From IMG/VR virus record IMGVR_UViG_3300009370_000002: a stretch of DNA of 64,000 nucleotides. One strand, given 5' to 3'. The position numbers and the translations under genes were made by a program. Source of the DNA: a virus. The notes below the pieces were generated by a model. That model did not search any database. It was not told where the DNA came from and saw only the letters and a list, made by a program, of their open reading frames with translations. This document shows positions 1-64,000 of the stretch, one piece after another (the stretch's first letter is position 1; every line of letters begins with the position of its first letter).

Positions 1-1
1 T

Positions 2-3000
2 TTAATCAAATAATTTATCATATTCACTCTTACATTCTTCGCCATTGGCATCAAAAGGGTTCGGACGGAAATTCCGGCGCCACCACCAGGAAACCTGACC
101 ACCCATTTGCTTCAGCCAAGTTTGAACGCCGCCGCCTATGATTTTTAATATATTTGAAAACTCGAACAAATCAACTTCTGGACTTTCAAAATCATTCGCT
201 AAATAAAAACCAGAAAACATTTTTCTTAAAAATTTCTTAGCATCACGGAAATGCGCTCTGTCCCAAGCGTCTTCGGCACCAGCAGATCCTTCGAACGTCT
301 CATCGTCTCCATCAGAATTCTTTCCCTCGATAGACCGCCATCGTACCCAACCATCTTTAAATCCTATTCCAGAATCAAAAGAAATGTTACTAAGAATAGC
401 ACACATGCTCGTTACACACCTGGGATTGGAAATATAATTAAATACCGCTCTATATTCTGGGGTCTTTACTATTTGTCTTAACAAGCAATCCAAATCAAAT
501 GGATATAATCCATCACCTCCTTCAATTTTCCAATTAAAGTTTTCTACCTTACTGTCAATAACATCTATCTCAGTGCTTGCTAAAGGAAATGAAAAACTTT
601 GTGCGGAACCATCCCCAACATAAAAACACTTCTCCAAACTAGTAATTTCACTCTCTTTACTGGTTGGGGGCTTGAAGCCTTTTAACTCAGTGGTGCCGGC
701 AGGAAGATTAACAACAATTCTAATACCATATCTCAGTCCTTGCTCTCCTCTATATTCAGTTGGGGCAGTGTCTTGTATTTCCACAATACCTTGGATGGCG
801 TCCTTAAACCAATCCTGATCAATAAAGGCATGTGGCAACATTACCGTGCCATATTCCACCTCTATCTCCTTTCCATCAGCATCCACATCCTTTAAACTTC
901 TTCTCTTGAACGCTCCCATTTGTGCTTCCGAAAAAGCTATTGTATATTCTTCTATAGTTTCAAATATCCACGGAGTTGGCATATCTGTTGGGAGTGTCTT
1001 TGGGATGCCTCTTTCTTTTGCAAACCCCTCTTCTTCTTCAATTTGCCGTGGGTGATTGCTGTCCATCTTATCAGCAAAATCCTTTGCCTTCTCATCTTCT
1101 TCAGGATTCGCTTGAGGATAAAGCTCTTGCCTTCTTTGTGATAAAATTTCAAAAATCTCTACAAATTCAAACGAATACATTTTTTCTGCTGTTCCGAATA
1201 AATCACTTAAATAGTATTCTCCATATTCTTCTTTTGTTGAATCTATAAATGTCTGAAATGTTTCCAAGTTAACAACGCCCTTGAGGGTATTATCCCTATT
1301 AGCAAAAGGTTCAGGAAGATTAGCATCTGGTTTTTCAATAATTCTAATATATTTTTCTATCTTAAACCGAATTGGCTTTTTGTTGGTCGAAGAGAATATA
1401 TCTTCACTAGAATCTGACACAACATGAGAAACAGTTCCAATGTCTGTTATCGCTCCTTCTTGTAGTTTTTCTTCATATGTTCTTGTGCCAATGTTTTTAA
1501 GTTCGCTATCTTCAAACATTTCACTTGTCAACAAATATTGTCCGATATGGAGCATTTCTGGCTTCCACATTTTATTGAATCTTTCAAACACATCCTTTAT
1601 TTCCATATTAATTAATTCCGCCAAAACCTCAATACATTCTTCCTGCATTGATCTAACGGCGAATAAACATGAAGCATATTGCCAGTTGCTGTTAGAAGGG
1701 CTTCCCCAAAAATCTCCAAATTCAAGTTCTTCATCACTATAAAATATTGCGTCACCATATGTTTGGTACGCCAATGCACAATAATGAGCATACTGCTTTT
1801 TGAAGTTAAACGTGCTTTGCATCCTTTTGGCAGGGATGTATCCTTCTAATATTTTATCAACCTTTAAATATTTTTCACCACCAAACTGAACGGAAGCTTG
1901 CATTTCCTCCATATTTTGAACGCCGGCCTCATTGGTAATGCCACTCATTGTCTCATAAACGCCGCCTTTAGACTTAAGCTCTCTCAAGGTTGACCTTCTA
2001 CCGGAGGTTCCAGAGTTTGTCATGGCTGAGTCCCACTCCATTTGAGAGGCTGGCCTAGGCTTAGTGTATGACCACTTTTCTTTTCTATCTGGCTTTTTTT
2101 CATATTCTTTAATCACTTTGTCAATTTTAAAGAAATTGCTATTCTCATTAGGGGTGTCTATTGGATTTTCTGGGTATATACCTCCAAGCTCTGCTGCTTT
2201 TTCATATGTCTTTCTTCTACCTACTGTTCCATCGTCTGTTATGCCCGAATACCACTCATCCCAAGAAGCCTCTATCGGTTCTGAGTACTCATAAACAGGA
2301 ACACTTATCATTTTGCCACGGTTTTTCTTTCCAGTTTTAAAATCGATATAGTGTCCCGGCAAGCTTATTTTCCTATTTTTTCTTCCTATCAAAGCGTCTT
2401 CTGAATCAATGCCCTCATACTTGCGGCAACCCCACCACATATCTGGCTTCCAAGTATAATCTTCTTGCAATTCCCTTATCTTTGTGTATATTTCCTCAAT
2501 CCGAGGAGGAATTTCTTCTATATCACCACTGTCATACATTCTCCAATACATTTGTACCGCTTGTTCCAAGAATGCCAGCCAGTAGTTCGTTTTTTCAATT
2601 TTTCTTGGAAACCAACCGCCATCAGTTACTGCTAAATCCTGTTGTATTCTTTTTGCTATCATCATGCCAAATGAATTATCAAAATTATTTGAGTTATATT
2701 CCACAAAACTCAACACCGGTATCGCCAAAATAAGTTGCTCAATCACATTAATTCGAATGGCCGCTTTTACACAACCTTCTATCATACCCTTCCCTTCTCT
2801 ACCTATCAGCCTGTCAAACGGGATATGATAGAAGCAATCGCCTCTTCCTTCAAATATTTTTTCATTAACCTTAGCTTTATTTTTTGCATTTTTAGCATGA
2901 CGTTTTATGGCTGTGGGTTGGAGTATATTCTCCTCAGCAGGTTTACAACCAGTCATACTTGGGGCAATAGCTCTGGCAATTCCAAGCCAGCCACGATATC

Positions 3001-6000
3001 TTCTATCTTCGACATACCATGGTGGTGCTCCATAGGTTCCTCCATATTTCTTTGGATCAAGAATGTGTACCCTTGGGTTGTGCTTTTTCATTTTCCCAAG
3101 CACTTGTTCTTCTTCATCATAATTGTACTCTTCCCCCTCGGGACCAACATATTCAATATATTCCCCGTACACATCCTCTTCCAAATATCCAAACGCAAAT
3201 CCATCGGGAACAGTTACTGATTGACTGCCACCGTCAAGTTGTCCTTTCTCATCAACAGTTGCCACTGTTAGCGGTTCTAACTGATTGTCTCTAGGTATAA
3301 TATCCAAACAAATATCCCTGACTATAGTGAAGAACTTATCAATTGTAGATTCATACGTAGTGTCAGAAACTTTAACATCTATATAATCAAAATGCTTTGA
3401 AATTGCTTTAGTCAAAACATGATTTAAGGCAGTTATTCTATAGCGCTCACCTTCTACAGCTTGCACTCCGGATAAAAGAGCATCTGTGTCTTCATCCACG
3501 TTCATCGAAACAATCAACGGATAATTGGAAAGAAAACCAGTAGCATAAGACGGGTTACGTATAAAAGGATTAAGTTTGTCTTTAACTATTATTTTGTAAT
3601 CAAGATTTTCTCTAAATTCAGGAACCTGGACTTGGGAAACATATTCAACAGCTTGTACCGGAAAATTTCCATCTTTATATTCCCCAGTCTCGGGATCAGT
3701 CTGAATAGGTGGGCACTGATATGTCATTGAATATTCCGATTCCTCTAGCGCAGGGACATCCAAGTTCATAACTAAACTTTCAACTTTGCCGGGTGGCTCT
3801 TCCCAAGTAACTTTAACATCCTCAGACGGAGTTATATTCCCAAGTGGTGATAGCTTATACTCAAATTCTTGTTGCAATTCTTGAAATAAATGCAAATTTA
3901 CTGTTTTTGGAAAAAAACCAGAGTCTGGTACGTGCCATAATAAATCAAAGTGTAGTCCGGTGTTCTCTATTTGCTCTTCTGAGTCCCAAATCGCGTACTT
4001 TGTTAAGAAGAATCTTCTAAAAAAATTGTGCATCACATAGTTTTGACCCGTTGTGTCAGATAATATATTAGATAAAATAGCACCTCCCCATGGACTGCCT
4101 GCCAACCCTTCAGAAAACTGTTGAGCAAACACTTCCCAAATTCTATCCAAAGAGGCGTTAGACATCGATACTATTTCACCTGGCATATCTACTTTAGAAT
4201 TGAGTCTGGATTTTTTCAAATCTTTATCGCACTTGTCTTTCTCTGCTGATGGATCTGGATCACCCCACTCATCTCTGCCGGGCGGTGGGGATAACATCAT
4301 CATTAGTGCGTTTTGCACCTGTTCGTTTGGATCCTCAAGAGCATCCTCAAAAGCTTCCATTGTTCTTCTGTTCCAGTCACCTACTACTTTTTCGGCTACG
4401 CCACGAGGGAGCCCGTCAGATTCCAAATTTGATGCTCTAAGGTTGTTCCACTGCTCCAATTCATTAGAAGTTAAGCAGATGGTGTCAAAGAAAGGTTCAG
4501 TCTCAAAGCTGTCCGGGGGTTCCATGCCCATTGCGGCTCTTATTGAATTTTTATGATCCAATGGCAAAATGTTAGCCATCTGTTGAAAAACATGAGCGCA
4601 TTGCTCTGGGGTTCCAAAGAAAGGCACCATCTCAGGAGCATTTCTTCTAATGGAGCGAACCACCCTCTTCATCAAGTCAGGGTTTTCCATTGGAAGGAAA
4701 AACATCCTCATTACCTCTCCCTTTGTATATTGTGAAGACATTGCCATGGCAACCTTCTCTGCTGTTTCTTTTGCCTGGGCTTTGTTTGTGATTCCTGCCT
4801 TTTGCATGGCTCCTGCCATTGCAGCTTTGGCTTTCGTTTTAGGTGTCTCTGGTCCACAAAAACCGTCCCTGAACGCCTCAAGAAGGGGGTTTTTATCATA
4901 ATTGCCGGTAACTGTATCTAATCCTGCTTTACCAAGTGCGCCCAATGCCTTACAAAGAGCAGATTCTAATTCTATCAAAAACTGAACTGCTATCTTTACA
5001 AGAATTGATGCTACAACTTCCCAAAATGCTGCTATGAGAGCATCCATCAGTAGTCCCCACGGATTTGCAAAATCTCCAAGTGATGGTATTGTAAAATCTA
5101 TAATTGGATTAGTCGGATCACACCAATCTGGTGATTTAAAATTAAAATCTAACATCTCTTTTATTGGCGGATCGATTATTGGCTTTTTGGGGCATGTGAA
5201 AAAATCAATAACGAAATCTGGAACTGCATCAATTCCGGGCAGTTGTTTCAGCAATGCCATCATTGTTGAAGTGTTTAGTGCGTCCAAAATAGCCTCTACA
5301 TATGCCTCCAGCACAATTCCTGTAATTTCTGCTGCTGCTTTTCCAACTGAAGCTTGTTTTGGGTTTCCAAGTTCTTTCTTCACTTTATCCAATTCGGCTT
5401 TTGCTGCCATTTTGTCTTGCATCTTCTTCAATTTTGCCTTATCTTTTTCCCAATCCTTTGGATCCTTCTTTTCTAAAACATCTAGCTCCTTCTTGGCATC
5501 TTCTGCTGCAAATGCCTTGCCTCCTACCAACCTCCCCATTTCTTTGTTGATTGTTTTTTTAAGTCTTTCCTCTTCTTTCCAATCTTCGTATTCAGAAGCA
5601 AGTTTCTTGAATTTATTGTTCTTCCTGTCAGTAAGAAATTGGGATAACTTTGCCTTTGCTTTACCAGCAGTTTGAGAAATCGCTGGACCGATCTTTGTCT
5701 TTTCCCCAACCCACTTAGCAGCATCTCCTATTTTTTCTGCGCCATCGGCGACGATTTCACCAAGCTCTGGTTCAATGGAGATTGTCTTGCCCTTGTTCTC
5801 ATCATACCACTCTTTGCCTTCTTTCACTTTCTCATCATACCACTCTTTGGGTTTGCCCTTGTTCTCATCATACCATGAAGCGGTATCCACCTCTTCATCT
5901 GGTTCCGGGGGAGTTTCGGTTAAGTCTATATTGTTCTCTTTAGCATACTGGATAACATCAGGATGATGCTCTTGTGATGGTGGCGCAGCACTAGGTTTAC

Positions 6001-9000
6001 TTTCACCAGAAAGGGGCTTTTGTTCTGGAAAATCATTAGCAAATTGTGCAGGACTAAGGTATGCCCTCATTGCTTCCTCCCATGCGATGGCATTTGCCTT
6101 GTGCGGAATATTGCCGGGGCCCTTAAAAACTTTATTCATAATAGCCATATATGAGGTATATGCTTTCTCATTTTTGTATTTCCCATCAGGACCTTTTTCC
6201 GGCATTGTGATTGTCGTGCGATTGCTTTTTGGCTTAAGAATTTTAATATCGCCATCATCAGTTAGCCTATATTTCCATGCTCCTCCTTGTTCTTCGCCAT
6301 CAACATACGTAGGATGTGGTTTGAAATCTGGATCATCACTCGGGCTGTAACCTCTAGGTTGCGCTTTGGTTCCCTCGGCTGACGTTGTTGATTCTTCTGC
6401 GGTGGCTTTTTCAGCCGCAAGAGCGGAAGGTTTTATGCTTTTCTTTTTTGGGTTTTTATTCCAATTAGCAGGGTTAAGGAATGCATCAGCATCAACAATA
6501 GCTCCTTCGAAAAAGTTTTCTAGCTTTTTATTAACCTTATCACTAATTTCAATTTGCTTTTCTATCGGCAACCACTCTGTCACAAAGTGAATAAACTTTT
6601 CTATTGACAACCTGCCGAGAGTTTTTTTCAATAATATTCCGAGCATACTTTCCAAATCTATTTGACCCATTAAACATTCTGCTACTTTTTTTAAGCCCAT
6701 CATCATTCCACATAGACCTATCGAAGACAAGAAGGCTATAACCCCCTCTTTCGGATCTTCTGGGCGACTTGGGTGATCACCAGTCATATAATCAGCAAAT
6801 ATTTTTATCAAACTGTTTTCGTAATCAAACTGTTCCCATATAGCTGATTTTATGTCTTCCGAATATGGGTGAGCCTCCCTGAGTTCTTTTAATTTTGCCT
6901 TACCGGCTTTTGATTCTTTTAAAATCTTTTCTGCTTCATCGGCACCTTCCGATTCCATCCATTTGTCTAACTCCTCTTCCGATGATAATTTGATATCAGA
7001 CACGTACTCATCGTCTGTCTTTTTTGAACCATCGGGGTTGCGGATATTCAGCATTTCTTCTTTTCTTTTTTGTCTCAATTCCGCTTTAATCGCCTCATAC
7101 CACTTATAATACTGATCTTGTGCTTCGGCAGACATCGCCCAACGCACCAACCCCGGATCTTTTTGAAGAGACTCATCCTTACACATCTCTTTTCGAAGCT
7201 TGTCTTTAAAAACATCCCACGTACCAACAACAAGGCCATCTAGTATTTCACCCCAACTTTGAGAACTCATCAAGGGAAAACTATCCAAAACGCACCCAAG
7301 AGTGCTTTGGTCAGCTTCTGTTTCTCCTTTCGTCGTCAATCCAAGATCTATCTTGATGGGTGGATATACAAATTCTTTAGCCCACTCATAGATAGGCTTT
7401 TTTTCTTCAGCTTCCATTGTCATAAGAACGGTTCCCTTTTTGCTTAAAAAGTACAAAAGAGTCTCGTTGTTAACTCTATTCTTAAATCGCTTCAAATATT
7501 TAGCCTTTTTGTAAACAACCTTGCTATCTTCATTGGATAGTGGGCCAGGGGAATCTTCTGGATCTGTTTCTGTCTTTGTTTTTCCCAATGTACTATCTTT
7601 TTCAGAAAATGAAACCAAGTTTTTGCTAGTAAGTTTCACTTCTGGGCATGACTGCGCTGTAACGTATACATTTTGAATTTGTAGCTTTTCGATATCTCCT
7701 ACTTTCTTCCTGGCTATTTCAATTCTAACGGATTCAACAGTCTGATTAGTCCAGTGCTCCCAAAAAGAGAGAGGATTTGATAATATTGATTTTTGATAAC
7801 TAAACGACCAACGATTTTTATTTAGCAATTTCGCCAACTCAACCTTAAAGCTTTTCAAAGCTTGAATTACAGGACCGAACTCAAAAGTATCAAATGATGT
7901 TGCCCCCTCTTTATCAAACACAATTGAACCATGGTCATTAATTCGAAAAATATCATAATCCCAGTTCAAAAGCGTCAAGCCAGTCCACAAAGTTTGGTAT
8001 TCAGTTGCCCACTCAGCATTCTCTATTTCTATCTCCCCATCTGGATCCTTCTCATCATCATCATCTTCATCTTTAGAATCCGGCAACAAATCCAAATTAA
8101 AGGCGGCTACTTTAACTACATACCTAATTATTTTAGAATTTGGCAACATATAAACGCCATCTTCTGGTACTCTTGCCACCCATTCCAAAGCATATGGGTT
8201 TATCTGTCCATATTTAGACTCTAATCGCTGAAGGGTGGTTAATATGTCTGAGCCTAAATATGTTGTTATTTGGGCGTTCATCCTTTCCAATTCACGCTTC
8301 TCTTCTTCGTTCCCAAACATCGCATTGCCTAAGTCCCAAAGCTTGGCACCAACGGTACCCAAAGTACCAGCAACCAACATTGGAATTCCTCCAACTGCAC
8401 CGACAAGAAATTGTTGCCATACTTCTGGTGGACCTTGTGCCATGCCAGCGAACAAACTTTTTTCAGCGCGATGCAATTTCATAGCATACGTTTGAATTGC
8501 CTTTTTGTTTTTTTCAAGATCTGCTGCGGAGGCAACACACCCACCAAAGGCACACACTGTTCCATCACTATTCTGCTTTCCTGTCTCGTCTAGCAATTGT
8601 CTTATTCCATGCCTAACTCTAACTGGATCTCGTGCCCACGTTAAAAGAGAATCGAATTTGAATCTCCTAGGCTGATTTCCGAACGTTTCGAGTGCATCCT
8701 CAGGTGCAGCCGCCAAATCGAAAAACTCCACATCATATTCATTTGTTATATAATCATCCGCCAGTCTTTGGGCTTGCGCTTCCAAATCTTCCATTTTGTT
8801 TTCGGGTATATTAGCAATCCCTTCTTCCGACATGGTAGTTTCAATCAATTCTTGGAGATATTGATCGTATTTTTCTTTGCGCTTCGCTTCAACATCAACA
8901 ATCTCTTTCGTATCGAATATCTCTTCAAAATTGACTTCAACAACAGCGGTGTACTCACACGTCCTCTTGTCTAAGAAAACCAATTCTTCATATTCCGGAT

Positions 9001-9199
9001 CTTTCCAGTCATCTTCTATCGCCGATTCATCGGGAGTACATGTTGGACAATATGGGGCAGCTACTAAAAAGTCTTTAACAGCGCAATCATCTTTTTGCAA
9101 ATTTTCGAACCCAGTTCTCGAAGGTTGGACAGTGGAGTCGCTTTCTTCTGGTTGGATATCTGGGTTTGGTACTTCTGGTGTTGGTTTTGGATCTGGCAT
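2..9199 (-). CDS. Giant 3065-aa hypothetical protein, probably virion/baseplate-associated
   Basis: Uninterrupted ORF ending in TAA at 2-4; acidic and Lys-rich segments, N-terminal CPTC; directly downstream of spike-like and peptidase genes; no family recognised. Confidence 0.6.
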   Translation of the reverse strand: MPDPKPTPEVPNPDIQPEESDSTVQPSRTGFENLQKDDCAVKDFLVAAPYCPTCTPDESAIEDDWKDPEYEELVFLDKRTCEYTAVVEVNFEEIFDTKEIVDVEAKRKEKYDQYLQELIETTMSEEGIANIPENKMEDLEAQAQRLADDYITNEYDVEFFDLAAAPEDALETFGNQPRRFKFDSLLTWARDPVRVRHGIRQLLDETGKQNSDGTVCAFGGCVASAADLEKNKKAIQTYAMKLHRAEKSLFAGMAQGPPEVWQQFLVGAVGGIPMLVAGTLGTVGAKLWDLGNAMFGNEEEKRELERMNAQITTYLGSDILTTLQRLESKYGQINPYALEWVARVPEDGVYMLPNSKIIRYVVKVAAFNLDLLPDSKDEDDDDEKDPDGEIEIENAEWATEYQTLWTGLTLLNWDYDIFRINDHGSIVFDKEGATSFDTFEFGPVIQALKSFKVELAKLLNKNRWSFSYQKSILSNPLSFWEHWTNQTVESVRIEIARKKVGDIEKLQIQNVYVTAQSCPEVKLTSKNLVSFSEKDSTLGKTKTETDPEDSPGPLSNEDSKVVYKKAKYLKRFKNRVNNETLLYFLSKKGTVLMTMEAEEKKPIYEWAKEFVYPPIKIDLGLTTKGETEADQSTLGCVLDSFPLMSSQSWGEILDGLVVGTWDVFKDKLRKEMCKDESLQKDPGLVRWAMSAEAQDQYYKWYEAIKAELRQKRKEEMLNIRNPDGSKKTDDEYVSDIKLSSEEELDKWMESEGADEAEKILKESKAGKAKLKELREAHPYSEDIKSAIWEQFDYENSLIKIFADYMTGDHPSRPEDPKEGVIAFLSSIGLCGMMMGLKKVAECLMGQIDLESMLGILLKKTLGRLSIEKFIHFVTEWLPIEKQIEISDKVNKKLENFFEGAIVDADAFLNPANWNKNPKKKSIKPSALAAEKATAEESTTSAEGTKAQPRGYSPSDDPDFKPHPTYVDGEEQGGAWKYRLTDDGDIKILKPKSNRTTITMPEKGPDGKYKNEKAYTSYMAIMNKVFKGPGNIPHKANAIAWEEAMRAYLSPAQFANDFPEQKPLSGESKPSAAPPSQEHHPDVIQYAKENNIDLTETPPEPDEEVDTASWYDENKGKPKEWYDEKVKEGKEWYDENKGKTISIEPELGEIVADGAEKIGDAAKWVGEKTKIGPAISQTAGKAKAKLSQFLTDRKNNKFKKLASEYEDWKEEERLKKTINKEMGRLVGGKAFAAEDAKKELDVLEKKDPKDWEKDKAKLKKMQDKMAAKAELDKVKKELGNPKQASVGKAAAEITGIVLEAYVEAILDALNTSTMMALLKQLPGIDAVPDFVIDFFTCPKKPIIDPPIKEMLDFNFKSPDWCDPTNPIIDFTIPSLGDFANPWGLLMDALIAAFWEVVASILVKIAVQFLIELESALCKALGALGKAGLDTVTGNYDKNPLLEAFRDGFCGPETPKTKAKAAMAGAMQKAGITNKAQAKETAEKVAMAMSSQYTKGEVMRMFFLPMENPDLMKRVVRSIRRNAPEMVPFFGTPEQCAHVFQQMANILPLDHKNSIRAAMGMEPPDSFETEPFFDTICLTSNELEQWNNLRASNLESDGLPRGVAEKVVGDWNRRTMEAFEDALEDPNEQVQNALMMMLSPPPGRDEWGDPDPSAEKDKCDKDLKKSRLNSKVDMPGEIVSMSNASLDRIWEVFAQQFSEGLAGSPWGGAILSNILSDTTGQNYVMHNFFRRFFLTKYAIWDSEEQIENTGLHFDLLWHVPDSGFFPKTVNLHLFQELQQEFEYKLSPLGNITPSEDVKVTWEEPPGKVESLVMNLDVPALEESEYSMTYQCPPIQTDPETGEYKDGNFPVQAVEYVSQVQVPEFRENLDYKIIVKDKLNPFIRNPSYATGFLSNYPLIVSMNVDEDTDALLSGVQAVEGERYRITALNHVLTKAISKHFDYIDVKVSDTTYESTIDKFFTIVRDICLDIIPRDNQLEPLTVATVDEKGQLDGGSQSVTVPDGFAFGYLEEDVYGEYIEYVGPEGEEYNYDEEEQVLGKMKKHNPRVHILDPKKYGGTYGAPPWYVEDRRYRGWLGIARAIAPSMTGCKPAEENILQPTAIKRHAKNAKNKAKVNEKIFEGRGDCFYHIPFDRLIGREGKGMIEGCVKAAIRINVIEQLILAIPVLSFVEYNSNNFDNSFGMMIAKRIQQDLAVTDGGWFPRKIEKTNYWLAFLEQAVQMYWRMYDSGDIEEIPPRIEEIYTKIRELQEDYTWKPDMWWGCRKYEGIDSEDALIGRKNRKISLPGHYIDFKTGKKNRGKMISVPVYEYSEPIEASWDEWYSGITDDGTVGRRKTYEKAAELGGIYPENPIDTPNENSNFFKIDKVIKEYEKKPDRKEKWSYTKPRPASQMEWDSAMTNSGTSGRRSTLRELKSKGGVYETMSGITNEAGVQNMEEMQASVQFGGEKYLKVDKILEGYIPAKRMQSTFNFKKQYAHYCALAYQTYGDAIFYSDEELEFGDFWGSPSNSNWQYASCLFAVRSMQEECIEVLAELINMEIKDVFERFNKMWKPEMLHIGQYLLTSEMFEDSELKNIGTRTYEEKLQEGAITDIGTVSHVVSDSSEDIFSSTNKKPIRFKIEKYIRIIEKPDANLPEPFANRDNTLKGVVNLETFQTFIDSTKEEYGEYYLSDLFGTAEKMYSFEFVEIFEILSQRRQELYPQANPEEDEKAKDFADKMDSNHPRQIEEEEGFAKERGIPKTLPTDMPTPWIFETIEEYTIAFSEAQMGAFKRRSLKDVDADGKEIEVEYGTVMLPHAFIDQDWFKDAIQGIVEIQDTAPTEYRGEQGLRYGIRIVVNLPAGTTELKGFKPPTSKESEITSLEKCFYVGDGSAQSFSFPLASTEIDVIDSKVENFNWKIEGGDGLYPFDLDCLLRQIVKTPEYRAVFNYISNPRCVTSMCAILSNISFDSGIGFKDGWVRWRSIEGKNSDGDDETFEGSAGAEDAWDRAHFRDAKKFLRKMFSGFYLANDFESPEVDLFEFSNILKIIGGGVQTWLKQMGGQVSWWWRRNFRPNPFDANGEECKSEYDKLFD
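5787..5875. repeat. Three imperfect 33-nt tandem repeats (WYDE..K motif) inside the giant ORF
   Basis: ttgcccttgttctcatcatacca at 5787-5809 and 5853-5875, partial copy between; protein WYDENKGKPKE-WYDEKVKEGKE-WYDENKGK. Confidence 0.85.
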
Positions 9200-9208
9200 T
9201 TTGTTTCC

Positions 9209-10270
9209 TTATGTTGTGTTGACGTGGTTGCTATTAATATAATCTCCCATCAATGGGTTTAGATAATTTAAATTTTGACTTAATAATTCAAATGTGAATT
9301 TTAAAGATTTGGCTTTATTTTTTGCAAAATGCACCCCAGTTCTCGTTGTGGCGAGAGAGCCTAAGGCAAGTGGGGGGCCAGTTGGGCTTCCAAGGACTCC
9401 TCCAAATTCATGAAAATGAGCAGCAAAATAAGTAGTCAGTTCCATTATTGCATTAGAATTAGCATTAATCATGCTTTGTAAGTCTGTTTGGTTTTTTTGT
9501 ACCTTTTTTAAATATTTTATTAAGCTTTGGCCCTTCACTACAGGTTGGAGTGTTTTTGTTTTTTTCTTGTGTAACGGCAAAAACTTACCAAACACACTCA
9601 GAATGCCCTTCTTTTTAGGATCAGTATAATTCCCAGCAATAAAATCAATTCTGCTTTCTCCGGGTTTTATCTTGCCGCCTTTTGAGTTGCGTTCCCCATA
9701 GGTACCGCCGCCCTCAAGTCTTGATTTACCAGCTACTATTTTTACATGCTCTCTCCCAATGAGTCTAACATGGTCAGCTTTTATCCCAACTCCTGATTTA
9801 TATTTTGCCATTTGTTTACTCTCAGACCCTACCGCTAATCCAAAATATTCATCAATGTTGCCTTTTTCGGTTATATAAACTCGGGCGGAATCCTTAAAAA
9901 AACTTGGGTCAACCCTCCTAACTTCTTCGATAGCATAAGCAACACCGCCACCTGCTTCGCCGGCGCTGTTTTTCTTTTTCCATTTCTTTATGTGCTTCTT
10001 GTATTGATATCCGCCAAGCCCACAAACTAAATCAATAGAGCCACAGCCTGTTCCCCCGTATCCCCCAGCGCCACCGGCTTTGCTTTCATCTCTATCGCGC
10101 CCAAGCACAATAAACGAATTGTTATTTCCTTGAATAAGGTTTTCGCTCCCAGACTCTTTCCACTCTGGGACGTACATACCCTCATTTAAGAATTCACCAT
10201 ACAAGCCGCCATATGGGCTATGCTGGTTACTTAATTCCGTTTCGTCTCTATTCTTTAGTTTATCTGTCAT
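9209..10270 (-). CDS. Baseplate central spike-like protein (gp5/gpV-type beta-helix with HxH apex motif)
   Basis: Repeating short beta-strand segments (SFIVLGRDR, SARVYITEK, GVGIKADHVRLIGREHVKIVAG) and C-terminal AHFHEF, resembling the metal-binding HxH of P2 gpV/phi92 gp138 spikes. Confidence 0.55.
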   Translation of the reverse strand: MTDKLKNRDETELSNQHSPYGGLYGEFLNEGMYVPEWKESGSENLIQGNNNSFIVLGRDRDESKAGGAGGYGGTGCGSIDLVCGLGGYQYKKHIKKWKKKNSAGEAGGGVAYAIEEVRRVDPSFFKDSARVYITEKGNIDEYFGLAVGSESKQMAKYKSGVGIKADHVRLIGREHVKIVAGKSRLEGGGTYGERNSKGGKIKPGESRIDFIAGNYTDPKKKGILSVFGKFLPLHKKKTKTLQPVVKGQSLIKYLKKVQKNQTDLQSMINANSNAIMELTTYFAAHFHEFGGVLGSPTGPPLALGSLATTRTGVHFAKNKAKSLKFTFELLSQNLNYLNPLMGDYINSNHVNTT

Positions 10271-10291
10271 TATTTCTCCTCATTCGTTTTC

Positions 10292-11482
10292 TTATTCTGT
10301 TATATAACCATACGGTCGTCTGCCGTGTTTGTACTTTTTCTTATCTTTCGGCAAAAGAGTCCACCCTATCAACTCTGGTTCCTTTAGTGGGTCAACAGGG
10401 CAAAATGGAGTGTCTTTTTTACACTTGAGTGTTCCTGGCTTCACGCCTTTCCCTCTTTGCTTTAGATAGTTCTTTTCCCACTCTGCTTCGTTGATTTTCG
10501 TTGTATCCAGCTTAGTACTAGCATTCACTGGTTTCCAAATTTCCAAATGAAGGTGTCCTCCAGTGGAAACACCAGTGCTACCTACAGCGCCAATCACATC
10601 CTTTTGAGACACGGAAGCCCCAACCTTTAGCGATGAACGCTTCTGCATGTGGTTATACATCGATATCAAGTTTTCCTTTTGGTGATAAATTTCAACAGAA
10701 TTACCATAACCACCACTATATCTGTTCCTCACTACAATCCCATCCAATATGCAAACTATTGCAGTACCTTGTTTGCCATAATTTGAAAAATCAACTCCGG
10801 GGTGCCACTTTCTTCCTACTTTGACATTTCTATACCCATGTCCAGAGGTTTGATAAAATTGGGGAGAAGGAACCGGTAACCAAGCCTTGTCCCAACCAGA
10901 AGGAGGTTGAATCGAGCCTGGCTTATATACTGGTGGTTTTCCTTTTTTGAACTTTTCTTCAGATCCTTGTCCATCGCCAGAGCCATAAGAGGTACCTTTA
11001 AGTGTCAGAGATTTGTTGAGCGCCAATTTGATAAAATATGTGCCACCCAAATTGAGAACCAAAACTGACGCTCCGAAAGTCGGTAATACTTCTACGCTTT
11101 CCGTATATGCAAAAAGCATCGTATCAACCAAGGATGCCCTATCGGCTTTTGTTTTTTTGTTACGAATGTCCCCATAACAATCAGTAGGAGATGTTACATT
11201 TGTTGCATAGGCAGAAGACATTATTTGTATCCTGACTTTGTATCTGCCAACGCCGTCCCCCAAATCAACAATTTCAGCAGTATGAAAATATTGCCGAGAT
11301 TGATTTTTAGTGGGCACTAGCTGTGAATTCTCACCTGACAATACAATCCCATACCACAAATCGCTTGTGTCTGAAAACAAAACATCTTCAACGGTATCAA
11401 ACCACCTCGCAACATCATCGGAAAACGTTCCCCTTTTCCTCTTTGGGTGATGAGGATTCTTACTTTTATCATATCCTGGCAT
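10292..11482 (-). CDS. M23 family peptidase with shared N-terminal domain
   Basis: HPGVDF, YGNSVEIYH, YNHM, GSTGVSTGGHLHLEI motifs. Confidence 0.9.
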   Translation of the reverse strand: MPGYDKSKNPHHPKRKRGTFSDDVARWFDTVEDVLFSDTSDLWYGIVLSGENSQLVPTKNQSRQYFHTAEIVDLGDGVGRYKVRIQIMSSAYATNVTSPTDCYGDIRNKKTKADRASLVDTMLFAYTESVEVLPTFGASVLVLNLGGTYFIKLALNKSLTLKGTSYGSGDGQGSEEKFKKGKPPVYKPGSIQPPSGWDKAWLPVPSPQFYQTSGHGYRNVKVGRKWHPGVDFSNYGKQGTAIVCILDGIVVRNRYSGGYGNSVEIYHQKENLISMYNHMQKRSSLKVGASVSQKDVIGAVGSTGVSTGGHLHLEIWKPVNASTKLDTTKINEAEWEKNYLKQRGKGVKPGTLKCKKDTPFCPVDPLKEPELIGWTLLPKDKKKYKHGRRPYGYITE

Positions 11483-11500
11483 ATTATTCTCCTACTTTCT

Positions 11501-12946
11501 CTATTTAATGACTCTTTGATCGCCGCATGGCTCCCAGTGCCATGGCTCAATAGCCTGGCCCTTAAGGCACGTTCCCTTTTGACCAAGATATGCCCATGTG
11601 ATACCGCCAAAGGGTTCCCAACCCGGTATTGGCTCCCTCGTCTTCGGATCTACTCCCTGTGCGTTTTTCATCATCCACTTCCAATGTTCGCTATCAAAGC
11701 CTATTGCCCAACCTTTTTTCTTTAATTTTCCTTTATCCGTGAACTTCCACTTACCCCCATTTCCATGAAAGGGGTTTGGGTCACCTTTTTTATGATAATG
11801 GCTATGGCTATAATATGGTCTAATGTCTATAGCTTGTGCAAAGCCATGGTTAGATCTGCCTGGGATAGCAGTCATACATTTGCCTCCTGATACTGACGAG
11901 CATCCACGGGGTATTTTTTTGCCATCTTTGTCAACCTTTGCCCGATATTCAACAGGGCTGGAGCCAGGAACCTTCTCCATCATAAAATCACTAGCTAAAC
12001 CATCACCTGATTTAGCAGCGCCTTTCCTTCGATTTTTCAATTGTTGTTCAAAGCTTCTATAGCAACTGGCTTTAAGCTTCTCACCTAAATCTCTTTGATA
12101 CGCTGCTGCCATTAGCTCAAAACTGTTGTGATAGTCTACAAGCATTTTATGACCTGAGCCGGCTGGTTCCCAATTGGTTTTGGATGGTAGTCCTGTGATG
12201 TCTGCTCCAGAGTGGGGAAGCCCATTCAAAACCTTCTTTCCATGCCATGCGGTAACTTTACCATAATATTTCTTTACCCTAGGTCTCAAGTTATGTTTCA
12301 AAGCTATACGATTAAGCTCCGGGGTGGAAAGGTTTTGTGGAACTTCGCCGTATTTATCTTTACCTGTGTAGCCACCTGTGCCGCCCCCAAGACCTCTGCC
12401 GCCACGATACTTTCCTTCTGTGCTTGTGCCTGTTCCTGATGTCTTGCTCATGCTTAGCGGCTTAGAAATGTTCTCTATAACAAAAAAATCTTCACCTTCT
12501 TGCCTTACCATAATTATTGTACCATATGATAGAGCAGTAGCATCAGACGCTGGGAACACTGAAAATGCGTCTGGGTGGAAACTAATTCTGTTCTGCCTAT
12601 CTGCTTCTGTAAGTCCACTATCAAGTGGCGATGGAAACATGTCTGTATCGGTATGCGAACCGATATCGTAAATTTTATTATCAATAAACCTAATTTTGAA
12701 TTTATACCTGGCTATACTGTCCATGCTGAATATGATACGCTCAATATGATTTTTAAGATTTAACGATTGACGAGGATTCCCAAATCCACTCAAAACTACA
12801 GCTAGTCTTTCTTTTTCCTCTTGTGATTGAGCATTAGCCTCTTGGGCATCGTATATTTGATTAAATACAGCAGAACTATACATTCCCCTATTGCTCATAA
12901 GAAAATTGTAAAAATCAGAAGTTAATACGTTTTTGTATTTTGCCAT
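11501..12946 (-). CDS. M15 (VanY-like) peptidase with shared N-terminal domain
   Basis: SCYRSFEQQ, AIPGRSNHGFAQAID, EPWHWE motifs; start moved to MAKYK (12946) based on GGAG RBS. Confidence 0.85.
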   Translation of the reverse strand: MAKYKNVLTSDFYNFLMSNRGMYSSAVFNQIYDAQEANAQSQEEKERLAVVLSGFGNPRQSLNLKNHIERIIFSMDSIARYKFKIRFIDNKIYDIGSHTDTDMFPSPLDSGLTEADRQNRISFHPDAFSVFPASDATALSYGTIIMVRQEGEDFFVIENISKPLSMSKTSGTGTSTEGKYRGGRGLGGGTGGYTGKDKYGEVPQNLSTPELNRIALKHNLRPRVKKYYGKVTAWHGKKVLNGLPHSGADITGLPSKTNWEPAGSGHKMLVDYHNSFELMAAAYQRDLGEKLKASCYRSFEQQLKNRRKGAAKSGDGLASDFMMEKVPGSSPVEYRAKVDKDGKKIPRGCSSVSGGKCMTAIPGRSNHGFAQAIDIRPYYSHSHYHKKGDPNPFHGNGGKWKFTDKGKLKKKGWAIGFDSEHWKWMMKNAQGVDPKTREPIPGWEPFGGITWAYLGQKGTCLKGQAIEPWHWEPCGDQRVIK

Positions 12947-12951
12947 TACTC

Positions 12952-14256
12952 TTACTCCGTTATATAACCCAAGGTGCAATTGCTCACTTTGCCCTTTCGT
13001 TCCTTATTAATCCACTTACATGTTCGAGTTCCCTTTTTTCCGGGCTTTCTTGGTATTACCGTCCAGCCAATAATCTCTGGGATTGTGGTTGGATCCACTT
13101 CATGGAATGGTGAAGTTTCAATGGGGTCGAATGTTTCGTGTGCCACACCAGGACCAATTTGTTTTTGGTATATATCATACCAATTTTTATCTCCAATCTG
13201 GCTTGTATCAATCACGTTGTTTCCGTTATTAAACTTTTTGTTTGGAATCCAGACTTCAAAGTGAAGATGCGGGCCAGACGAACTACCTGTCGAGCCGCAG
13301 CCAGCTACAACCTGGCCCTTTGTTACTTTATCTCCAACTTTCAGTGTGGTTTTGCCTTGGATGTGGTGATATCTAGAGATGACGCCTGGACCTGGGTGCC
13401 ACAAATGAACTTGGTTTCCAAATCCACGGTGTCCTTTGCCACCAGTGCCTTTACCGCACCCTGGTGACTCGACAGCGCAAGATTTTACTGTTCTCACAAC
13501 AATGCCATCAAAAATTGCAAATATTGGACTGCCTAGCCCTACCGCCAAATCCATTCCTGGGTGGAATCTTCTGTAGACACTTCTCTGCTGGAAAGCAGAG
13601 GTGATCCTCATTGTTGGTACTCGCACTGGGATGTGCGCCTTTGTCCAGCCTTCGGGCATTTTTGTGTCTCCCTTTCTCATTTTTCCTGGTGTCCATGACC
13701 CTCTGCCAAAATCATCCTGGGAGCCTGTGCCTTCTCCTGTTCCTGTTCCTGTGCTGGACACTAAAGCAGTGCCACCGACACTCTTAATAAACCAAATACC
13801 ACCCCGCTCAACAACCTCAATTCGACACAAATATGTCAATTTCATTTGCATACCTCTGATATCACTATAAGCATATGGTTTAGATTTTATTCTACTCTGA
13901 CGAGTTGCTTCTGATATTCCAGATTCAAAAGGATTTTTTCCATAACTTTCAGTGAAAGCTCTACCAACATCTGTGTCATATGCTTCTTCTTCTATTGACC
14001 AGCGTATTTTCCACCGGGCAATACCATCATCAAATGAAACAAGACTAAAATCATTGGTAAATCGCCGACTCTTCCCAGTTTGATTAGTCTGTCCGCTAAG
14101 GCACACTGCTTTGTATGACTTTCTCTTTTGTGGTGTAAGTGCGTTTATTTCATTATCATTATGAACTGAATCGATAGCCCTATCGGCAGCATTATTAATT
14201 CCACTTCCAAAAGGGTTATTCCACCCACTTATGTAATTCTTAGACCAATCACCCAT
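12952..14256 (-). CDS. M23 family peptidase with shared N-terminal domain
   Basis: HPGMDLA, GFGNQVHLWH, YHHI, GSTGSSSGPHLHFEV; start MGDWS overlaps upstream stop. Confidence 0.9.
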   Translation of the reverse strand: MGDWSKNYISGWNNPFGSGINNAADRAIDSVHNDNEINALTPQKRKSYKAVCLSGQTNQTGKSRRFTNDFSLVSFDDGIARWKIRWSIEEEAYDTDVGRAFTESYGKNPFESGISEATRQSRIKSKPYAYSDIRGMQMKLTYLCRIEVVERGGIWFIKSVGGTALVSSTGTGTGEGTGSQDDFGRGSWTPGKMRKGDTKMPEGWTKAHIPVRVPTMRITSAFQQRSVYRRFHPGMDLAVGLGSPIFAIFDGIVVRTVKSCAVESPGCGKGTGGKGHRGFGNQVHLWHPGPGVISRYHHIQGKTTLKVGDKVTKGQVVAGCGSTGSSSGPHLHFEVWIPNKKFNNGNNVIDTSQIGDKNWYDIYQKQIGPGVAHETFDPIETSPFHEVDPTTIPEIIGWTVIPRKPGKKGTRTCKWINKERKGKVSNCTLGYITE

Positions 14257-14539
14257 CCTCTTCACCTGATATCATTTCAAAAATATTTTTAACCTCTTCA
14301 GAAGATAGACCAGATTCTTTCTCTTGCTTTGACATCAAACCAACAACCTTAACTAACTGCTCATTTGAACGCTGAAGCGTTTCAACATACTTCGCCATAA
14401 CTACGCCAACTTGCTGGTGTCGGGACTCATCTTTAGATAGCCACTTGATAGCATCATCAAGCAATTCCTTGGTTATCTCTCTGTCTTTGCGAATATTTTC
14501 TACCACTTCGGTAATGTACTTGTCTGTCTTGAAACTCAT
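14249..14539 (-). CDS. Hypothetical coiled-coil protein
   Basis: 96-aa ORF, coupled to next gene. Confidence 0.6.
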   Translation of the reverse strand: MSFKTDKYITEVVENIRKDREITKELLDDAIKWLSKDESRHQQVGVVMAKYVETLQRSNEQLVKVVGLMSKQEKESGLSSEEVKNIFEMISGEEDG

Positions 14540-14557
14540 ATCTCTAATTAGAATAGT

Positions 14558-15244
14558 TTAAATTTTTCCATTATCCCAATCGACTTTAAACATTCTGTAT
14601 TTTTTCCTTATTTTATTAAGTTGGGATACCACCTGTTTGGTATTCATGCCTGTTAGCTCTCTAAGATAAAGATAAATTGCTTTCTTGTTAAATATCTCTA
14701 TCTCTTCCACTGAAGAGAGCAAAACCTTGACTGCTTCGAACACCTTTTTCTCACTTTCTTTCATATCGTCTGTCGACCAGCCATCTATCTCTTCCCAGAG
14801 TTTAATCCAGAAATCACGATTCGTTTCTTCCTTCTCCCACTCATTATAGCACACTATCTTCTCTTCGTCAACCTCTTTCAGGGCATCCTCGTAATCAACT
14901 TCCCTCTTTGCTCTTTTTGAGGTTTGCTTGACTTTGTGAATAAACCAGTTTTTGGTTATGACGCTAAAATAGGAAAAGGCTTTAGAGCCTTTACTTGAAT
15001 CATATTTTTCCAAAATGGTTGTTAGCCACACCTTACATTCGTTTCTCAATTCATCAATGTTCGGCAATGTGGTGAATTTGTATGTAAACACTATCTTGTC
15101 TACCATTTGATCAAACGCAGGTTGAATCCACCTTACATACAATTCTGTTCTTTCTTTATTACACGATGATTTAGTATATCTAATTATCGCGTCTTCGTGT
15201 TCCTGCGTAAAATACATTTTCTTCGCTGATTTCTTTCTTGGCAT
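14558..15244 (-). CDS. Phage RNA polymerase sigma factor (sigma70-fold, gp55-like)
   Basis: Region-2-like LEKYDSSKGSKAFSYFSVITKNWFI and C-terminal HTH-like YLYLRELTGMNTKQVVSQLNKIR. Confidence 0.75.
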   Translation of the reverse strand: MPRKKSAKKMYFTQEHEDAIIRYTKSSCNKERTELYVRWIQPAFDQMVDKIVFTYKFTTLPNIDELRNECKVWLTTILEKYDSSKGSKAFSYFSVITKNWFIHKVKQTSKRAKREVDYEDALKEVDEEKIVCYNEWEKEETNRDFWIKLWEEIDGWSTDDMKESEKKVFEAVKVLLSSVEEIEIFNKKAIYLYLRELTGMNTKQVVSQLNKIRKKYRMFKVDWDNGKI

Positions 15245-15569
15245 CTAGTTCTATTTCCTCTTGTAATTCTTCTTCCTCTATTTCTTCGGTTAATTTATAT
15301 ACTTCGTTATATTCATCCAATATCTCAAGCAGACTCTTGGTATGAGACAGCATAAATTTAATGTCTTCATCGCCATAATATTGCTCCAAGTGAAATACCT
15401 CAGATAAATGCTTTTGATAATTGGTGATTACTTCAACCAAATCGCCCAAATTTTCGCCCACAAATATAAACCTACCCAATACCCTACGTATATACCAAAA
15501 GCTTAAAATATTGGCGCTTATGGACGCAGAAAGGGCAAGAATTAACCAGAACACTAAATCAACTTTCAT
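15180..15569 (-). CDS. Hypothetical membrane-anchored protein
   Basis: N-terminal hydrophobic helix, acidic coiled-coil tail; 3' end overlaps sigma gene start. Confidence 0.6.
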   Translation of the reverse strand: MKVDLVFWLILALSASISANILSFWYIRRVLGRFIFVGENLGDLVEVITNYQKHLSEVFHLEQYYGDEDIKFMLSHTKSLLEILDEYNEVYKLTEEIEEEELQEEIELDAKKEISEENVFYAGTRRRDN

Positions 15570-15819
15570 AAGTAGTGCTCCTAGCTTCTTCTTTCATCGA
15601 CGATAGAAGTTCCCTATTTTGTTCGATGAAGTCTTTAGTCAAGTTGCCAGTTTTTTGGTTCCCAGAGTCTGCTTCTTTTCTGATGCTGGGCATCTGCGGT
15701 ACCCTTGTTAAGAGTCCCGGTACTTGACATAGTTGGCATGATTCTTGCACCTCTTTCATTCCATGTCTTACTTGGAAATGATCATTGCAAGAATCACATC
15801 GATATACGTACCTTGGCAT
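15559..15819 (-). CDS. FmdB-family zinc-ribbon protein
   Basis: MPRYVYRCDSC...CQLC pattern. Confidence 0.8.
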   Translation of the reverse strand: MPRYVYRCDSCNDHFQVRHGMKEVQESCQLCQVPGLLTRVPQMPSIRKEADSGNQKTGNLTKDFIEQNRELLSSMKEEARSTTYES

Positions 15820-16016
15820 TATGATGTCACTACTTTGCTTTTGCGAGTAGCGTCTATTTGCGTCTTGACGGTTGGTGGGTTTACAATAACTACTTCACCA
15901 GTGTCATCCACTTCCAACTTAAAGCCTCGCAGAACAGGCACAATATCACTCTGCTCCAATAGCGATTTCTGAAGAGCCATCATTACGGCTCCAACTGCTT
16001 GATTACTTAATTTCAT
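15819..16016 (-). CDS. Hypothetical protein
   Basis: 65-aa ORF with AGGAG RBS, coupled to next gene. Confidence 0.6.
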   Translation of the reverse strand: MKLSNQAVGAVMMALQKSLLEQSDIVPVLRGFKLEVDDTGEVVIVNPPTVKTQIDATRKSKVVTS

Positions 16017-16025
16017 TTTTATCTC

Positions 16026-16322
16026 CTAATTAAAAAATCTTTCTGAATTTATGTTCTTGTCATCAATAAATAAATCATAATTTGGTTTACCAAATTTCAA
16101 ATCATGATATTTGACACCCCATTTCTCAAATTGTTTCTCTGTGACTGCTCTCCAGTCAATTCCAGATGTTGTCCCTCTAGCTGTCCAATAAATTATAGTA
16201 TTTCCGGAATCATAAAGTTCATTGATTTTCATTATATTATTTTTCATTGGAATTGCTAAAGAATAATCTCTCGTTTCTGGTGTTTTGCATATTGTTTCAT
16301 CAATATCTACATATATTATCAT
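16026..16322 (-). CDS. Small HAD-superfamily phosphatase (capsule biosynthesis phosphatase-like)
   Basis: YVDIDETI motif I, WTARG motif II, KPNYDLFIDD motifs III/IV. Confidence 0.85.
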   Translation of the reverse strand: MIIYVDIDETICKTPETRDYSLAIPMKNNIMKINELYDSGNTIIYWTARGTTSGIDWRAVTEKQFEKWGVKYHDLKFGKPNYDLFIDDKNINSERFFN

Positions 16323-16330
16323 ATAATCTC

Positions 16331-17014
16331 CTAAATCTTTCCTATTAATACATCAGTTTTCAAATCATAAATTAACTTCCCAGGAAGCTTTTTTATTCGG
16401 CTCATTTCTGTTCCGTTTGTCTCAAATAAAATAAACCACCTCTCGACAGTACATAGATAATCTTTTATATGATTAATGATACTTTCTTCTTGCCCTTCAA
16501 TATCAATTTTTATTAATAGTGTTTTTGGTTTGGGGGCAATATTCTTTAAGAACTCGGCAATGTCACAAACACCAACTTGCTCTTCAGAATAAAATTCCGG
16601 TTGCTGAACATCGCTGTATCTTTGGTCTCTCCATTCCCATTTCTCAAGCCTGCCGCCTCCTGAGTATTTTTTGTGAAAATGGAACATCTGATTTGAACTA
16701 TTAGTACCAACTGCTTGTGGTATAATGTGTAGATTATCATACAGTAGTGCTGTTTTATTTAACGACTTTATTACCCAAGGGTTGGGCTCAAAGGCATATA
16801 TCTTTCCAACTGCATTAGATAAAGCGACTGAGAATTCGCCGTAATTAGCACCCATATCAATAAACACGTCAACTTCTTCCTTCTTGCATATTTTTTTTAA
16901 TAATGAGACTTTTTCTTTTTGGGTTCCGCCTTTATCCTGTATCCACATTCCTCTAATGTCACTGTCATTTATGAAGATTTCATTCCTATCATATATAATA
17001 ATTTTCTTTTGCAT
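16331..17014 (-). CDS. FkbM-family SAM-dependent methyltransferase
   Basis: FIDMGANYGEFS, YAFEPNP, LIKIDIEGQE. Confidence 0.85.
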   Translation of the reverse strand: MQKKIIIYDRNEIFINDSDIRGMWIQDKGGTQKEKVSLLKKICKKEEVDVFIDMGANYGEFSVALSNAVGKIYAFEPNPWVIKSLNKTALLYDNLHIIPQAVGTNSSNQMFHFHKKYSGGGRLEKWEWRDQRYSDVQQPEFYSEEQVGVCDIAEFLKNIAPKPKTLLIKIDIEGQEESIINHIKDYLCTVERWFILFETNGTEMSRIKKLPGKLIYDLKTDVLIGKI

Positions 17015-17910
17015 TAAAACAAATTCTCCCTTGCCAATATGGCTCTAAAGCTTAATCTCAAAGTGCCAACCGGGGTTGGTGTTCTTCTATGAAACATTCT
17101 AGTGTCTACAATGAACATGGTATTTGACTGGGCAGAGCATTTCACCTCGTCTTTCAATTTCAGCTTTTTGGCGCTTTCTTCGTAATCTGTCACATTATAG
17201 TGTAAGCGGCTCCAGTTGCTTTGGTTCAAGCTTTTCTCTTTAAGCCACCTAAGTCTCTCAACAGTATTAACATGAGAAGCCCTAAAAAAAGCAAGAGGTC
17301 CATGCTTCTCTTTTACTTCAAAAGGGTAATACCACACTTTGTAATTAGGATAAAATTTATCAACATGAAAATTATACTGGCGGCTATCTTCGTCCGCCTC
17401 ATCAAATACAGAATGTGATATCCTCCTTAAATACAAAGATTTTTCAAAATATAAATTATTTGCTTGACACAGTCTGAAAACATCCTGCATTTGTTTGTGG
17501 GATGAAATATCCATAAGCAAGGGCAAATTAGAAGATACTTTTTTTGTTAATGTATTTAAATTTAAAATATTCGTTTGTAAATGTTTTAATTTCTCCCTAC
17601 TCATTACATTGCTTATCTTTATATACCCGTTTTCCTTCAGAGAGCGATGGCTTTCGCTACCATATAACAAACACTTTTGCCGACTCTCTTCAAACTTTTG
17701 ATCGTATGCCAGCGCACGATACGCCTGGAGTCCTTTTTCGTTCAATTCTTTATCATCAATGAAATTATCTAAAGTTAAAACATTTACTTTTTTTTCACCA
17801 ATCAAAGTTAACAATTCGTACACCTCAAAGCCCATCGCATCGAAAAACTTTTTTTGATTATCATTATTTAAATAATATTCCACTGTCATGTTCTCTTGTT
17901 TATGTTCCAT
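17014..17910 (-). CDS. 2OG-Fe(II) dioxygenase (PhyH-like)
   Basis: FHVD (HxD), GPLAFFRASH, MFIVDTRMFHRR (distal His), R in SFRA. Confidence 0.7.
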   Translation of the reverse strand: MEHKQENMTVEYYLNNDNQKKFFDAMGFEVYELLTLIGEKKVNVLTLDNFIDDKELNEKGLQAYRALAYDQKFEESRQKCLLYGSESHRSLKENGYIKISNVMSREKLKHLQTNILNLNTLTKKVSSNLPLLMDISSHKQMQDVFRLCQANNLYFEKSLYLRRISHSVFDEADEDSRQYNFHVDKFYPNYKVWYYPFEVKEKHGPLAFFRASHVNTVERLRWLKEKSLNQSNWSRLHYNVTDYEESAKKLKLKDEVKCSAQSNTMFIVDTRMFHRRTPTPVGTLRLSFRAILARENLF

Positions 17911-18755
17911 AAATATTCTTGGTAATTTTCCCCAAGCTTTTCAGTGAGAACTTTTGTTGATAAATTACAAGGATGGCCATGTCCTAAATTTTTAAATTTT
18001 ACATCCTTACCGATGTCATGAAGTAAGTAATCCCACATTGACAAATACTGCTCCTCATAAATAGAAAATATTTCTTCTTCTGTTGAATTGTTTTCGACAG
18101 TTCCGTTGGGAGCCTTTGTTGTCTCGAATGTACTATTGGTGAATTTTAATTGCATACTTTTGTTAACATAGCCATCCATGCCAACAAAGCCTATTTCGCT
18201 TGCTCCTGCTGCGATTGCTATGCATGCTAATCGTGGTATACTCCCTATTCTGGAGTGGTATCTTGTAAAAGCCCAGAAAACACTGTCCGGGTACAAACGT
18301 TTAAACTTGCCCATCTCTTCAGTTTTAGTATATTTGTTTTCAAAACACACCACAGTATTGTTATTATCCAAGTAATTTAAAAGCTTTTTATCAAACAAAT
18401 CATTTTCATTACCAAGCGTCACTAAATCAATTGACGTTCTATTTAATCTGCTGTTTTTATAAAAATGATTACAACTCCAAACATAATCATACCCATCAAT
18501 ATTCGTACTATCTGTAAAAGAAGGGCCGGCACCTATTAAAAGTATTTTTGAGTTCTGAAATTTCTTTAAAAAACCATACTGCTGAAATGCCACTTCTTTT
18601 GTAAACTTAAAGTTTTCACTAGATAAATACTTTATGGCACCGCTTAAAAATGGACCTCCCATCTTAAGTCTTTTGAGAAAATCATTTTTATGGCATAAAA
18701 AACTCACTCTTTTAAAAGCAGAATTTGTTTTATATGTTTCACTGCTCCACTTCAT
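17886..18755 (-). CDS. Maf/DUF115/Cst-like nonulosonate transferase candidate
   Basis: ILLIGAGPSF, WSCNHFY, GFVGMDG motifs typical of the Cst/Maf Rossmann fold. Confidence 0.6.
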   Translation of the reverse strand: MKWSSETYKTNSAFKRVSFLCHKNDFLKRLKMGGPFLSGAIKYLSSENFKFTKEVAFQQYGFLKKFQNSKILLIGAGPSFTDSTNIDGYDYVWSCNHFYKNSRLNRTSIDLVTLGNENDLFDKKLLNYLDNNNTVVCFENKYTKTEEMGKFKRLYPDSVFWAFTRYHSRIGSIPRLACIAIAAGASEIGFVGMDGYVNKSMQLKFTNSTFETTKAPNGTVENNSTEEEIFSIYEEQYLSMWDYLLHDIGKDVKFKNLGHGHPCNLSTKVLTEKLGENYQEYLWNINKRT

Positions 18756-18946
18756 TTATCATTTCCAGCTAATTCTTCTGTCAATTCGGTTATTCGGACA
18801 TCACACTCTTTTATATCCTTAAATATTACCCTAGCTCGCTCGGGCGCCAATTTAAAACATAAACGCACTGCATCCATCCAATTGACATTGTTTTTTGCTC
18901 GTATTTCTTGAATTTCATCAATTATCTCTTCATCAGTTCTTTTCAT
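18752..18946 (-). CDS. Small hypothetical protein
   Basis: MKRTDEEIIDEIQEIRAKNNVNWMD...; start chosen after GGAG RBS. Confidence 0.6.
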   Translation of the reverse strand: MKRTDEEIIDEIQEIRAKNNVNWMDAVRLCFKLAPERARVIFKDIKECDVRITELTEELAGNDK

Positions 18947-18960
18947 CGGTAAACTCCTTT

Positions 18961-20289
18961 TTAAGAATGAAAATAGTTCATACAATATGACAAGCCACGC
19001 TGATAAATGTCGGGCTTTCTGTTGAACGTTATGTGATTTCCGCCTTCGCAGAAATTCCAATGAGCGTATCTAGGGCCTTTTAGAATCAAACGTAGAATCT
19101 TGGGATCAACCCTATATGATACATATTTTGTATTATTCATCTCTTCTTTTTTAATAATTTTATATCCTTTGCCATTGACTGTTAGTTCTAAGACTCTTTG
19201 TTCAGGCAAAAATATATAAACCACTGTATCGGAAGAAAATTGCAATTCTTTTCTTTTATTTTCAAAGCGAGAATATGATTTCTGCAACAATTTAATTATC
19301 TCACTTAAAGAAACTTCGCTATGGTTTTCGTATGAATATTTCACTTTTGAAAGAACATTATCAATATATTTGTCTCTCGCTTTATAATCAGTTGGGACAT
19401 ATGGAGAACTTTGAATTTCTTTTTCTATGTCGTATGACTCATACGAATTCAAAAGTATGCCCTTGCCTTCTTGCGTTTTAGAAAAATATTCCAAAGCATA
19501 TTCAATTGTATGAACTGCTTTATACTTTTCCAATTTTGATAATTTGCCGGCAAGTGTAAAAGTACCAGCAAAAGGCATATATACCCTTGGCTTCATAAGA
19601 TTGATAAATCTCTCTCCATTCTCCAGCATCATCTTTTTGTAATATTTTCCACGATAAATTTTATCACTATCAGAATAATTCTCGAAACACTGGGGGTATG
19701 CGCTAGCGCCGCAATACCCTGTTAACAAAAAATCAATTTTTGAATGATTTTTCATTATTCTTCTAACGGCATGCTGAGACAATTCAAACGGGCAATCATT
19801 TACATTAACCAAGGTATGTTTTTCATTATAAAAAACACCAATGGTATCGATAGTTGATGCTCTATATTTCTTTTCCATTTTCCCACAACCAAAATGTTTA
19901 AAACAGACTTCAGGATTACAATCGTCAGCAATATAAATACTCAATTTTAGTCCATCACCGCAATCAAATTCTTGTCCATGCTTTAGAGTTATAACAGTTT
20001 TGCCATAACTCTTCAATCTATTTTCTAATCCCTTGGAATAAAAATCATAGATAATCACTGGTATATCATTATTAAACATTCGTAAAGTTTCTTCATCTGC
20101 ATGATCTGCGTGGATGTGGGAAATGTAAATATATTTTATATCTCTCAATTTCTCACTATCCCACTCTACTGGTGGGTAGTGTGCCCATGAACCAAAAAAT
20201 GGTTTTCCGATTATCCAAGGATCTGTTAATACTTTTGTATTTTTATATTCAACAATAGTAGTGGCAGAAGCTACAAAAGTGACTTTCAT
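18961..20289 (-). CDS. CMP-Neu5Ac hydroxylase (CMAH)-like MBL-fold protein, no Rieske domain (copy B)
   Basis: DPWIIG, YIYISHIHADH, NVNDC, GASAYP, KPRVYMPFAG match recalled CMAH motifs (DPWLIG, YISHMHSDH, GASGFP, QPRIYCPFAG). Confidence 0.7.
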   Translation of the reverse strand: MKVTFVASATTIVEYKNTKVLTDPWIIGKPFFGSWAHYPPVEWDSEKLRDIKYIYISHIHADHADEETLRMFNNDIPVIIYDFYSKGLENRLKSYGKTVITLKHGQEFDCGDGLKLSIYIADDCNPEVCFKHFGCGKMEKKYRASTIDTIGVFYNEKHTLVNVNDCPFELSQHAVRRIMKNHSKIDFLLTGYCGASAYPQCFENYSDSDKIYRGKYYKKMMLENGERFINLMKPRVYMPFAGTFTLAGKLSKLEKYKAVHTIEYALEYFSKTQEGKGILLNSYESYDIEKEIQSSPYVPTDYKARDKYIDNVLSKVKYSYENHSEVSLSEIIKLLQKSYSRFENKRKELQFSSDTVVYIFLPEQRVLELTVNGKGYKIIKKEEMNNTKYVSYRVDPKILRLILKGPRYAHWNFCEGGNHITFNRKPDIYQRGLSYCMNYFHS

Positions 20290-20832
20290 TTAAAAATACT
20301 CCGGATTAAAACAAGCAACCAAAATTCTATCGATAGATTGTTCATTTTGAATATAATGGTTTTTCAGCCTGCCTTCAATTACCCAATTCGCCCTTGTGTA
20401 AGCTTTTATAGAAGCAATATTTGTTTCATAAATACCACCAAACAATTTTCGTATATTATGTTTTTCAAACGCTATTCGATTTCCAAGCTTAATTGCTTCA
20501 GTGGCAATACCCATGCCATGATATTTCGTATCTCCTACCAAAATTACCAAATCTGAAATTTTGTGTGCTTTATTAATTGGGCCAAGACGTATCTGTCCGA
20601 TTAATAAATTATTTTCTTTATAATATATGCCATAAGTATAGAGTGCCTCCGTTTGTTCTCCATGTAAAATAGAATTTACCACGTCATCTCTTAAAATTGC
20701 CTTTTTCGAACTTGTGTAAAGTTCCATTAATTTTTTATTCTGGAACCATGACATATATCTATCGTCTATTTCCTCGATTGATATTTTTTTTAAATATACT
20801 CTTTCACTCTCTATTCTATTATTCGGGTACAT
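20290..20832 (-). CDS. GNAT N-acetyltransferase (PseH/RimJ-like)
   Basis: YHGMGIATEAI, YETNIASIKAY; position within a sugar pathway. Confidence 0.8.
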   Translation of the reverse strand: MYPNNRIESERVYLKKISIEEIDDRYMSWFQNKKLMELYTSSKKAILRDDVVNSILHGEQTEALYTYGIYYKENNLLIGQIRLGPINKAHKISDLVILVGDTKYHGMGIATEAIKLGNRIAFEKHNIRKLFGGIYETNIASIKAYTRANWVIEGRLKNHYIQNEQSIDRILVACFNPEYF

Positions 20833-20845
20833 GTTTTCTCCTTTT

Positions 20846-21844
20846 TTACTCATCTAAGCCTACCCAGTCATTCTTAATAAAATCATCCACAGCGTATTCT
20901 CTTGTTGATCGGCTTCCTACAACATATTCGTACTTAGATGCGGATATGCACCCCTCCAAGTATGGCCTTTTTGTGGTGATGTTATCAGTAGTAAAAATAT
21001 CACCCTTTTTTATATCAACCTTGGCTATGACAGATCGCCTAGCTTTTACAAATTTCAACTCTGAGTTCGAATATAACTCTTTATTTGGTATCAGTGTTTT
21101 TTCTGCTTCTCTTATGATTTCTATCATCTGTTTCAATTGACAGGGCTCCACTGCAAAAGGATGATCTGGGCCGGGGAGCTTTTTGCTTAAAGTGAAATGT
21201 TTCTCGACAACTGTCGCTCCCAACATTACCGCAAAAGATGGAGTATAAATCGAGGTTGTGTGGTCAGATAAGCCAACTTTAAACCTTTTGTTATGTATTA
21301 AATTTTTAATAACACCCAAATTAATTTCGTTCATTGGTGTTGGGTAAGCATTATTGCAATGCAAAAGCGTTAAATCATTATTATGATTATCGGCAATTTG
21401 AATTATTTTATCTAAATATTCATCCTTGAAGCCTATCCCCAAAGATATAATCAAAGGCAAACCAGTAGATGCCACCATATCAACAAACCTAAAATCAGTA
21501 GATTCAAAGCCAGAAATTTTAAGCCTTTTTACCCCAATATCAACCAATTCCTCAACTGCCTTTTGATCAAATGGGGTTGACATAAATTCAATATTATTTT
21601 CATCACAATAAAGCTTCAAATCACGTTGCCATTCTCTAGGTATTTCTATATCTTTAATCAACTTAGGGATGTTGGTGTGTCCTGCAAAATCAGGTGTATT
21701 TTTACTATAAAGGGTTTCTGATGAATATGTTTGAAACTTAACTGCGTCAGCACCTGCTTCTTTTGCGGCATCAATTAAAGATAAGGCTTGTTTAAAAATT
21801 CGATTATGATTAGACCCGGCTTCGGCTATGACAAAAGTCCTCAT
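20846..21844 (-). CDS. neuB: Nonulosonic acid synthase NeuB/PseI family with C-terminal SAF domain (copy B)
   Basis: VIAEAGSNH, AVKFQ, FMSTPFD, LLHCNNAYP, GLSDHT, VEKHFTL. Confidence 0.92.
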   Translation of the reverse strand: MRTFVIAEAGSNHNRIFKQALSLIDAAKEAGADAVKFQTYSSETLYSKNTPDFAGHTNIPKLIKDIEIPREWQRDLKLYCDENNIEFMSTPFDQKAVEELVDIGVKRLKISGFESTDFRFVDMVASTGLPLIISLGIGFKDEYLDKIIQIADNHNNDLTLLHCNNAYPTPMNEINLGVIKNLIHNKRFKVGLSDHTTSIYTPSFAVMLGATVVEKHFTLSKKLPGPDHPFAVEPCQLKQMIEIIREAEKTLIPNKELYSNSELKFVKARRSVIAKVDIKKGDIFTTDNITTKRPYLEGCISASKYEYVVGSRSTREYAVDDFIKNDWVGLDE

Positions 21845-22809
21845 ATCACACTCTCTATTGGGCGCCATAGGGGAATATTTAATATTTTATGATGCAATTT
21901 TTCTAAAATTGGCAATTTTATTCCATCATTATAATACCCCATCTTATGTAACATGGGGTAATTTCTTGCCCATTTTGTTCTCTTAATTATTTCATCGGCA
22001 TTATCAGTTATTACTGTCCCAAAATAAAAAGAAGATTTTGAATCATGCTTAAGTAAATTATATTTGTTAAACAAAAGCTCATAATTGGCTTTTCTAGCTT
22101 TTAAATTTTTTTGATATCGTTTTATTTGAGTAATTCCTATTGTAGCGTTTAAGTTGTTCATATAAAATTTAAAACCATCAGTTTTTATATCATAAGTAAG
22201 ATTTTTAGAAATTCTACCAAAATCTCTATAGTTATTGAAATAGTTCGCAGCCTCACTTATATCAGTGGAAATCATTCCGCCATCAGAAGTGCAAATTGGC
22301 TTGTATGGGTGAAAAGAAAAAAATATAAAATCTGATTTAATTGTTGGCGTTACGCAATGAGCAGAATCAACAACAATTATTTCATCACCAAAGCCTTCAA
22401 AATTATCAATATTGCTAACTCCTCCATATAAAACTGGCATTAGAACTACTCTATTTTTAGTTTCTTTTCTAATTTTTCTATAGTGTTCGCAAGAAAATTG
22501 TAAATCATCTTGAACATCAACAAACATCAAATTGTGCCCAAAATGCTTAGCACACCAAGCAGGCGAAGTAAATCCTAATGAAGTAGTATAAACATCACAT
22601 ACGCCGAACCTATCTTTTAAATAAGAAAAAATCATAAAAGAAGCAGCAGAGGCTGAATTGCAAGCGATATTGTATTTCTTTTTTGAAAAATCACAGAACA
22701 TATTTTCAAAAACACTCACATTTGATCCAAACCCTATGTTACCAGAAAGTAATATTTTAGAGATATATTCAACATCCTCATTTAATAATTTTGTTTCAAA
22801 GATTTTCAT
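21841..22809 (-). CDS. DegT/DnrJ PLP sugar aminotransferase (PseC-like)
   Basis: ACNSASAA, VDSAH, FSFHPYKPICTSDGG with catalytic Lys. Confidence 0.85.
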   Translation of the reverse strand: MKIFETKLLNEDVEYISKILLSGNIGFGSNVSVFENMFCDFSKKKYNIACNSASAASFMIFSYLKDRFGVCDVYTTSLGFTSPAWCAKHFGHNLMFVDVQDDLQFSCEHYRKIRKETKNRVVLMPVLYGGVSNIDNFEGFGDEIIVVDSAHCVTPTIKSDFIFFSFHPYKPICTSDGGMISTDISEAANYFNNYRDFGRISKNLTYDIKTDGFKFYMNNLNATIGITQIKRYQKNLKARKANYELLFNKYNLLKHDSKSSFYFGTVITDNADEIIKRTKWARNYPMLHKMGYYNDGIKLPILEKLHHKILNIPLWRPIESVI

Positions 22810-23797
22810 CAGATTCCACTTCTCCCCTTTTTATTAATAAACAAAGTGATTCAACATCACCACTTACATGTAGCGATGAATTAAAATGACACCCAGTATA
22901 TTTTTCCCACTGTGCGGTGTGTACTCTTTTGGTATATTGGGGCTTTACGCACAACAGATTTACACCAGCAACCTTATATGTGAAGGGTAATTCTGTTTCT
23001 GCTAGCATGTCTTCGTGCAATTTTTCGCCTGGTCTTAAGCCAACAAGTTCATACTCTATTTTTTTTCCATGAATTTTCTCTATTGATTTCAAAATTGTTT
23101 TCATACCATATGATGGAATCTCAGGAATAAAAACTTCGCCACCCTCAGAATTAATAACCGCAGCCAAGACTGTATCTACTGCGTCTTCGATGGTAAATAA
23201 AAACCTTGTCATAGCTAGGGAAGTTACTTTTATTTTTTTATTATTTTTTAGCATCCCTAACCACAAAGGAATGAAAGAGCCCCTACTGCATATGACGTTG
23301 CCATATCTAACAGACGAAAACACCGTACTCTTACTATAATAATCATAATTTGTAAACACTCTTTCTGCTATAAATTTAGAAGAACCATAAACATTAACTG
23401 GTTGACATGCTTTGTCTGTCGATATTAAAACACATTTTGAAACACTGTTGTTTAAAGAGGCTTGTGCCACGTTTTCAGAGCCTTGTATGTTTGTTTTGAC
23501 GCATTCGTCTGGGTAGAATTCCATGTCGTCTATCCTTTTCAGAGCAGCGGTATGGATCACCACATCAGGACTATGTCTCATCATAGATTTATTCAATTTA
23601 TCATAATCCCTAATATCGCCTATCACTCTTATAATGTCCTTGTTATTGCCAAACAATAATGCTTGTTTGCCTTCATCTCTACTATAAACTATTGGAACAC
23701 CGCCATGTTCCAGTATCCTTCTAATCAGTGCTTTACCAAGAGTGCCAGTCCCACCAGTGATAAAAAATTTTCTATTATTAATAAAATTGCTTTCCAT
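22796..23797 (-). CDS. pseB: UDP-GlcNAc 4,6-dehydratase (PseB/CapD-like)
   Basis: ITGGTGTLG, YSRDEGKQ, STDKACQPVNVYGSSK, VRYGNV, GLRPGEKLHE. Confidence 0.85.
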   Translation of the reverse strand: MESNFINNRKFFITGGTGTLGKALIRRILEHGGVPIVYSRDEGKQALLFGNNKDIIRVIGDIRDYDKLNKSMMRHSPDVVIHTAALKRIDDMEFYPDECVKTNIQGSENVAQASLNNSVSKCVLISTDKACQPVNVYGSSKFIAERVFTNYDYYSKSTVFSSVRYGNVICSRGSFIPLWLGMLKNNKKIKVTSLAMTRFLFTIEDAVDTVLAAVINSEGGEVFIPEIPSYGMKTILKSIEKIHGKKIEYELVGLRPGEKLHEDMLAETELPFTYKVAGVNLLCVKPQYTKRVHTAQWEKYTGCHFNSSLHVSGDVESLCLLIKRGEVESDENL

Positions 23798-23805
23798 TCT
23801 TTCTC

Positions 23806-25140
23806 CTATCCATGAAAATAATTCATCGAATAATATAGTTTCCTTTCATAAATTTCAGGCTTCCGGGTAAATTCAATGTGGGAACCAATTTCGGCATTAT
23901 TTATATGTGCATATTTCGGACCCTTCAAAACCCTCAACAATAACTTGGGGTGCATCCTATATGTCACAAACCTATTACAGTTAGCAATTTCTTCTTCACT
24001 AACCACTTCGTATAGTTCTGAATTATTGTGTATTTTTAATACTTTGTTTTCTATTAAGTAAATAAAAATTTTTGTTTCAGTCTCAAATCTTAATTCCTTT
24101 CTTTTTCTACAGTATCTTTTAAAAGCTTCAGGGAGCAACTTAAGTATCATTTCCAGTGTAACTTCATCATCATATTCATATGGAAATTTAATTTTAGATA
24201 AAACATTATTAATATATTTTTCTTTTCGTTCTACATCAATCGGAACATAAGGTGCAGAAGTTGTTAAGGTTTGTATATCAAAATATTGTTTTTGATTCAA
24301 GCAAAAGCCTGTTCCTTCCTTATAGGCTGATTTATAAATTTCTAATGCCTCTTCTTTGCTAGGGGTAAATTTATATTTTTCTAGCGAAGATAAAAACCCT
24401 GATAATGTATATTCACCAGCATATGGCATATAATACTTCGGCTGAACAAATTTGAGGGTTTTTATACCCCAATCTATAAATTTGCTTCTCTTTACTTTAC
24501 CAAAGTGTTCTTTTTCCAAAGTGCTATAATGACTCCAGCATTGAGGATAAGAACCAGCACCAGTGTAGCTCAAAAATAATAAATCAATAACTCCAAATTT
24601 ATCTAACACACTTTGAAGTGTATTTTGCATCAATGGAAAAGGACAATCATTAATTTGCAAAAAATTGTGTTGCTTTGTTCTTAATAGCGAAAAAGTATCA
24701 ATCCCAATCGAAGCGTTGGGTTTACTTTTTTTTCCACAGCCCAAAAATTTAAAACAGCTTTCTGGGTCACAGCCATCCGCAGCATACACATAAATCTCTA
24801 AATCTTCGCTAATTTTAAATGCCTCCCCATGCTCCAGTTCGATTACTCTTTTTCCAATTCTTTCTAAGATGTTTTTTACAAACTTATCATCCCACTTATG
24901 TATTAGAATGGGAATTTCATTAGAAATTTTATTAAGAGTTTCTACATGGAGATGGTCGGCGTGTACATGGCTTATATGAATATAGTCCAAATCATCAAAC
25001 TCAGACCAGTCTATGTTCAGTTCCGGATATATGCTCCAAGAGCCATATTGAGTTTTGCCCAAAAGCCACGGATCAAATAAAACTTTTGTTCCATTATGTT
25101 CAGCCATGATGGTTGTGTTATTATAAAATTTTATCTTCAC
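23806..25140 (-). CDS. CMAH-like MBL-fold protein, no Rieske domain (copy A)
   Basis: DPWLLG, HISHVHADH, QINDC, GAGSYP, QPKYYMPYAG; clear paralogue of 18961-20289. Confidence 0.7.
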   Translation of the reverse strand: MKIKFYNNTTIMAEHNGTKVLFDPWLLGKTQYGSWSIYPELNIDWSEFDDLDYIHISHVHADHLHVETLNKISNEIPILIHKWDDKFVKNILERIGKRVIELEHGEAFKISEDLEIYVYAADGCDPESCFKFLGCGKKSKPNASIGIDTFSLLRTKQHNFLQINDCPFPLMQNTLQSVLDKFGVIDLLFLSYTGAGSYPQCWSHYSTLEKEHFGKVKRSKFIDWGIKTLKFVQPKYYMPYAGEYTLSGFLSSLEKYKFTPSKEEALEIYKSAYKEGTGFCLNQKQYFDIQTLTTSAPYVPIDVERKEKYINNVLSKIKFPYEYDDEVTLEMILKLLPEAFKRYCRKRKELRFETETKIFIYLIENKVLKIHNNSELYEVVSEEEIANCNRFVTYRMHPKLLLRVLKGPKYAHINNAEIGSHIEFTRKPEIYERKLYYSMNYFHG

Positions 25141-25832
25141 TTATTCACCATTGTTGAGTATAATTTTTCATACATTTTAAATTCCCACTCATAATCAACG
25201 TCAAAGCATTCCCTTTCTTCTATTTCAACCAATTCAATATCTCCGGGTTTGTTAAAATCTCCCATCCAAATAGAATCACCGATAGAGTCCAGTCTTGAAG
25301 CATATAAGCAGTGGGCTGCTTCGTATGTTATTTGAACATTTTTAGTATTCATTGCCGCATCCCTCAATGGCGTAATAAAATTGTAGTTTTCATCCCAAAA
25401 ATAATTCATTTTTTTCATAACGGCGAATGCCCCGTTGGAATCTGAATTCATATAATGAACAATAAATTTATCTATACTCTCAACAGTTAAAAACGGAGTA
25501 CATGCATTAACAAGAATTACATACTTAAAAGGCAATTTGTTCCACCATTCATATAGACCAGTCATATGAGCATCAGGGCCTCCGTCCCACAAGGCGGACT
25601 CCCTACTTCTTTCAAAAACATTAACACCAAGATTTTTGCCAACCTGAATCAACTCAGGCTCATGAACTGCCAAATAAAAATTTTCTTTGGGTAAAACATT
25701 AGAATTTAAAATTTTCTTTACGGCTATTTCTGTTAAAGTGGTTCCTGCAAACGGTCTTATCATCTTACGAGGGCAACGCTCTGACGACAATCTTGCCTGT
25801 ATAAGCACACATATATCTTCAATCTTTTTCAT
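25137..25832 (-). CDS. neuA: CMP-nonulosonate synthetase (NeuA/PseF-like cytidylyltransferase)
   Basis: LIQARLSSERCPRKMIRPF, NACTPFL, DVDYEWEF. Confidence 0.85.
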   Translation of the reverse strand: MKKIEDICVLIQARLSSERCPRKMIRPFAGTTLTEIAVKKILNSNVLPKENFYLAVHEPELIQVGKNLGVNVFERSRESALWDGGPDAHMTGLYEWWNKLPFKYVILVNACTPFLTVESIDKFIVHYMNSDSNGAFAVMKKMNYFWDENYNFITPLRDAAMNTKNVQITYEAAHCLYASRLDSIGDSIWMGDFNKPGDIELVEIEERECFDVDYEWEFKMYEKLYSTMVNK

Positions 25833-26186
25833 CTAGTCTCCTTTTATAACTCGATAGCTATCACTATCAAAATGTTGTGTTGAAAATTCAAACAACTCAG
25901 TATCTTCCATAGCATACATCTGGTGTCTTAAGCCCCTATATATGTGAAATCTGTCACCTTTTTGCAAAATTACCTTTTTGGCGCTCTCCAAGTCATCATC
26001 GTCTGAATAGTAAAGCAGTATCGCACCAGATTGAATGTAAAACACCTCATCCTTAAGTTTGTGATAGTGCCAAGAACACCTCTTACCTTTTACAAAATAC
26101 AAAAGCTTGCCGCAATACTCTTCACAATTTACAATCCACTTTTCAAAGCCCCAACCCTTTGGAACAAATTTTATATTATTATCCAT
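25833..26186 (-). CDS. Cupin protein (sugar isomerase-like)
   Basis: GWGFEKW, CSWHYHKLKDEVFY, HQMYA. Confidence 0.8.
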   Translation of the reverse strand: MDNNIKFVPKGWGFEKWIVNCEEYCGKLLYFVKGKRCSWHYHKLKDEVFYIQSGAILLYYSDDDDLESAKKVILQKGDRFHIYRGLRHQMYAMEDTELFEFSTQHFDSDSYRVIKGD

Positions 26187-27069
26187 TTGAAGCGATTTTT
26201 CCACCTTCGAAATATCGAAGCTTTTTTGCTACCGGGATTTCGTGTTGTAGAAACTCTTTTTGCCCAGTGCCTAAAGTATTAGTAACTTGTCTTGAATGAT
26301 GTATTAGTTGCCTTAAGTCATCTTTTTCAATTGATGCTGCTTGATCGGAGCCATACATTGTTTTATCCAGCGTTATGTGTCTTTCTATGGCAACTGCTCC
26401 TTTGACAACAGACAAAATTGATGGCAAAATACCAGTTTCATGCCCACTATATCCTACATGAACATTATATTGGTTTTTTAATGTCTCCACCATATTAATA
26501 TTGCAATCTTCATCCTTGCAAGGATAAGTTGAAACACAATGAAATAATGTAAACGGACACCCAGCATCTTTGAAAATTTTTACTGCGGTATCAATATCTG
26601 CTGTATTTGACATGCCAGTAGAAATAAAAGTATGTTTCTTTTCAGATGCAATCTCTCTCAAAAGTTCTATGTGAGTTAGCATGGCAGACGCTACTTTATT
26701 AAAAGGTAAATCATATTGTCTTAAGAAAATTTGACTTTTTATGTCCCACGCTGATGCGCTCCATAATATGCCCACATCTTTGCAATATGAATTTATTTCA
26801 TCGTATTGTTCTTTCCCAAATTCTAAACCTTCCTTTTGTTCTCGTTGTGTTGTTCCCCACGGACTTTGCCTTGAAGATGAAAGATAATGTTTAGTATAAA
26901 CAGTATCAATATCTCTTTTTTGGAACTTCACCGCTTGGCATCCTGCTTCGTGTGCCATATCGATAAGCTTCTTGCAGATATTCATATCGCCATTGTGATT
27001 TATACCAATTTCGGCAATAAAAAATGGTAAGTTTAAAGTATCCTGATAAGGATTAAAAGTGGTGCTCAT
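26179..27069 (-). CDS. neuB: Nonulosonic acid synthase NeuB family, short form without SAF domain (copy A)
   Basis: FIAEIGINHNG, AVKFQKR, LFHCVSTYP, GYSGHE, IERHITL. Confidence 0.92.
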   Translation of the reverse strand: MSTTFNPYQDTLNLPFFIAEIGINHNGDMNICKKLIDMAHEAGCQAVKFQKRDIDTVYTKHYLSSSRQSPWGTTQREQKEGLEFGKEQYDEINSYCKDVGILWSASAWDIKSQIFLRQYDLPFNKVASAMLTHIELLREIASEKKHTFISTGMSNTADIDTAVKIFKDAGCPFTLFHCVSTYPCKDEDCNINMVETLKNQYNVHVGYSGHETGILPSILSVVKGAVAIERHITLDKTMYGSDQAASIEKDDLRQLIHHSRQVTNTLGTGQKEFLQHEIPVAKKLRYFEGGKIASNG

Positions 27070-27078
27070 TATATACTC

Positions 27079-27942
27079 CTATTTTATATTATTATAAAGA
27101 ACGTAATTTCTACTAATTTTTTCAGTAATCAAGCTATTTTTCGTCAAAATCTCAATTTCTATTTCTTTCTCAGCCAAGTATTTTAAAATACCTTGTTCGC
27201 CTTTTTGACCAATTTGCTGTTCGCATTCATCCATATCAGATTTAAGATTGTTAACATTAAAATTTTCTGATATGTAATTGAGGGTTGGCTTAAACTCTGG
27301 CTCTGAATCATAAAAATGATTTATGCTTCCGTCTTTTTCTATTTTTGCGCCATCCCAACCTAAAATGCTAATTTTCTTTACCCCAGAGTGAACTAAGATG
27401 GGAATTATCATATCATTCATAATTCCCGGTCCCAATATTCTATTATATGGGCTATTATCTAAAGAATTTTCATGCCATCGATTTGACACAACAACAGAGT
27501 TAGAATGTCTTGCTGTGACATCCGAACCCCACAAAACATCAGGTTCATTATCAAAGCTTTCATTAAAAGTGCCCTTTTCTATCAAATCTGGGTTGACCCA
27601 ATTTTTATATCCGAGAGGCATCTCTTGTCTAGCAAGAACTATATAATCTCTTTCCTTTGGAAATTGGAACGTTGCATAGAAATTAGTAATACACACATCA
27701 GTTATATCTTTGAATTTTAATGTTGAAGTTTTGACGGTAAATACCGGCTTATTTTGACAAAATTCCTCTATCTTTTCTTTTGGAAACTCAGAAACGCTAG
27801 TGCCGCAATTTAATACCACACATTCCAAGCCCTTATAGATGTCTTTGAGCATCGCAGTTTTTAACAAAAGACTTTTCCCAGCAGACATTCTCTTATAAAA
27901 GTCTTTTCTTTGCTTTACAGGTATCTTATTCCACCTACTCAC
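27079..27942 (-). CDS. Maf/DUF115/Cst-like nonulosonate transferase candidate
   Basis: CVVLNCGTS, ISILGWDG motifs; adjacent to neuB. Confidence 0.5.
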   Translation of the reverse strand: MSRWNKIPVKQRKDFYKRMSAGKSLLLKTAMLKDIYKGLECVVLNCGTSVSEFPKEKIEEFCQNKPVFTVKTSTLKFKDITDVCITNFYATFQFPKERDYIVLARQEMPLGYKNWVNPDLIEKGTFNESFDNEPDVLWGSDVTARHSNSVVVSNRWHENSLDNSPYNRILGPGIMNDMIIPILVHSGVKKISILGWDGAKIEKDGSINHFYDSEPEFKPTLNYISENFNVNNLKSDMDECEQQIGQKGEQGILKYLAEKEIEIEILTKNSLITEKISRNYVLYNNIK

Positions 27943-28798
27943 TCAAACACTCCATAACTTTATAAGGCATCTTGCTGCTTACTTCTTCCATCTTATCTAT
28001 TAAATCTGCTCCGGAAAGAGAATACCAATCTTCAGATGCTGCTCCTATAAGTCGCTTTTGGTATGTCGTTTTCAAGTTTAACATCTTAGCTTCAACCAAA
28101 ATCCTAGCACAAGTTTCCAGATGTCCAGTGAAAAAAACCAACCTCTCAAACTTCGACATCTTTTCCATAAACTTGATAAAATTATTATCTTTTATCAATT
28201 CATATTCTAAATTGTTCTTTTCACAATATCTGATACAATCAAGTGTTCTCTTTATTGGGTTGGCTGAATCCATTATTGCAATTTTCTTTGTCTTCTCTGT
28301 GTTGCAAAATCTTCTTATAGATTTTAAATCTTTCTTTGTCCACACAGAAGAAGTCAAATTGCAGACATTATCCAATTCCGTGTTTAATACGAATATGTCT
28401 TTAGCTAACTTTGTCAGAAAAAACACAACTACAGCATTTCTATAAAACTCTATGTTTGCTAATTGGTCTTTTGGCGCTTTGAAATCAACAAACCCTATTG
28501 GATTTCTAGTCTTCAAATATTTATGATCTTGTTCATAAATTGCATACTTGAGATTATCAATAGCATATCGTTTACACTCTTCTTTTAAAAGAATGAAATT
28601 GGAGAAAATAAACTTCTTATCTTTGTTCTTCTCCATAAAATCAACAGTTATTCTTTCTGATTTCATTTTTTGAATATTGACACCAATATCGCTAAACCTT
28701 TCCACCAAAGACTCAGCATTTAATTCTGCGCCTCCTTTGATTTCGGAAAAGAAAAAATCCATCACCATTATTATATTATTCTTCGTCAAGTGCCTCAA
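27935..28798 (-). CDS. Glycosyltransferase-like protein (GT-B)
   Basis: GGAELN, YEQDHKY, ETCARILVEAKMLN; true start may be 28768 or 28762. Confidence 0.6.
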   Translation of the reverse strand: MRHLTKNNIIMVMDFFFSEIKGGAELNAESLVERFSDIGVNIQKMKSERITVDFMEKNKDKKFIFSNFILLKEECKRYAIDNLKYAIYEQDHKYLKTRNPIGFVDFKAPKDQLANIEFYRNAVVVFFLTKLAKDIFVLNTELDNVCNLTSSVWTKKDLKSIRRFCNTEKTKKIAIMDSANPIKRTLDCIRYCEKNNLEYELIKDNNFIKFMEKMSKFERLVFFTGHLETCARILVEAKMLNLKTTYQKRLIGAASEDWYSLSGADLIDKMEEVSSKMPYKVMECLSE

Positions 28799-30014
28799 GC
28801 TCCTTCATCCATTCTACAAACTCTGGCTCGGGTTTGTATATAGCATCACAAAAGCCCGTAAATAGCTTTTCTTCGGTGAATTTCTCATTAATGAGGGCAG
28901 CTAGCTCCGTTGCAGTAGCTTTGCATTTTGCCCAGTTATTGAACGTTTTACGCAGTGTCATCTTATACGAGCCCTGGTCGGCATATGCCCACATCGATTC
29001 CTTTTCAATTACCCCCTCCCATACTGCTTCTTTCTGAACTGGTTGAATTGTATATTCAACAGGCTGGAAATACTCTTTGTGATTGTGGTTTAAGAAATCA
29101 AGCTGCCCTGACCAACCAACAGTTATAATTGGGAGGGCTTCCCTGGCTGCTTCAAAAAGGGGGAGCCCAAACCCTTCGCCATGAGATATGTTTATTAATG
29201 CTTTTATCTTCTCGTTGGTATATAACCCTGCCATCTGCGGTGCTGATAAATCACCATGCAACAAATAAACCTTACATTTCCTTTCACTATATTTTGATAA
29301 CATGTTTTTCATCTGCTTGTTGAGGTGTTCCCAATCCATTATTGAGTTTCCAGTTATGTTGGTTTTGATAACAAGCCCAACCTCCCTATCGATAAATTCT
29401 TCTACCCACCACTTGATAGAATTGTCGAAGTTCTTCCTGGTACCCTGTTGGGAAACCATCAAAAAGTTAAAATCATATTCCAACGTCATTTCTTCTACTG
29501 GGGCTGGTTCTGCTCTAGGGGTTAACTCGTGGACAACCTCGACTGGGGTTGTAAGTTTATAATCAAACTTTTCTCCAGTCTGTTGGTTGTGTGCCTCTGC
29601 TGCTGTATTAATATAAGTGTTTTTTGCATGATTTGAAACAACCAAAATTTTATCCATATCATTGCCCTTTTGCAACCAAACTGGGGATACCTTTGTTGTC
29701 TCAATACCTGCTGTATATCCAATGTTGACTGGTGCAATTTTTTGGAATTCATTGGGAATTGTTACTTGAAGAGATATATCGGGATATAGCTGCTTTTGTT
29801 GCAACAATGCTTGTGTTGTCATTATCTTTTCGTCCATCCAATTCCGAAATTCGGATTCCTCCCATACCCAACCAGTTTTCCCCCAGTTGATTGGTTGGAT
29901 ATAGATATCAAATCTATCTTCTTTTGATCGTAAAGCCCTTAATGCAAATCGAGATTGTTCACCGTAACCCGATTGCGAGAGGACAGGGCCTCTTACAAAT
30001 ATTTTCTTTTTCAT
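28776..30014 (-). CDS. GT4-family glycosyltransferase
   Basis: SQSGYGEQSR, SHGEGFGLPLFEAA; start MKKKIF after GGAG RBS. Confidence 0.85.
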   Translation of the reverse strand: MKKKIFVRGPVLSQSGYGEQSRFALRALRSKEDRFDIYIQPINWGKTGWVWEESEFRNWMDEKIMTTQALLQQKQLYPDISLQVTIPNEFQKIAPVNIGYTAGIETTKVSPVWLQKGNDMDKILVVSNHAKNTYINTAAEAHNQQTGEKFDYKLTTPVEVVHELTPRAEPAPVEEMTLEYDFNFLMVSQQGTRKNFDNSIKWWVEEFIDREVGLVIKTNITGNSIMDWEHLNKQMKNMLSKYSERKCKVYLLHGDLSAPQMAGLYTNEKIKALINISHGEGFGLPLFEAAREALPIITVGWSGQLDFLNHNHKEYFQPVEYTIQPVQKEAVWEGVIEKESMWAYADQGSYKMTLRKTFNNWAKCKATATELAALINEKFTEEKLFTGFCDAIYKPEPEFVEWMKELEALDEE

Positions 30015-30030
30015 TTTTTTCTCCATTCAT

Positions 30031-30059
30031 AATATAACATAAGCTGTTATGGTTGTCAA
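30031..30059 (-). promoter_or_regulatory. sigma70-type promoter
   Basis: TTGACA-17-TATATT. Confidence 0.75.
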
Positions 30060-30430
30060 GTGTCTTTATCAATTTTTTTCAAAGAATAGCCAATGTACTT
30101 CTTTTCCTCATCGCCAATCATAACTTTATAGTACATGTTGTTTGCATTTTTGATTGTTATAAAGATGCCCTCTGGCTTTTTCTTTTCTACCACTATGCCA
30201 ATATCTCCCCTGTATGTTTCAACCAAATCACCAATCTCTATTTGTGGTTTCAACACCTCAATATAATCAGGATGGATTGGCATATCAATATCAAAAGTGT
30301 TGCCATATGGGGCTGGGAATTCCGCGTCATCATTAGGATATAATGGGCCCGAAAACCAAGAAGACGTAACAGGGTTTATCTGCAAGTCTGGTGGGACATA
30401 GTACGTCTTCTTCTCTTTCTTTTTGCTCAC
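30056..30430 (-). CDS. Hypothetical protein with C-terminal KOW/SH3-like GDLV motif
   Basis: IEIGDLVETYRGDIGIVV. Confidence 0.55.
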   Translation of the reverse strand: MSKKKEKKTYYVPPDLQINPVTSSWFSGPLYPNDDAEFPAPYGNTFDIDMPIHPDYIEVLKPQIEIGDLVETYRGDIGIVVEKKKPEGIFITIKNANNMYYKVMIGDEEKKYIGYSLKKIDKDT

Positions 30431-31695
30431 GCTACTTCCTTGAACTTTATAGTGCTATAATTTTCTCTAGCTTGCCAAGAGCCATGCTTGTTATATACTT
30501 CAAGCATTAAGTTCACCCAGGTTTCCTTAAAATTATCAAAGTTGTAATTTTTATTCACATGCTCTTTTCCCTTGTTGCCCATTGTTCGCCTCCCTTCTTT
30601 CCCCAATGCCATCATTTTTGTCATTGCTGAAAAGAAATGCTCCTTATTTATTCTATCTTCATAAATATATGGCACATCTTGAGAGCCAATTATAGCTTTT
30701 GATGAAGGGTATAAGGGTATGCCGAACCATTCCTTGCCATCGGTGATTTGCTCTTGTAAACCGCCCGTCATATTCACGATGATTGGGGTTCCACATGACA
30801 ACGACTCCAACGTTGCCAAGCCAAAACCTTCAGCATCAGAAATATTAATGGTACAATCTACCATGTTATATATACCAGATAAATTCTCTGGTGGTATTTT
30901 GTCAGTTGATAACAGAACCTGTCTTTGTTCGTCTAGCCCTAAATGAAGTATTATCTGCTCTAAGTCTTGGCCATGAGGATCTTTTGGCTCAGTATGCATG
31001 ATAAGTTGAGCTTTATCATGATTGTTAGTCTTGTCTAGCCACTCCTTAAACCACCAAATAAGGGTTCCAGATTGTTTTCTTCGAGCGTTACGATTATTCC
31101 AAAAGAATATAACCTTATCTCTATCTGTTGGTGGCAGGGTATTGTTTCGAATATTGTCTATCTCCTCGTCTGCTAATTGTTTAAATATATTTCCATCAAC
31201 AGCATGGGGAACATAAGTGCAATCAACATCAGGAGATACTGTTCTTACTATATCATCGGTTACTTTTGATATTGTTGCAATATGATCATTAGAATCGTAA
31301 AATTTCTTATTAAAGAGTGGGTATGGATAATTATCCCAAACATGATAATATACCATCGGCACTAAAGAGCGAATTTCATTTTCAATGTGCCAGAGCCAAC
31401 CGAAAAATCTAGGATCAGTCATAAACCATACCATATCAATCTTCTCGACTCTTATAATAGAGCGAATCATCTGAGCGTTTCCATAACCATCGATTGGTAT
31501 ACATGTCCAATCATCTTCATACGGCTTTATCTTAATATGATTGTAATCTTTATGCTTGATTGCACCGCCAAGAGAAATAATTGAAAACTTTCCAGTCTTT
31601 AGCAAAGCCTCACAAACATATTTTGTCTGTGTTCCTACTCCGCTAGGGCTTAATGGGTGATCAGATAAAGTCAAAATCTTAATCTTCTTAGTCAT
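30427..31695 (-). CDS. GT4-family glycosyltransferase
   Basis: NRNARRK, SDAEGFGLATLESLSCGTPII, TGGLQEQI. Confidence 0.88.
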   Translation of the reverse strand: MTKKIKILTLSDHPLSPSGVGTQTKYVCEALLKTGKFSIISLGGAIKHKDYNHIKIKPYEDDWTCIPIDGYGNAQMIRSIIRVEKIDMVWFMTDPRFFGWLWHIENEIRSLVPMVYYHVWDNYPYPLFNKKFYDSNDHIATISKVTDDIVRTVSPDVDCTYVPHAVDGNIFKQLADEEIDNIRNNTLPPTDRDKVIFFWNNRNARRKQSGTLIWWFKEWLDKTNNHDKAQLIMHTEPKDPHGQDLEQIILHLGLDEQRQVLLSTDKIPPENLSGIYNMVDCTINISDAEGFGLATLESLSCGTPIIVNMTGGLQEQITDGKEWFGIPLYPSSKAIIGSQDVPYIYEDRINKEHFFSAMTKMMALGKEGRRTMGNKGKEHVNKNYNFDNFKETWVNLMLEVYNKHGSWQARENYSTIKFKEVA

Positions 31696-32704
31696 TAACA
31701 GTCTCCTTTGGAGTCGTAGTTGAGCAAACTGTATTAGTTATGAGCTTTGTCACGACATAAGGATCACAGTTTGCATTTGGGCGCCTATCTTCAATGTACC
31801 CCTTTCCTTCTGCTGCGACTTGCCACGGAATCCTAATAGAAGCTGTTCTATCGGAAACTCCATATTTGAACTCTTCATGAGAACAAGTCTCGTGCTCTCC
31901 TGTTAGGCGCTCTTCGATACCGGCACCATAGTTTTTGATATGTTCGTCAGCTTTAGTACCAAGAGCTTCTGCTGCTGCGATGCAAGCATCATAATCTTCC
32001 CTCATCGTCTTGGTGCTGAAATTCGCATGACAACCGGCACCATTCCAATCTCCAGGCATTGGTTTCCCTTCAAAAGAAACCTCAACGCTATATCGCTCTG
32101 CTACCCTCTCCAAAAGATAACGAGAGAGCCAAAGATGGTCTCCCACCTCCACTGTTCCACATGGCCCGACTTGGTATTCCCATTGCCCAGGACACACTTC
32201 GGCGTTAATACCACTTATCTTAAGCCCTGCTTGCAGACAATGATAAAGATGAGTCTCTGCAATCTGTCTTCCAAATGCTCTGGTTGCGCCGTTACCACAA
32301 TAATAATCACCTTGCGGTGCAGGCTCTCCCTCTTTTGGAAAACCTAATGGCTTTCCGTTAACCATAAATGTGTATTCCTGTTCTAAACCGTACCAGCACT
32401 CCTGTTCTGCGTGTAGGGCGTCAGTTATAACACATTTGGCTCTTGTGTTTGTTTTGTGCGGTGTCATGTCTGTGTTATAAACCTCACACAACACCAAAAC
32501 GTTATTTCCCTGTCTTAAGGGATCTGATGTAATAACAACAGGCTTCAATACACAATCGCTGTTATCTCCATCGGCTTGTTTCGTAGATGAACCATCAAAA
32601 CCCCAAATCGGGGGTTGTTCTTCGTCCCCTAGGACTTTTGTCTTACTTCTAATCAATGGTGTAGGTTCTGTACCATCAATCCAAATATACTCAGCTAACC
32701 TCAT
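31688..32704 (-). CDS. glnII: Glutamine synthetase type II
   Basis: AEYIWIDG, WGFDGSST, GLEQEY, NAEVCPGQWEYQVGP, DWNGAGCHANFS, RTASIRIP, GYIEDRRP. Confidence 0.95.
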   Translation of the reverse strand: MRLAEYIWIDGTEPTPLIRSKTKVLGDEEQPPIWGFDGSSTKQADGDNSDCVLKPVVITSDPLRQGNNVLVLCEVYNTDMTPHKTNTRAKCVITDALHAEQECWYGLEQEYTFMVNGKPLGFPKEGEPAPQGDYYCGNGATRAFGRQIAETHLYHCLQAGLKISGINAEVCPGQWEYQVGPCGTVEVGDHLWLSRYLLERVAERYSVEVSFEGKPMPGDWNGAGCHANFSTKTMREDYDACIAAAEALGTKADEHIKNYGAGIEERLTGEHETCSHEEFKYGVSDRTASIRIPWQVAAEGKGYIEDRRPNANCDPYVVTKLITNTVCSTTTPKETVND

Positions 32705-33252
32705 TTAATTTCTCCTATATTAATGTTACTTTGTACCTCATTACCCCATGTATCCCAACCGGGCGTAACGTGTCTTGAAAATAATTCAATTTTGTTCTGC
32801 GAAGGAAACATCAATTCGATGCGCTTCCGTACTTCTGCTGGTTTTGTCGAGTGGGTTCCTCGCAATTCGCTCACAAGCTGCCTTATGTTTCTTGCACCTC
32901 GGGGCTTTGGAATTTTACCCTTTTTGCCTATGAGGCACATTTCGCACTGACTCATAGTGTAAAACCCAGGATTAACACGCTGCTTATCCCAGACAAAACC
33001 AACAGTAGCCCAGCTAAACCCCCACGCTTTCATCAAGTCAATAGCTTGATCAAGGTGAGGGCTGCTAGACCACAAAAATATTAAACAGTTCTCGGCAGTT
33101 ATGGCAGGTATATCCAACTTCTTTAAATCTTTCAATTTCATTGTTGGGTAATGTTTTACGGCACCGCCAGTATCTTTTCCGCCTTTGCCGTTGTGTTGTC
33201 GCTGTCCTTTATAATCCCATGGTGGATCAGCATAAAGAATCTCGTATTTCAT
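32701..33252 (-). CDS. MT-A70 family N6-adenine methyltransferase
   Basis: LYADPPW, HYPTM, HSTKP, IELFSR. Confidence 0.9.
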   Translation of the reverse strand: MKYEILYADPPWDYKGQRQHNGKGGKDTGGAVKHYPTMKLKDLKKLDIPAITAENCLIFLWSSSPHLDQAIDLMKAWGFSWATVGFVWDKQRVNPGFYTMSQCEMCLIGKKGKIPKPRGARNIRQLVSELRGTHSTKPAEVRKRIELMFPSQNKIELFSRHVTPGWDTWGNEVQSNINIGEIK

Positions 33253-33261
33253 TTTTCTCCA

Positions 33262-34041
33262 TTATGGGCATATCTCCGTCTTTCTGAACTCGCAGTTCTT
33301 ACAGGATAAGCGATTTTTGATATACATCTTCCTATCAATATTCACTAAAGCTTTATACAATAGTTCGCTTGCGTTTGCAGTTTTCCTTGGTCCAGAAGTT
33401 ACCCTAAAAATCTCCACATTATCCTTCTTAGCAGTCCTCTTCAAAAGCGCAAAATGCGTTTCAACCATTTTTGGTTCAATATTGTGCTTCTGGCAAAAGA
33501 ACTTCTTGTAAAGCGTCAATTGGTATGTAATCAGCTTACTACTTCTCTTTTCCCTATCCCATCCCCATGAACAGGTTTTCCAGTCAATAACATGGTATTT
33601 CCCATCAGGGGTTTTTATCACTAAGTCAATATAACCTTTAAACTTGTACTTGTCAAGTGAAAAATCATTTATTTTTTCAAAAAGTTTTTCTTCAACGGAA
33701 AACACCTCAAAATCGGGAAATATTCTCCTCAACCCAGGCATGATTTGAGGAATCAAGACTTTGGCTTGTCCTCGCATTTGTTCGATGAGTTCTGTTCGTT
33801 GTTCGTAGTCTGAATCGAGTCGTTCCAACTCTCCATCAAAACTTGCATCAAAGAAGTCGTCATACTCTGATTCGTCGAGTAAATCTTGGACAGCATTCTC
33901 GCATAGAGAATGGATAGAGCTACCAAAAGCAGTAAATTCATTTCCTGTAAATCCTTTTTGTTTGTCAATGTAAATAACTTTGTGTTTAAAGGGGCATTCT
34001 GCCCATATTTTCAGTTCCGAGTACGATATATGCTCTTTCAT
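33262..34041 (-). CDS. PD-(D/E)XK nuclease (RecB/Cas4-like)
   Basis: FKGYIDL, VIDWKT, QLTLY; Cys at ECP and CKNCEFRKTEIC. Confidence 0.85.
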   Translation of the reverse strand: MKEHISYSELKIWAECPFKHKVIYIDKQKGFTGNEFTAFGSSIHSLCENAVQDLLDESEYDDFFDASFDGELERLDSDYEQRTELIEQMRGQAKVLIPQIMPGLRRIFPDFEVFSVEEKLFEKINDFSLDKYKFKGYIDLVIKTPDGKYHVIDWKTCSWGWDREKRSSKLITYQLTLYKKFFCQKHNIEPKMVETHFALLKRTAKKDNVEIFRVTSGPRKTANASELLYKALVNIDRKMYIKNRLSCKNCEFRKTEICP

Positions 34042-34712
34042 TAATCCTCCGGGAATTCGAGTTCAGATAACTTATTATACAGCATTGGACAAGTATTCTT
34101 GAGTTCTGTTCTGTCTTTCAGGTAGAAGTGTTCGAACCCAATGGCAAAATACTCTCGCAATGAAGTCGCAGCATAAGGCGAGGGGAACAATCCCACTGTC
34201 ATATACCATAGGGATTCATACCCAACTTCCTTATAAAAGTACGCATCAATATCCTGGTCATAAAGGTAAGTGTTTCGTATCTTTGAATATGGTTTGTTGT
34301 CATTGTTCAATAAGGTATGATAAAGTCTACCTCTCTTTCCAAGAAACTCTTTCTTAAGAGATTGATCATCATATATATGATTCGTGTACCTCTCCTCTAC
34401 AGAATGAGCAATCTCATGAATAATATCATCAATCATATCTTCTTTCGTGTCCTGCTTATTTGACACGTATATTGCTCCGTCTTTATACAGGGCGTTGATT
34501 TCCCTTTCTTTGAACATATCAAAGTCTCCGACATAAACAATATCAACTCCAGACATTAAGTGTGAAGGAATCCTATTTGAAATAAACCTAAACACTTCAT
34601 CAGGATTAATACTCTCAGGTAGAGAATCCTTAATAAAGATGTCAATCTCTTTCATGCGGTAGTGTGTCCTTAAATTCTTCGATTTCTTGATTGATGATTC
34701 AACCCAGCCCAT
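34041..34712 (-). CDS. Putative zincin-like metalloprotein
   Basis: DIIHEIAH (HExxH), SLREYFA; start MGWVE after GGAG RBS. Confidence 0.55.
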   Translation of the reverse strand: MGWVESSIKKSKNLRTHYRMKEIDIFIKDSLPESINPDEVFRFISNRIPSHLMSGVDIVYVGDFDMFKEREINALYKDGAIYVSNKQDTKEDMIDDIIHEIAHSVEERYTNHIYDDQSLKKEFLGKRGRLYHTLLNNDNKPYSKIRNTYLYDQDIDAYFYKEVGYESLWYMTVGLFPSPYAATSLREYFAIGFEHFYLKDRTELKNTCPMLYNKLSELEFPED

Positions 34713-34738
34713 AACTAGTCTCCATGTATACTTATTAC

Positions 34739-34767
34739 AGTATAACCTATCACGCAAACGTTGTCAA
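34739..34767 (-). promoter_or_regulatory. sigma70-type promoter
   Basis: TTGACA-17-TATACT. Confidence 0.75.
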
Positions 34768-34770
34768 GTA

Positions 34771-35433
34771 TTATTTTGAACAAGCCTTGACACGGCAAGC
34801 TGATTTCTTAATCCAATAGAAGCTAAAAGCCGCTTGGGACACCGTTAATGGCGTTATTAGGGGGGGCACTTCCTCCATCCTGTCTGGCCACTGTTCGAAC
34901 ACTTGTTTGGCTGCTGCTCCGAATGGACCTTTCTCTTTTATTGACGTTAGCTTCCATTGGGGATGCCAGCGTATGGTTCCCCAGGCTGTTTTGGAACTTG
35001 AGGCAATTACCATGCCTCGTTCATCATAAAGATAAGAAGAAAGAGTTGAATATTTGTCTCCAACGGAAACGATGGTTCGCAGAGTCCAGTGTTTGTTCTG
35101 CATGCCGCATTTGACGGCATCGGCATAGTTGCACTTCTTGAAGCCGGGCATGTACTGGATGTTCTTCCAGTCGTAGACATTAACCTCTCCGTTCCAAATC
35201 TCCGCACCAGTGTGACGGTTCATCCTGTTCTTGATAATAGATGTGTGCTGGGCTTGTTCAGCAATCATGATGTTTAGGGGCATCGATGTGCCCACCTTTC
35301 CTTGAGGATCATGAACCTCAGATATGTCAACGTAAATCTGAACCACTTGGTAGTCAGCACTTACGGTAATCTCATGGTTAGGCTCTTCGGCATAAGCAGC
35401 CGAGAATAGCCAAAAAATCAATGCAAATAGCAT
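34771..35433 (-). CDS. Hypothetical secreted protein
   Basis: Signal-peptide-like MLFALIFWLFSAAYA; paired Cys. Confidence 0.6.
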   Translation of the reverse strand: MLFALIFWLFSAAYAEEPNHEITVSADYQVVQIYVDISEVHDPQGKVGTSMPLNIMIAEQAQHTSIIKNRMNRHTGAEIWNGEVNVYDWKNIQYMPGFKKCNYADAVKCGMQNKHWTLRTIVSVGDKYSTLSSYLYDERGMVIASSSKTAWGTIRWHPQWKLTSIKEKGPFGAAAKQVFEQWPDRMEEVPPLITPLTVSQAAFSFYWIKKSACRVKACSK

Positions 35434-35442
35434 GGGGTACTC

Positions 35443-36771
35443 CTACAGTATCTTCGCCGCTAAAGTCGCTAATTTCGAGCGTTCTCCTCGTTTAAACGTA
35501 ATGTGCCCGGAGATGTCAAAGGTTTTGAACTTCTCAACGGCGAATGCTAAACCGTTTGACGTTTCATTCGTATAGATGTTGTCAATCTGTTCAATGTCTC
35601 CGGTTAGAACGACTTTAGCGTTCTCTCCAATCCTTGTGATGATTGTCTTAACTTCATGAGCCGTCAGGTTCTGAGCTTCATCAATGATGACGAAGGCATT
35701 TGAGAGCGAACGTCCACGGATGTATGTCAAAGCTTCAAGTTCGATATCTCCCTTGTCCATATAGCTTCTCAACATCGTCTTGTCGTGTCCGACAACCATC
35801 TGAAGGTTGTCCTGAATCGGCATCAACCATGGCATCATCTTATCGTTCATTGTGCCTGGGAGGAATCCGATGTCCTTGCCAAGAGGTTGAACTGGCCTGG
35901 AGACTACAATCTTCCGATATTTGTTGTTCTGAATGCCAAGCGTCTGTTCCATGCCTGCTGCTATTGCCATCAGAGTCTTTCCTGAGCCTGCCTTCCCAAT
36001 CAGAGTCACAAGCGGAACATTATCATCAAAGAGTAAATCAAATGCAAAGCCTTGTTCCTTATTCCGAGGCTTGATTCCCCAGCTTAGATTGCCCCAACTT
36101 TGAGCGCTTGGGATAAGAGGCATACGTACCCCCTTGAAGCGACAAAGAGCCGTTTTTTTGGGGTTTCCGGACGATTGAAGCATAAGAAACTGGTTTGGAT
36201 AGAGTTGAATTCCAACATCTTCATCCAAGATTATCTCTTCATCAGCATAGAACTGATCGATTATCTGATCGTCAACAAGAACCTCTTTGAAACCATCATA
36301 TAGCTTATCTGCGTCTTCCACAACGTTCTCTGTGACATAGTCCTCAGAACCAAGCCCAAGAGAGTTTGCAATAACTCGCATATTGATGTCCCGAGACACC
36401 ATGGTTGTCTTGCGCTTTTCCCAATCCACCTGCACTCGGAGAGCCGACGAAAGGATGATATGGTCAGGAACCATTAAGTCAAGAGATGGGGGCAACATTG
36501 TTGGTTGCCACTTTGGGTCGCAGACTTTAATGATGCCCTTGCCTTGTTGAGGGCGAACGCCTTTAACAAGAGAGCCCTTCTCACGGAGACAATCAAGGTG
36601 CTTAATTATCTTTCGAGCGTTGAATCCAACTGAATCTTGTCTCTTTTTGTGTTTGTCGATTTCTTCTAATACCTTAAGCGGAATGAAGACATCGTTATTT
36701 CCGAATGCGAATAAAGCGTCTGCATCGGAGAGGAACACCGAGGTGTCAATAACGTAATTTTTCTTTGCCAT
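35443..36771 (-). CDS. phoH: PIN-domain PhoH-like ATPase (PhoH2 type)
   Basis: N-terminal PIN (YVIDTSV, SRDINMR), Walker A GKAGSGKT, YIRGRS, IIDEAQN, GDIEQID. Confidence 0.93.
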   Translation of the reverse strand: MAKKNYVIDTSVFLSDADALFAFGNNDVFIPLKVLEEIDKHKKRQDSVGFNARKIIKHLDCLREKGSLVKGVRPQQGKGIIKVCDPKWQPTMLPPSLDLMVPDHIILSSALRVQVDWEKRKTTMVSRDINMRVIANSLGLGSEDYVTENVVEDADKLYDGFKEVLVDDQIIDQFYADEEIILDEDVGIQLYPNQFLMLQSSGNPKKTALCRFKGVRMPLIPSAQSWGNLSWGIKPRNKEQGFAFDLLFDDNVPLVTLIGKAGSGKTLMAIAAGMEQTLGIQNNKYRKIVVSRPVQPLGKDIGFLPGTMNDKMMPWLMPIQDNLQMVVGHDKTMLRSYMDKGDIELEALTYIRGRSLSNAFVIIDEAQNLTAHEVKTIITRIGENAKVVLTGDIEQIDNIYTNETSNGLAFAVEKFKTFDISGHITFKRGERSKLATLAAKIL

Positions 36772-39733
36772 TTAAATCTCTCATTACATCTCTAACTAGT
36801 GGAGCTAATTTCTTTTGAAGTCTTTCGGCAGCTTGAGGTTTGGCTGGGGCAGGTTTATCTGGTTGAGTTTGAGATGGAAAGGGGATAACATTATCGCCCG
36901 AGGCTTTCTTTTGTTTGGCTTTCCTCTTTATGTAATCGTATAACCAATCTTGGGGATTCTCTGTTGTAGCATCCCAGTGTCCCCTTATTCCAGTTCCAGT
37001 TGTTTCACCTTCAAGCCTACCATGTATCAAATCTAATATCTTTATTTGCTGCTGGGTTAAGCCGCCCGTTTTAACGTTAATGGGAACCCATTTGATTTCT
37101 TTGCCATCTCTGGTTTCTTTGCCATCTTTATCTATTGCACGAAACCTAATTGGCTTTCCTTTTATTATCTTGTCTCTTAGTCTTGGAAGCTGGCTTGTTA
37201 CTTGTTTTTGCTTTTCTTTTGGGATTCCATACTTCTTCATCAAGTCGCCTATCCAAGCCTTAGCAGTAAACTTCATGATTGTCTGTGCATCTTCGTTCAT
37301 TGTTAAGTCTGCTTGTTTCTCGTTATACTTGAGGACGCCCTTGATATATAGGTTGACCGCTCGTTCATAATTGCTGATGACATTAGTCAGCGATTCAATA
37401 GCATCTTCCACAAGCTCTGGTGTTAAGTCAACGGTGTTGCCATCTTCGGTGGCGACTTTGGTGCTTAGGGGGACTTTCTCGGGAGATCGGGTTTTGTTCT
37501 TATCTTGCGTCATCTGTACAATCTTGTCATATATGTCTTGAGCATCCTTAAACATCTTCTTAGCATCTGGTTTTTCTTTTTCTTTTGATTTGGGCTTAGG
37601 GTGGAATTGCAATCGTTTAAAAGCTCTCTGTAGTTCATAATTCGTACCTGGTCTATCCTTACGGGTAAACACCAGTTGCTCCCCATTCCATGATACAGAG
37701 GTTACCACAAGAGGCTCCCCTTCTCCTCTTCCTATTACCAAAGAGCCGGCTTCTATCATCTTGGTTAAAGAGTCGGCTACATGCTTCGATTCAGGCTCTT
37801 TATCCCATTCATGTTCACCATCCCAATTATTGGCAACCTTCTCTTCGTATTTTTCCTTTAATTCTGCCAAATCCAATGTCAACCGCTTGTCTTCGTCAGA
37901 CATGCCTGCTATATCTTTTGTTCTCTTGGCTGCTGCTTCGGCTTCTTTAGCAGCTTTGTTTTCTGCTTCCTCATCCGCTCTTGCTTTTGCTTCTTTTGCT
38001 TCTTGGGCTTTTTGTGCGGCGATTTGTGCTTGTTTTTCTGCTTCCGCCTTTTGCTGCTCTTCTGCTTTTGCTGCTGCTTCTTTAGCTTCCTTGGCGGCTT
38101 GGGCGGCAGATTCAGCATCAAGTTCTTCTTTGGAGCGCATCATGGCAATATCGCCTTTCTTCATCATATCCAGAAATTGTTGTGGTTTGAGAATCTTGTA
38201 TCCCTTCTCCAAACCAAAATATACCTGTTCTTCATCATCTGTCCAAAGGCGATACTTAACTTCTTCTATTGTATGCAAGTCATCACCCAATACAATCTGC
38301 CATTCATTGCCGCCGCTGATTGATGACACAATTTTCTCTATTTCCACCTCAACTTTTGATTTCATTGACTGAAGGAATGGCTTTTTCATCACTATGTTGT
38401 CTTTAATATACTGCATAACCATTTGCTTGTTGCCTTCTCTGTTGAAAACGGCTTTGAGTGCATCCTGGTCGTTAGGCCCAATTGTATTGATGTAATCCAC
38501 GACAAACTCAATAAACTGTTGTTTTGCGCCTGTGCCTTTTAAGTCTTCTGGTGTTAAGCTTTCATTTGCAGCAGGTTTCCATGCTTCAGCGGCTTTGAAG
38601 AAAGACTTTAGTGCTCTGAATTCTCTACTAGCGTTCTTATTTGATAGCTGGATGTTTGTTTTCAAATAGGGGCGTGTTTCTTCGGGCTTTTCTTCTTCCT
38701 TTTCTTTTTCTGGTTCTTTTTCTGGTTCTTCAGGCTCATACTTTAAATAAGAGAGAATAAACTCTTGATATTCAGGGTACTCAATTACTGCTTCCAGTTT
38801 TTCATATTCCTCTTTTGTGAAATACTTCCTAACAACCTTTAGGCTTTCAACATCAAATTTTGGCAGTTTGCGCTTTTTTTCTTGTCTCTGTTGTGATTCA
38901 GGGAGCCGCTCATGATCTCTTCGATGTCTTATCATCCTGAGAATAAGCTTTACTGTTTCCTCATCCAAGTCTTCTGGTATTTCAATTCTGGTTACCTCGT
39001 CATCTACAAGCTTCTTATATTTAACAATGTTGCTAGTTGCGGTATTGAGTTTGGCGAACATAGAGCCTACCGAATTCACAGCATTTTCAAAAGCATCCTT
39101 TAGTGTGTGAGGTTCGGTTGTCAACACCTTATAGGCATTAGTCTCATGTAAACTTGGATCGATCTGAGCTAATATGGCTTTAAGAGCACTTAAGGGAACA
39201 TCCTTAGTTCTGTTAAGAATAGACTTAATGAACTTTTCCCTGTCTTCTGGAGATGGGAGGTTAGAAGCAATAGATGATATTTCTTCAAACCCTAGCGCCT
39301 TTACTTCGGTTATGCCAGAGAGCCACTGCCCAAGGCTTTTAACCGCTCCGCCTACCATTGACGGCCTGTCTTTGGATAATTTTTTGATTTTTTTGGAAAA
39401 CACTTTTGCGGTGTCGTACCACTCAACAAGCTCCATTAACACTTTGGTGTTGGCTTCAATACTATTTATTAGAGCTTGAACCTTTTCAATAAAGTCTTTA
39501 GAGCCTGGGCCAGTTTCTGTTTCTGGTTCGTCTGTGTCGTCGTCAACTTCTTCCGTTGCCAAGTTAGGCGTTTCTTCAGTTGGAGAAAAAGCTTTGGAAT
39601 ATCGTTTAAGTTTGGATTTCAAAGTTTCCGCAAACTTTTGCATATCACGCATTGTAGAATGAATGTCAAAAAAGCTAATTGTTTTCGCTATTTCTTCGTT
39701 TATGTTATTTGGCTTGTTTTTGTAAGACACCAT
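36746..39733 (-). CDS. Large 995-aa hypothetical protein with Ala/Glu/Lys-rich helical segment
   Basis: Long ORF; AAQAAKEAKEAAAKAEEQQKAEAEK low-complexity tract. Confidence 0.6.
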   Translation of the reverse strand: MVSYKNKPNNINEEIAKTISFFDIHSTMRDMQKFAETLKSKLKRYSKAFSPTEETPNLATEEVDDDTDEPETETGPGSKDFIEKVQALINSIEANTKVLMELVEWYDTAKVFSKKIKKLSKDRPSMVGGAVKSLGQWLSGITEVKALGFEEISSIASNLPSPEDREKFIKSILNRTKDVPLSALKAILAQIDPSLHETNAYKVLTTEPHTLKDAFENAVNSVGSMFAKLNTATSNIVKYKKLVDDEVTRIEIPEDLDEETVKLILRMIRHRRDHERLPESQQRQEKKRKLPKFDVESLKVVRKYFTKEEYEKLEAVIEYPEYQEFILSYLKYEPEEPEKEPEKEKEEEKPEETRPYLKTNIQLSNKNASREFRALKSFFKAAEAWKPAANESLTPEDLKGTGAKQQFIEFVVDYINTIGPNDQDALKAVFNREGNKQMVMQYIKDNIVMKKPFLQSMKSKVEVEIEKIVSSISGGNEWQIVLGDDLHTIEEVKYRLWTDDEEQVYFGLEKGYKILKPQQFLDMMKKGDIAMMRSKEELDAESAAQAAKEAKEAAAKAEEQQKAEAEKQAQIAAQKAQEAKEAKARADEEAENKAAKEAEAAAKRTKDIAGMSDEDKRLTLDLAELKEKYEEKVANNWDGEHEWDKEPESKHVADSLTKMIEAGSLVIGRGEGEPLVVTSVSWNGEQLVFTRKDRPGTNYELQRAFKRLQFHPKPKSKEKEKPDAKKMFKDAQDIYDKIVQMTQDKNKTRSPEKVPLSTKVATEDGNTVDLTPELVEDAIESLTNVISNYERAVNLYIKGVLKYNEKQADLTMNEDAQTIMKFTAKAWIGDLMKKYGIPKEKQKQVTSQLPRLRDKIIKGKPIRFRAIDKDGKETRDGKEIKWVPINVKTGGLTQQQIKILDLIHGRLEGETTGTGIRGHWDATTENPQDWLYDYIKRKAKQKKASGDNVIPFPSQTQPDKPAPAKPQAAERLQKKLAPLVRDVMRDLNGKEKLRY
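36793..36800 (-). promoter_or_regulatory. Putative phage late promoter ACTAGTTA
   Basis: About 22 nt upstream of phoH ATG. Confidence 0.5.
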
Positions 39734-40052
39734 AAATCCTCTGAAGAATCGTAGATGCGCTGCCGGATGATGCTATATTTATAACGGCACCCAAAACACC
39801 GCTTATAAGAGCGATTTCACTTGCATCTAGCCCCTTTACATTCTGAATATTGCGCGATACATCAATAAGCTCCTTTTTAAGCTTTGTAAGGGAATCCGTC
39901 TTATCGCCAGACTGTGGAGATTGTGCTGCCTTTTCTGCATCGGTGGGTGGCATATCTTCCCCTCTGTCCCCACCGCCGAATGGATCCAGTTCATTCAAAG
40001 ATTTTAATTCTTCAGCAATTAGCTGCTTTAGTTTTTTTTCTGTAAGTTTCAT
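39705..40052 (-). CDS. Hypothetical protein with MKLT..L..(I/L)I.EEL N-terminus
   Basis: MKLTEKKLKQLIAEEL. Confidence 0.65.
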   Translation of the reverse strand: MKLTEKKLKQLIAEELKSLNELDPFGGGDRGEDMPPTDAEKAAQSPQSGDKTDSLTKLKKELIDVSRNIQNVKGLDASEIALISGVLGAVINIASSGSASTILQRIYGVLQKQAK

Positions 40053-40053
40053 T

Positions 40054-40524
40054 TTAATTCCCCTGTTGTGGTGTTGTTATAGTTCTGCTGTCATATTCTC
40101 GGGCGATAAACCTTTGTAATTCTCTTGTGATATCAAATTTAGACAACCTCTCGTCATCGCCTTTTGATTTTATCCAAGCCGCTATATCTCTAAGGAACTG
40201 ATTCTCGATTCTGTCATCGACTATTTTGGAAACTTTATCATCAATATTTAATTTGTCAAGACCCGTGTTTGTTTTTTTGTTGTCTGGCATTTCGTATGTA
40301 TTTTTAACTAAATCAAAAATGCTCTTTATAGTGGCGCCACCAGGAATCATATCAATTACAACACTTGCGCCAAGATTCTTTAAATCATCGGTAATTTTTC
40401 CCAGACGCTTTGCTTGAATTGCGGCTTCAATTGCTTTTCTTAAATCTCCAACAGTGTTAAATTGAACTTCAGTAATAATATTTTTGCGCCAATTTTCCAT
40501 AATCAGCTTCATTCCTTTTGACAT
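40054..40524 (-). CDS. Hypothetical protein with ENWR-type N-terminal tag
   Basis: MSKGMKLIMENWRKNIITE; start after GAGGGG RBS. Confidence 0.65.
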   Translation of the reverse strand: MSKGMKLIMENWRKNIITEVQFNTVGDLRKAIEAAIQAKRLGKITDDLKNLGASVVIDMIPGGATIKSIFDLVKNTYEMPDNKKTNTGLDKLNIDDKVSKIVDDRIENQFLRDIAAWIKSKGDDERLSKFDITRELQRFIAREYDSRTITTPQQGN

Positions 40525-40551
40525 ATAGAGCCCCTCTTCCACTATAAATAG

Positions 40552-40578
40552 AAAAAAAAGAAGGTTTTCACCTTCTTT
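40552..40578 (-). terminator. Rho-independent terminator
   Basis: 8-bp stem AAAGAAGG/CCTTCTTT, 6-nt loop, T-tract on minus strand right after the 40582 gene stop. Confidence 0.75.
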
Positions 40579-40581
40579 GTC

Positions 40582-40839
40582 TTAATTTAAATAATCGTTT
40601 TCAGGCTGAACCCTTGTTAAAAGAAAGTCAACCAAACTTTGCAATTCTGGTTCTTGCGAGACAAAAAAACCCATAGTACACAGGCTAGCTATCTCCTTCA
40701 TTGTGAAGCCAAGCTCCCCTGCTCTTTTTGAAAACATTATTAAGTCACTCACCATTGCATTTAACTTTGGATTATCTTCTTTTTCTATTCTCAATAAGAG
40801 AAGCTCCATCGTCGTAAAATCAAAATTCTTGTCCATCAT
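40582..40839 (-). CDS. Hypothetical protein
   Basis: MMDKNFDF... start after AGGAG RBS. Confidence 0.6.
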   Translation of the reverse strand: MMDKNFDFTTMELLLLRIEKEDNPKLNAMVSDLIMFSKRAGELGFTMKEIASLCTMGFFVSQEPELQSLVDFLLTRVQPENDYLN

Positions 40840-41260
40840 ATCTCCTTTTTCCAAGTCTTGCGCTTTCAACCAAATTGGATGAAGATTGTGTCTTTTCACC
40901 CCCGACATTCCACAGCATTTCAATCCCATGTTTTTGACACATCTCCATCTCTGGTGTATTAGTGTCGTACCTATCTCCGCCATTGGCAAAATAGTCTGGC
41001 TTGAACCTCTCAAGAGCCTGGCATACTGAGCCATCATCATCGTTAACATTGGTTACAATAGTAACACCTTTAATATTCCCTAAGATGTATGCCCTTTCCT
41101 CGAAAGACATAAACTTATACCCTTTCTTTCTTATAAGCCATTCATCGGAATTTAAGATAACTAAGACATTCCCATATCTTGAAGCCTCTCTTATCATTTG
41201 AACATGTCCTTTGTGGACAGGGTCAAAGCCACCAGAGACAGCTACGGTTGGTATATACAT
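40820..41260 (-). CDS. Nucleotidyltransferase, TagD/RfaE-like cytidylyltransferase
   Basis: VSGGFDPVHKGH (HxGH), FANGGDR, KTQSSS. Confidence 0.88.
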   Translation of the reverse strand: MYIPTVAVSGGFDPVHKGHVQMIREASRYGNVLVILNSDEWLIRKKGYKFMSFEERAYILGNIKGVTIVTNVNDDDGSVCQALERFKPDYFANGGDRYDTNTPEMEMCQKHGIEMLWNVGGEKTQSSSNLVESARLGKRRYDGQEF

Positions 41261-41595
41261 TATTTCTCCTTTTTGTTTTTTGAAAGTAATTTTGATGCAG
41301 GGCTCTCTGGAGGAAGCTTCTCTAACGCAACTTCGCTCAAAGAGAAATTCTCAATAAAGGATTTCATCTCTCCACAAGCCCTCTTATAATCTGGTTCGAA
41401 TTCAATCGCGGTCTTTCCGCCATGACCGTGGATGGCATGAACCTCGCCAATGTTGTCATATATTGTTACGGAAGGGTGTTCAGAAAGCCATGTGACGGAA
41501 ACCTTCCCATTATCGAAGACGAAGCCTTGGGCAACTCTTCCGGTGCCGCTTATGCCGCTTTCATCTTCTTCTCGTTTTAAATAAAATATCTTCAT
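41260..41595 (-). CDS. Hypothetical phage protein
   Basis: 111-aa ORF, coupled stops and starts. Confidence 0.6.
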   Translation of the reverse strand: MKIFYLKREEDESGISGTGRVAQGFVFDNGKVSVTWLSEHPSVTIYDNIGEVHAIHGHGGKTAIEFEPDYKRACGEMKSFIENFSLSEVALEKLPPESPASKLLSKNKKEK

Positions 41596-41918
41596 TTCAG
41601 TCCCTCTGGGAGGAAAGAGGCTAATACCTCCCTGTTATCTATCCAATGATACACTTCCCCGTTCTTTATCCGAGGCTTGTCGTAAACAACTCGTTCATAG
41701 GGGAAGCCATGCATGTCTAGCCAAGCTTCAGTGGCTTCTGCATGTTCTGATGTTCTTGCTGTGAAGAACGTTATTCTGTCTCCACGGGACGCAAGGTATT
41801 TAATCCTCTCCAGCGCACCGGGGAGGGGCTTTGCTGTTATGAAATGATGGGCTTGCTCATTTGGAATATCTTCACATACAGTGCCATCAATATCAATTAG
41901 CCAAATTGTCGGTTTCAT
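41592..41918 (-). CDS. Small HAD-superfamily phosphatase
   Basis: LIDIDGTV, FFTART, KP, IDNR. Confidence 0.8.
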   Translation of the reverse strand: MKPTIWLIDIDGTVCEDIPNEQAHHFITAKPLPGALERIKYLASRGDRITFFTARTSEHAEATEAWLDMHGFPYERVVYDKPRIKNGEVYHWIDNREVLASFLPEGLK

Positions 41919-41940
41919 TTTATTTTAATACTCCTCTAAC

Positions 41941-41969
41941 ATTATAACACAATAAATAGAGTTTGTCAA
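41941..41969 (-). promoter_or_regulatory. Consensus sigma70 promoter
   Basis: TTGACA-17-TATAAT; spacer contains CTATTTA. Confidence 0.85.
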
Positions 41970-41973
41970 CCAA

Positions 41974-42870
41974 TTATTGCAAATATCCTGTTCCGACAAC
42001 TTCCCACTCCATATGAGTTTCAATGTAGCTTCCCATTGGCTCGTAAGGAACGGAATCAATCTTGTGGCGAGATAAATGGATTGCAACGAGACTCCCAGAA
42101 GGGAATGATTGCAGAACAGAACCGGGCATTGTCATGAATCCCTGATCAGAACCAGTGCAAGCAGCATAACCTAGCAACTGGGAACCATCATAGGTGTATA
42201 CAGCCAACAGTATCATGTAAATCCTAGAGGTGTCATAAGGTGCCCATGAGAATGTCATTCCGCTCCTGTAGATAGGAGCCGCAAATGCATATGAAGGATT
42301 AACATAGAGCATCGCAAAGGGCTCAATGAAGTCATATCCCTCAATAGAGGTGAACTGTATTGTCTCTGTCTCATTTGGAAGCGTTATTGTGTGCAACGCA
42401 TTCCTATCATATTCTGTTTCAAAGAGATAAGCGTAGTATTCGGTGCCGACATTGTTAGCGGTGAATGAATGTGGAGAACCTTGAACGGAGATATAAGAAC
42501 CTACGTTCACTGGGTTGGCTGATGGAGAGGTTATAACCAACTGATTGGTGCATTCTCCAAGAGGCGGCAACCACGATGTATGTGAATCGTTGATAGGTTC
42601 ATGAAACTTGGCTGTGAATTCGACAAGTAGCTCTTGACTCTCTCCCATGCATGCAGGACATGCAAGTTGTCTTAGATAGTAGTGGACATAGCCACCAACT
42701 CCTTCTATCTCATCTGGTGGAACCACAGGGCCAGGCTCATTTGCTGGTTCATCTGTCGGTTCCGTTGTAACGTGAGTCTCAGTAATCGTACTGTCATCTC
42801 CAACGTTGTTGTTCTTCATTATGCTAACATCTGATCCACATGACCAGAGCAGCAATAAAATATATCTCAT
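41974..42870 (-). CDS. Putative lipoprotein
   Basis: MRYILLLLWSCGSD lipobox-like; Pro/Thr/Glu linker; Cys pairs. Confidence 0.6.
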   Translation of the reverse strand: MRYILLLLWSCGSDVSIMKNNNVGDDSTITETHVTTEPTDEPANEPGPVVPPDEIEGVGGYVHYYLRQLACPACMGESQELLVEFTAKFHEPINDSHTSWLPPLGECTNQLVITSPSANPVNVGSYISVQGSPHSFTANNVGTEYYAYLFETEYDRNALHTITLPNETETIQFTSIEGYDFIEPFAMLYVNPSYAFAAPIYRSGMTFSWAPYDTSRIYMILLAVYTYDGSQLLGYAACTGSDQGFMTMPGSVLQSFPSGSLVAIHLSRHKIDSVPYEPMGSYIETHMEWEVVGTGYLQ

Positions 42871-42881
42871 TTATTCTCCAT

Positions 42882-43673
42882 TTATTTGAGCTTTGGGATT
42901 ATCTCTTCATTTATAATCCAACCGGTTTCAAGAGGGCTTCGTGTCTTAAAGGCTCTCCCTTCACCCTTTAGGGCTTCATATATCTCGTAATCGTTGCCAT
43001 CTTGTTCACATCTGTCACCAACGAACCAACAAGTCTTATCTTCAAAGTGCTGAAGGGCATATGTCTTATCCCAACCAACCGGAAAGATGTCAAATGATGT
43101 TTCCCCTCCAAGCTTTACTTCAACCTTATCTGGGCATTTAAGACTGAGCTTATGTTGGAGATTAGACAAGAACCTTTTCCTAAAATCAGTCTCTTCATCA
43201 TATTTCATAAACTCTTGCCTTTGATAGGAAGAAGCGTTTCTACCAATTGGGCACCAATTTATCATTGAGCCTCTGTAATTTACAAAATGCCCAGTCAATG
43301 GGACATCATAATAACAAACATCAGCCTGTAATTTTGTTATTGCTCTCATTATCTCTCGAAGGCAACCTTTTCCAAGACAGTTCTCCATATTATTTTCATG
43401 AACAAGCTTAAAATCATCATCTGAGTAAATCGGAGGCAGCAAGTGCTTTGTGCCATTACATGGTAACAAGTGAGTTACGAATCTTACTTCTGAAAACCTG
43501 ATAAGCTTTAACATCTGTGATTGGATGTAATTCAAATCACTCCCTGTTAAGATTCCTATTTCTGTGTATTTAGAAAGCTGTCTTAAATTTAAGAGAAGTT
43601 CTGTATTAAACTTGCCTCTAGCTTCTGTTAGGGTGCCATCCATATCAAACAACACTATATTATTATTTATCAT
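42882..43673 (-). CDS. Eukaryote-type phosphomannomutase (HAD IIB)
   Basis: LFDMDGTLT, RGSMINWCPIGRNA, GGETSFDIFPVGWDKTYALQH, FVGDR, GNDYEI. Confidence 0.88.
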   Translation of the reverse strand: MINNNIVLFDMDGTLTEARGKFNTELLLNLRQLSKYTEIGILTGSDLNYIQSQMLKLIRFSEVRFVTHLLPCNGTKHLLPPIYSDDDFKLVHENNMENCLGKGCLREIMRAITKLQADVCYYDVPLTGHFVNYRGSMINWCPIGRNASSYQRQEFMKYDEETDFRKRFLSNLQHKLSLKCPDKVEVKLGGETSFDIFPVGWDKTYALQHFEDKTCWFVGDRCEQDGNDYEIYEALKGEGRAFKTRSPLETGWIINEEIIPKLK

Positions 43674-43706
43674 TTTAATTCCTATTATAATATTAATATA
43701 AATTAT

Positions 43707-43735
43707 ATAATAACATTATAATTATAATTTGTCAA
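43707..43735 (-). promoter_or_regulatory. sigma70-type promoter
   Basis: TTGACA-17-TATTAT. Confidence 0.65.
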
Positions 43736-44112
43736 GTAATATCTGAATCTTTTTCATCATACGACATTTCAGATAAGTCAATTTTGAACTTATCAACTTC
43801 CTTTTTAAGCTCACCCTCCCTCATTCCAAGAAATGCAGCCGCATCTCCAAATGTCCTTGTTGATGAGAGGGCGAAATGAAGACAAGCCTCCTTGACAATA
43901 TATCGCAGAGACTTGTATACGGGAAAATTGTAGAGTTTATTGTTTATATGCGAAGCGGCAAGCTCCAGCTTAAGTCCAATAACCTCTTCTAGAGTCAAAG
44001 AATGCAGCATGACTTCAAAATCATCTGTTGTCTTTTTTTCTCTTTTGAGTTTCTTTCGCAGAGAATAATTGTAATTTCTACCTTTATATTCCCTTAATTT
44101 TTTCTTCCACAT
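43732..44112 (-). CDS. Hypothetical protein, possible C-terminal HTH
   Basis: 126-aa ORF; TFGDAAAFLGM resembles a Fis-type HTH. Confidence 0.5.
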   Translation of the reverse strand: MWKKKLREYKGRNYNYSLRKKLKREKKTTDDFEVMLHSLTLEEVIGLKLELAASHINNKLYNFPVYKSLRYIVKEACLHFALSSTRTFGDAAAFLGMREGELKKEVDKFKIDLSEMSYDEKDSDIT

Positions 44113-44150
44113 TTAATTTGACATCCTATCAATTGTATGTTAAATTGATA

Positions 44151-44873
44151 TTATGAACCTGCTGTTGCATCATATTCTTTCGTGGTTGGCTCTTCAACAG
44201 AGCTTGACAACTCATCTTCAAATTTGTCAAAATAAAGTTTCAAGTTTGTCACAAGATAATCAAGGAAAATTTCTTTATCTTTTGGATTGGCTAGAGAGTC
44301 GTATGCATCAAGAACATATTGGGAAATCTTTCGGAATGAGGTATAAGCCATATTCCGTCCGGTTTCGTCCATACCTTCAAGTCCGGAACCGAAGTCCTCC
44401 TCTTCTGTCGGGGTATCATCATCTTCAACAGGAATTTTCTTTTCATCGTCGGTAATATCGACTTCAATTTCCGCCTCTTCAAGTTCAGCAAATTCTGCGT
44501 CATCACCAATGGGCTCTGAAAGTAGGGCACTTGGTTCGCCTGTGGCGCCACCTTGTCTATATTTATCATTAACCAACGAAGGCATAAGTGCATCCTTGAC
44601 AGCTTTAACAATATGTGCTCTAAACGAGTCTCGTTGTTTTTTGTCTGTCGTAAGTCGCTTAAAATCTGCACGAAGTGTAGGGATAGATTTCTTAAGAACA
44701 TCCTCAAGCATGTTGATACCGGTAGAGCGATGAGGGTGTACATCTGAAATGTCACCCTCAGAAAGAACTTTTCTAATAGCTTTTCGTAAAGCTTGTTCTT
44801 GAAGGAATTTTTCCTTAAGAGCAACTTGCATTTTTTTTCTGATAATCTGCCTTAGAATAGCTTCATTATTCAT
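44151..44873 (-). CDS. Hypothetical acidic protein (head/scaffold-like)
   Basis: LRQIIR/LRKAIRKVLSE N-terminus, acidic linker. Confidence 0.55.
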   Translation of the reverse strand: MNNEAILRQIIRKKMQVALKEKFLQEQALRKAIRKVLSEGDISDVHPHRSTGINMLEDVLKKSIPTLRADFKRLTTDKKQRDSFRAHIVKAVKDALMPSLVNDKYRQGGATGEPSALLSEPIGDDAEFAELEEAEIEVDITDDEKKIPVEDDDTPTEEEDFGSGLEGMDETGRNMAYTSFRKISQYVLDAYDSLANPKDKEIFLDYLVTNLKLYFDKFEDELSSSVEEPTTKEYDATAGS

Positions 44874-45694
44874 TACTTGGTTCTCCGTTTCTGCCCTGCG
44901 TGTCCTTGTACTGCTCCTCCACCCATAGCATTACTTTCCTGAAATGGTATTTCCGAATCCTTTTGTAAATCTACAGGCTCTTCCATAGGCGCATTCATGC
45001 CCATTTCTTGTTCACAAGCAGGTCGAGCCTCACATGGAGTCATGCCTTGGGCAACTTTTTGCTCAACACAGTCTTCAATTGCTAACTCCTGATTTGACAT
45101 CGGAGGCTCTTGTTCCCATGATACTTGTCCACCCATAGGATCGCCGACACCAGCACCAAAACCTTCCTTAAGTTTTGAGAGATCCATTTTAAATCCCCAT
45201 TTCTTATTAAGGTTTTCGTTTAATTCTTTGTTTTTCCAATCTTTAAATGACATTTTTCGATTTCTCCTTTCGTTATAAATAGTTGGGTATTTTTCTTTTA
45301 AGCTGTCTTCCCAATCTCGAAACAGCATTGGGTCATTGGCTTGTAATTCCATATTTCGCAAGTGTGGGTCTTTCTGGGCGTACCCTTTTCCTGTGTAAGA
45401 GCCTAACTCCAACTCTCCATTTTCATGTTGATTGTGGTGAACCAACTCATGTGCTATTGAGCGAAGGATATCCTTTGGGTGCCTTCCGGTTATGTATACG
45501 TGTATTTCCATTGTGTTCGGGTCATAATACCCAGTTTTTGCTAAGGTTTTTGTGGCATTGTCATTATCTCCGTCAAACACAACAGTTGGAGAGCTTTCAA
45601 ATCCAAGTCTGTCCTGGGCAAAGCCACACAAGCTCTGTGTTTCATTCTCGAATCCTATTGGGGATTCTGAATTATTTATTATTTTATACTTCAT
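44873..45694 (-). CDS. HExxH protein with a probable nested in-frame start at 45253
   Basis: RSIAHELVHH; internal ACTATTTA + AGGAG + ATG (MSFKDWK). Confidence 0.6.
   Translation of the reverse strand: MKYKIINNSESPIGFENETQSLCGFAQDRLGFESSPTVVFDGDNDNATKTLAKTGYYDPNTMEIHVYITGRHPKDILRSIAHELVHHNQHENGELELGSYTGKGYAQKDPHLRNMELQANDPMLFRDWEDSLKEKYPTIYNERRNRKMSFKDWKNKELNENLNKKWGFKMDLSKLKEGFGAGVGDPMGGQVSWEQEPPMSNQELAIEDCVEQKVAQGMTPCEARPACEQEMGMNAPMEEPVDLQKDSEIPFQESNAMGGGAVQGHAGQKRRTK
45276..45283 (-). promoter_or_regulatory. Putative phage late promoter ACTATTTA (intragenic)
   Basis: Followed by AGGAG and in-frame ATG at 45253. Confidence 0.55.
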
Positions 45695-45706
45695 AGCTTA
45701 TCCTGC

Positions 45707-46213
45707 TCATATCCCTGCCATCCACTTGACAATTTTTCTTTTTATCCTTCTGGTGTGATTAACACTATCTGGCCATTTTCCAAAAATTTGTCTGTAGCGA
45801 TCACCCACCCAATGATTTGGCATATGGCCTACTTGGCTCCAATCGAAAGAGGTATAAAGCTTTTCCCACTTTTCCGCTTCTATTGCTGCGGCGTTTCGTT
45901 TTTGGTAAGCGTCTTTCGCCGATTGAGCAATCCAAGCATTTATATCACTTATCTCTGATTCTTTCGAATGCTGTGGCTTTTCTGGGTGTTTACCCCCATA
46001 TTCGTGGTCTAAATGTTTTTTAATGGTTTCATCACCCCACCCTCTTCCATATACTTGTGCGGCTAAATCAGTACAATCATCTTCGGATTTACCAGACCGG
46101 ACACAATCATTCCAAATGACTTGCCATTCCTCTTTTTTCGGTAGAGCTTCATCAAGAACAATATCTAGCTCTTCCTTTATTATTTGTTTCAACTGTTTCG
46201 TTGTCAATTTCAT
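45707..46213 (-). CDS. Hypothetical protein with MKLT..L..II.EEL N-terminus
   Basis: MKLTTKQLKQIIKEEL. Confidence 0.65.
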   Translation of the reverse strand: MKLTTKQLKQIIKEELDIVLDEALPKKEEWQVIWNDCVRSGKSEDDCTDLAAQVYGRGWGDETIKKHLDHEYGGKHPEKPQHSKESEISDINAWIAQSAKDAYQKRNAAAIEAEKWEKLYTSFDWSQVGHMPNHWVGDRYRQIFGKWPDSVNHTRRIKRKIVKWMAGI

Positions 46214-46545
46214 ATTTTCATATTCCTTTTACACTCTTCACTATAATGAATAAACTCAACCATATTTCCATCTGGGTCTTTAACATAACATCCAGTTGTC
46301 CCATCTCTATGGTGAATTATTTCACCTTTATCGGAAGGCAAGTCTCTATAATTTTCAACCAAAATGCCAAAATGAGCATGTTCATAGTGTTTTTTATCGA
46401 TTATCGCAATCGAAACGTTGCCCATTTTCATTCTTTTGTATTTAGAGCCGTCAAAAACCATCACTGCACCGCATGTATCTTCATACCATTTCTGCGAAAC
46501 TTCCAAATTTTCAACTAATACTGCTATATGATCAACTGTTTTCAT
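46210..46545 (-). CDS. VOC/glyoxalase family protein
   Basis: DHIAVLV, HFGILV, YVKDPDGNMVEF. Confidence 0.88.
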   Translation of the reverse strand: MKTVDHIAVLVENLEVSQKWYEDTCGAVMVFDGSKYKRMKMGNVSIAIIDKKHYEHAHFGILVENYRDLPSDKGEIIHHRDGTTGCYVKDPDGNMVEFIHYSEECKRNMKI

Positions 46546-46550
46546 AATAT

Positions 46551-46558
46551 TAAATAGT
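46551..46558 (-). promoter_or_regulatory. Putative phage late promoter ACTATTTA
   Basis: Intergenic, upstream of 46545 start. Confidence 0.5.
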
Positions 46559-46801
46559 TTATTCCTTCTCTAATCTTAAAAGATTTACCTGAATTGTCTC
46601 ACCAGTCTTAGAGCAAAGAATATTGGCTACATAAACCTCTCTCTGTCCTCTCAATTCTACTATAATGTTCAAAATTGTACCATAATTAACAACCGTCTCA
46701 AGCTTTTTATCAATAACTTTCCAAGTTTTCCACTTAACAAGATCGCCATTTTTTAAGTTTTTCTTATGTGAATATCCTAAGGGCGGCTTTGCACTCTTCA
46801 T
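46559..46801 (-). CDS. KOW/SH3-like miniprotein
   Basis: LKNGDLVKW...GTILNI. Confidence 0.55.
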   Translation of the reverse strand: MKSAKPPLGYSHKKNLKNGDLVKWKTWKVIDKKLETVVNYGTILNIIVELRGQREVYVANILCSKTGETIQVNLLRLEKE

Positions 46802-46921
46802 TTAGCCCATTCTCATAAAAATTAAAAACAAAAGAACAACAGCAGTCGCTTCATATCCAAAAATAACATAACCAAGCAACATAATCATAAAATACACAAC
46901 ATTCATTATAGACGTTTTCAT
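46802..46921 (-). CDS. 39-aa hydrophobic membrane peptide (not in ORF track)
   Basis: Translated by hand: MKTSIMNVLYFMIMLLGYVIFGYEATAVVLLFLIFMRMG; fills the gap exactly with coupled start and stop. Confidence 0.65.
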   Translation of the reverse strand: MKTSIMNVVYFMIMLLGYVIFGYEATAVVLLFLIFMRMG

Positions 46922-47268
46922 TAATTAAATCCTATTAAGTCGATTTCTTCCTCTGGCACCATTATAAATACTGCCATGGAAAATAAATATGGTGAATATA
47001 GGCAAATTCTACCCTTCTCATCTTTGGGTACATACGGAACATAATACCATTCTTCCCCCCTGTTTGTTAAAACGTGCCTCTTATCACTCAATGAATAATA
47101 ATACCCTTCGCCTTTTTTCTTGAATTTCACTAATTGTAGTAAATTATTGCTTTTTGTTTTCAATGCCCCAGCCAATTTGACAGCCAGTTTGATAGAATTA
47201 GCTAAAATTTTAACATCATCATCAGATTCACTCACACTGAGGCTCCTTTTTAAGTAACTAGTGGGCAT
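46921..47268 (-). CDS. Hypothetical protein (alternative GTG start at 47235)
   Basis: 115-aa ORF; AGGAG RBS precedes GTG at 47235. Confidence 0.55.
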   Translation of the reverse strand: MPTSYLKRSLSVSESDDDVKILANSIKLAVKLAGALKTKSNNLLQLVKFKKKGEGYYYSLSDKRHVLTNRGEEWYYVPYVPKDEKGRICLYSPYLFSMAVFIMVPEEEIDLIGFN

Positions 47269-47344
47269 TAATACCTACTCACTAGCACCCAGGGCATCAA
47301 ACACTGATTAAAATACCCCTAAAACGGGTTAAAATTCGACTATT

Positions 47345-48415
47345 TTAAGGGTTAAAAGTGCCATTTGAGGTGCTTTTTTGGGAGATTTTCACCCTAATTT
47401 TGCGTTTTTTGGTTGGTTTTTCCTCCTCCAGGACACCAAAACCAGCCGGCGCACTCTTAGAACGGCTCATTTTCGGGCGAGAATGCCCTTTTCCTCCTCC
47501 AGAATGCTTATTTTTGCCCATTCCAATCAATTTTCGCTTCATTTTGGAGTGATTTCGCCTTTGAGCCTGCTGCCAACGGCTTTCTTCTGTCATAATTCCA
47601 TGTTTTTTGGCAAATTCTATCGCTTTTCGGAGCACTTGGGTGCCTTTTTTGGCAAATTCATCGATTTTGTCCATCGAAACCCACTTATATTCGCTATTTT
47701 CCATGAATCCTTGGATTTCAAGGTTGATATTGGGCTTTAAAGTCTCAAATTTGGACAAATACATGGTAATTTTGCTATCTTTGCCCTTGAAGGTGAAGTC
47801 AGAATACCCAATTTGCTTAGCAAACGGCAGAATTAAGCCCGTTTCTTCGGCAACTTCCCTCTCCAAACCCTCTTCAAACCCAGAATCGCCCCGATTTACC
47901 TCAATATTCTTCAGATGTCCACCGGGAATGTCCCATTTTTCCCCCTCATCGGTTCTGCGAAGCAGTAAAATGTTATCTTTCATGTCATATATGATAGCTT
48001 TTGCTACATATTTGGTGTCTGGGTAGAAATCATAAGGGTGTTTTACCGGAATTCCTCCAAAATTGTCTATGTGTTCTTGCATATTATCATCATAGTGGAG
48101 CGTAGAGCCCAATTTTTGGAGAGTTGGGAGCTTTGGGGTGTCACTAGTGTAGTGAACCCGTTCGGGCGTAAAATAGTGGCTTAACGAGAGCTTATCGAGG
48201 TGTGTCCTAATTGTGTCATTTGGGAACAATGCTTCCTTAGCAGGATCTCTTGCGGTGACAATATGTACGTCATATCCATCATTGATGTGTTTTTTTATCA
48301 AATTGATAATGTTTTTGTTGTATTCTTCGAAGATAAACTTGACATCCCCACTTGATATGTCCATATGTGACATTGCAATCGTATTATCGAAGTCAAAAGT
48401 GATAGTTTTACTCAT
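47345..48415 (-). CDS. HAD-like + NUDIX hydrolase fusion with basic C-terminal tail
   Basis: TFDFDNTI, VTAR, LHYDD; Nudix box PGGH...GLEREVAEETGL. Confidence 0.82.
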   Translation of the reverse strand: MSKTITFDFDNTIAMSHMDISSGDVKFIFEEYNKNIINLIKKHINDGYDVHIVTARDPAKEALFPNDTIRTHLDKLSLSHYFTPERVHYTSDTPKLPTLQKLGSTLHYDDNMQEHIDNFGGIPVKHPYDFYPDTKYVAKAIIYDMKDNILLLRRTDEGEKWDIPGGHLKNIEVNRGDSGFEEGLEREVAEETGLILPFAKQIGYSDFTFKGKDSKITMYLSKFETLKPNINLEIQGFMENSEYKWVSMDKIDEFAKKGTQVLRKAIEFAKKHGIMTEESRWQQAQRRNHSKMKRKLIGMGKNKHSGGGKGHSRPKMSRSKSAPAGFGVLEEEKPTKKRKIRVKISQKSTSNGTFNP

Positions 48416-49112
48416 TTTCGTCCACATCCACGCTAATTTTGTCTCCAATTGGGATTAAAAGCTTGGATCCTTCGTCCAAAGTGTACCCAAAGCGCTTTTC
48501 ACCCTTCTTTGACAGTGCTCCAACGTTAGTAAAGTCGAAATCATCAAGAATTGTCGCCTTTTGAGGGCAGTTATCCTTACCAGAGTTGTAAAAACAGCAG
48601 ATTTGCCCTACAACCTCAGTAAAAAGTATAGGAACACACTCTTGAGGTACCCTTTTCGCGTGTGCGTTGTATGCTCCTATCTCATGTCGAAGATTAAAGT
48701 TCTTCTTTTTCGCCATATGTCCTTCATAATCATGATAAGCACGAAACATTGTGTTCCAAATTAGTCCTTGTTTGCCTGTCCACACAGGATGGGTAGCATC
48801 TGAGGTGGAAACATACATGATTCCTTCGTCTGAAACCCTCTGCCGAAGTTCTCCTGCTGTCTTATAGGGGTGTTCGGGCACGAATTTGAACTCAATTCGT
48901 GAACTTAGTCGTCGAAATTCGCCTTCAAGCCACTTTCCAAGCAATTCATAGTCAGCTTTTAGGGCATTTCCCATATCAGGCGCCGTCTTATAAGCTTCTG
49001 CCACCAATTGGGCGTACAAATACCACCCTTGCTTATGTCTTCTGAGCATCATCTTTTCTTCAAGCTGGTCTTCGTCGAGATATCTACGCCAATTTTCAAA
49101 TAATCTGTTCAT
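48408..49112 (-). CDS. Hypothetical protein with ENWR tag and FRAYHDYEGH motif
   Basis: MNRLFENWRRYLDE; His-rich possible metal site. Confidence 0.6.
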   Translation of the reverse strand: MNRLFENWRRYLDEDQLEEKMMLRRHKQGWYLYAQLVAEAYKTAPDMGNALKADYELLGKWLEGEFRRLSSRIEFKFVPEHPYKTAGELRQRVSDEGIMYVSTSDATHPVWTGKQGLIWNTMFRAYHDYEGHMAKKKNFNLRHEIGAYNAHAKRVPQECVPILFTEVVGQICCFYNSGKDNCPQKATILDDFDFTNVGALSKKGEKRFGYTLDEGSKLLIPIGDKISVDVDENE

Positions 49113-49114
49113 TT

Positions 49115-50278
49115 TCAATATATCCTCAAATTTCTCTGTTGTGTGGGGTTGATTTTTCGTTCAATTTCTTCTTTATTCTCATAAGCTATCTGCTGATCTC
49201 CTAAATACTTGATATTCTTCTCAACTGCCTCTTCAAAGCCAAGAGTTTCGATATCCAAGATGAATTTATCTATCTCATCATCGCCAATTAAGCCAAATGA
49301 GTTCCAAAAACCTTCTTCTTCTTCTTGTTCGTCCTCGGCAGACGCTTGTTCTCCGTCAGGAAAATAGTGTAACGTCCCCTCATCAAGATATTGTCTCCAT
49401 TCTTGGAAAACTCCGAAAAAATTCTCTCCTGGACTTGTTCCAGCAGGAAAACTTGAAGTCCTAGCAGGAGATGTCCGCTTATTCAGCCCTGGTTGAGCTT
49501 CATCTCCATGGACTCCCGACTTATACGGATCATACTCTCTATTAAAGAGCATACTGCCGTCACTTGGGATATCCATAGCATCAAATTCCTTCGCTCTTGC
49601 CATCATATTGTCGAAATTATCAAGTTGAATCTCCATAAGCTTGGCAACATACCCCATTCTGTCAGGTGGAATCTGCAAACTGTGTGGAGATGGGGATTTT
49701 CCGTCTGTTGGTTGATAACAATCATCATTTGGATCGGGTGTGCGGTTGCCGTAATCAAATTTATCGTTCCCGCCTTTGTAAGCAGGAAGCACTTCTCCGG
49801 TTTTTGCGTTGAATGTTTCCTTATCCGGTCCTTTTGGGGTCTTCCGTTTGATATAATTGAGCTTGTTCTTCAATTTCTTCCAAACATTAGCAGCATCATT
49901 GGTTGTGCTAGCGCTATGATCGGAAGTTATGCCTCCATCTTGTTCCATCTTCATATAATATGCAACAATTTCGTACATATGGGAGCCAATTCCTCGCCCT
50001 TGCCTCTCCTCTTTCACTGCGGAGGTGCCAATCTCTTGTGTTTCGGGAATACAAGGGGTTCTTCCTTTATTATCCATCTGCATTGTTCCGAGGGTACCAA
50101 CAATCATAGGCCATCCGGCTTTTACTCTCTCAGTTGTCCATTCGTACAAGTAGACATTGTATTCCCCGTCATGTTTTCCGATGTAGAGTCCAAGAGTTTT
50201 GAGATACTCCTCTTTTTGTTTGGCGCCCATTCTTTCTTCAGTGACAAACCGTCTCCATCCTTCAAACAAATTATTCAC
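49115..50278 (-). CDS. GNAT-fold protein with ENWR-type tag
   Basis: RQGRGIGSHMY (acyl-CoA binding motif A); MNNLFEGWRRFVTEE. Confidence 0.6.
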   Translation of the reverse strand: MNNLFEGWRRFVTEERMGAKQKEEYLKTLGLYIGKHDGEYNVYLYEWTTERVKAGWPMIVGTLGTMQMDNKGRTPCIPETQEIGTSAVKEERQGRGIGSHMYEIVAYYMKMEQDGGITSDHSASTTNDAANVWKKLKNKLNYIKRKTPKGPDKETFNAKTGEVLPAYKGGNDKFDYGNRTPDPNDDCYQPTDGKSPSPHSLQIPPDRMGYVAKLMEIQLDNFDNMMARAKEFDAMDIPSDGSMLFNREYDPYKSGVHGDEAQPGLNKRTSPARTSSFPAGTSPGENFFGVFQEWRQYLDEGTLHYFPDGEQASAEDEQEEEEGFWNSFGLIGDDEIDKFILDIETLGFEEAVEKNIKYLGDQQIAYENKEEIERKINPTQQRNLRIY

Positions 50279-50841
50279 TGAACTGCTTCCTCAATCTTCG
50301 TCTTGATGCCTTCGTAGCTCCATCCGTGAATGTATTCGACAATCGTCATCTCTTTATCGATGATTACAAACGTTGGGTAACCAGCACACCGATATCCGAC
50401 ATCCAATCCATCATTTTCAAAGTCAAGAAGTTCCCCTTTCTTGCCGGATAACACCGGAGACTCAAGGTTGAATTCTTTTACCCAACTTTTCAAATCATTA
50501 CACGATGGTTGCTTGCCGTTATCGTTCTCAACAAGAACAGTTATCCATTCAAAGCCACTGTCCTTGTACATATTGACAAGCTCAACCTCTTTCATTGCAG
50601 CAGCACCACAATAATAACACCACATTGTCGAAAAATCCAATAAGATTACCTTGCCTTTGTAATCATGAAGGCTAACATATTCATTCTTGTGATTGAAAAG
50701 AGTAAAATCACACGCATGTTCACCAGGAGCGTATCCGCAATTAACAATTTCTTCGATTGCTGTCTCCTGTGTAACGTCTTTGTTATTAACTTGCTTTGCA
50801 CATGACGTAAGGGCTAGCATAAGTAACATTAAATATTTCAC
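50275..50841 (-). CDS. TlpA/AhpC-TSA thioredoxin-like lipoprotein
   Basis: LTSC lipobox, KVILLDFSTMWCYYC, GYPTFVIIDK. Confidence 0.85.
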   Translation of the reverse strand: MKYLMLLMLALTSCAKQVNNKDVTQETAIEEIVNCGYAPGEHACDFTLFNHKNEYVSLHDYKGKVILLDFSTMWCYYCGAAAMKEVELVNMYKDSGFEWITVLVENDNGKQPSCNDLKSWVKEFNLESPVLSGKKGELLDFENDGLDVGYRCAGYPTFVIIDKEMTIVEYIHGWSYEGIKTKIEEAVQ

Positions 50842-50859
50842 GATATAGTACTCCTTTAT

Positions 50860-50888
50860 AATATAACACGTTTCGGGTGTTCTGTCAA
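50860..50888 (-). promoter_or_regulatory. sigma70-type promoter
   Basis: TTGACA-17-TATATT. Confidence 0.75.
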
Positions 50889-52237
50889 ATAATTTTCACT
50901 TTTATTCTGCGTTTGGATTCAAAGATGCCCGATTGCATACTCTGCATCACCTTGGTGTTGAAAAGCCCAATGTCTGCAATAACAAATTGTCCATCGGCAC
51001 GTTTCATAACATTTGCGTTATGCATATCTTTGGCTTGAATGTTCCAATCTCTTCCTAATCTTCTGATTGTGCTGATGATTGCATCGAAGGGGTACTTCTG
51101 TGGCTTCATTTTGCCTGGGCTCTTTTGAGCAGGGTTAGCCGTAACACCTGATGTATCATATTGTTTCTTTTGTTCTTTGAGTTTGGGGTTTGGCTGAACG
51201 TCTGCGTCCCAAATTTCGGACGATTCCCCATGCCCGGTTTCGTATGAAGACGCATGTTCACCTGATTTGGTATACTTCATTGGATACTTCTGTGAAAAGA
51301 TGGTATCAAACAATGCTCCCATCAACATTGCAACGAATTCGTGATCGTCTCCCAAGAATGCGCCTTCTTCCTCTCCAAAATCTCCCCGGTACTCATCGAC
51401 AAGAAGCGTGGAGACTCCATTCAGAAACTTGTTGAAATCTTTATTCAATTTATACAGTTCATCGATGGCAAGATACTTAATATCATCAACCATACTGCTG
51501 TCTTCCCATATCTTCATCACTTCTGTCGTCATATATGACTTGCCGCCCCTCAATATATTTTTGACATATGCTTGAGGGTTTTTCTTGACATGCTTATACT
51601 CTGGAGCCCTCATAACAGCCTTGACAATTGCTGTTGCCATATCGACACCAAATGTCATCCCAACATCACCGTCTCTGTCGGTGATATAGTCGATTAACTG
51701 AAATCCTCTTCCCTCTTGCCCTTTCATAGAGTAGTGGTAAGCTAATCCTGATATCTCTGACATAAAGAGCTTCTCTTCGCTGCTGTCCAGGGGGATGAGC
51801 TTCTCCATGATGATGTAGAGCCCACCGCCATGTTCGGAGACAGAATAGATAATAGGAAGAATCTTGCCGAGCTTTTGAGCCTCGGCATCTTGCCTGATGT
51901 TTCCCAACTCAACAAACTTCTTTACTGCTTGGTAGTTTTTCCGTTCTCGGGCATAACCCTGAGATTGATCAGAAACATATTTAAGAGCATACCTTTTGTC
52001 TCCATCTCCAACATCAGCTATAATCTCGTATACAATACCAAACATTCCTTCGCCCAACTTCTTTAAAAGGATGATACCCTGCTGTTTAAGGTAGTCTTTG
52101 TCTATTGTCTCGGAAATGACTTCTTTCTTGATTGGGTCATCGCACTTTGCCTTGAGTTTGGGATCGTCAGAAGCACAGAAAAACCGCCTTTGCTTCTCAG
52201 AATACACCTCTTTAATTATTTTAACTTTCATCATCAA
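50885..52237 (-). CDS. Protein-kinase-fold protein with large insertion
   Basis: LGEGMFGIVY, YALKYV, YIIMEKL, KDMHNANVM, IADIGLF. Confidence 0.82.
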   Translation of the reverse strand: MMMKVKIIKEVYSEKQRRFFCASDDPKLKAKCDDPIKKEVISETIDKDYLKQQGIILLKKLGEGMFGIVYEIIADVGDGDKRYALKYVSDQSQGYARERKNYQAVKKFVELGNIRQDAEAQKLGKILPIIYSVSEHGGGLYIIMEKLIPLDSSEEKLFMSEISGLAYHYSMKGQEGRGFQLIDYITDRDGDVGMTFGVDMATAIVKAVMRAPEYKHVKKNPQAYVKNILRGGKSYMTTEVMKIWEDSSMVDDIKYLAIDELYKLNKDFNKFLNGVSTLLVDEYRGDFGEEEGAFLGDDHEFVAMLMGALFDTIFSQKYPMKYTKSGEHASSYETGHGESSEIWDADVQPNPKLKEQKKQYDTSGVTANPAQKSPGKMKPQKYPFDAIISTIRRLGRDWNIQAKDMHNANVMKRADGQFVIADIGLFNTKVMQSMQSGIFESKRRIKVKII

Positions 52238-52253
52238 TCCTCGTATTCAAACG

Positions 52254-52261
52254 TAAATAGT
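52254..52261 (-). promoter_or_regulatory. Putative phage late promoter ACTATTTA
   Basis: Intergenic, about 17 nt upstream of kinase ATG. Confidence 0.6.
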
Positions 52262-52265
52262 TTGA

Positions 52266-53243
52266 TTATTGATAATAATACGCTATTTCAACCAAAGAGT
52301 CAGCTTCAGGCACAACAGTAAAATATACTCTGTTTTCCGCAGGTTCGTAATACCAATCTGAATATTCGGCACCATCAACAAAAACATAAATTCTATCATC
52401 ATACAATGGCTGCATTGCTAAGTCCCAATATTCATAGGGAGCAATTTCATTAGAGGCATCTGCTACACCGGCGCTCCAATCCTCTGAGCAAATATCAACT
52501 ATCTGCCCATTGAACGCATTTGTGGCGTCCATATAATTCAACCCTGTGAATACTGGCGTTGGGTTACATAATGACTCCGCCGGATCCAAATGGATGATTG
52601 AAGCAACCCCAACAGTGCTCCGGATACCAGATACCCAAGATACAAAGTGACTAGGAGAATTGATATATACTTGACTCTGGTCGTCTTCGTCGGAGACAAA
52701 CACAATCAGTAATGCTGCATCGTCTCTCATCCACGTTTGGGCATACGAACTATTCATGATGTAACCATAAGCTGCGTCAAAGCCAGCCTCAAATGCACCT
52801 CTAAGTGCCTGATTGTACATCGTCTCTGCCATCTCCGGTGTGTCTCCCGGTATGAGGGGGAATTGGGCTTCCTGCTCAGCAAATCTGTAGTCTGATGGAA
52901 TGATAGCCAGTCTCCATCCTGTAGCAGGAAGAGCATTCATCATGGCATCAATCCCTGCTAATATTCTTGGAGCATCATCATTCATAGAGCCCGATGGGTC
53001 GATTACCCACAATATGTCTACTCCATTTACTGATGCTGGTTGTATAAAATGCTCCACCCAAACATCAGCAGCATCATCCCCCGTATCTTCGATATAAACC
53101 TCAACTTCTTTCTCTACAATTACCTCAACTTCTTTCTCTACAATTACCTCAACTTCTCTGTCTTCATAAACAACTTTTTCAACTTCGTGAGTCAACATGT
53201 TGTCGCTGAAACAGGAGAAAAGCATCAAAAACAAAACAAACAT
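52266..53243 (-). CDS. vWA-domain lipoprotein
   Basis: LFSC lipobox, DILWVIDPSGSM (MIDAS DxSxS), IVFVSDEDD. Confidence 0.8.
   Translation of the reverse strand: MFVLFLMLFSCFSDNMLTHEVEKVVYEDREVEVIVEKEVEVIVEKEVEVYIEDTGDDAADVWVEHFIQPASVNGVDILWVIDPSGSMNDDAPRILAGIDAMMNALPATGWRLAIIPSDYRFAEQEAQFPLIPGDTPEMAETMYNQALRGAFEAGFDAAYGYIMNSSYAQTWMRDDAALLIVFVSDEDDQSQVYINSPSHFVSWVSGIRSTVGVASIIHLDPAESLCNPTPVFTGLNYMDATNAFNGQIVDICSEDWSAGVADASNEIAPYEYWDLAMQPLYDDRIYVFVDGAEYSDWYYEPAENRVYFTVVPEADSLVEIAYYYQ
53098..53157. repeat. 2.5 tandem copies of a 24-nt unit (EVEVIVEK)
   Basis: acctcaacttctttctctacaatt at 53098 and 53122, partial at 53146. Confidence 0.9.
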
Positions 53244-53290
53244 TCATAGGACCCCCCCTAAAAGTAACTATGTATGAAATGTCGTTATTC

Positions 53291-53521
53291 TTATATCACG
53301 TTGATTTTCCTAACACAATTCTTTGGAATTGTGAAAGTGTCATCGGTAGCAGGAAAAAATATAACCCATGAATCTATTGGTTCAAGATCCTCATTCGGAA
53401 CATCAGACGGCAAGATAGTTGCTTCATCTATGACTATGCCCCAATCCTTTAAATCGACAACCCTTTGAAGTTCTTCTTTGACAGCAACCAAGTCCCCAAT
53501 ATAGATTGGCAAATCTTTCAT
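53291..53521 (-). CDS. KOW/SH3-like miniprotein
   Basis: IYIGDLVAV...WGIVI. Confidence 0.55.
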   Translation of the reverse strand: MKDLPIYIGDLVAVKEELQRVVDLKDWGIVIDEATILPSDVPNEDLEPIDSWVIFFPATDDTFTIPKNCVRKINVI

Positions 53522-54673
53522 TTATTTGAGGAGCCACTTTAAATCTTCTATGGTTAGTTCTTCAACGCTGTCTGAGAACTGGTCTATAGCGAACACTGGG
53601 GTGGTTATTTGAGGTAGAATTTCCTTCCAGAATTTCGCCACCGGTGGTGGGTTACCCATTTGTAAGTCCGCTTTGGTATAAAGCATATACCATCCAACAA
53701 TTTCCCAGTTTGCCATAAGTGCTTCTTCGACTTTCCCACCGTTTGCAGCTATATCTCCTTGGTTAAGGAGGGTATTGTCTCTTAACGCCCTCATCTCTTT
53801 TTTGCTGTATGTTCTTGGTGCCGGCTCACCTTCAACACCAGCAGACTTAAGCATAGATGAAAGTTTATCAGCCATCGCAATAGCTTCCGGACTTTGTCCA
53901 TCTCTGGTTTTCATTGCTATCATTATTTCACCCCACAATTCTGGAGTTTGCATTTCAGACGGAAGCTCTTTAAAAGCCTTTCGAGTCCACTTTCTCCAGT
54001 CAGAATACATTTTCATTGTTTTGCCTGTGTTGGTGGATTTTAACTTATCCATGCCTGCTCTCTTTGGCAACTTATTTGCAAATCTACTCTTTACATCAGC
54101 ATGAGCAGTTCGCAATGTTTGTGTTGCTAAATCTCCTTTGCTAGCGTACAGTACCCTGGTTGGCTTTACATAAAACCCAAAACTCCCTGCTCTAGGTGCT
54201 CCATAAGACTTATCAAATCCATGCACAGATAAAACATCTCGCTGCTTCTGCCCTTGAGCCTTGACCCAACTTGTTCTTGAAAACTTAGCATATTTTAATC
54301 CAGCCCCTGACCATGCTTGTTGGGCATGCGCTCTATAGTTTAAATCATGAGCCCAAGTTATTTCGTTGGCAAGGTAATCTTGATCAGAGTGTTTCATAAA
54401 GAGTTGAATTAATTGTTTCTCTATCGATTCCTCGGCTGGTGTTTGGGCATATACGGCTCTTCTGCCTGATGGGTGCCCTGTCCACTGCTTATAATATTGG
54501 GGAGCATTTTGGACGTATTTTGGAAGGTTCTCGGGGGGTATGTTCTCGCCCTCAACTCCATATCCTGCTTGAAGTTTGTGCCACTGATTCAGTAATGGAT
54601 CAAGTTCATCTAAGAAATCATCGTCGGATGTTTCATTGAGGTGTCCCCTCCAATTTTCAAATAGTTTGTTCAT
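53522..54673 (-). CDS. Hypothetical protein with ENWR tag
   Basis: MNKLFENWRGHLNE. Confidence 0.65.
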   Translation of the reverse strand: MNKLFENWRGHLNETSDDDFLDELDPLLNQWHKLQAGYGVEGENIPPENLPKYVQNAPQYYKQWTGHPSGRRAVYAQTPAEESIEKQLIQLFMKHSDQDYLANEITWAHDLNYRAHAQQAWSGAGLKYAKFSRTSWVKAQGQKQRDVLSVHGFDKSYGAPRAGSFGFYVKPTRVLYASKGDLATQTLRTAHADVKSRFANKLPKRAGMDKLKSTNTGKTMKMYSDWRKWTRKAFKELPSEMQTPELWGEIMIAMKTRDGQSPEAIAMADKLSSMLKSAGVEGEPAPRTYSKKEMRALRDNTLLNQGDIAANGGKVEEALMANWEIVGWYMLYTKADLQMGNPPPVAKFWKEILPQITTPVFAIDQFSDSVEELTIEDLKWLLK

Positions 54674-54978
54674 TGTCCCAACTCCATAATTTTGTCTAGA
54701 AGGATACCCTCTGCATCTAAGAATCCTTCCTTCCCTTCATTGCTGTTCATCCACTCTGATGCCTTTCTTCGAAACAGTCCTTCGTCACCTATTGAAGCCA
54801 TAAACTGATTGTAGGCATCTTCGAGTTGTTGAGGGCTTGGGTCGGAGAGCAACATATTAAAAGAATTTAAAAGATTGTTTAAATTCTGCTCCTTGCCTTC
54901 TGGTGCATTTGATAAATGATAGGACGACTCATACGCTTCTGTCAAATATCTCCGCCAATTTTCAAATAGTTTATTCAT
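54670..54978 (-). CDS. Hypothetical protein with ENWR tag
   Basis: MNKLFENWRRYLTE; start after GGAG RBS and ACTACTTA. Confidence 0.7.
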   Translation of the reverse strand: MNKLFENWRRYLTEAYESSYHLSNAPEGKEQNLNNLLNSFNMLLSDPSPQQLEDAYNQFMASIGDEGLFRRKASEWMNSNEGKEGFLDAEGILLDKIMELGQ

Positions 54979-54994
54979 TCTATATCTCCAATCA

Positions 54995-55002
54995 TAAGTA
55001 GT
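54995..55002 (-). promoter_or_regulatory. Putative phage late promoter ACTACTTA
   Basis: About 17 nt upstream of 54978 ATG at a divergent junction. Confidence 0.6.
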
Positions 55003-55105
55003 GATTTTGTTCACCTTTTCACTGATCATTATATCTGATTGCGACTTTTTTGCGACACAACCAAATCGCAATAACCCAGGACTATATAAGACAACGAGAG
55101 AGAAA

Positions 55106-56044
55106 ATGTCTATTTCAATAATAATCGGAACCCTTGGTTTCATCATGGCGGCTTATGCCGTTATTGCGAATGATAGCGCCCAAACGTTGGGCACGTTCAT
55201 TGCATCAAACAAAGAATCAAAATGGCAATGGCAATGGCTAACCATGGCAACCGTGATGGTTGCAACACTTACATACGGCTACATGTCCGGCGACATCGCC
55301 CATGGGAGGCTGGATGCAATCCCACAGCCTGACGTATTCAAATGGTACCACCTTGCTGCCCCTGCATTACTGTTAGGGCTGACAAGATTTGGTGTGCCGG
55401 TGAGCACAACTATCCTAACACTCAGTGTATTCTCAAGCACCTTCGTTTTGGAAAAAATTCTTTTGAAGTCTGCGATGGGTTATGCCCTAGCTGCGGTAGC
55501 GGCATATGCCTTGTGGAATCTTTTGTCAAAATTCCTTGACGAGAAGTCTCCTGTTGCTGAAAAGAACAAATCCAAGTGGAGAGTTGCTCAGTGGGTTGCA
55601 ACATGCTTCCTGTGGCACCAATGGCTCGCCCATGACATAGCAAATGTCGCCGTTTTCCTCCCAAGGGGGGAAGCACTACCCCTATGGATGTTTGTGAGTT
55701 TTATGGCTATCCTCGTCGCTGGGTTGGCACATCTGTTCTACAACAGAGGAGGAAAGATTCAGGAGATTGTTCTATCAAAGTCTGGAACTCGATTCATGCG
55801 ATCAGCAACAATCATCGATTTCACATATGCTATCATCCTGTGGTACTTCAAGGAACACAACAACATACCGATGTCAACAACATGGGTATTCGTTGGGCTG
55901 CTCTGCGGTAGAGAGCTTGCCGTTTATCGACACTTCAAGGCTAAGGACGGAATCAAGGTGGTATTTCCAATGTTGGTTGCTGACTTCATGAAGATGATGG
56001 TTGGTTTAGCCCTCAGTGTTGTGCTTGTTTGGTTTATTTCATAA
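55106..56044 (+). CDS. PiT/PHO4-like inorganic phosphate transporter
   Basis: Multiple TM helices; paired signatures IANDSAQ and AHDIAN, PVSTT and PMSTT. Confidence 0.7.
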   Translation: MSISIIIGTLGFIMAAYAVIANDSAQTLGTFIASNKESKWQWQWLTMATVMVATLTYGYMSGDIAHGRLDAIPQPDVFKWYHLAAPALLLGLTRFGVPVSTTILTLSVFSSTFVLEKILLKSAMGYALAAVAAYALWNLLSKFLDEKSPVAEKNKSKWRVAQWVATCFLWHQWLAHDIANVAVFLPRGEALPLWMFVSFMAILVAGLAHLFYNRGGKIQEIVLSKSGTRFMRSATIIDFTYAIILWYFKEHNNIPMSTTWVFVGLLCGRELAVYRHFKAKDGIKVVFPMLVADFMKMMVGLALSVVLVWFIS

Positions 56045-56049
56045 ATAAT

Positions 56050-56078
56050 TTGACAAATCGCCCGAGCCGTGATATATA
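56050..56078 (+). promoter_or_regulatory. sigma70-type promoter for the tmRNA/tRNA unit
   Basis: TTGACA-17-TATATA. Confidence 0.7.
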
Positions 56079-56111
56079 TTAATTACTAACACACATTCAT
56101 GAGGTATCAAT

Positions 56112-56315
56112 ATGAAAGTTGGAGATTTAGTATTTATTGAAAGAGCTTATGGCTCTAAAGGTATTATTGTTGCCATGAGAAAAGAAATGTACAGAACAGC
56201 CTTAGTCTGTGACGTTTGGCTTTATGAATTAGACGACAACAAAGACGCAGAAGGCAAAAGGAAAATCTACACTTTCATGCAATCTCAGTTAGAAGTTATA
56301 AGCGAGGGGGCGTAA
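56112..56315 (+). CDS. KOW/SH3-like miniprotein
   Basis: MKVGDLV...GIIV; GAGG RBS; stop lies inside tmRNA 5' end. Confidence 0.65.
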   Translation: MKVGDLVFIERAYGSKGIIVAMRKEMYRTALVCDVWLYELDDNKDAEGKRKIYTFMQSQLEVISEGA

Positions 56316-56619
56316 TGGTTTCGACAGAGTAGTACAGAGATTTAGAGTGCAAGCAAAATTGCAAATAACTGCAAACAATAATAATCATTACGAAGTAGCC
56401 CTAGCGGCTTAATCGGGTGGTCGTCTCGAACCATCTAACCAAGAGAGACTAAGTGGGTGACTCCACCGAAATAAACAAAGCCAACAAGAACCTGTTTATT
56501 GATAGTTTCTCAGCAAAAAAACTATATGATTTTGTTCGTTTATAAGTAAACGAGCCAAGCTTGTGGATGACTTTATTTAACTGCTACTGTGGACGAGGGT
56601 TCGATTCCCTCCGCCTCCA
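56306..56619 (+). ncRNA. ssrA: tmRNA, tag ANNNNHYEVALAA
   Basis: 5' GGGGGCG pairs with 3' CGCCTCC-A with G3:U; TTCGAC D-like loop; GGTTCGATTCC T arm; tag ORF 56371-56412 ends ALAA-TAA. Confidence 0.95.
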
Positions 56620-56624
56620 CTTAT

Positions 56625-56699
56625 GCGAGTGTAGCTCAGTGGTAGAGCGTCACGTTGCCAACGTGAGGGTCGTGGGTTCGAATCCCATCACTCGCTCCA
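56625..56699 (+). tRNA. tRNA-Gly(GCC)
   Basis: Cloverleaf GCGAGTG/CACTCGC, anticodon loop TTGCCAA, TTCGAAT loop, encoded CCA. Confidence 0.95.
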
Positions 56700-56720
56700 T
56701 TTAAAAAGAAACGAGAAAAT

Positions 56721-56894
56721 ATGAAAGTTGGAGATTTAGTTAAACACATTACATCATCAAAATATGGTATTATTATAGAGATAATGGATTATACAATGCA
56801 TCCACCGGCTGGGGTGTATTGTCATATTTTGTGGGCTGATGAAAAAGAACCATTCTGGATATGGGATGATATAATCCGACAACACCCACAATGA
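56721..56894 (+). CDS. 57-aa KOW/SH3-like miniprotein (not in ORF track)
   Basis: Translated by hand: MKVGDLVKHITSSKYGIIIEI...; ATGA overlap with next gene. Confidence 0.7.
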   Translation: MKVGDLVKHITSSKYGIIIEIMDYTMHPPAGVYCHILWADEKEPFWIWDDIIRQHPQ

Positions 56895-57109
56895 AAGAGG
56901 GTGATTTGGTTTGGTGTGTGCATCATATATATTTCTTACCAGAACAAGGGATAATCGTTGAGATTATCAAAAATTTTGATACATATTATGTTGTCTTGAT
57001 TGGGGGCGAGTTATACACTCTCAACCCACAAGAAGTTTTCATAAACGAATCTCAAGCATTACGATACCAAATAGACATACTAAGAGAGAACAAATATACG
57101 CCAATATAA
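56891..57109 (+). CDS. KOW/SH3-like miniprotein
   Basis: MKEGDLVWC...QGIIVEI. Confidence 0.65.
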   Translation: MKEGDLVWCVHHIYFLPEQGIIVEIIKNFDTYYVVLIGGELYTLNPQEVFINESQALRYQIDILRENKYTPI

Positions 57110-57110
57110 A

Positions 57111-57521
57111 TTATATTTTTTCGAATTCTAATTCGGGAGCATATTTCTTCTTCACTTTGTCGCTTAATGGGATTGCTTCGCCATCCCCGTCTATCCTAAC
57201 GAATACCATCTCAGTCGAGCAGACTAATCTTTGGGTGCCGTTATAAACGCTGTGCCTACGTGCTTCTAGACGGAGTGTGATGCTTGTATTTCCGACTTTT
57301 TTCACTTGCCCGTATATCTTGATTATCTGCCCTGGGCGAACGGGTTTTTCGAACGTTACGGACGATATATGCTTAGTCACCATTCGAGGTGAATCACAAC
57401 ATTGAGCAGCATATGCAGCACCGGCTTCATCAAGCCATGCAAGCATTCTGCCACCGAACAGGTTCCCATGGTAGCCCACTTGACTGGCCTTGCAGAAATA
57501 GGTTGTTATTAAGTCCATCAC
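57111..57521 (-). CDS. Hotdog-fold acyl-CoA thioesterase (YciA-like)
   Basis: HGNLFGGRMLAWLDEAG, FEKPV, VGNTSI, MVFVRID. Confidence 0.88.
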   Translation of the reverse strand: MMDLITTYFCKASQVGYHGNLFGGRMLAWLDEAGAAYAAQCCDSPRMVTKHISSVTFEKPVRPGQIIKIYGQVKKVGNTSITLRLEARRHSVYNGTQRLVCSTEMVFVRIDGDGEAIPLSDKVKKKYAPELEFEKI

Positions 57522-59599
57522 TTAATCCTTATCTTGATTCGTCTTTTAGCCTCTGTATACGTTTCTTGCCCAAAGCCTTGGGTATGTTTGATTGCTTGCA
57601 TACCAGCACTATCAACAAATATCCCAGCATACCTGTCATTAATTTCTTTTTGGATTTTGTCTAAGTCTAGTTTATTCATCGCTATTTCGTAAATTTCATT
57701 AATATGGTTGTCAATCCATTTGATGTAATCTATGGTGAAGTCAATTGCCTCTTTGGTTTGCAATTTGGTAATCCAAATGTTGATGTTCGCTCGAATCTCA
57801 GGACTATCACTTTTAACGTCTCCCTTGATATCGCCTTGCCCTGGTAATCCCACCATCACTTCAAGATGCCTTGGGAAGCTGCTGATATGGTTGGTGAGTC
57901 CTTTCCTTGTATCAATACCGGGGATTGTCTGCTGTTTCCAAGCCGCTTGCCTCGCCAATACGTCAACCTTTTCCATTGCCGATTTAACTGCTTGTTTAAT
58001 TGGCTCCTTTGAAAGCCTCAATATAAACCCGACATAGCGCTTTACTCTCCTGTCTCTTTCCGCTGAAGGGGCATAGCCTTTGAGCGGCATGTTGAAAGAC
58101 TTGATTTTCAAAGGAACCTTAAATGATTGCTTTTGCATGAAGTATATCTCATGATCCTCTTCCTCAAAGCTGGCTTCAAAGTGTTTGAGTTGCCCCTCAA
58201 GCCTCCAGAGATTCTGAGCTATATTTGAAATGTTCACTCTACCCTCAGCATTCAGGTATGCCATCAACTCTTCCAAGACGATTTCAGCCATCTCCACTTG
58301 AAAATCTTCTAGCCCCTCATCGTCATAAGAGCTTTGCAAATCCCGGCAATATCCTCTAGCATCGTCGGCATCTTGCCAGGTTCTATGCTCAAAGGGTATG
58401 CTGTATTTGATGTTCCATGGTGCCATATCGTCCAATTCAAAGCTGGTGCCATCGAGGTTCACCTCCTGATAAAGATTATCCCCGGCTAATTCATCCAGCC
58501 TCGCAACAATATCTTCTTCCGCGTTATCCCATGCACCACGTATATCATCATCTTCATACTGGTGCAATTCAGGTATCTCAAATGAGTGGTTTAGCTCAGC
58601 ACTAATTGAGATGTATGCGGTGTCATAAGTTTCTGCGTGGGCATAAATCCCAAGAGCTTCGGTGTTGTAGTGGCCGCTGTCGATGGCTTGTTCCAGTTCT
58701 TCAAGTTCCCACGCAGAACCTCTAACCGGCGGATTGTCTTCTACGTCAGCAGATATGGCTTCTAATGCTCTCAATATCTCTTCGCCGTACATTCTTTCCA
58801 ATTCACCAAGGGGCTTAGGTTCTCTTGATTCAATTGGTAAGTCCTCATTATCGAATCTGTCCCAGTATCCTTCAATTATTGGCGCATCATCGTCATCAAG
58901 CGATACTTGAATTGCGACTTTGGCATATTGATCATCGGGCTTCCTTCTATCGTCTTTAATGAAATAGAAGACTTTCGCTTCATCTTCGGTATAATCCTTG
59001 AAGTATTCATTCCCTGGCTGTGAAATACACCACTTTGTCTTTCTGCCGTAATGGCATGACGCTTCAACGGTATGAGGGCGAATAACAAAGAGGTGTTCAT
59101 CTTCATAAATAACAACCCTTTCTTTTTCTGACGTTCTCTCTTCAGCCTTGTCCCTGCCTTTACGAGCTTTGCCCACACGTTTCATGACAACCTCTTCTTT
59201 GTAGGTTCGAAGAATATCAGTTGGAGAGCCATATGCTTTGATGTCTTTCTCTTGAAATTGTTGACTGAACTTTTCAAATAGCTTAAGAGAATCGATAACT
59301 TCACTTCCCATATGCCCGAGCTTAAGCATATCAGAGCCCCAATCAAGGTATTTAATGCGCTGCTGTCGCTTTGGGGCAAATTCTTTGCCTTGTTCTTTGA
59401 ATTTCTTCAGCATATCTGAAGTGACACCTTGCCACATCCCAGGCCCCGAGTGTCGCCCGTATATCCAGACAAGAAGCCGCCGAAATTTCATTTCAAGGTG
59501 CCTATCTTCGCCCCAATAGGAATCATATAGTTTATCTTCTTTGGCTTCGTCCAAAATTATTTCATTAATTGATTCTTTCAATACTCGAATTTTAATCAT
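57518..59599 (-). CDS. 693-aa hypothetical protein with basic beta-strand tags at both ends
   Basis: MIKIRVLKE...EAKRRIKIRIK; internal ASCHYGRKTKWCIS motif. Confidence 0.6.
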   Translation of the reverse strand: MIKIRVLKESINEIILDEAKEDKLYDSYWGEDRHLEMKFRRLLVWIYGRHSGPGMWQGVTSDMLKKFKEQGKEFAPKRQQRIKYLDWGSDMLKLGHMGSEVIDSLKLFEKFSQQFQEKDIKAYGSPTDILRTYKEEVVMKRVGKARKGRDKAEERTSEKERVVIYEDEHLFVIRPHTVEASCHYGRKTKWCISQPGNEYFKDYTEDEAKVFYFIKDDRRKPDDQYAKVAIQVSLDDDDAPIIEGYWDRFDNEDLPIESREPKPLGELERMYGEEILRALEAISADVEDNPPVRGSAWELEELEQAIDSGHYNTEALGIYAHAETYDTAYISISAELNHSFEIPELHQYEDDDIRGAWDNAEEDIVARLDELAGDNLYQEVNLDGTSFELDDMAPWNIKYSIPFEHRTWQDADDARGYCRDLQSSYDDEGLEDFQVEMAEIVLEELMAYLNAEGRVNISNIAQNLWRLEGQLKHFEASFEEEDHEIYFMQKQSFKVPLKIKSFNMPLKGYAPSAERDRRVKRYVGFILRLSKEPIKQAVKSAMEKVDVLARQAAWKQQTIPGIDTRKGLTNHISSFPRHLEVMVGLPGQGDIKGDVKSDSPEIRANINIWITKLQTKEAIDFTIDYIKWIDNHINEIYEIAMNKLDLDKIQKEINDRYAGIFVDSAGMQAIKHTQGFGQETYTEAKRRIKIRIK

Positions 59600-60774
59600 T
59601 TAATCTTAATCCTTATTTTTCCCTCAGAGAAGGTGCTCGGACCCCAATTATTGCGTCGATGGCTCTTCTCAGCAGCAGCCCACTCTTCGTCTGATGGCGG
59701 ACGATCAGGAGGATAATGTTCATCGTCAAATGGGGGCGGCATATCATCAGCTTCCGGAGGCAGCGGAGGCAAATCTTTGGAATGAAACTTCTTAGCATCA
59801 TATCCAAGCTCAGGACAGTGAAAGAGCCCCTTGTCGCCCAAAATTTTTATTATATCAGGATCCTTCTTAAATATTTTCGAAATCGATTGCTTAGTCCAAG
59901 GAACATTTGCCTTTTCATCGTCAGACATTGTACGCAGTTTGGAACTCAGCGCTTTTTGTGAATCTTTCTCCCAAGCACCATAATCTTCCCCATGCGACCA
60001 CTTAACAGCAGCCCCTTGATCGCAGTCATCTTGAGGAATTGTTGGAGTCAATTGTTTAATGCCATATCTATCCGCATTTCTTTTGTTTATATCCATTTGA
60101 TCAGCTTCAACATCTCCCCTACTTGCTAAATAAAAATCCCAAACCGGCTTAGCATGCGAAGATACCATGTCTCTCGAAGATGTAAGTCCACCACCCAAAA
60201 TTGTTGCCATTTCCATGGCAACATCGTAAAGTAACGGACCCCAGCCTTTAGTTGTTTGGTAGGTTGAGTCAACAACAAATGCCCCCAAACATTCACCGCC
60301 ATCGAATTGCCCAGCTTTTTTGAAAGTAATGGAACCTCCAGGCATCCCCTCCATTGGGCTCCCTTTTGTCATTAAGTCGCCGGATATTCCTTTTTGCTTT
60401 CCAGTGTCAAATTTCAATAATATCGCAGGTTCAACAAACTTTGGGATAATCGCGCCATAAGATACTTCAAATTTTCTACCGGTATCGGTTGCTATTAAGC
60501 AGGGCATAGGCGGACCAAGCTTGAGAATTTGAGCAAAATATTTTTTAGAAAAATCATCTCGCTTTTGTTTGTCATAGAATCGCCAATTTTGCCTTGCAGC
60601 AGGAGTTATCCCAATATTGAAGAGTTCAGATAATTTCCATAAGCCATACTTTTTCCATAAACCGCGAAGCCATTCCTCGCCTTGCACGTTATCCGCAAAC
60701 CCCGACAAGTCTTCAGCATTCTTTGCCGCTTCCGTCAGCATTGCTTCTCGCCATTGTTCCATTATTAATTTCAT
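59596..60774 (-). CDS. GNAT-fold protein with EQWR tag, paralogue of 49115-50278
   Basis: KGWGPLLYDV, GGLTS, PVW, TP..PQDDCDQ shared with the 49115 protein. Confidence 0.55.
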   Translation of the reverse strand: MKLIMEQWREAMLTEAAKNAEDLSGFADNVQGEEWLRGLWKKYGLWKLSELFNIGITPAARQNWRFYDKQKRDDFSKKYFAQILKLGPPMPCLIATDTGRKFEVSYGAIIPKFVEPAILLKFDTGKQKGISGDLMTKGSPMEGMPGGSITFKKAGQFDGGECLGAFVVDSTYQTTKGWGPLLYDVAMEMATILGGGLTSSRDMVSSHAKPVWDFYLASRGDVEADQMDINKRNADRYGIKQLTPTIPQDDCDQGAAVKWSHGEDYGAWEKDSQKALSSKLRTMSDDEKANVPWTKQSISKIFKKDPDIIKILGDKGLFHCPELGYDAKKFHSKDLPPLPPEADDMPPPFDDEHYPPDRPPSDEEWAAAEKSHRRNNWGPSTFSEGKIRIKIK

Positions 60775-60794
60775 TTATTCGCACCCTTTGTCAA

Positions 60795-60802
60795 TAAATA
60801 GT
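60795..60802 (-). promoter_or_regulatory. Putative phage late promoter ACTATTTA
   Basis: About 21 nt upstream of 60774 ATG at a divergent junction. Confidence 0.6.
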
Positions 60803-60813
60803 TCGATTTTCAT

Positions 60814-60842
60814 TTGACAACCACACCAAAACAGGTTATATT
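60814..60842 (+). promoter_or_regulatory. sigma70-type promoter for tdk
   Basis: TTGACA-17-TATATT, 6 nt before ATG. Confidence 0.8.
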
Positions 60843-60848
60843 ATATAT

Positions 60849-61436
60849 ATGACAAAGCTAATCTTTTATTATTCCGGCATGAATGCTGGGAAATCGGCGC
60901 ACCTCTTACAAAAGGCGCATAACCTTGGAAGCAAGGGTGTTCCGATAAGACGCTTTACCCACCACATGGATACAAGGTGGGGCGAGGGATTGATAGTATC
61001 CCGAATTGGAATCGAAGCAAGAGCGGAAACGTTCGATGCAAGCACCGATTTTCGTTCTTTGACATTCGAAAAAGGAACCTGGGTATTTATCGACGAAGCC
61101 CAGTTCCTATCCCAACAGCAGGTGATGGACTTGGCAAATCTTGTGGATCATAACAAACTTCGTGTTATATGTTACGGACTGCGAACAGATTTCAAAGGCG
61201 AACCATTCGAGGGATCCACATATTTGATGGCTTGGGCGGATGATATTCGAGAAATCGAATCACACGATGCTTCGGGCGACAAAGCAGGATTCAATATTCG
61301 AGTGGATAATGAAGGCAATAGAGTGTTCGAAGGAAATCAAATGGACATTGGAACGCATTACCAATCGATCTCTCGCAAAGATTTTTTTCTTTACCACAAT
61401 GGACGTAAGATTCGACTTTCTTATTCGGGTGGATAA
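60849..61436 (+). CDS. tdk: Thymidine kinase (type II)
   Basis: YSGMNAGKS, FIDEAQFL, CYGLRTDFKGEPFEGS. Confidence 0.92.
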   Translation: MTKLIFYYSGMNAGKSAHLLQKAHNLGSKGVPIRRFTHHMDTRWGEGLIVSRIGIEARAETFDASTDFRSLTFEKGTWVFIDEAQFLSQQQVMDLANLVDHNKLRVICYGLRTDFKGEPFEGSTYLMAWADDIREIESHDASGDKAGFNIRVDNEGNRVFEGNQMDIGTHYQSISRKDFFLYHNGRKIRLSYSGG

Positions 61437-61759
61437 GCTTCAATGCGAACTTGATTATCAATGCAAATGGTGTGCTTCTCTATTTCTGGGAGCGCACCCT
61501 CGGTTATAGTTAAACCGGCATGACTTATACGAAACCAATAGTTGTCATAGAACTTGCCCCGTTCATTGTCGGGCTTCTTGCATCGAAAGAGAACTTCATT
61601 TTTTCTTTCTTCCACAAACATCTCTGGACATCCTGCTGAAGTTACATAAGCTTTAAGGGTTTCCAAGCAATTGTTATCACGGAAAGCATATTTGGCGCTT
61701 TGCACCAGCTTGTCTTGTTTGGCGCAGCCAAACATCAATAAGAATAGTAAAGTTGTCAT
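61421..61759 (-). CDS. Putative lipoprotein
   Basis: MTTLLFLLMFGC lipobox-like; four further Cys. Confidence 0.55.
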   Translation of the reverse strand: MTTLLFLLMFGCAKQDKLVQSAKYAFRDNNCLETLKAYVTSAGCPEMFVEERKNEVLFRCKKPDNERGKFYDNYWFRISHAGLTITEGALPEIEKHTICIDNQVRIEAYPPE

Positions 61760-62094
61760 TTTAGTCTCCATGCGAAGCGTGAACGCTTCTCTAAATAATC
61801 ATCGTCATGCTGTTGAGCATATGCCTCAACCTCAAAGGGTATCTCCATATAGGCTTCATGGCTGGACATGCGGAGGAACACCCTAGCTCTCAACCAATAG
61901 AAAGCATAAAGGAAGTAAAACCCAACCAACAGCAACTCTCGTTGCTGCGCGAGATGGATTTTTTCGTGATTGAGCGTCACCTTATTTATATCTCCTTTAC
62001 AAATAATGAAAGGGTACAATGTGATTGCCCATATGTCGATGAATATGCTTAGCCACTTTGGTACCCTGGAATTTTCGATGATGATTGGCTTCAT
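61756..62094 (-). CDS. Small HExxH membrane-associated protein
   Basis: LNHEKIH, IPFEVEAY. Confidence 0.65.
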   Translation of the reverse strand: MKPIIIENSRVPKWLSIFIDIWAITLYPFIICKGDINKVTLNHEKIHLAQQRELLLVGFYFLYAFYWLRARVFLRMSSHEAYMEIPFEVEAYAQQHDDDYLEKRSRFAWRLK

Positions 62095-62429
62095 TCGTAT
62101 AAGCCGGTTCCGTCAAGCTCAAAAGCTTCTCCAAGTTTATCGTATGCCTCTTCCAACACTTCAACAATCTTTTCGAGTTCTTCTGGGTGTCCTGCGTCGA
62201 ATTCCTTAACCCAATTCATGTATTGTGTTCGAACAAATTCTTCTTTGTTCATTGTGTAGACGCCCTCTCTTTCGGCTTCTCTTGAGCGATTTGCATCGTC
62301 TTGATCCCTTTGCCAATCAATGGAACCGTGGTATTGTTGTTCGGTTTCATCATCTGGTCCAAGCTGTCCATATGATTCTTTAAGTTCTTCTTTGATAATG
62401 TTTATCAATTGTTCTTTGGTTAACTTCAT
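62091..62429 (-). CDS. Hypothetical protein with MKLT..L..II.EEL N-terminus
   Basis: MKLTKEQLINIIKEEL; GAGG RBS. Confidence 0.65.
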   Translation of the reverse strand: MKLTKEQLINIIKEELKESYGQLGPDDETEQQYHGSIDWQRDQDDANRSREAEREGVYTMNKEEFVRTQYMNWVKEFDAGHPEELEKIVEVLEEAYDKLGEAFELDGTGLYE

Positions 62430-62448
62430 GTTTTGTTCCTCTTTCCTT

Positions 62449-62456
62449 TAAATAGT
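62449..62456 (-). promoter_or_regulatory. Putative phage late promoter ACTATTTA
   Basis: About 20 nt upstream of 62429 ATG. Confidence 0.6.
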
Positions 62457-62595
62457 TTTGAATTCTGGAAAATTTTGGCGGCGAATTTTCAAATCTCGGA
62501 AATTTTGGAAATAGTGTGAATGTACCATATACGGACGCGCCGAAAACCCAGGTTCAATGGTACTTATTTCAAAGTCATATACGAGAAGGAGGAGG

Positions 62596-62625
62596 AGGGG
62601 GGTAGGGGGAGGACCCCCCCTTTTT
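62596..62625. terminator. G/C-run hairpin, possibly a bidirectional terminator
   Basis: GGGGG-AGGA-CCCCCCC-TTTTT at 62605-62625, just past the stop of 62630-62812. Confidence 0.5.
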
Positions 62626-62629
62626 GCAA

Positions 62630-62812
62630 TTAGCTCAATTGCAAAGCTGCTGCTTGCCGAGCTTTAAGTTGTGCTGTAAGGATAGCCCGCAGTTCATACT
62701 CAGCAGTGGCACGGTTGTGACATGCAATACGCTTGGATGCACCAGAGCGGTCAGTAAGAATGAGAAGGAAACCAGTAGTAAGCTTAGGGTTAGGAACGAT
62801 TGAATATGACAT
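62630..62812 (-). CDS. Small hypothetical protein
   Basis: GGAGA RBS before ATG. Confidence 0.55.
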   Translation of the reverse strand: MSYSIVPNPKLTTGFLLILTDRSGASKRIACHNRATAEYELRAILTAQLKARQAAALQLS

Positions 62813-62866
62813 AGTGTATCTCCAAGAGAGGGGGGGTATATAGTAAGTAGGTAAGGGGTAAGTAAG

Positions 62867-63223
62867 TTAGCTAATGTCAAACTCAGAAGCAAGAAACTCC
62901 TTGTAGCCAGCTTGGAACTCCTCATCATTGTCGAGGGCTTTAGCTTCCTTAGCTGCTTCAGCAATCTCAAGACGCTTGGCTGCTCGGGCTTGCCCTTGAG
63001 AGCGAAGGTAATCAGCACGTTGCCTCCATGGTAGGATGTCCTTGTACTCGATGCCCTGATGTGAAGGGTTAGTAAGTATATCCATAAAGAGGAACTCAAG
63101 TCTATCAGCTTGAGCGTTCATGCGAGTAGCTAACTCAACAAGGAATTCAGGGTTGCGTTGATCGGCATAGGCATCAACAGTTTCGGCATAGCGTTCGAGG
63201 TTAAGGAAATCGATTCGTGACAT
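62867..63223 (-). CDS. Hypothetical helical protein
   Basis: MSRIDF start after GGAGA RBS and sigma70 promoter. Confidence 0.65.
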   Translation of the reverse strand: MSRIDFLNLERYAETVDAYADQRNPEFLVELATRMNAQADRLEFLFMDILTNPSHQGIEYKDILPWRQRADYLRSQGQARAAKRLEIAEAAKEAKALDNDEEFQAGYKEFLASEFDIS

Positions 63224-63275
63224 GTAGTCTCCAGAGGGGAAGTGAAAGGGAAGAACTTTTTTGTTCTCTATATAT

Positions 63276-63304
63276 AATTTATCCGATCCAGAAGGGTTTG
63301 TCAA
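63276..63304 (-). promoter_or_regulatory. sigma70-type promoter
   Basis: TTGACA-17-TAAATT. Confidence 0.6.
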
Positions 63305-63327
63305 ACCGGAAACGGACAGAATATGTC

Positions 63328-63411
63328 CTAAATGAAAATTAAATAAAAGAGTAGTGTCCAACAGATGCCATCAATTAAGCCGGCAAGTATAAGGGTTTGG
63401 TTTCGTGTCAT
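63328..63411 (-). CDS. 27-aa single-TM peptide (not in ORF track)
   Basis: MTRNQTLILAGLIDGICWTLLFYLIFI; GGAGA RBS. Confidence 0.55.
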   Translation of the reverse strand: MTRNQTLILAGLIDGICWTLLFYLIFI

Positions 63412-63419
63412 CGTATCTC

Positions 63420-63500
63420 CTATATGAAACATGCAAGCCATGCGATTATAAACATTCCTAAGCCAAAAACAAAGCCATCCATTACATCTCTATTCAGCAT
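63420..63500 (-). CDS. 26-aa single-TM peptide (not in ORF track)
   Basis: MLNRDVMDGFVFGLGMFIIAWLACFI; AGGAGG RBS. Confidence 0.55.
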   Translation of the reverse strand: MLNRDVMDGFVFGLGMFIIAWLACFI

Positions 63501-63756
63501 CGTAAAATCCTCCTTGATTAGGGTCTCGTTCCCAGCCTTGGAACTTGAAGCGTTTCACTCTCAATATGTCGATGAACTTGTCATCAGTCTTCAGGGAAGT
63601 GTAGGGATAGAATTCCTTTTCACTCATCACCTTGATGTGATAGTCACCCATCTTACGTTGAGCTACTACGTAGTAGTCACAGTTGTTCTGAAGCATAAGC
63701 TTTTCAGCTTGCTTGGTTGCCTTGAACAGGGATAGCGGTTGAGGTTTCCTTGACAT
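63490..63756 (-). CDS. Small hypothetical protein
   Basis: AAGGAG RBS. Confidence 0.6.
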   Translation of the reverse strand: MSRKPQPLSLFKATKQAEKLMLQNNCDYYVVAQRKMGDYHIKVMSEKEFYPYTSLKTDDKFIDILRVKRFKFQGWERDPNQGGFYDAE

Positions 63757-63764
63757 GGTTCTCC

Positions 63765-63890
63765 TTAGTCTATGAAGGTATGGGTAAAGGTTGCGGAGTT
63801 CTGAGCTTTCTTCTCTCGAAGTCTCTTCAACAGAGCGAAGACGGTTCGAGGCTTGTTAGCTGAAAGCTTGATAGTCTTTGGTGCTGACAT
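63765..63890 (-). CDS. 41-aa basic peptide (not in ORF track)
   Basis: MSAPKTIKLSANKPRTVFALLKRLREKKAQNSATFTHTFID; start context AGAACCATGTC shared with next gene. Confidence 0.5.
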   Translation of the reverse strand: MSAPKTIKLSANKPRTVFALLKRLREKKAQNSATFTHTFID

Positions 63891-64000
63891 GGTTCTGAAC
63901 TGATAAGTGATAACGTGCATGGATTATGCCTCTGCTGGGTTAGGGTGGGTTAGAACAGCTTGTAAGATAGTTGCTTCAACTTGCTTTCTGATCTCTTCTG

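What the first reader, a model, noticed from the sequence alone, without database searches (positions are those of the whole stretch)
16026..31695. Phage-borne double nonulosonic acid pathway
Seen in transcription order: GT4, orf, GT4, GT-like, Maf-like, NeuB-A (no SAF), cupin, NeuA, CMAH-like A, PseB, PseC-like, NeuB-B (with SAF), GNAT, CMAH-like B, orf, Maf-like, 2OG dioxygenase, FkbM, HAD. There are two sets of [NeuB + CMAH-like + Maf-like transferase] sharing one CMP-synthetase, in a visibly AT-rich block. Known: PseB-C-H-G-I-F make CMP-pseudaminic acid, and Maf proteins transfer it to flagellin. Inference: the phage makes two different, further modified 9-carbon sugars to glycosylate virion proteins or remodel the host surface.
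Basis: partly seen in the sequence, partly recalled or inferred. Interest (0 to 1): 0.8.

Follow-up and report, generated by a model that had tools for sequence, protein, structure and literature searches.

The report
Phage-borne double sialic-acid-like sugar pathway
An uncultured marine T4-like phage carries a tightly packed 19-gene block, shared with related phages, that very probably makes one or two activated nine-carbon sialic-acid-like sugars, decorates them and attaches them to a target that is still unknown, possibly the phage's own particle.

Summary
Window 16026-31695 is one co-directional, overlapping array of 19 genes on the minus strand, at 33% GC against about 41% in the flanks. 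Confirmed are two NeuB-family synthases (28% identical, one without SAF), one CMP-transferase, a soluble 4,6-dehydratase, a DegT aminotransferase, a GNAT and two MBL-fold paralogs (43% identical). Also confirmed are a PhyH-like 2OG oxygenase, an FkbM methyltransferase, a 98-aa minimal HAD phosphatase, a cupin, GT4 and small GT-B transferases, and two unrelated "mini-Maf" (MptE-like) proteins.

It is phage DNA, not a chimera. Independent contigs bridge both junctions at even depth, and at least 10 related viral contigs carry the module, three with a T4 gp23 capsid gene.

The names "PseB/PseC" are too specific. Every pathway enzyme scores below NCBIfam's equivalog cut-offs. In trees the phage NeuB-B, dehydratase and MBL proteins form phage-only clades outside bona fide PseI and PseB. 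PseG and NeuC/LegG are missing.

"CMAH-like" is only partly supported. There is no Rieske domain, and the nearest solved relatives are the diiron hydroxylases FrsH and CmlA. Related phages usually have one MBL, not two.

The sugar identities and the acceptor are not shown. This scan has noted phage nonulosonate pathways on other DNA 91 times; I found no paper describing one.

The parts
30427..31695 (-). GT4-family glycosyltransferase (GT4a)
   Evidence: PF00534 45.5 bits, PF13692 39.5 bits. 54-63% identical homologs head the module in L004, L006 and L008.
30056..30430 (-). orf124, SH3/KOW-like mini-protein; probably not a pathway enzyme
   Evidence: No family hit. Carries the 'IGDLVE' motif.
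28776..30026 (-). Divergent GT4-like glycosyltransferase (GT4b)
   Evidence: PF00534 19.7 bits, below the cut-off. 25% identical to GT4a. 47-53% identical homologs follow GT4a in L004, L006 and L008.
27935..28798 (-). Small GT-B-like protein of a widespread phage family; likely start at residue 11
   Evidence: Atlas: viral clusters at 0.95-0.99. One cluster has 65% of members with PF00534. Its fold also occurs inside longer viral proteins that carry a GT2 domain. No Pfam or NCBIfam hit itself.
27079..27942 (-). Mini-Maf 1 (MptE-like/DUF115 core only), gene pair with NeuB-A
   Evidence: Its homolog in G004 scores 33.8 (37.8) bits on PF01973, over the cut-off. The A3 profile hits MptE 8sd5 at E 0.03. 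It lies next to NeuB-A in L003, L004, L005, L006 and L010.
26179..27069 (-). NeuB-A: nonulosonate synthase without a SAF domain
   Evidence: PF03102 237 bits. Best solved relative is the SAF-less 6ncs, 150 bits. It sits in the viral_A clade (98*), nearest a Nitrosopelagicus sequence at 51% identity. Its sequence keeps AEIG, KFQ, SGHE and ERH stretches; that these correspond to the catalytic and metal positions of N. meningitidis NeuB is my recollection, not tested here.
25833..26204 (-). Metal-binding cupin (isomerase/epimerase candidate)
   Evidence: PF07883 31.9 bits. HxH...E...H pattern readable in the sequence. 62% identical homolog between NeuB-A and the CMP-transferase in L008.
25137..25832 (-). 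CMP-ulosonic acid synthetase (CTP_transf_3); the only one in the window
   Evidence: PF02348 41.1 bits. PseF 30.9 bits and KdsB 29 bits, both under the cut-offs. No paralog in the window.
23806..25140 (-). MBL-A: Rieske-less MBL-fold protein, candidate non-heme diiron hydroxylase
   Evidence: AF2 pLDDT 94.8. Among the best fold hits are CmlA and FrsH (Foldseek rank 1, VIA rank 3), tied with generic MBL hydrolases. The profile's best PDB hit is the FrsH diiron monooxygenase, E 1.7e-11. HxHxDH plus D148, D165, D186, H412 and H421 are conserved. JGI names relatives 'UDP-MurNAc hydroxylase'.
22796..23797 (-). Soluble UDP-HexNAc 4,6-dehydratase (Polysacc_synt_2), PseB-like but outside the PseB clade
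   Evidence: PF02719 263 bits. TIGR03589 263.6 bits, under the 407.75 cut-off. Own viral clade on a 1.89 branch. GxxGxxG, STDKA and YGSSK motifs present.
21841..22809 (-). DegT-family sugar aminotransferase (PseC-like, short)
   Evidence: PF01041 111.6 bits. PseC 104.5 bits, under the 423.5 cut-off. SFHPYK lysine motif present.
20846..21868 (-). NeuB-B: nonulosonate synthase with a SAF domain, phage-only clade
   Evidence: PF03102 242 bits plus SAF. TIGR03569 298 bits and TIGR03586 250 bits, both under their cut-offs. viral_B clade at 100*, outside the PseI clade.
20290..20853 (-). GNAT N-acetyltransferase (PseH-like role)
   Evidence: PF13302 49.6 bits. PseH 30.5 bits, under the 93.1 cut-off.
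18961..20289 (-). MBL-B: second MBL-fold paralog
   Evidence: 43% identical to MBL-A over the full length. Basal in the phage-only MBL clade, 99*.
18752..18946 (-). Small conserved orf (about 64 aa from the internal Met)
   Evidence: The listed ORF overlaps MBL-B by 100 nt; the likely start is MKRTDEE. tblastn hits in L004, L005 and L073.
17886..18755 (-). Mini-Maf 2 (MptE-like/DUF115 core only)
   Evidence: PF01973 E 0.034 by itself. Homologs score E 5e-6 and 2e-4. Atlas structure TM 0.59-0.64 to PF01973 clusters. GAGPS and GMDGY motifs present.
17014..17910 (-). PhyH-like Fe(II)/2-oxoglutarate oxygenase
   Evidence: AF2 pLDDT 92.6. All Foldseek hits are 2OG oxygenases, including EctD, PhyH, KanJ, AviO1 and HygX. 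Invariant H182, D184, H274, R285.
16331..17014 (-). FkbM-family methyltransferase
   Evidence: PF05050 43.7 bits. TIGR01444 64.3 bits, over the cut-off.
16026..16322 (-). 98-aa minimal HAD phosphatase
   Evidence: DIDET, WTARG, GKP and IDDK motifs. phrog_1238 93 bits. 56-79% identical in the viral loci, the best conserved gene of the module.

Best explanation
The block is an old, phage-lineage-specific, fully soluble glycosylation module.

Shown by homology and motifs:
- A UDP-HexNAc 4,6-dehydratase, a PLP aminotransferase and a GNAT build a 2,4-diamino-2,4,6-trideoxyhexose.
- NeuB-B condenses such a sugar with PEP to give a 5,7-diamino-type nonulosonate.
- A CMP-transferase activates it.

Inferred:
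- A second synthase, NeuB-A (no SAF), always lies next to mini-Maf 1 and travels with a tiny HAD phosphatase and often a cupin. It makes a second nonulosonate, possibly through a phosphorylated intermediate.
- Two MBL-fold, probably diiron, hydroxylases, a 2OG oxygenase and an FkbM methyltransferase tailor the sugar or sugars.
- Two mini-Maf transferases and three GT-B enzymes attach the sugars in the cytoplasm to a protein acceptor, most likely a protein of the phage particle.
- The nucleotide-releasing step (PseG/LegG) is supplied by the host or by an unrecognised enzyme.
For: - Family assignments and intact catalytic motifs for all core enzymes.
- A tight overlapping operon-like array.
- The core set is conserved in related viral contigs: mini-Maf 1, NeuB-A, mini-Maf 2, dehydratase, MBL, aminotransferase, NeuB-B, CMP-transferase and HAD. 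gp23 lies on the same contigs.
- Viral NeuB-B, dehydratase and MBL each form a phage-only clade (100*, 100*, 99*). This indicates long residence in phages.
- The mini-Maf assignment rests.
- MBL: the profile's best solved hit by sequence is the diiron monooxygenase FrsH, and CmlA and FrsH are among the best fold hits. Its commonest cellular neighbours are NeuB/PseI, DegT, epimerase/dehydratase, CMP-transferase and PseG-like genes.
- No block protein has a transmembrane segment, and there is no Wzx/Wzy.
- NeuB-A's best solved relative is the SAF-less 6ncs, which I recall as a Leptospira protein. A Leptospira paper argues for a phosphorylated route for a synthase there that carries a phosphatase-like domain (PMC3438082); whether 6ncs is that protein was not checked.
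- Contigs bridge both junctions at even depth.
Against: - No enzyme reaches an equivalog cut-off, so the sugar identities are open.
- PseG and NeuC/LegG are missing, so the pathway is incomplete as read.
- The acceptor is unknown and no virion gene is adjacent in this window.
- The HAD belongs to a PHROG that is common in phages and need not serve the pathway.
- The MBL fold alone does not separate hydrolase from oxygenase.
- There are no expression data.
- A strong sigma-70-like site lies inside the block. If real, it would argue for early rather than late expression.
Confidence: 0.5

Rival explanations
1. Host-surface remodelling. The module makes CMP-nonulosonate(s) that are added to the infected cell's LPS, capsule, S-layer, pili or flagella. 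This would block superinfection or change receptor display. It is the role proposed for the 'LPS-related' genes in the hypervariable regions of marine T4-like phages.
For: - Pelagimyophage and cyanomyophage hypervariable regions are reported to be rich in glycosyltransferase and LPS genes, and are interpreted this way (PMC7029224).
- A sigma-70-like promoter match lies upstream of GT4b.
- Bacterial Maf enzymes modify host surface appendage proteins (PMC4065374, listed).
- The missing PseG/LegG step could mean dependence on a host that itself makes such sugars.
Against: - No flippase, polymerase, ligase, ABC exporter or undecaprenyl-phosphate transferase is in the block, and no protein has a membrane segment.
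- The enzymes form phage-only clades rather than recent host copies.
Confidence: 0.27
2. One sugar only. The two synthases do not make two different nonulosonates. NeuB-A is an isozyme, or it acts on another substrate class. The second MBL is a redundant copy picked up by recombination between phages.
For: - There is only one CMP-transferase in the window.
- Relatives mostly have one MBL.
- MBL-A groups with the MBL of a different cluster type, L001/L002.
- The block differs in GC from the rest of the phage, while its closest relative lies in an all-low-GC phage.
Against: - The two NeuB lineages are only 28% identical and belong to different clades. They are kept together in 6 distinct related viral contigs, each lineage with its own neighbouring mini-Maf.
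- L004 has two CMP-transferases.
Confidence: 0.18
3. Assembly artefact. The AT-rich block is host or other DNA wrongly joined to a phage contig.
For: GC drops from 41% to 33% across the block.
Against: - Logan contigs of three runs cover the flanks and the block at even depth (about 9, 7 and 5). They bridge both junctions: X1 record 1 and X2 record 10 on the left, X2 record 16 on the right.
- The module is on at least 10 other viral contigs, three of them with gp23.
- All three runs come from one study.
Confidence: 0.03

Closest known systems
Bacterial flagellin glycosylation islands (CMP-pseudaminic or legionaminic acid pathway plus Maf transferases; Campylobacter, Helicobacter, Aeromonas)
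   Same: A soluble dehydratase, aminotransferase, GNAT, NeuB-family synthase and CMP-transferase lie next to MptE-like/Maf-type transferases. Glycosylation is cytoplasmic, with no lipid carrier machinery.
   Different: - The DNA is phage.
- All enzymes are below equivalog cut-offs and outside the PseI and PseB clades.
- There is no PseG and no LegG.
- The Maf proteins are reduced to a core of about 290 aa.
- There are two synthases, and there is no flagellin.
Leptospira interrogans nonulosonate cluster with several synthases, one of them carrying a C-terminal phosphatase-like domain (PMC3438082)
   Same: More than one NulO synthase sits in one cluster. NeuB-A's best solved relative is the SAF-less 6ncs, which I recall as a Leptospira protein. 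A phosphatase is associated with the cluster.
   Different: Here the phosphatase is a separate 98-aa HAD, not a fused domain. The link between NeuB-A and the HAD is inferred from co-conservation only. Whether 6ncs is the synthase discussed in the paper was not checked.
Hypervariable 'LPS/glycosyltransferase' regions of marine T4-like phages (pelagimyophages, cyanomyophages; PMC7029224)
   Same: A large accessory sugar-gene block in a marine T4-like phage. The closest module relatives are low-GC phage contigs, and the MBL sister group is mostly SAR11.
   Different: That paper does not use the words sialic, pseudaminic or neuraminic, the terms I searched it for. Here the block is a complete-looking nonulosonate module with phage-only enzyme clades.
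MBL-fold non-heme diiron hydroxylases CmlA and FrsH; by name only, CMAH and NamH N-acetyl hydroxylases
   Same: MBL fold with HxHxDH. CmlA and FrsH are the best or near-best solved matches by sequence profile and by structure. JGI labels relatives 'UDP-MurNAc hydroxylase'.
   Different: - No Rieske domain, and none in the 150 best relatives.
- There is an own C-terminal domain with conserved His and no fold match.
- A Cys loop is present in about 75% of members.
- No direct comparison with CMAH or NamH sequences was possible.
Glycan biosynthesis pathways of giant viruses of eukaryotes (review PMC9614988)
   Same: A virus encodes its own nucleotide-sugar pathway and transferases to glycosylate its particle.
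   Different: Those are eukaryote-infecting Nucleocytoviricota with other sugars. The review did not contain the term 'legionaminic acid'.

Membership tests
NeuB family (nonulosonate synthases, PF03102) | Full-length match over the Pfam cut-off, with the catalytic Glu and metal His motifs | tested here: met
   NeuB-A 237.2 bits and NeuB-B 242.1 bits against a cut-off of 22.1. AE(I/A)G, KFQ, S(G/D)H and E(R/K)H stretches are present in both. That these are the catalytic Glu and metal His positions is my recollection of the N. meningitidis enzyme, not tested.
CMP-pseudaminic acid pathway (PseB, C, H, G, I, F) | PseI: score over the TIGR03586 cut-off and placement in the PseI clade | tested here: not met
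   NeuB-B 250.3 bits and NeuB-A 185.4 bits, against a cut-off of 340.25. Both lie outside the 100*-supported PseI clade.
CMP-pseudaminic acid pathway (PseB, C, H, G, I, F) | PseB: inverting 4,6-dehydratase over the TIGR03589 cut-off and in the PseB clade | tested here: not met
   263.6 bits against a cut-off of 407.75. It forms its own phage clade on a long branch, outside PseB and the mid-tier clade. Catalytic motifs are present.
CMP-pseudaminic acid pathway (PseB, C, H, G, I, F) | PseG UDP-sugar hydrolase present | tested here: not met
   No TIGR03590 hit among the block proteins, nor in three related viral records (G001, G003, G004). It was found in the cellular controls G006 and G009.
CMP-pseudaminic acid pathway (PseB, C, H, G, I, F) | PseC, PseH and PseF equivalogs | tested here: not met
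   PseC 104.5 bits (cut-off 423.5), PseH 30.5 (93.1), PseF 30.9 (205.7). The superfamilies do fit: DegT with its Lys, GNAT and CTP_transf_3.
Legionaminic acid pathway (LegB, C, H, G, I, F) | LegB/LegC equivalogs, a hexapeptide-type LegH, a NeuC-like LegG, and LegI over the TIGR03569 cut-off | tested here: not met
   LegB 53.1 bits (cut-off 475) and LegC 59.4 (420). TIGR03569 gives 298.4 and 242.2 bits (cut-off 399.65). There is no NeuC/LegG in five related viral records and no hexapeptide transferase hit in the block.
Maf / MptE-like (PF01973) ulosonic-acid transferases | Match to the PF01973 core domain | tested here: inconclusive
   The window proteins by themselves give E 0.034 (mini-Maf 2) and no hit (mini-Maf 1). 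Homologs give 33.8 (37.8) bits, over the cut-off, for mini-Maf 1, and E 5e-6 and 2e-4 for mini-Maf 2. Atlas TM is 0.59-0.64. MptE 8sd5 is hit at E 0.03.
Maf / MptE-like (PF01973) ulosonic-acid transferases | Full Maf architecture (about 600 aa with N- and C-terminal domains; from my own knowledge) and a flagellin substrate | tested here: not met
   The proteins are 287 and 289 aa. No flagellin gene was seen among the window ORFs scanned.
CMAH / NamH N-acetyl hydroxylases | N-terminal Rieske [2Fe-2S] domain | tested here: not met
   Neither MBL protein has a Rieske hit. The MBL fold starts at residue 1. The 150 best of 4908 relatives are 156-471 aa, too short for an added Rieske domain.
CMAH / NamH N-acetyl hydroxylases | Sequence similarity of the catalytic domain to CMAH or NamH | not testable with these tools
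   No reference sequence could be fetched. The only link is JGI's automatic name 'UDP-MurNAc hydroxylase' for relatives.
MBL-fold non-heme diiron hydroxylases (CmlA/FrsH type) | MBL fold with HxHxDH and carboxylate-rich ligands; closest solved relatives | tested here: inconclusive
   FrsH E 1.7e-11 and CmlA E 4e-8, but the hydrolase SaxA E 2.8e-10 lies between them. CmlA gives Z 20.9 and a generic hydrolase gives Z 22.0. H58, H60, D62, H63, D148, D165 and D186 are conserved and there is no motif-3 His.
PhyH-like Fe(II)/2OG oxygenases | Double-stranded beta-helix fold with an HxD...H triad and a 2OG-binding Arg | tested here: met
   One homolog carries PF05721.
HAD phosphatases | Motifs I-IV (DxDxT, S/T, K, DD) | tested here: met
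   D6-I-D8-E-T10, T47, K79 and D87-D88, read directly from the sequence. phrog_1238 93.1 bits. TIGR01689 E 3e-5, under the cut-off.
T4-like phage (context) | gp23-type major capsid gene on the same molecule as the module | tested here: met
PF07068 scores 207-251 bits on G001, G003 and G005, which carry the related module. The window itself holds PhoH, an exonuclease, a DNA methyltransferase and M23 peptidases.

The most novel reading that the evidence does not exclude
Marine T4-like phages have long carried their own nonulosonate system. In it, Rieske-less CMAH/NamH-like diiron hydroxylases turn the N-acetyl groups of phage-made sialic-acid-like sugars into N-glycolyl-type groups, two enzymes for two N-acyl groups or for two sugars. 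These groups are then further oxidised and methylated. Stripped-down Maf transferases put the sugars on virion proteins. The ocean's phage particles would then carry a phage-specific, Neu5Gc-like coat.
Probability: 0.12. Interest if true: 0.85.

Novelty: new variant of a known kind. Interest (0 to 1): 0.6.

Why it matters
Nonulosonic acids are known as surface sugars of animals, bacteria and archaea. I found no paper that describes a phage making them. PHROGs has no NeuB, MBL, CMP-transferase or mini-Maf family that matches. Only 3 of 50,697 GenBank phage records hold a NeuB homolog, and one of those is filed under Moritella viscosa.

Here the pathway enzymes form phage-only clades, so this is an old viral trait rather than a recent host pick-up. 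If the sugars coat virions, they would affect adsorption, grazing, aggregation and persistence of abundant marine phages.

The work also flags a large uncharacterised MBL-fold family of about 440 aa, with at least 4,900 representative clusters. It is a recurrent accessory of nonulosonate clusters in SAR11, Flavobacteria, Thaumarchaeota and haloarchaea, and is a candidate for the unknown N-acyl hydroxylation step.

Tried and rejected
Contexts came from the search for related loci and the genome search instead.
- Megablast of the block against GenBank phages found no match. tblastn of MBL-A found none.
- The search for related loci with the single protein found nothing. The alignment query was needed.
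- hhalign of the two mini-Maf families aligned only one 22-residue motif, probability 10%. I do not claim they are homologs of each other.
- I rejected the idea that the MBL replaces PseG. PseG, PseI and the MBL lie together in Aliiglaciecola (G006) and Halobacillus (G009).
- The late-promoter word TATAAATA gave 7 matches against 4.4 expected, not enriched. Sigma-70-like sites gave 67 against 73.8 expected. No timing can be read from these.
- No RNA holder was listed among the sequencing runs.
- The C-terminal domain of the MBL (about residues 300-444) gave no fold match.
- Pfam found nothing for the >3065-aa ORF or the 995-aa ORF.
- A direct comparison with CMAH or NamH was not possible, because no reference sequence was available.
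- Genome G049 (unpublished) appeared in two search tables.

Full report
**1. What is there.**
Between 16026 and 31695 all genes run on the minus strand. They overlap or abut with gaps of at most 29 nt. GC falls from about 0.41 to about 0.33, and GC3 from about 0.40 to about 0.30.

- GT4.
- A small orf.
- A weak GT4.
- Two proteins of 287 aa without a family.
- NeuB without SAF.
- A cupin.
- CTP_transf_3.
- A 444-aa MBL-fold protein.
- A Polysacc_synt_2 dehydratase.
- A DegT aminotransferase.
- NeuB with SAF.
- A GNAT.
- A 442-aa MBL-fold protein.
- A small orf.
- A 289-aa and a 298-aa protein without a family.
- FkbM.
- A 98-aa protein.

MBL-A and MBL-B are 43% identical over their whole length. 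The two NeuB proteins are 28% identical. There is one CMP-transferase.

**2. The proteins without a family.**
- *The 298-aa protein.* It folds at pLDDT 92.6 and matches only PhyH-type Fe(II)/2OG oxygenases. H182-x-D184, H274 and R285 are invariant.
- *The 98-aa protein.* It has all four HAD motifs and belongs to phrog_1238.
- *The 289-aa and one of the 287-aa proteins.* These are core-only members of the MptE-like/Maf family. Their homologs on related viral records hit PF01973, one over the cut-off. The Atlas model of the 289-aa protein aligns to PF01973 clusters at TM 0.59-0.64. The profile of the 287-aa family touches MptE. The two families are not detectably related to each other.
- *The other 287-aa protein.* It belongs to a large phage family of small GT-B-like proteins.

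**3. Phage or host?**
The flanks hold PhoH, an exonuclease, a DNA methyltransferase and M23 peptidases. Earlier notes call this genome an uncultured marine T4-like phage of about 195 kb.

An alignment of MBL relatives found 12 IMG/VR contigs. Eleven of them (ten distinct, since L001 and L002 give identical hit profiles) hold further module genes beside the MBL. Six of the eight I mapped have both NeuB lineages and both mini-Mafs. Three of the five whole records I checked carry a gp23 capsid gene.

Logan contigs from three runs of one study cover the block and the flanks at even depth and bridge both junctions. A chimera is therefore very unlikely.

The low GC fits exchange between phages. The most similar module (L004; dehydratase 76% and HAD 79% identical) lies in a phage that is about 33% GC throughout.

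**4. Which sugars?**
None of the enzymes reaches an NCBIfam equivalog cut-off.

I built a tree with 13 PseI and 8 NeuB/LegI sequences that pass their cut-offs. In it the PseI clade is split off with full support and holds neither phage synthase. NeuB-B sits in a phage-only clade (100*). NeuB-A sits in a second phage clade of SAF-less enzymes. Its nearest neighbour is a Nitrosopelagicus single-cell genome sequence at 51% identity.

The best solved relatives are:
- C. jejuni-type PseI for NeuB-B (8h2c).
- A SAF-less synthase for NeuB-A (6ncs, which I recall as a Leptospira protein).

The dehydratase keeps the STDKA and YxxxK motifs. It forms a phage-only clade on a very long branch, outside bona fide PseB.

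PseG and NeuC/LegG were not found in the block or in the related viral records searched.

The context is Pse-like:
- a short soluble dehydratase;
- a GNAT rather than a hexapeptide transferase;
- no 2-epimerase.

The stereochemistry cannot be called from this.

For NeuB-A several points allow a phosphorylated route, to a Kdn-like or Neu-like sugar:
- the conserved HAD;
- the cupin;
- a phosphomannomutase elsewhere in the window;
- the Leptospira precedent for a phosphatase-linked synthase (PMC3438082).

This route is inference only.

**5. The MBL-fold proteins.**
The family is large: 4908 representative clusters at E <= 0.001. The 150 best hits are 156-471 aa, the full-length ones about 440 aa, and none is long enough to hold a fused Rieske domain. 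JGI labels members 'UDP-MurNAc hydroxylase'.

The model has pLDDT 94.8. Residues 1-290 form an MBL fold. CmlA, FrsH and generic hydrolases tie at Z 20-22. By profile the best solved hit is the diiron monooxygenase FrsH, followed by the hydrolase SaxA and then CmlA.

Conserved residues are H58, H60, D62, H63, D148, D165, D186, H412 and H421. A Cys loop is present in about three quarters of members.

In cells the commonest neighbours are NeuB/PseI, DegT, epimerase/dehydratase, CMP-transferase and PseG-like genes. PseG and the MBL co-occur. The MBL is therefore a tailoring enzyme rather than the missing hydrolase.

All 11 phage MBLs, including both window copies, form one clade (99*). MBL-A groups with L001/L002 and MBL-B is basal. 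The sister group is mostly SAR11; composition bias may contribute to that placement. 'CMAH-like' thus remains a plausible working label. The Rieske feature is not met, and the direct comparison was not done.

**6. Mechanism and target.**
No block protein has a membrane segment, and no flippase, polymerase or exporter is present. This, together with Maf-type transferases, favours cytoplasmic protein glycosylation. I consider phage particle proteins the likeliest acceptor.

The published reading of sugar genes in marine T4-like phages is host O-chain modification (PMC7029224). That remains a serious rival.

**7. Novelty.**
I found no paper on phage-encoded nonulosonate synthesis. PHROGs and GenBank phages are almost blank for these genes.

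This scan has noted such pathways on other DNA 91 times in at least 82 genomes, so the theme is recurrent. What this case adds:
- the double synthase;
- the phage-only clades;
- the MBL family.

Noticed in passing
window 31688-32704 (-): GlnII-type glutamine synthetase (NF041605, 559.9 bits, over the cut-off of 500). It lies directly upstream of the first GT4 gene and overlaps it. This is an unusual metabolic gene for a phage and might feed the amino-sugar pathway.
   Followed up: no
window 42882-43673 (-): Eukaryotic-type phosphomannomutase (PF03332, 125 bits), 11 kb from the block. It could supply mannose phosphates.
   Followed up: no
window 30056-30430 (-): orf124, between the two GT4 genes, carries an 'IGDLVE' SH3/KOW-like motif. 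It resembles the mini-gene arrays noted elsewhere in this genome.
   Followed up: no
window 30031-30059 (-): The best sigma-70-like match of the region (TTGACA-17-TATATT with TG, 11 of 12). It lies in the only intergenic gap of the block, just upstream of GT4b.
   Followed up: partly
window 2-9199 (-), 10292-11482 (-), 12952-14265 (-): An open reading frame of more than 3065 aa with no Pfam hit, followed by two paralogous M23-peptidase proteins. These may be virion-associated proteins.
   Followed up: partly
window 47345-48448 (-): A NUDIX protein whose N-terminus matches phrog_1238, the same HAD-like family as the 98-aa HAD of the block.
   Followed up: no
L106 (G010, Candidatus Nitrosopelagicus SAG), about 1495-2330: A SAF-less NeuB that is the nearest sequence to the window's NeuB-A (51% identical, 98* support). 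It lies about 15 kb from that genome's own NeuB + MBL cluster. It could reflect gene transfer or viral DNA in the single-cell assembly.
   Followed up: partly
window 23806-25140 and 18961-20289; alignment A4: A Cys loop (C124, C129, C135, plus C166 and C201) in the MBL family. It has low model confidence and is present in about 75% of members. It may be an Fe-S or Zn site.
   Followed up: partly
L006 3752-5746; G001 128252-128515: A 664-aa fusion protein whose C-terminal part is the mini-Maf 1 domain. Separately, a third MptE-like ORF lies far from the module in a related phage.
   Followed up: no
window 34041-34757 (-): A 238-aa protein with weak, sub-threshold matches to zinc metallopeptidase families (ATLF and M90 domains).
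   Followed up: no

Follow-up and report, generated by a model that had tools for sequence, protein, structure and literature searches.

A short N-terminal tag on unrelated proteins of uncultured marine T4-like phages that looks like a load-and-cleave capsid-targeting leader

Tagged genes and gene units in the window

The window analyzed here is a 64,000-nucleotide stretch of viral DNA (IMGVR_UViG_3300009370_000002), in which six minus-strand ORFs open with a shared sequence, M-x-x-(L/I)-(F/M)-E-x-W-R...(L/I/V)-x-E. We refer to this sequence of 14-15 residues as tag A and to the six proteins as cargos A to F (Table 1). The sequences and coordinates that an earlier note on this DNA had given for the six copies were confirmed, the start of cargo C being GTG, and all six end similarly (I-T-E, L-D-E, V-T-E, L-N-E, L-T-E and L-T-E). 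The internal copy that the note had placed in cargo C was also found, and it looks like a former gene start that is now fused. A further variant, MSFKDWKNKELNE at 45253, is present as described, but it begins at an internal Met within the ORF 44873-45694 and not at an ORF start; CTATTTA at 45276-45282 precedes this Met.

Table 1. Positions of tagged genes, leader-bearing neighbours and promoter-like motifs in the window (↓, leader junction)
Feature	Position	Strand	Leader (position)	Description
Tag B protein	39705-40052	-	MKLTEKKLKQLIAEELKSLNE	Second leader class; small, acidic
Cargo A	40054-40512	-	MKLIMENWRKNIITE (40468-40512)	152 aa; without Pfam family
CTATTTA	40545-40551	-		Upstream of cargo A, just past a terminator-like hairpin and T-run
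Tag B protein	45707-46213	-	MKLTTKQLKQIIKEELDIVLDE↓A	Second leader class
HAD-NUDIX fusion	47345-48415	-	None at N-terminus
Cargo B	48408-49112	-	MNRLFENWRRYLDE (49071-49112)	234 aa
Cargo C	49115-50278	-	(M)NNLFEGWRRFVTE (50237-50278)	387 aa; GTG start; weak GNAT-like region
Internal leader copy	49379-49411	-	VFQEWRQYLDE	Within cargo C, 98 residues before the C-terminus; the 98 C-terminal aa beyond it are acidic
Kinase-like protein	50885-52234	-		449 aa; N-terminus MMKVKIIKE; C-terminus RRIKVKII
CTATTTA	52254-52260	-		Upstream of the kinase-like gene; heads the unit through cargos C and B
Cargo D	53522-54673	-	MNKLFENWRGHLNE (54632-54673)	383 aa; without family
Cargo E	54670-54978	-	MNKLFENWRRYLTE (54937-54978)	102 aa; opens a CTACTTA-led unit
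CTACTTA	54995-55001	-		17 nt upstream of cargo E; heads the E-D unit
PcfJ-like protein	57518-59599	-	MIKIRVLKESINEIILDE↓AKED	693 aa; third leader class; C-terminal motif RRIKIRIK
Cargo F	59596-60774	-	MKLIMEQWREAMLTE (60730-60774)	392 aa; GNAT-like motif region; C-terminal motif GKIRIKIK
CTATTTA	60795-60801	-		Late-type promoter-like; 21 nt upstream of cargo F
Tag B protein	62091-62429	-	MKLTKEQLINIIKEE	Second leader class; CTATTTA lead at 62449-62455

When the six proteins were compared all against all by BLASTP, the bodies behind the tag were unrelated to each other, as the note had claimed. The paralogy it proposed for two GNAT proteins (cargos C and F) proved weak, with E-values of 0.15-0.68 and an alignment confined to the GNAT-like motif region. 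Pfam and PHROGs searches with the six cargos gave one weak GNAT match and nothing else, the Pfam search of the window neighbours of tagged genes revealed no radical-SAM or like enzyme, and a protein atlas search returned viral hypothetical proteins only. Cargo A has a distant homologue in a tag A protein of a relative, G3, and a short stretch of the kinase-like protein also resembles a tag A protein of G3. For cargo D, the matches in IMG/VR were to the leader only. The body of cargo B belongs to a conserved family in which certain His and Asp residues are invariant; fold searches with its model gave no Foldseek match at E <= 0.001 and a best VIA-align Z of 3.0, and that for the PcfJ-like protein found no match. 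A pairing of the two termini of the PcfJ-like protein (MIKIRVLK and RRIKIRIK) was considered and rejected, as AF2 shows both tails disordered. Each domain of the HAD-NUDIX fusion is homologous to tag A proteins elsewhere, and its basic C-terminal tail, which contains KIRVKI, recurs in the tag A proteins L094 and L018.

A motif scan of the six-frame translation of the window bore out the enrichment of the tag. The core [LIVMF][FMILV][EDQ]xW[RK] occurs seven times, compared with a mean of 1.95 in dinucleotide shuffles; all seven matches lie on the minus strand within real ORFs, and six of them follow a start codon. The complete tag (M-x-x-core...[LIVMF]xE) was found five times in the window and not once in 100 shuffles.

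The claim that most tagged genes belong to ACTANTTA-led units also holds. The starts of cargos A, E and F each have CTAnTTA 17-39 nt upstream, and cargos B, C and D follow further down in the units led from 54995 and 52254. This motif is the top enriched 7-mer upstream of genes in the window and in the relative G1 (20 occurrences in G1 versus 1 expected), and is among the top six in G3. It also stands ahead of TerL, tail genes and the scaffold-like gene that precedes the capsid gene, and it occurs within three genes of 28 of 35 tagged genes versus 133 of 555 others (Fisher test, inflated by gene clustering). CTAnTTA is probably a late-type promoter. Tagged genes in late-type units would also suit a tag that attaches proteins to the virion exterior or tail, where decoration or adhesin-like proteins would share it as a plug. 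We consider this very unlikely, since the tag is carried by enzymes and small acidic proteins, not by binding or fibre domains, and a terminal cut motif would serve no purpose in an external anchor.

Distribution and conservation of the leader

In IMG/VR, tag A was found at the start of at least 157 ORFs, representing at least 120 distinct full-length proteins from at least 120 stretches, and its consensus among viral ORFs is MKLLFENWRKYLNE. The same pattern gave 14 matches versus approximately 9 expected in approximately 186,000 prokaryote genomes (596 Gb), with no tagged ORF. Among the matches listed, eight tag-bearing contigs are at least 90% complete, with lengths of 180-204 kb, and all eight encode Peptidase_S77, the T4-type prohead protease; this association is non-discriminating because tag A is confined to one T4-like clade. 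The TerL of the relatives is gp17-like and their major capsid protein is Gp23. Tag A forms the biggest N-terminal cluster in G1 and G3, and each genome encodes approximately 9-10 tag A proteins together with proteins of the second (tag B) or third (tag C) leader class described below (2-5 in G1 and G3). Searches of GenBank phages with a 10-kb piece of the window, a 20-aa query from the tag and a conserved tagged protein of 167 aa were all without match. Flavobacterium phage immuto, the nearest cultured phage by TerL, has no ENWR site (Microcystis phage Mel-JY01 was left out of this comparison), and a literature search for 'FENWR' returned unrelated papers only. These results indicate that tag A is a property of a whole clade of uncultured marine T4-like phages, not of one phage.

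The Arg and Leu codons vary among the copies in the window. Since synonymous codons differ between copies, selection appears to act on the peptide, and a DNA repeat was ruled out. The same variation bears on the possibility that tag A has no targeting role and persists as a cassette for recombination or expression, aiding gene shuffling or translation. Partial leader copies at the 3' end of the gene immediately upstream of a tagged gene (G1 and G3) do resemble recombination scars, and gene content around the tags varies between relatives. However, the DNA is not conserved, whereas Trp, Arg and Glu are kept in the peptide across at least 120 proteins, and we regard the cassette as extremely unlikely.

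Conservation was measured over the 120 distinct IMG/VR proteins among the matches listed, scoring positions outside the search pattern. Position 11 is Y/F/H in 92%, position 12 is L/I/V in 87% and position 14 is E in 85%. [LIVMF]xE finishes exactly at residue 14 in 95 of the 120, against a background of 2.4% per position; past this residue conservation collapses, with A, E, D and G predominating at the next position. For cargo B, AF2 gave pLDDT values below 50 for residues 1-19 and of 85-97 for the body; the leader is thus disordered and outside the folded body in this model.

Tag A was also examined as a Sec, Tat or lipoprotein signal peptide, which would show a hydrophobic core of approximately 10 or more residues behind a basic N-region; it contains no hydrophobic run, being charged and amphipathic (E6, R9, K10 and E14). 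True lipoprotein signals in the window (e.g. 50275-50841 and 52266-53243) look quite unlike it. An amphipathic helix might instead bind the inner membrane and place the enzymes there; L4, F5, W8, Y11 and L12 would share one helix face, and basic residues are present. But the near-invariant E6, N7 and E14 are more in keeping with specific recognition between proteins than with lipid binding, AF2 gives a helix of four residues only, and tag B, which replaces tag A on some proteins, is highly charged. Membrane binding therefore seems very improbable indeed.

Leader classes and natural swaps

Tag A is one of at least three leader classes. The second class, tag B, reads MKITKxQLKQIIKEE...(Y/F)LxE, and the third reads MIKVKIIRES...LLDE; all three finish in a prohead-protease motif at a fixed place. 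Among 63 homologues of cargo B, most carry tag A and approximately 10 have tag B in front of the same body. In the family of the 693-aa PcfJ-like protein, the leader is either MIKVKI...LLDE↓AKEDD or tag A, MKILIEGWREFLDE↓AKEED, fused at the identical point. Orthologous bodies evidently exchange leader classes exactly at the ...L-x-E↓ junction. These orthologues with differing leaders, together with the AF2 model of cargo B, indicate that the leader is dispensable for the folded protein. At least three interchangeable N-terminal leaders, together with a C-terminal motif, thus appear to be in use, which goes beyond the picture drawn in the earlier note.

When the capsid proteins are aligned, LLRE↓A(Q) of the clade matches FLTE↓A, the site at which T4 gp23 is cut. 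The N-termini of genes adjacent to the protease resemble the leader (...DAWRKFLTE↓A in G1 and ...DSWKNYLVE↓S in G2), and the N-terminus of the protease itself is M..KLLREYYELCE↓GG. Leader-like N-termini beside the protease parallel the situation in T4, whose capsid-targeting sequence (CTS) resembles the gp22 N-terminus. Apart from a weak bS21 match, Pfam and PHROGs searches with the head-module neighbours of G3 were uninformative. A stretch at the capsid protein N-terminus, LLxKW...LLEG, bears a loose likeness to tag A; we dropped it as evidence, as it was too loose.

A putative capsid-targeting leader

The T4 CTS, MKTYQEFIAE, is found on IPI, IPII, IPIII and Alt and is removed by gp21 (Mullaney and Black 1996; PMC3012670, PMC9026906). 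This protease cuts after L/I-x-E, and CTS residues 4 and 7 serve targeting while residues 8 and 10 serve processing (PMC9026906). Tag A resembles the CTS in several respects. First, both are short N-terminal leaders that start with MK and stand on unrelated proteins; the T-even internal proteins are likewise diverse, the CTS alone being conserved. Second, in both leaders two aromatic residues three positions apart flank a Glu, and the aliphatic-x-Glu end is the gp21 cut motif. Third, the clade phages are T4-like and have the same protease family, as seen in the contigs of relatives. On the other hand, tag A has no alignable homology to the CTS and only the pattern is common, which lowers the probability that it is the T4 CTS but not that it works like it. 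Tag A is also longer (14-15 residues versus 10), its approximately 9-10 proteins per genome, plus tag B and tag C proteins, compare with four CTS proteins in T4, and its cargos include sizeable enzymes of up to approximately 800 aa. The exchange of at least three leader classes on the same bodies is a further difference. In the giant phages phiKZ, 201phi2-1 and SPN3US, ejection proteins have long N-terminal propeptides cut by gp21-like proteases (PMC5694885, PMC7411985). As proposed for tag A, many head-internal proteins are loaded there through protease-removed propeptides cut after Glu, and paralogues can share N-termini. However, those propeptides are mostly longer than 100 residues with the cut motif S/A-x-E, whereas tag A is short and T4-like.

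A leader of the T4 type predicts portability, a sharp boundary, a matching protease, a late context, a leader separate from the body, and swaps at the cut site. The same leader heads unrelated bodies and stops sharply at the protease motif (L/I/V)-x-E, every near-complete relative encodes a prohead protease of the T4 type, the promoter setting is late-type, the leader is disordered off the body in the AF2 model, and natural exchange occurs at the predicted cut site. Based on these observations, we suggest that tag A is a leader that targets proteins to the capsid and is removed by the protease, so that varied enzymes (NUDIX, kinase-like, GNAT-like and unknown) are loaded into the head, a reading we judge probable, if only by a little. 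The LFENWR-type tag looks like an undescribed version of T4's tag that loads a protein into the head and is then cut off.

In this reading, the peptide M-(K/N)-x-(L/I)-(F/M)-E-x-W-(R/K)-x-(Y/F/H)-(L/I/V)-x-E is a portable N-terminal leader of a clade of uncultured 180-200-kb marine T4-like phages. Under the proposed mechanism, the amphipathic leader would bind the scaffolding core while the prohead assembles and dock its cargo there, with F5 and W8 possibly acting as Y4 and F7 do in the T4 CTS. Once the shell is closed, Peptidase_S77 would cut at the terminal (L/I/V)-x-E, after its Glu, freeing the mature enzyme in the head, and at the following infection the cargo would enter together with the DNA. 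The set of cargos is modular, with NUDIX, HAD, kinase-like, GNAT-like, 2H-phosphoesterase and exonuclease members and many unknown proteins. As counterpoints, (L/I/V)-x-E is a short motif, and ordinary metabolic enzymes (HAD/NT5C phosphatases and NUDIX) are among the cargos, with no obvious reason for packaging them.

Here, we need to consider that the tag might bring diverse enzymes together in the infected cell, without packaging, by docking to some hub that is not the prohead. A chaperone of the phage or host, a protease adaptor, a modifying enzyme, or a complex for replication or nucleotide metabolism would be examples of such a hub. Many cargos are indeed enzymes of cytoplasmic type (NUDIX, HAD/NT5C, kinase and exonuclease), and the leader of cargo B is exposed as well as disordered in the AF2 model. 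This explanation seems rather unlikely to us: it does not account for the prohead-protease motif at the fixed end of all three leader classes or for the leader-like N-termini of the protease-flanking genes, and no candidate partner gene was found.

If tag A is a capsid-targeting leader, the abundant phages of the clade may use combinatorial address labels. At least three swappable N-terminal leaders, and possibly the C-terminal motif (R/K)IK(I/V)(R/K)I(K), would put at least a dozen different enzymes into each virion (NUDIX, kinases, 2H-phosphoesterase, exonuclease, GNAT-like and unknown folds), to be injected ahead of gene expression. The labels would recombine exactly at the protease cut site, and the arsenal would be far larger and more modular than that of T4. 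We put this forward tentatively, giving it somewhat less than an even chance. Natural swaps at L-x-E↓A would mark the exact point for a reporter fusion, and the leaders would provide new short tags to load foreign proteins into phage heads. If true, the injected first-minute effectors of many ocean phages, now listed as 'hypothetical' proteins, would become readable from metagenomes, and the T4 capsid-targeting principle would be general, evolving through leader swaps.

Tag A and its putative processing site

Six ORFs of the window (cargos A-F) begin with tag A, an LFENWR-type leader of 14-15 residues. Each of the six tags described in the earlier note was recovered at its reported position, as were the internal copy and the variant start. 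In the six-frame translation of the window, the core motif occurred seven times, always in real minus-strand ORFs, and six of the seven matches directly followed a start codon. Dinucleotide shuffles of the window gave a mean of 1.95 core-motif matches compared with the seven observed, and the full tag, observed five times, was found in none of them. Over the six tag copies the Arg codons were CGC, CGT, AGA, AGG, CGG and CGA, and the Leu codons also varied; the copies are conserved at the peptide level and not at the DNA level. The bodies behind the tags were unrelated, as claimed, while the suggested GNAT paralogy of cargos C and F came down to a weak resemblance over a GNAT-like motif stretch (E 0.15-0.68).

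Over the 120 tag-A proteins listed, residue frequencies were calculated outside the six positions that the search pattern prescribes. K occupied position 10 in 63% of these proteins; Y, F or H stood at position 11 in 92%, L, I or V at position 12 in 87%, and E at position 14 in 85%. Beyond residue 14 no residue exceeded 27% at any position. In 95 of the 120, the Glu of [LIVMF]-x-E was residue 14 itself, compared with a background rate of 2.4% per position. The T4 prohead protease gp21 (family Peptidase_S77) cleaves after L/I-x-E, and in the 10-residue T4 capsid targeting sequence (CTS) residues 4 and 7 serve targeting while residues 8 and 10 serve processing (PMC9026906). Tag A is not homologous to the CTS, but F5/W8 followed by L12/E14 reproduce the same layout in a leader four residues longer. 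In addition, LLRE↓A or LLRE↓Q of the clade capsid protein aligned with FLTE↓A, where gp23 of T4 is cut during maturation.

Features of the window and of related contigs (window coordinates unless another contig is named)
Feature	Coordinates	Strand	Remark
Cargo A	40054-40512	-	tag A
Cargo B	48408-49112	-	tag A
Cargo C	49115-50278	-	tag A
Cargo D	53522-54673	-	tag A
Cargo E	54670-54978	-	tag A
Cargo F	59596-60774	-	tag A
ORF of 273 aa	44873-45694
Junction CTATTTA	45276-45282
Internal start	45253		internal Met (MSFKDWKNKELNE)
HAD-NUDIX protein	47345-48415		KIRVKI near C-terminal end
HAD-NUDIX basic tail	47345-47560
693-aa family gene	57518-59599
C-terminal (R/K)RIK(I/V)(R/K)I(K/I)	57518-57550, 59596-59628, 50885-50917		three proteins
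tmRNA	56306-56620		tag peptide ANNNNHYEVALAA
tRNA-Gly(GCC)	56625-56699
ORF of more than 3065 aa	2-9199		runs past left end of window
MA(R/I)RKN(T/K)KRIDPRYF(L/M).E proteins	L001 872-1396, 2324-2800; L002 1018-1557; G1 8215-8523
Genes with partial 3' tag copy	G1 95925-98324; G3 2366-4678
Basic protein of 79 aa	L132 8485-8724

One clade of T4-like phages

The window has a GC content of 33-43%, carries nearly all of its genes on the minus strand, and encodes PhoH, an exonuclease, M23-type peptidases, sugar-pathway genes, a tmRNA and a tRNA. A DNA-level search of GenBank phages yielded no sequence similar to it. Two complete IMG/VR contigs, G1 (G001, 195 kb) and G3 (G003, 204 kb), are distantly syntenic with the window, with 65-79% nucleotide identity in conserved genes. 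Since both encode T4-type head genes (gp17-like TerL, portal, Peptidase_S77 and Gp23 capsid protein), we regard the window as part of an uncultured marine T4-like phage. The tmRNA is directly followed by the tRNA, and this region is partly conserved in G1 and G3. A very long ORF lies at the left end. The 273-aa ORF resembles a fusion of two genes, with CTATTTA and an internal start at the junction; in G3 its metallopeptidase-like N-terminal part forms a gene of its own, of 146 aa.

When IMG/VR was scanned with a degenerate DNA pattern encoding M-(K/N)-x-L-F-E-N-W-R, at least 120 stretches matched, and the matches listed contained at least 157 tagged ORF starts and at least 120 different full-length proteins, 69-837 aa in size. 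Applied to 596 Gb of prokaryote genomes, this pattern matched 14 times, compared with about nine by chance, and none of the 14 was a tagged ORF. Among the matches listed, all eight tag-bearing contigs at least 90% complete encode Peptidase_S77, a co-occurrence that is non-discriminating because it lies within a single clade. Almost all shorter tag-bearing contigs are pieces of genomes of ~180-200 kb or larger, as judged by CheckV completeness estimates. From the S77 pattern, the genome sizes and the prokaryote scan at about chance level, we conclude that tag A belongs to a single viral clade. When N-terminal 14-mers were clustered without bias, tag A formed the largest cluster both in G1 (8 proteins) and in G3 (7 proteins), and a looser pattern gave 9-10 tag-A proteins per genome. 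No carrier was found among cultured phages in GenBank phage searches, including the nearest cultured phage by TerL, and our literature search found nothing on an LFENWR-type tag.

CTATTTA, or CTAnTTA in its general form, showed the strongest enrichment of any 7-mer within the 45 nt preceding genes of G1 and of the window, and was among the six most enriched in G3; ahead of G1 genes it occurred 20 times against one expected. TerL, several tail-like genes and the gene preceding the capsid gene all have it upstream, as do the tagged units, and we infer that it is the late-promoter equivalent of the clade. Leader-bearing genes lay at most three genes downstream of CTAnTTA in 28 of 35 cases versus 133 of 555 other genes, a comparison whose p-value is optimistic because the genes are clustered.

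Separable leaders and candidate portable C-terminal modules

Among the 119 tagged bodies listed, Pfam matched NUDIX (4), protein kinase (4) and DUF7178 (4), with single matches including 2H-phosphoesterase, RNase T, Amidase_2 and HAD/NT5C, and gave no match for most. The cargo B body is a well-conserved family with 63 homologues, all metagenomic, and invariant His and Asp residues; its confident AF2 model had no fold match in the PDB.

Four observations identify the leader as a separable module. First, in the AF2 model of cargo B (39 homologues) the body is confident while residues 1-19 are disordered. Second, most homologues of cargo B carry tag A, and about ten have MKITKEVLKRIIKEELEAFLGE joined to the same body, with (Y/F)-L-x-E matching up at the end of both leaders. 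Third, about 30 orthologues in the 693-aa family begin MIK(V/I)(K/R)I...LLDE↓AKEDD, while one begins MKILIEGWREFLDE↓AKEED; since the leaders are joined before AKEDD/AKEED, the swap point coincides with the predicted cut site. Finally, both domains of the untagged HAD-NUDIX protein are homologous to tag-A proteins of other phages, and an untagged kinase-like gene of the window has a short region resembling a tag-A protein. Two genes of G1 and G3 end in a partial tag copy (...GNWRRFIS and ...KRWKQFLRG, each before the stop) with a tagged gene next downstream, resembling the scar that a cassette would leave when inserted by recombination within tag-coding DNA.

The (R/K)RIK motif ends three window proteins, and the HAD-NUDIX protein carries KIRVKI close to its C-terminus. 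This motif is conserved at the C-terminus throughout the 693-aa family, also ends more distant proteins bearing other N-terminal leaders, occurs on two of the 120 tag-A proteins listed and is disordered in AF2; it may be a portable C-terminal label. The very basic HAD-NUDIX tail (MK.KL.G.G.NKH..GGK...P..RSKS.P.GFG) shares ~50% identity with L094 and L018, tag-A proteins from other phages that differ elsewhere, and is another portable module, which may bind DNA.

Head-module parallels and the proposed role of tag A

The clade prohead protease begins M..KLLRE(Y/F)YELC(E/D)↓GG, and the gene immediately after it contains ...DAWRKFLTE↓A (G1) or ...DSWKNYLVE↓S (G2). In G3 the S77 protease gene spans 107421-108044. 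The 137-152-aa gene that follows the protease in G2-G5 has a start like tag B, the second leader class; this gene and the one preceding the capsid gene are candidates for the scaffold. The T4 head proteins gp21, gp22, gp24 and gp68 likewise begin with ~10 residues ending in L/I-x-E, and the N-terminus of gp22 is what the CTS resembles. This parallel is suggestive rather than conclusive. Two genes past the prohead protease, the head module of G3 also encodes a 79-aa basic protein with a weak ribosomal protein S21 match (E = 1.4e-4). In several relatives, small proteins encoded between the tag-A and tag-B genes, immediately upstream of the terminase-portal module, share a further conserved N-terminus, MA(R/I)RKN(T/K)KRIDPRYF(L/M).E.

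The simplest account of all these observations, which we favor by a modest degree, is that tag A is a CTS-type leader: it would dock the cargo to the prohead core and be cleaved after Glu14, and the freed cargo would travel with the phage DNA. Some tag-A cargos are ordinary metabolic enzymes, which speaks against this reading; the main alternative, that tag A docks its proteins to a different hub, seems rather unlikely. T-even internal proteins are a diverse set in which the CTS alone is conserved (PMC3012670), and long propeptides of giant phages serve the purpose proposed here for tag A (PMC5694885).
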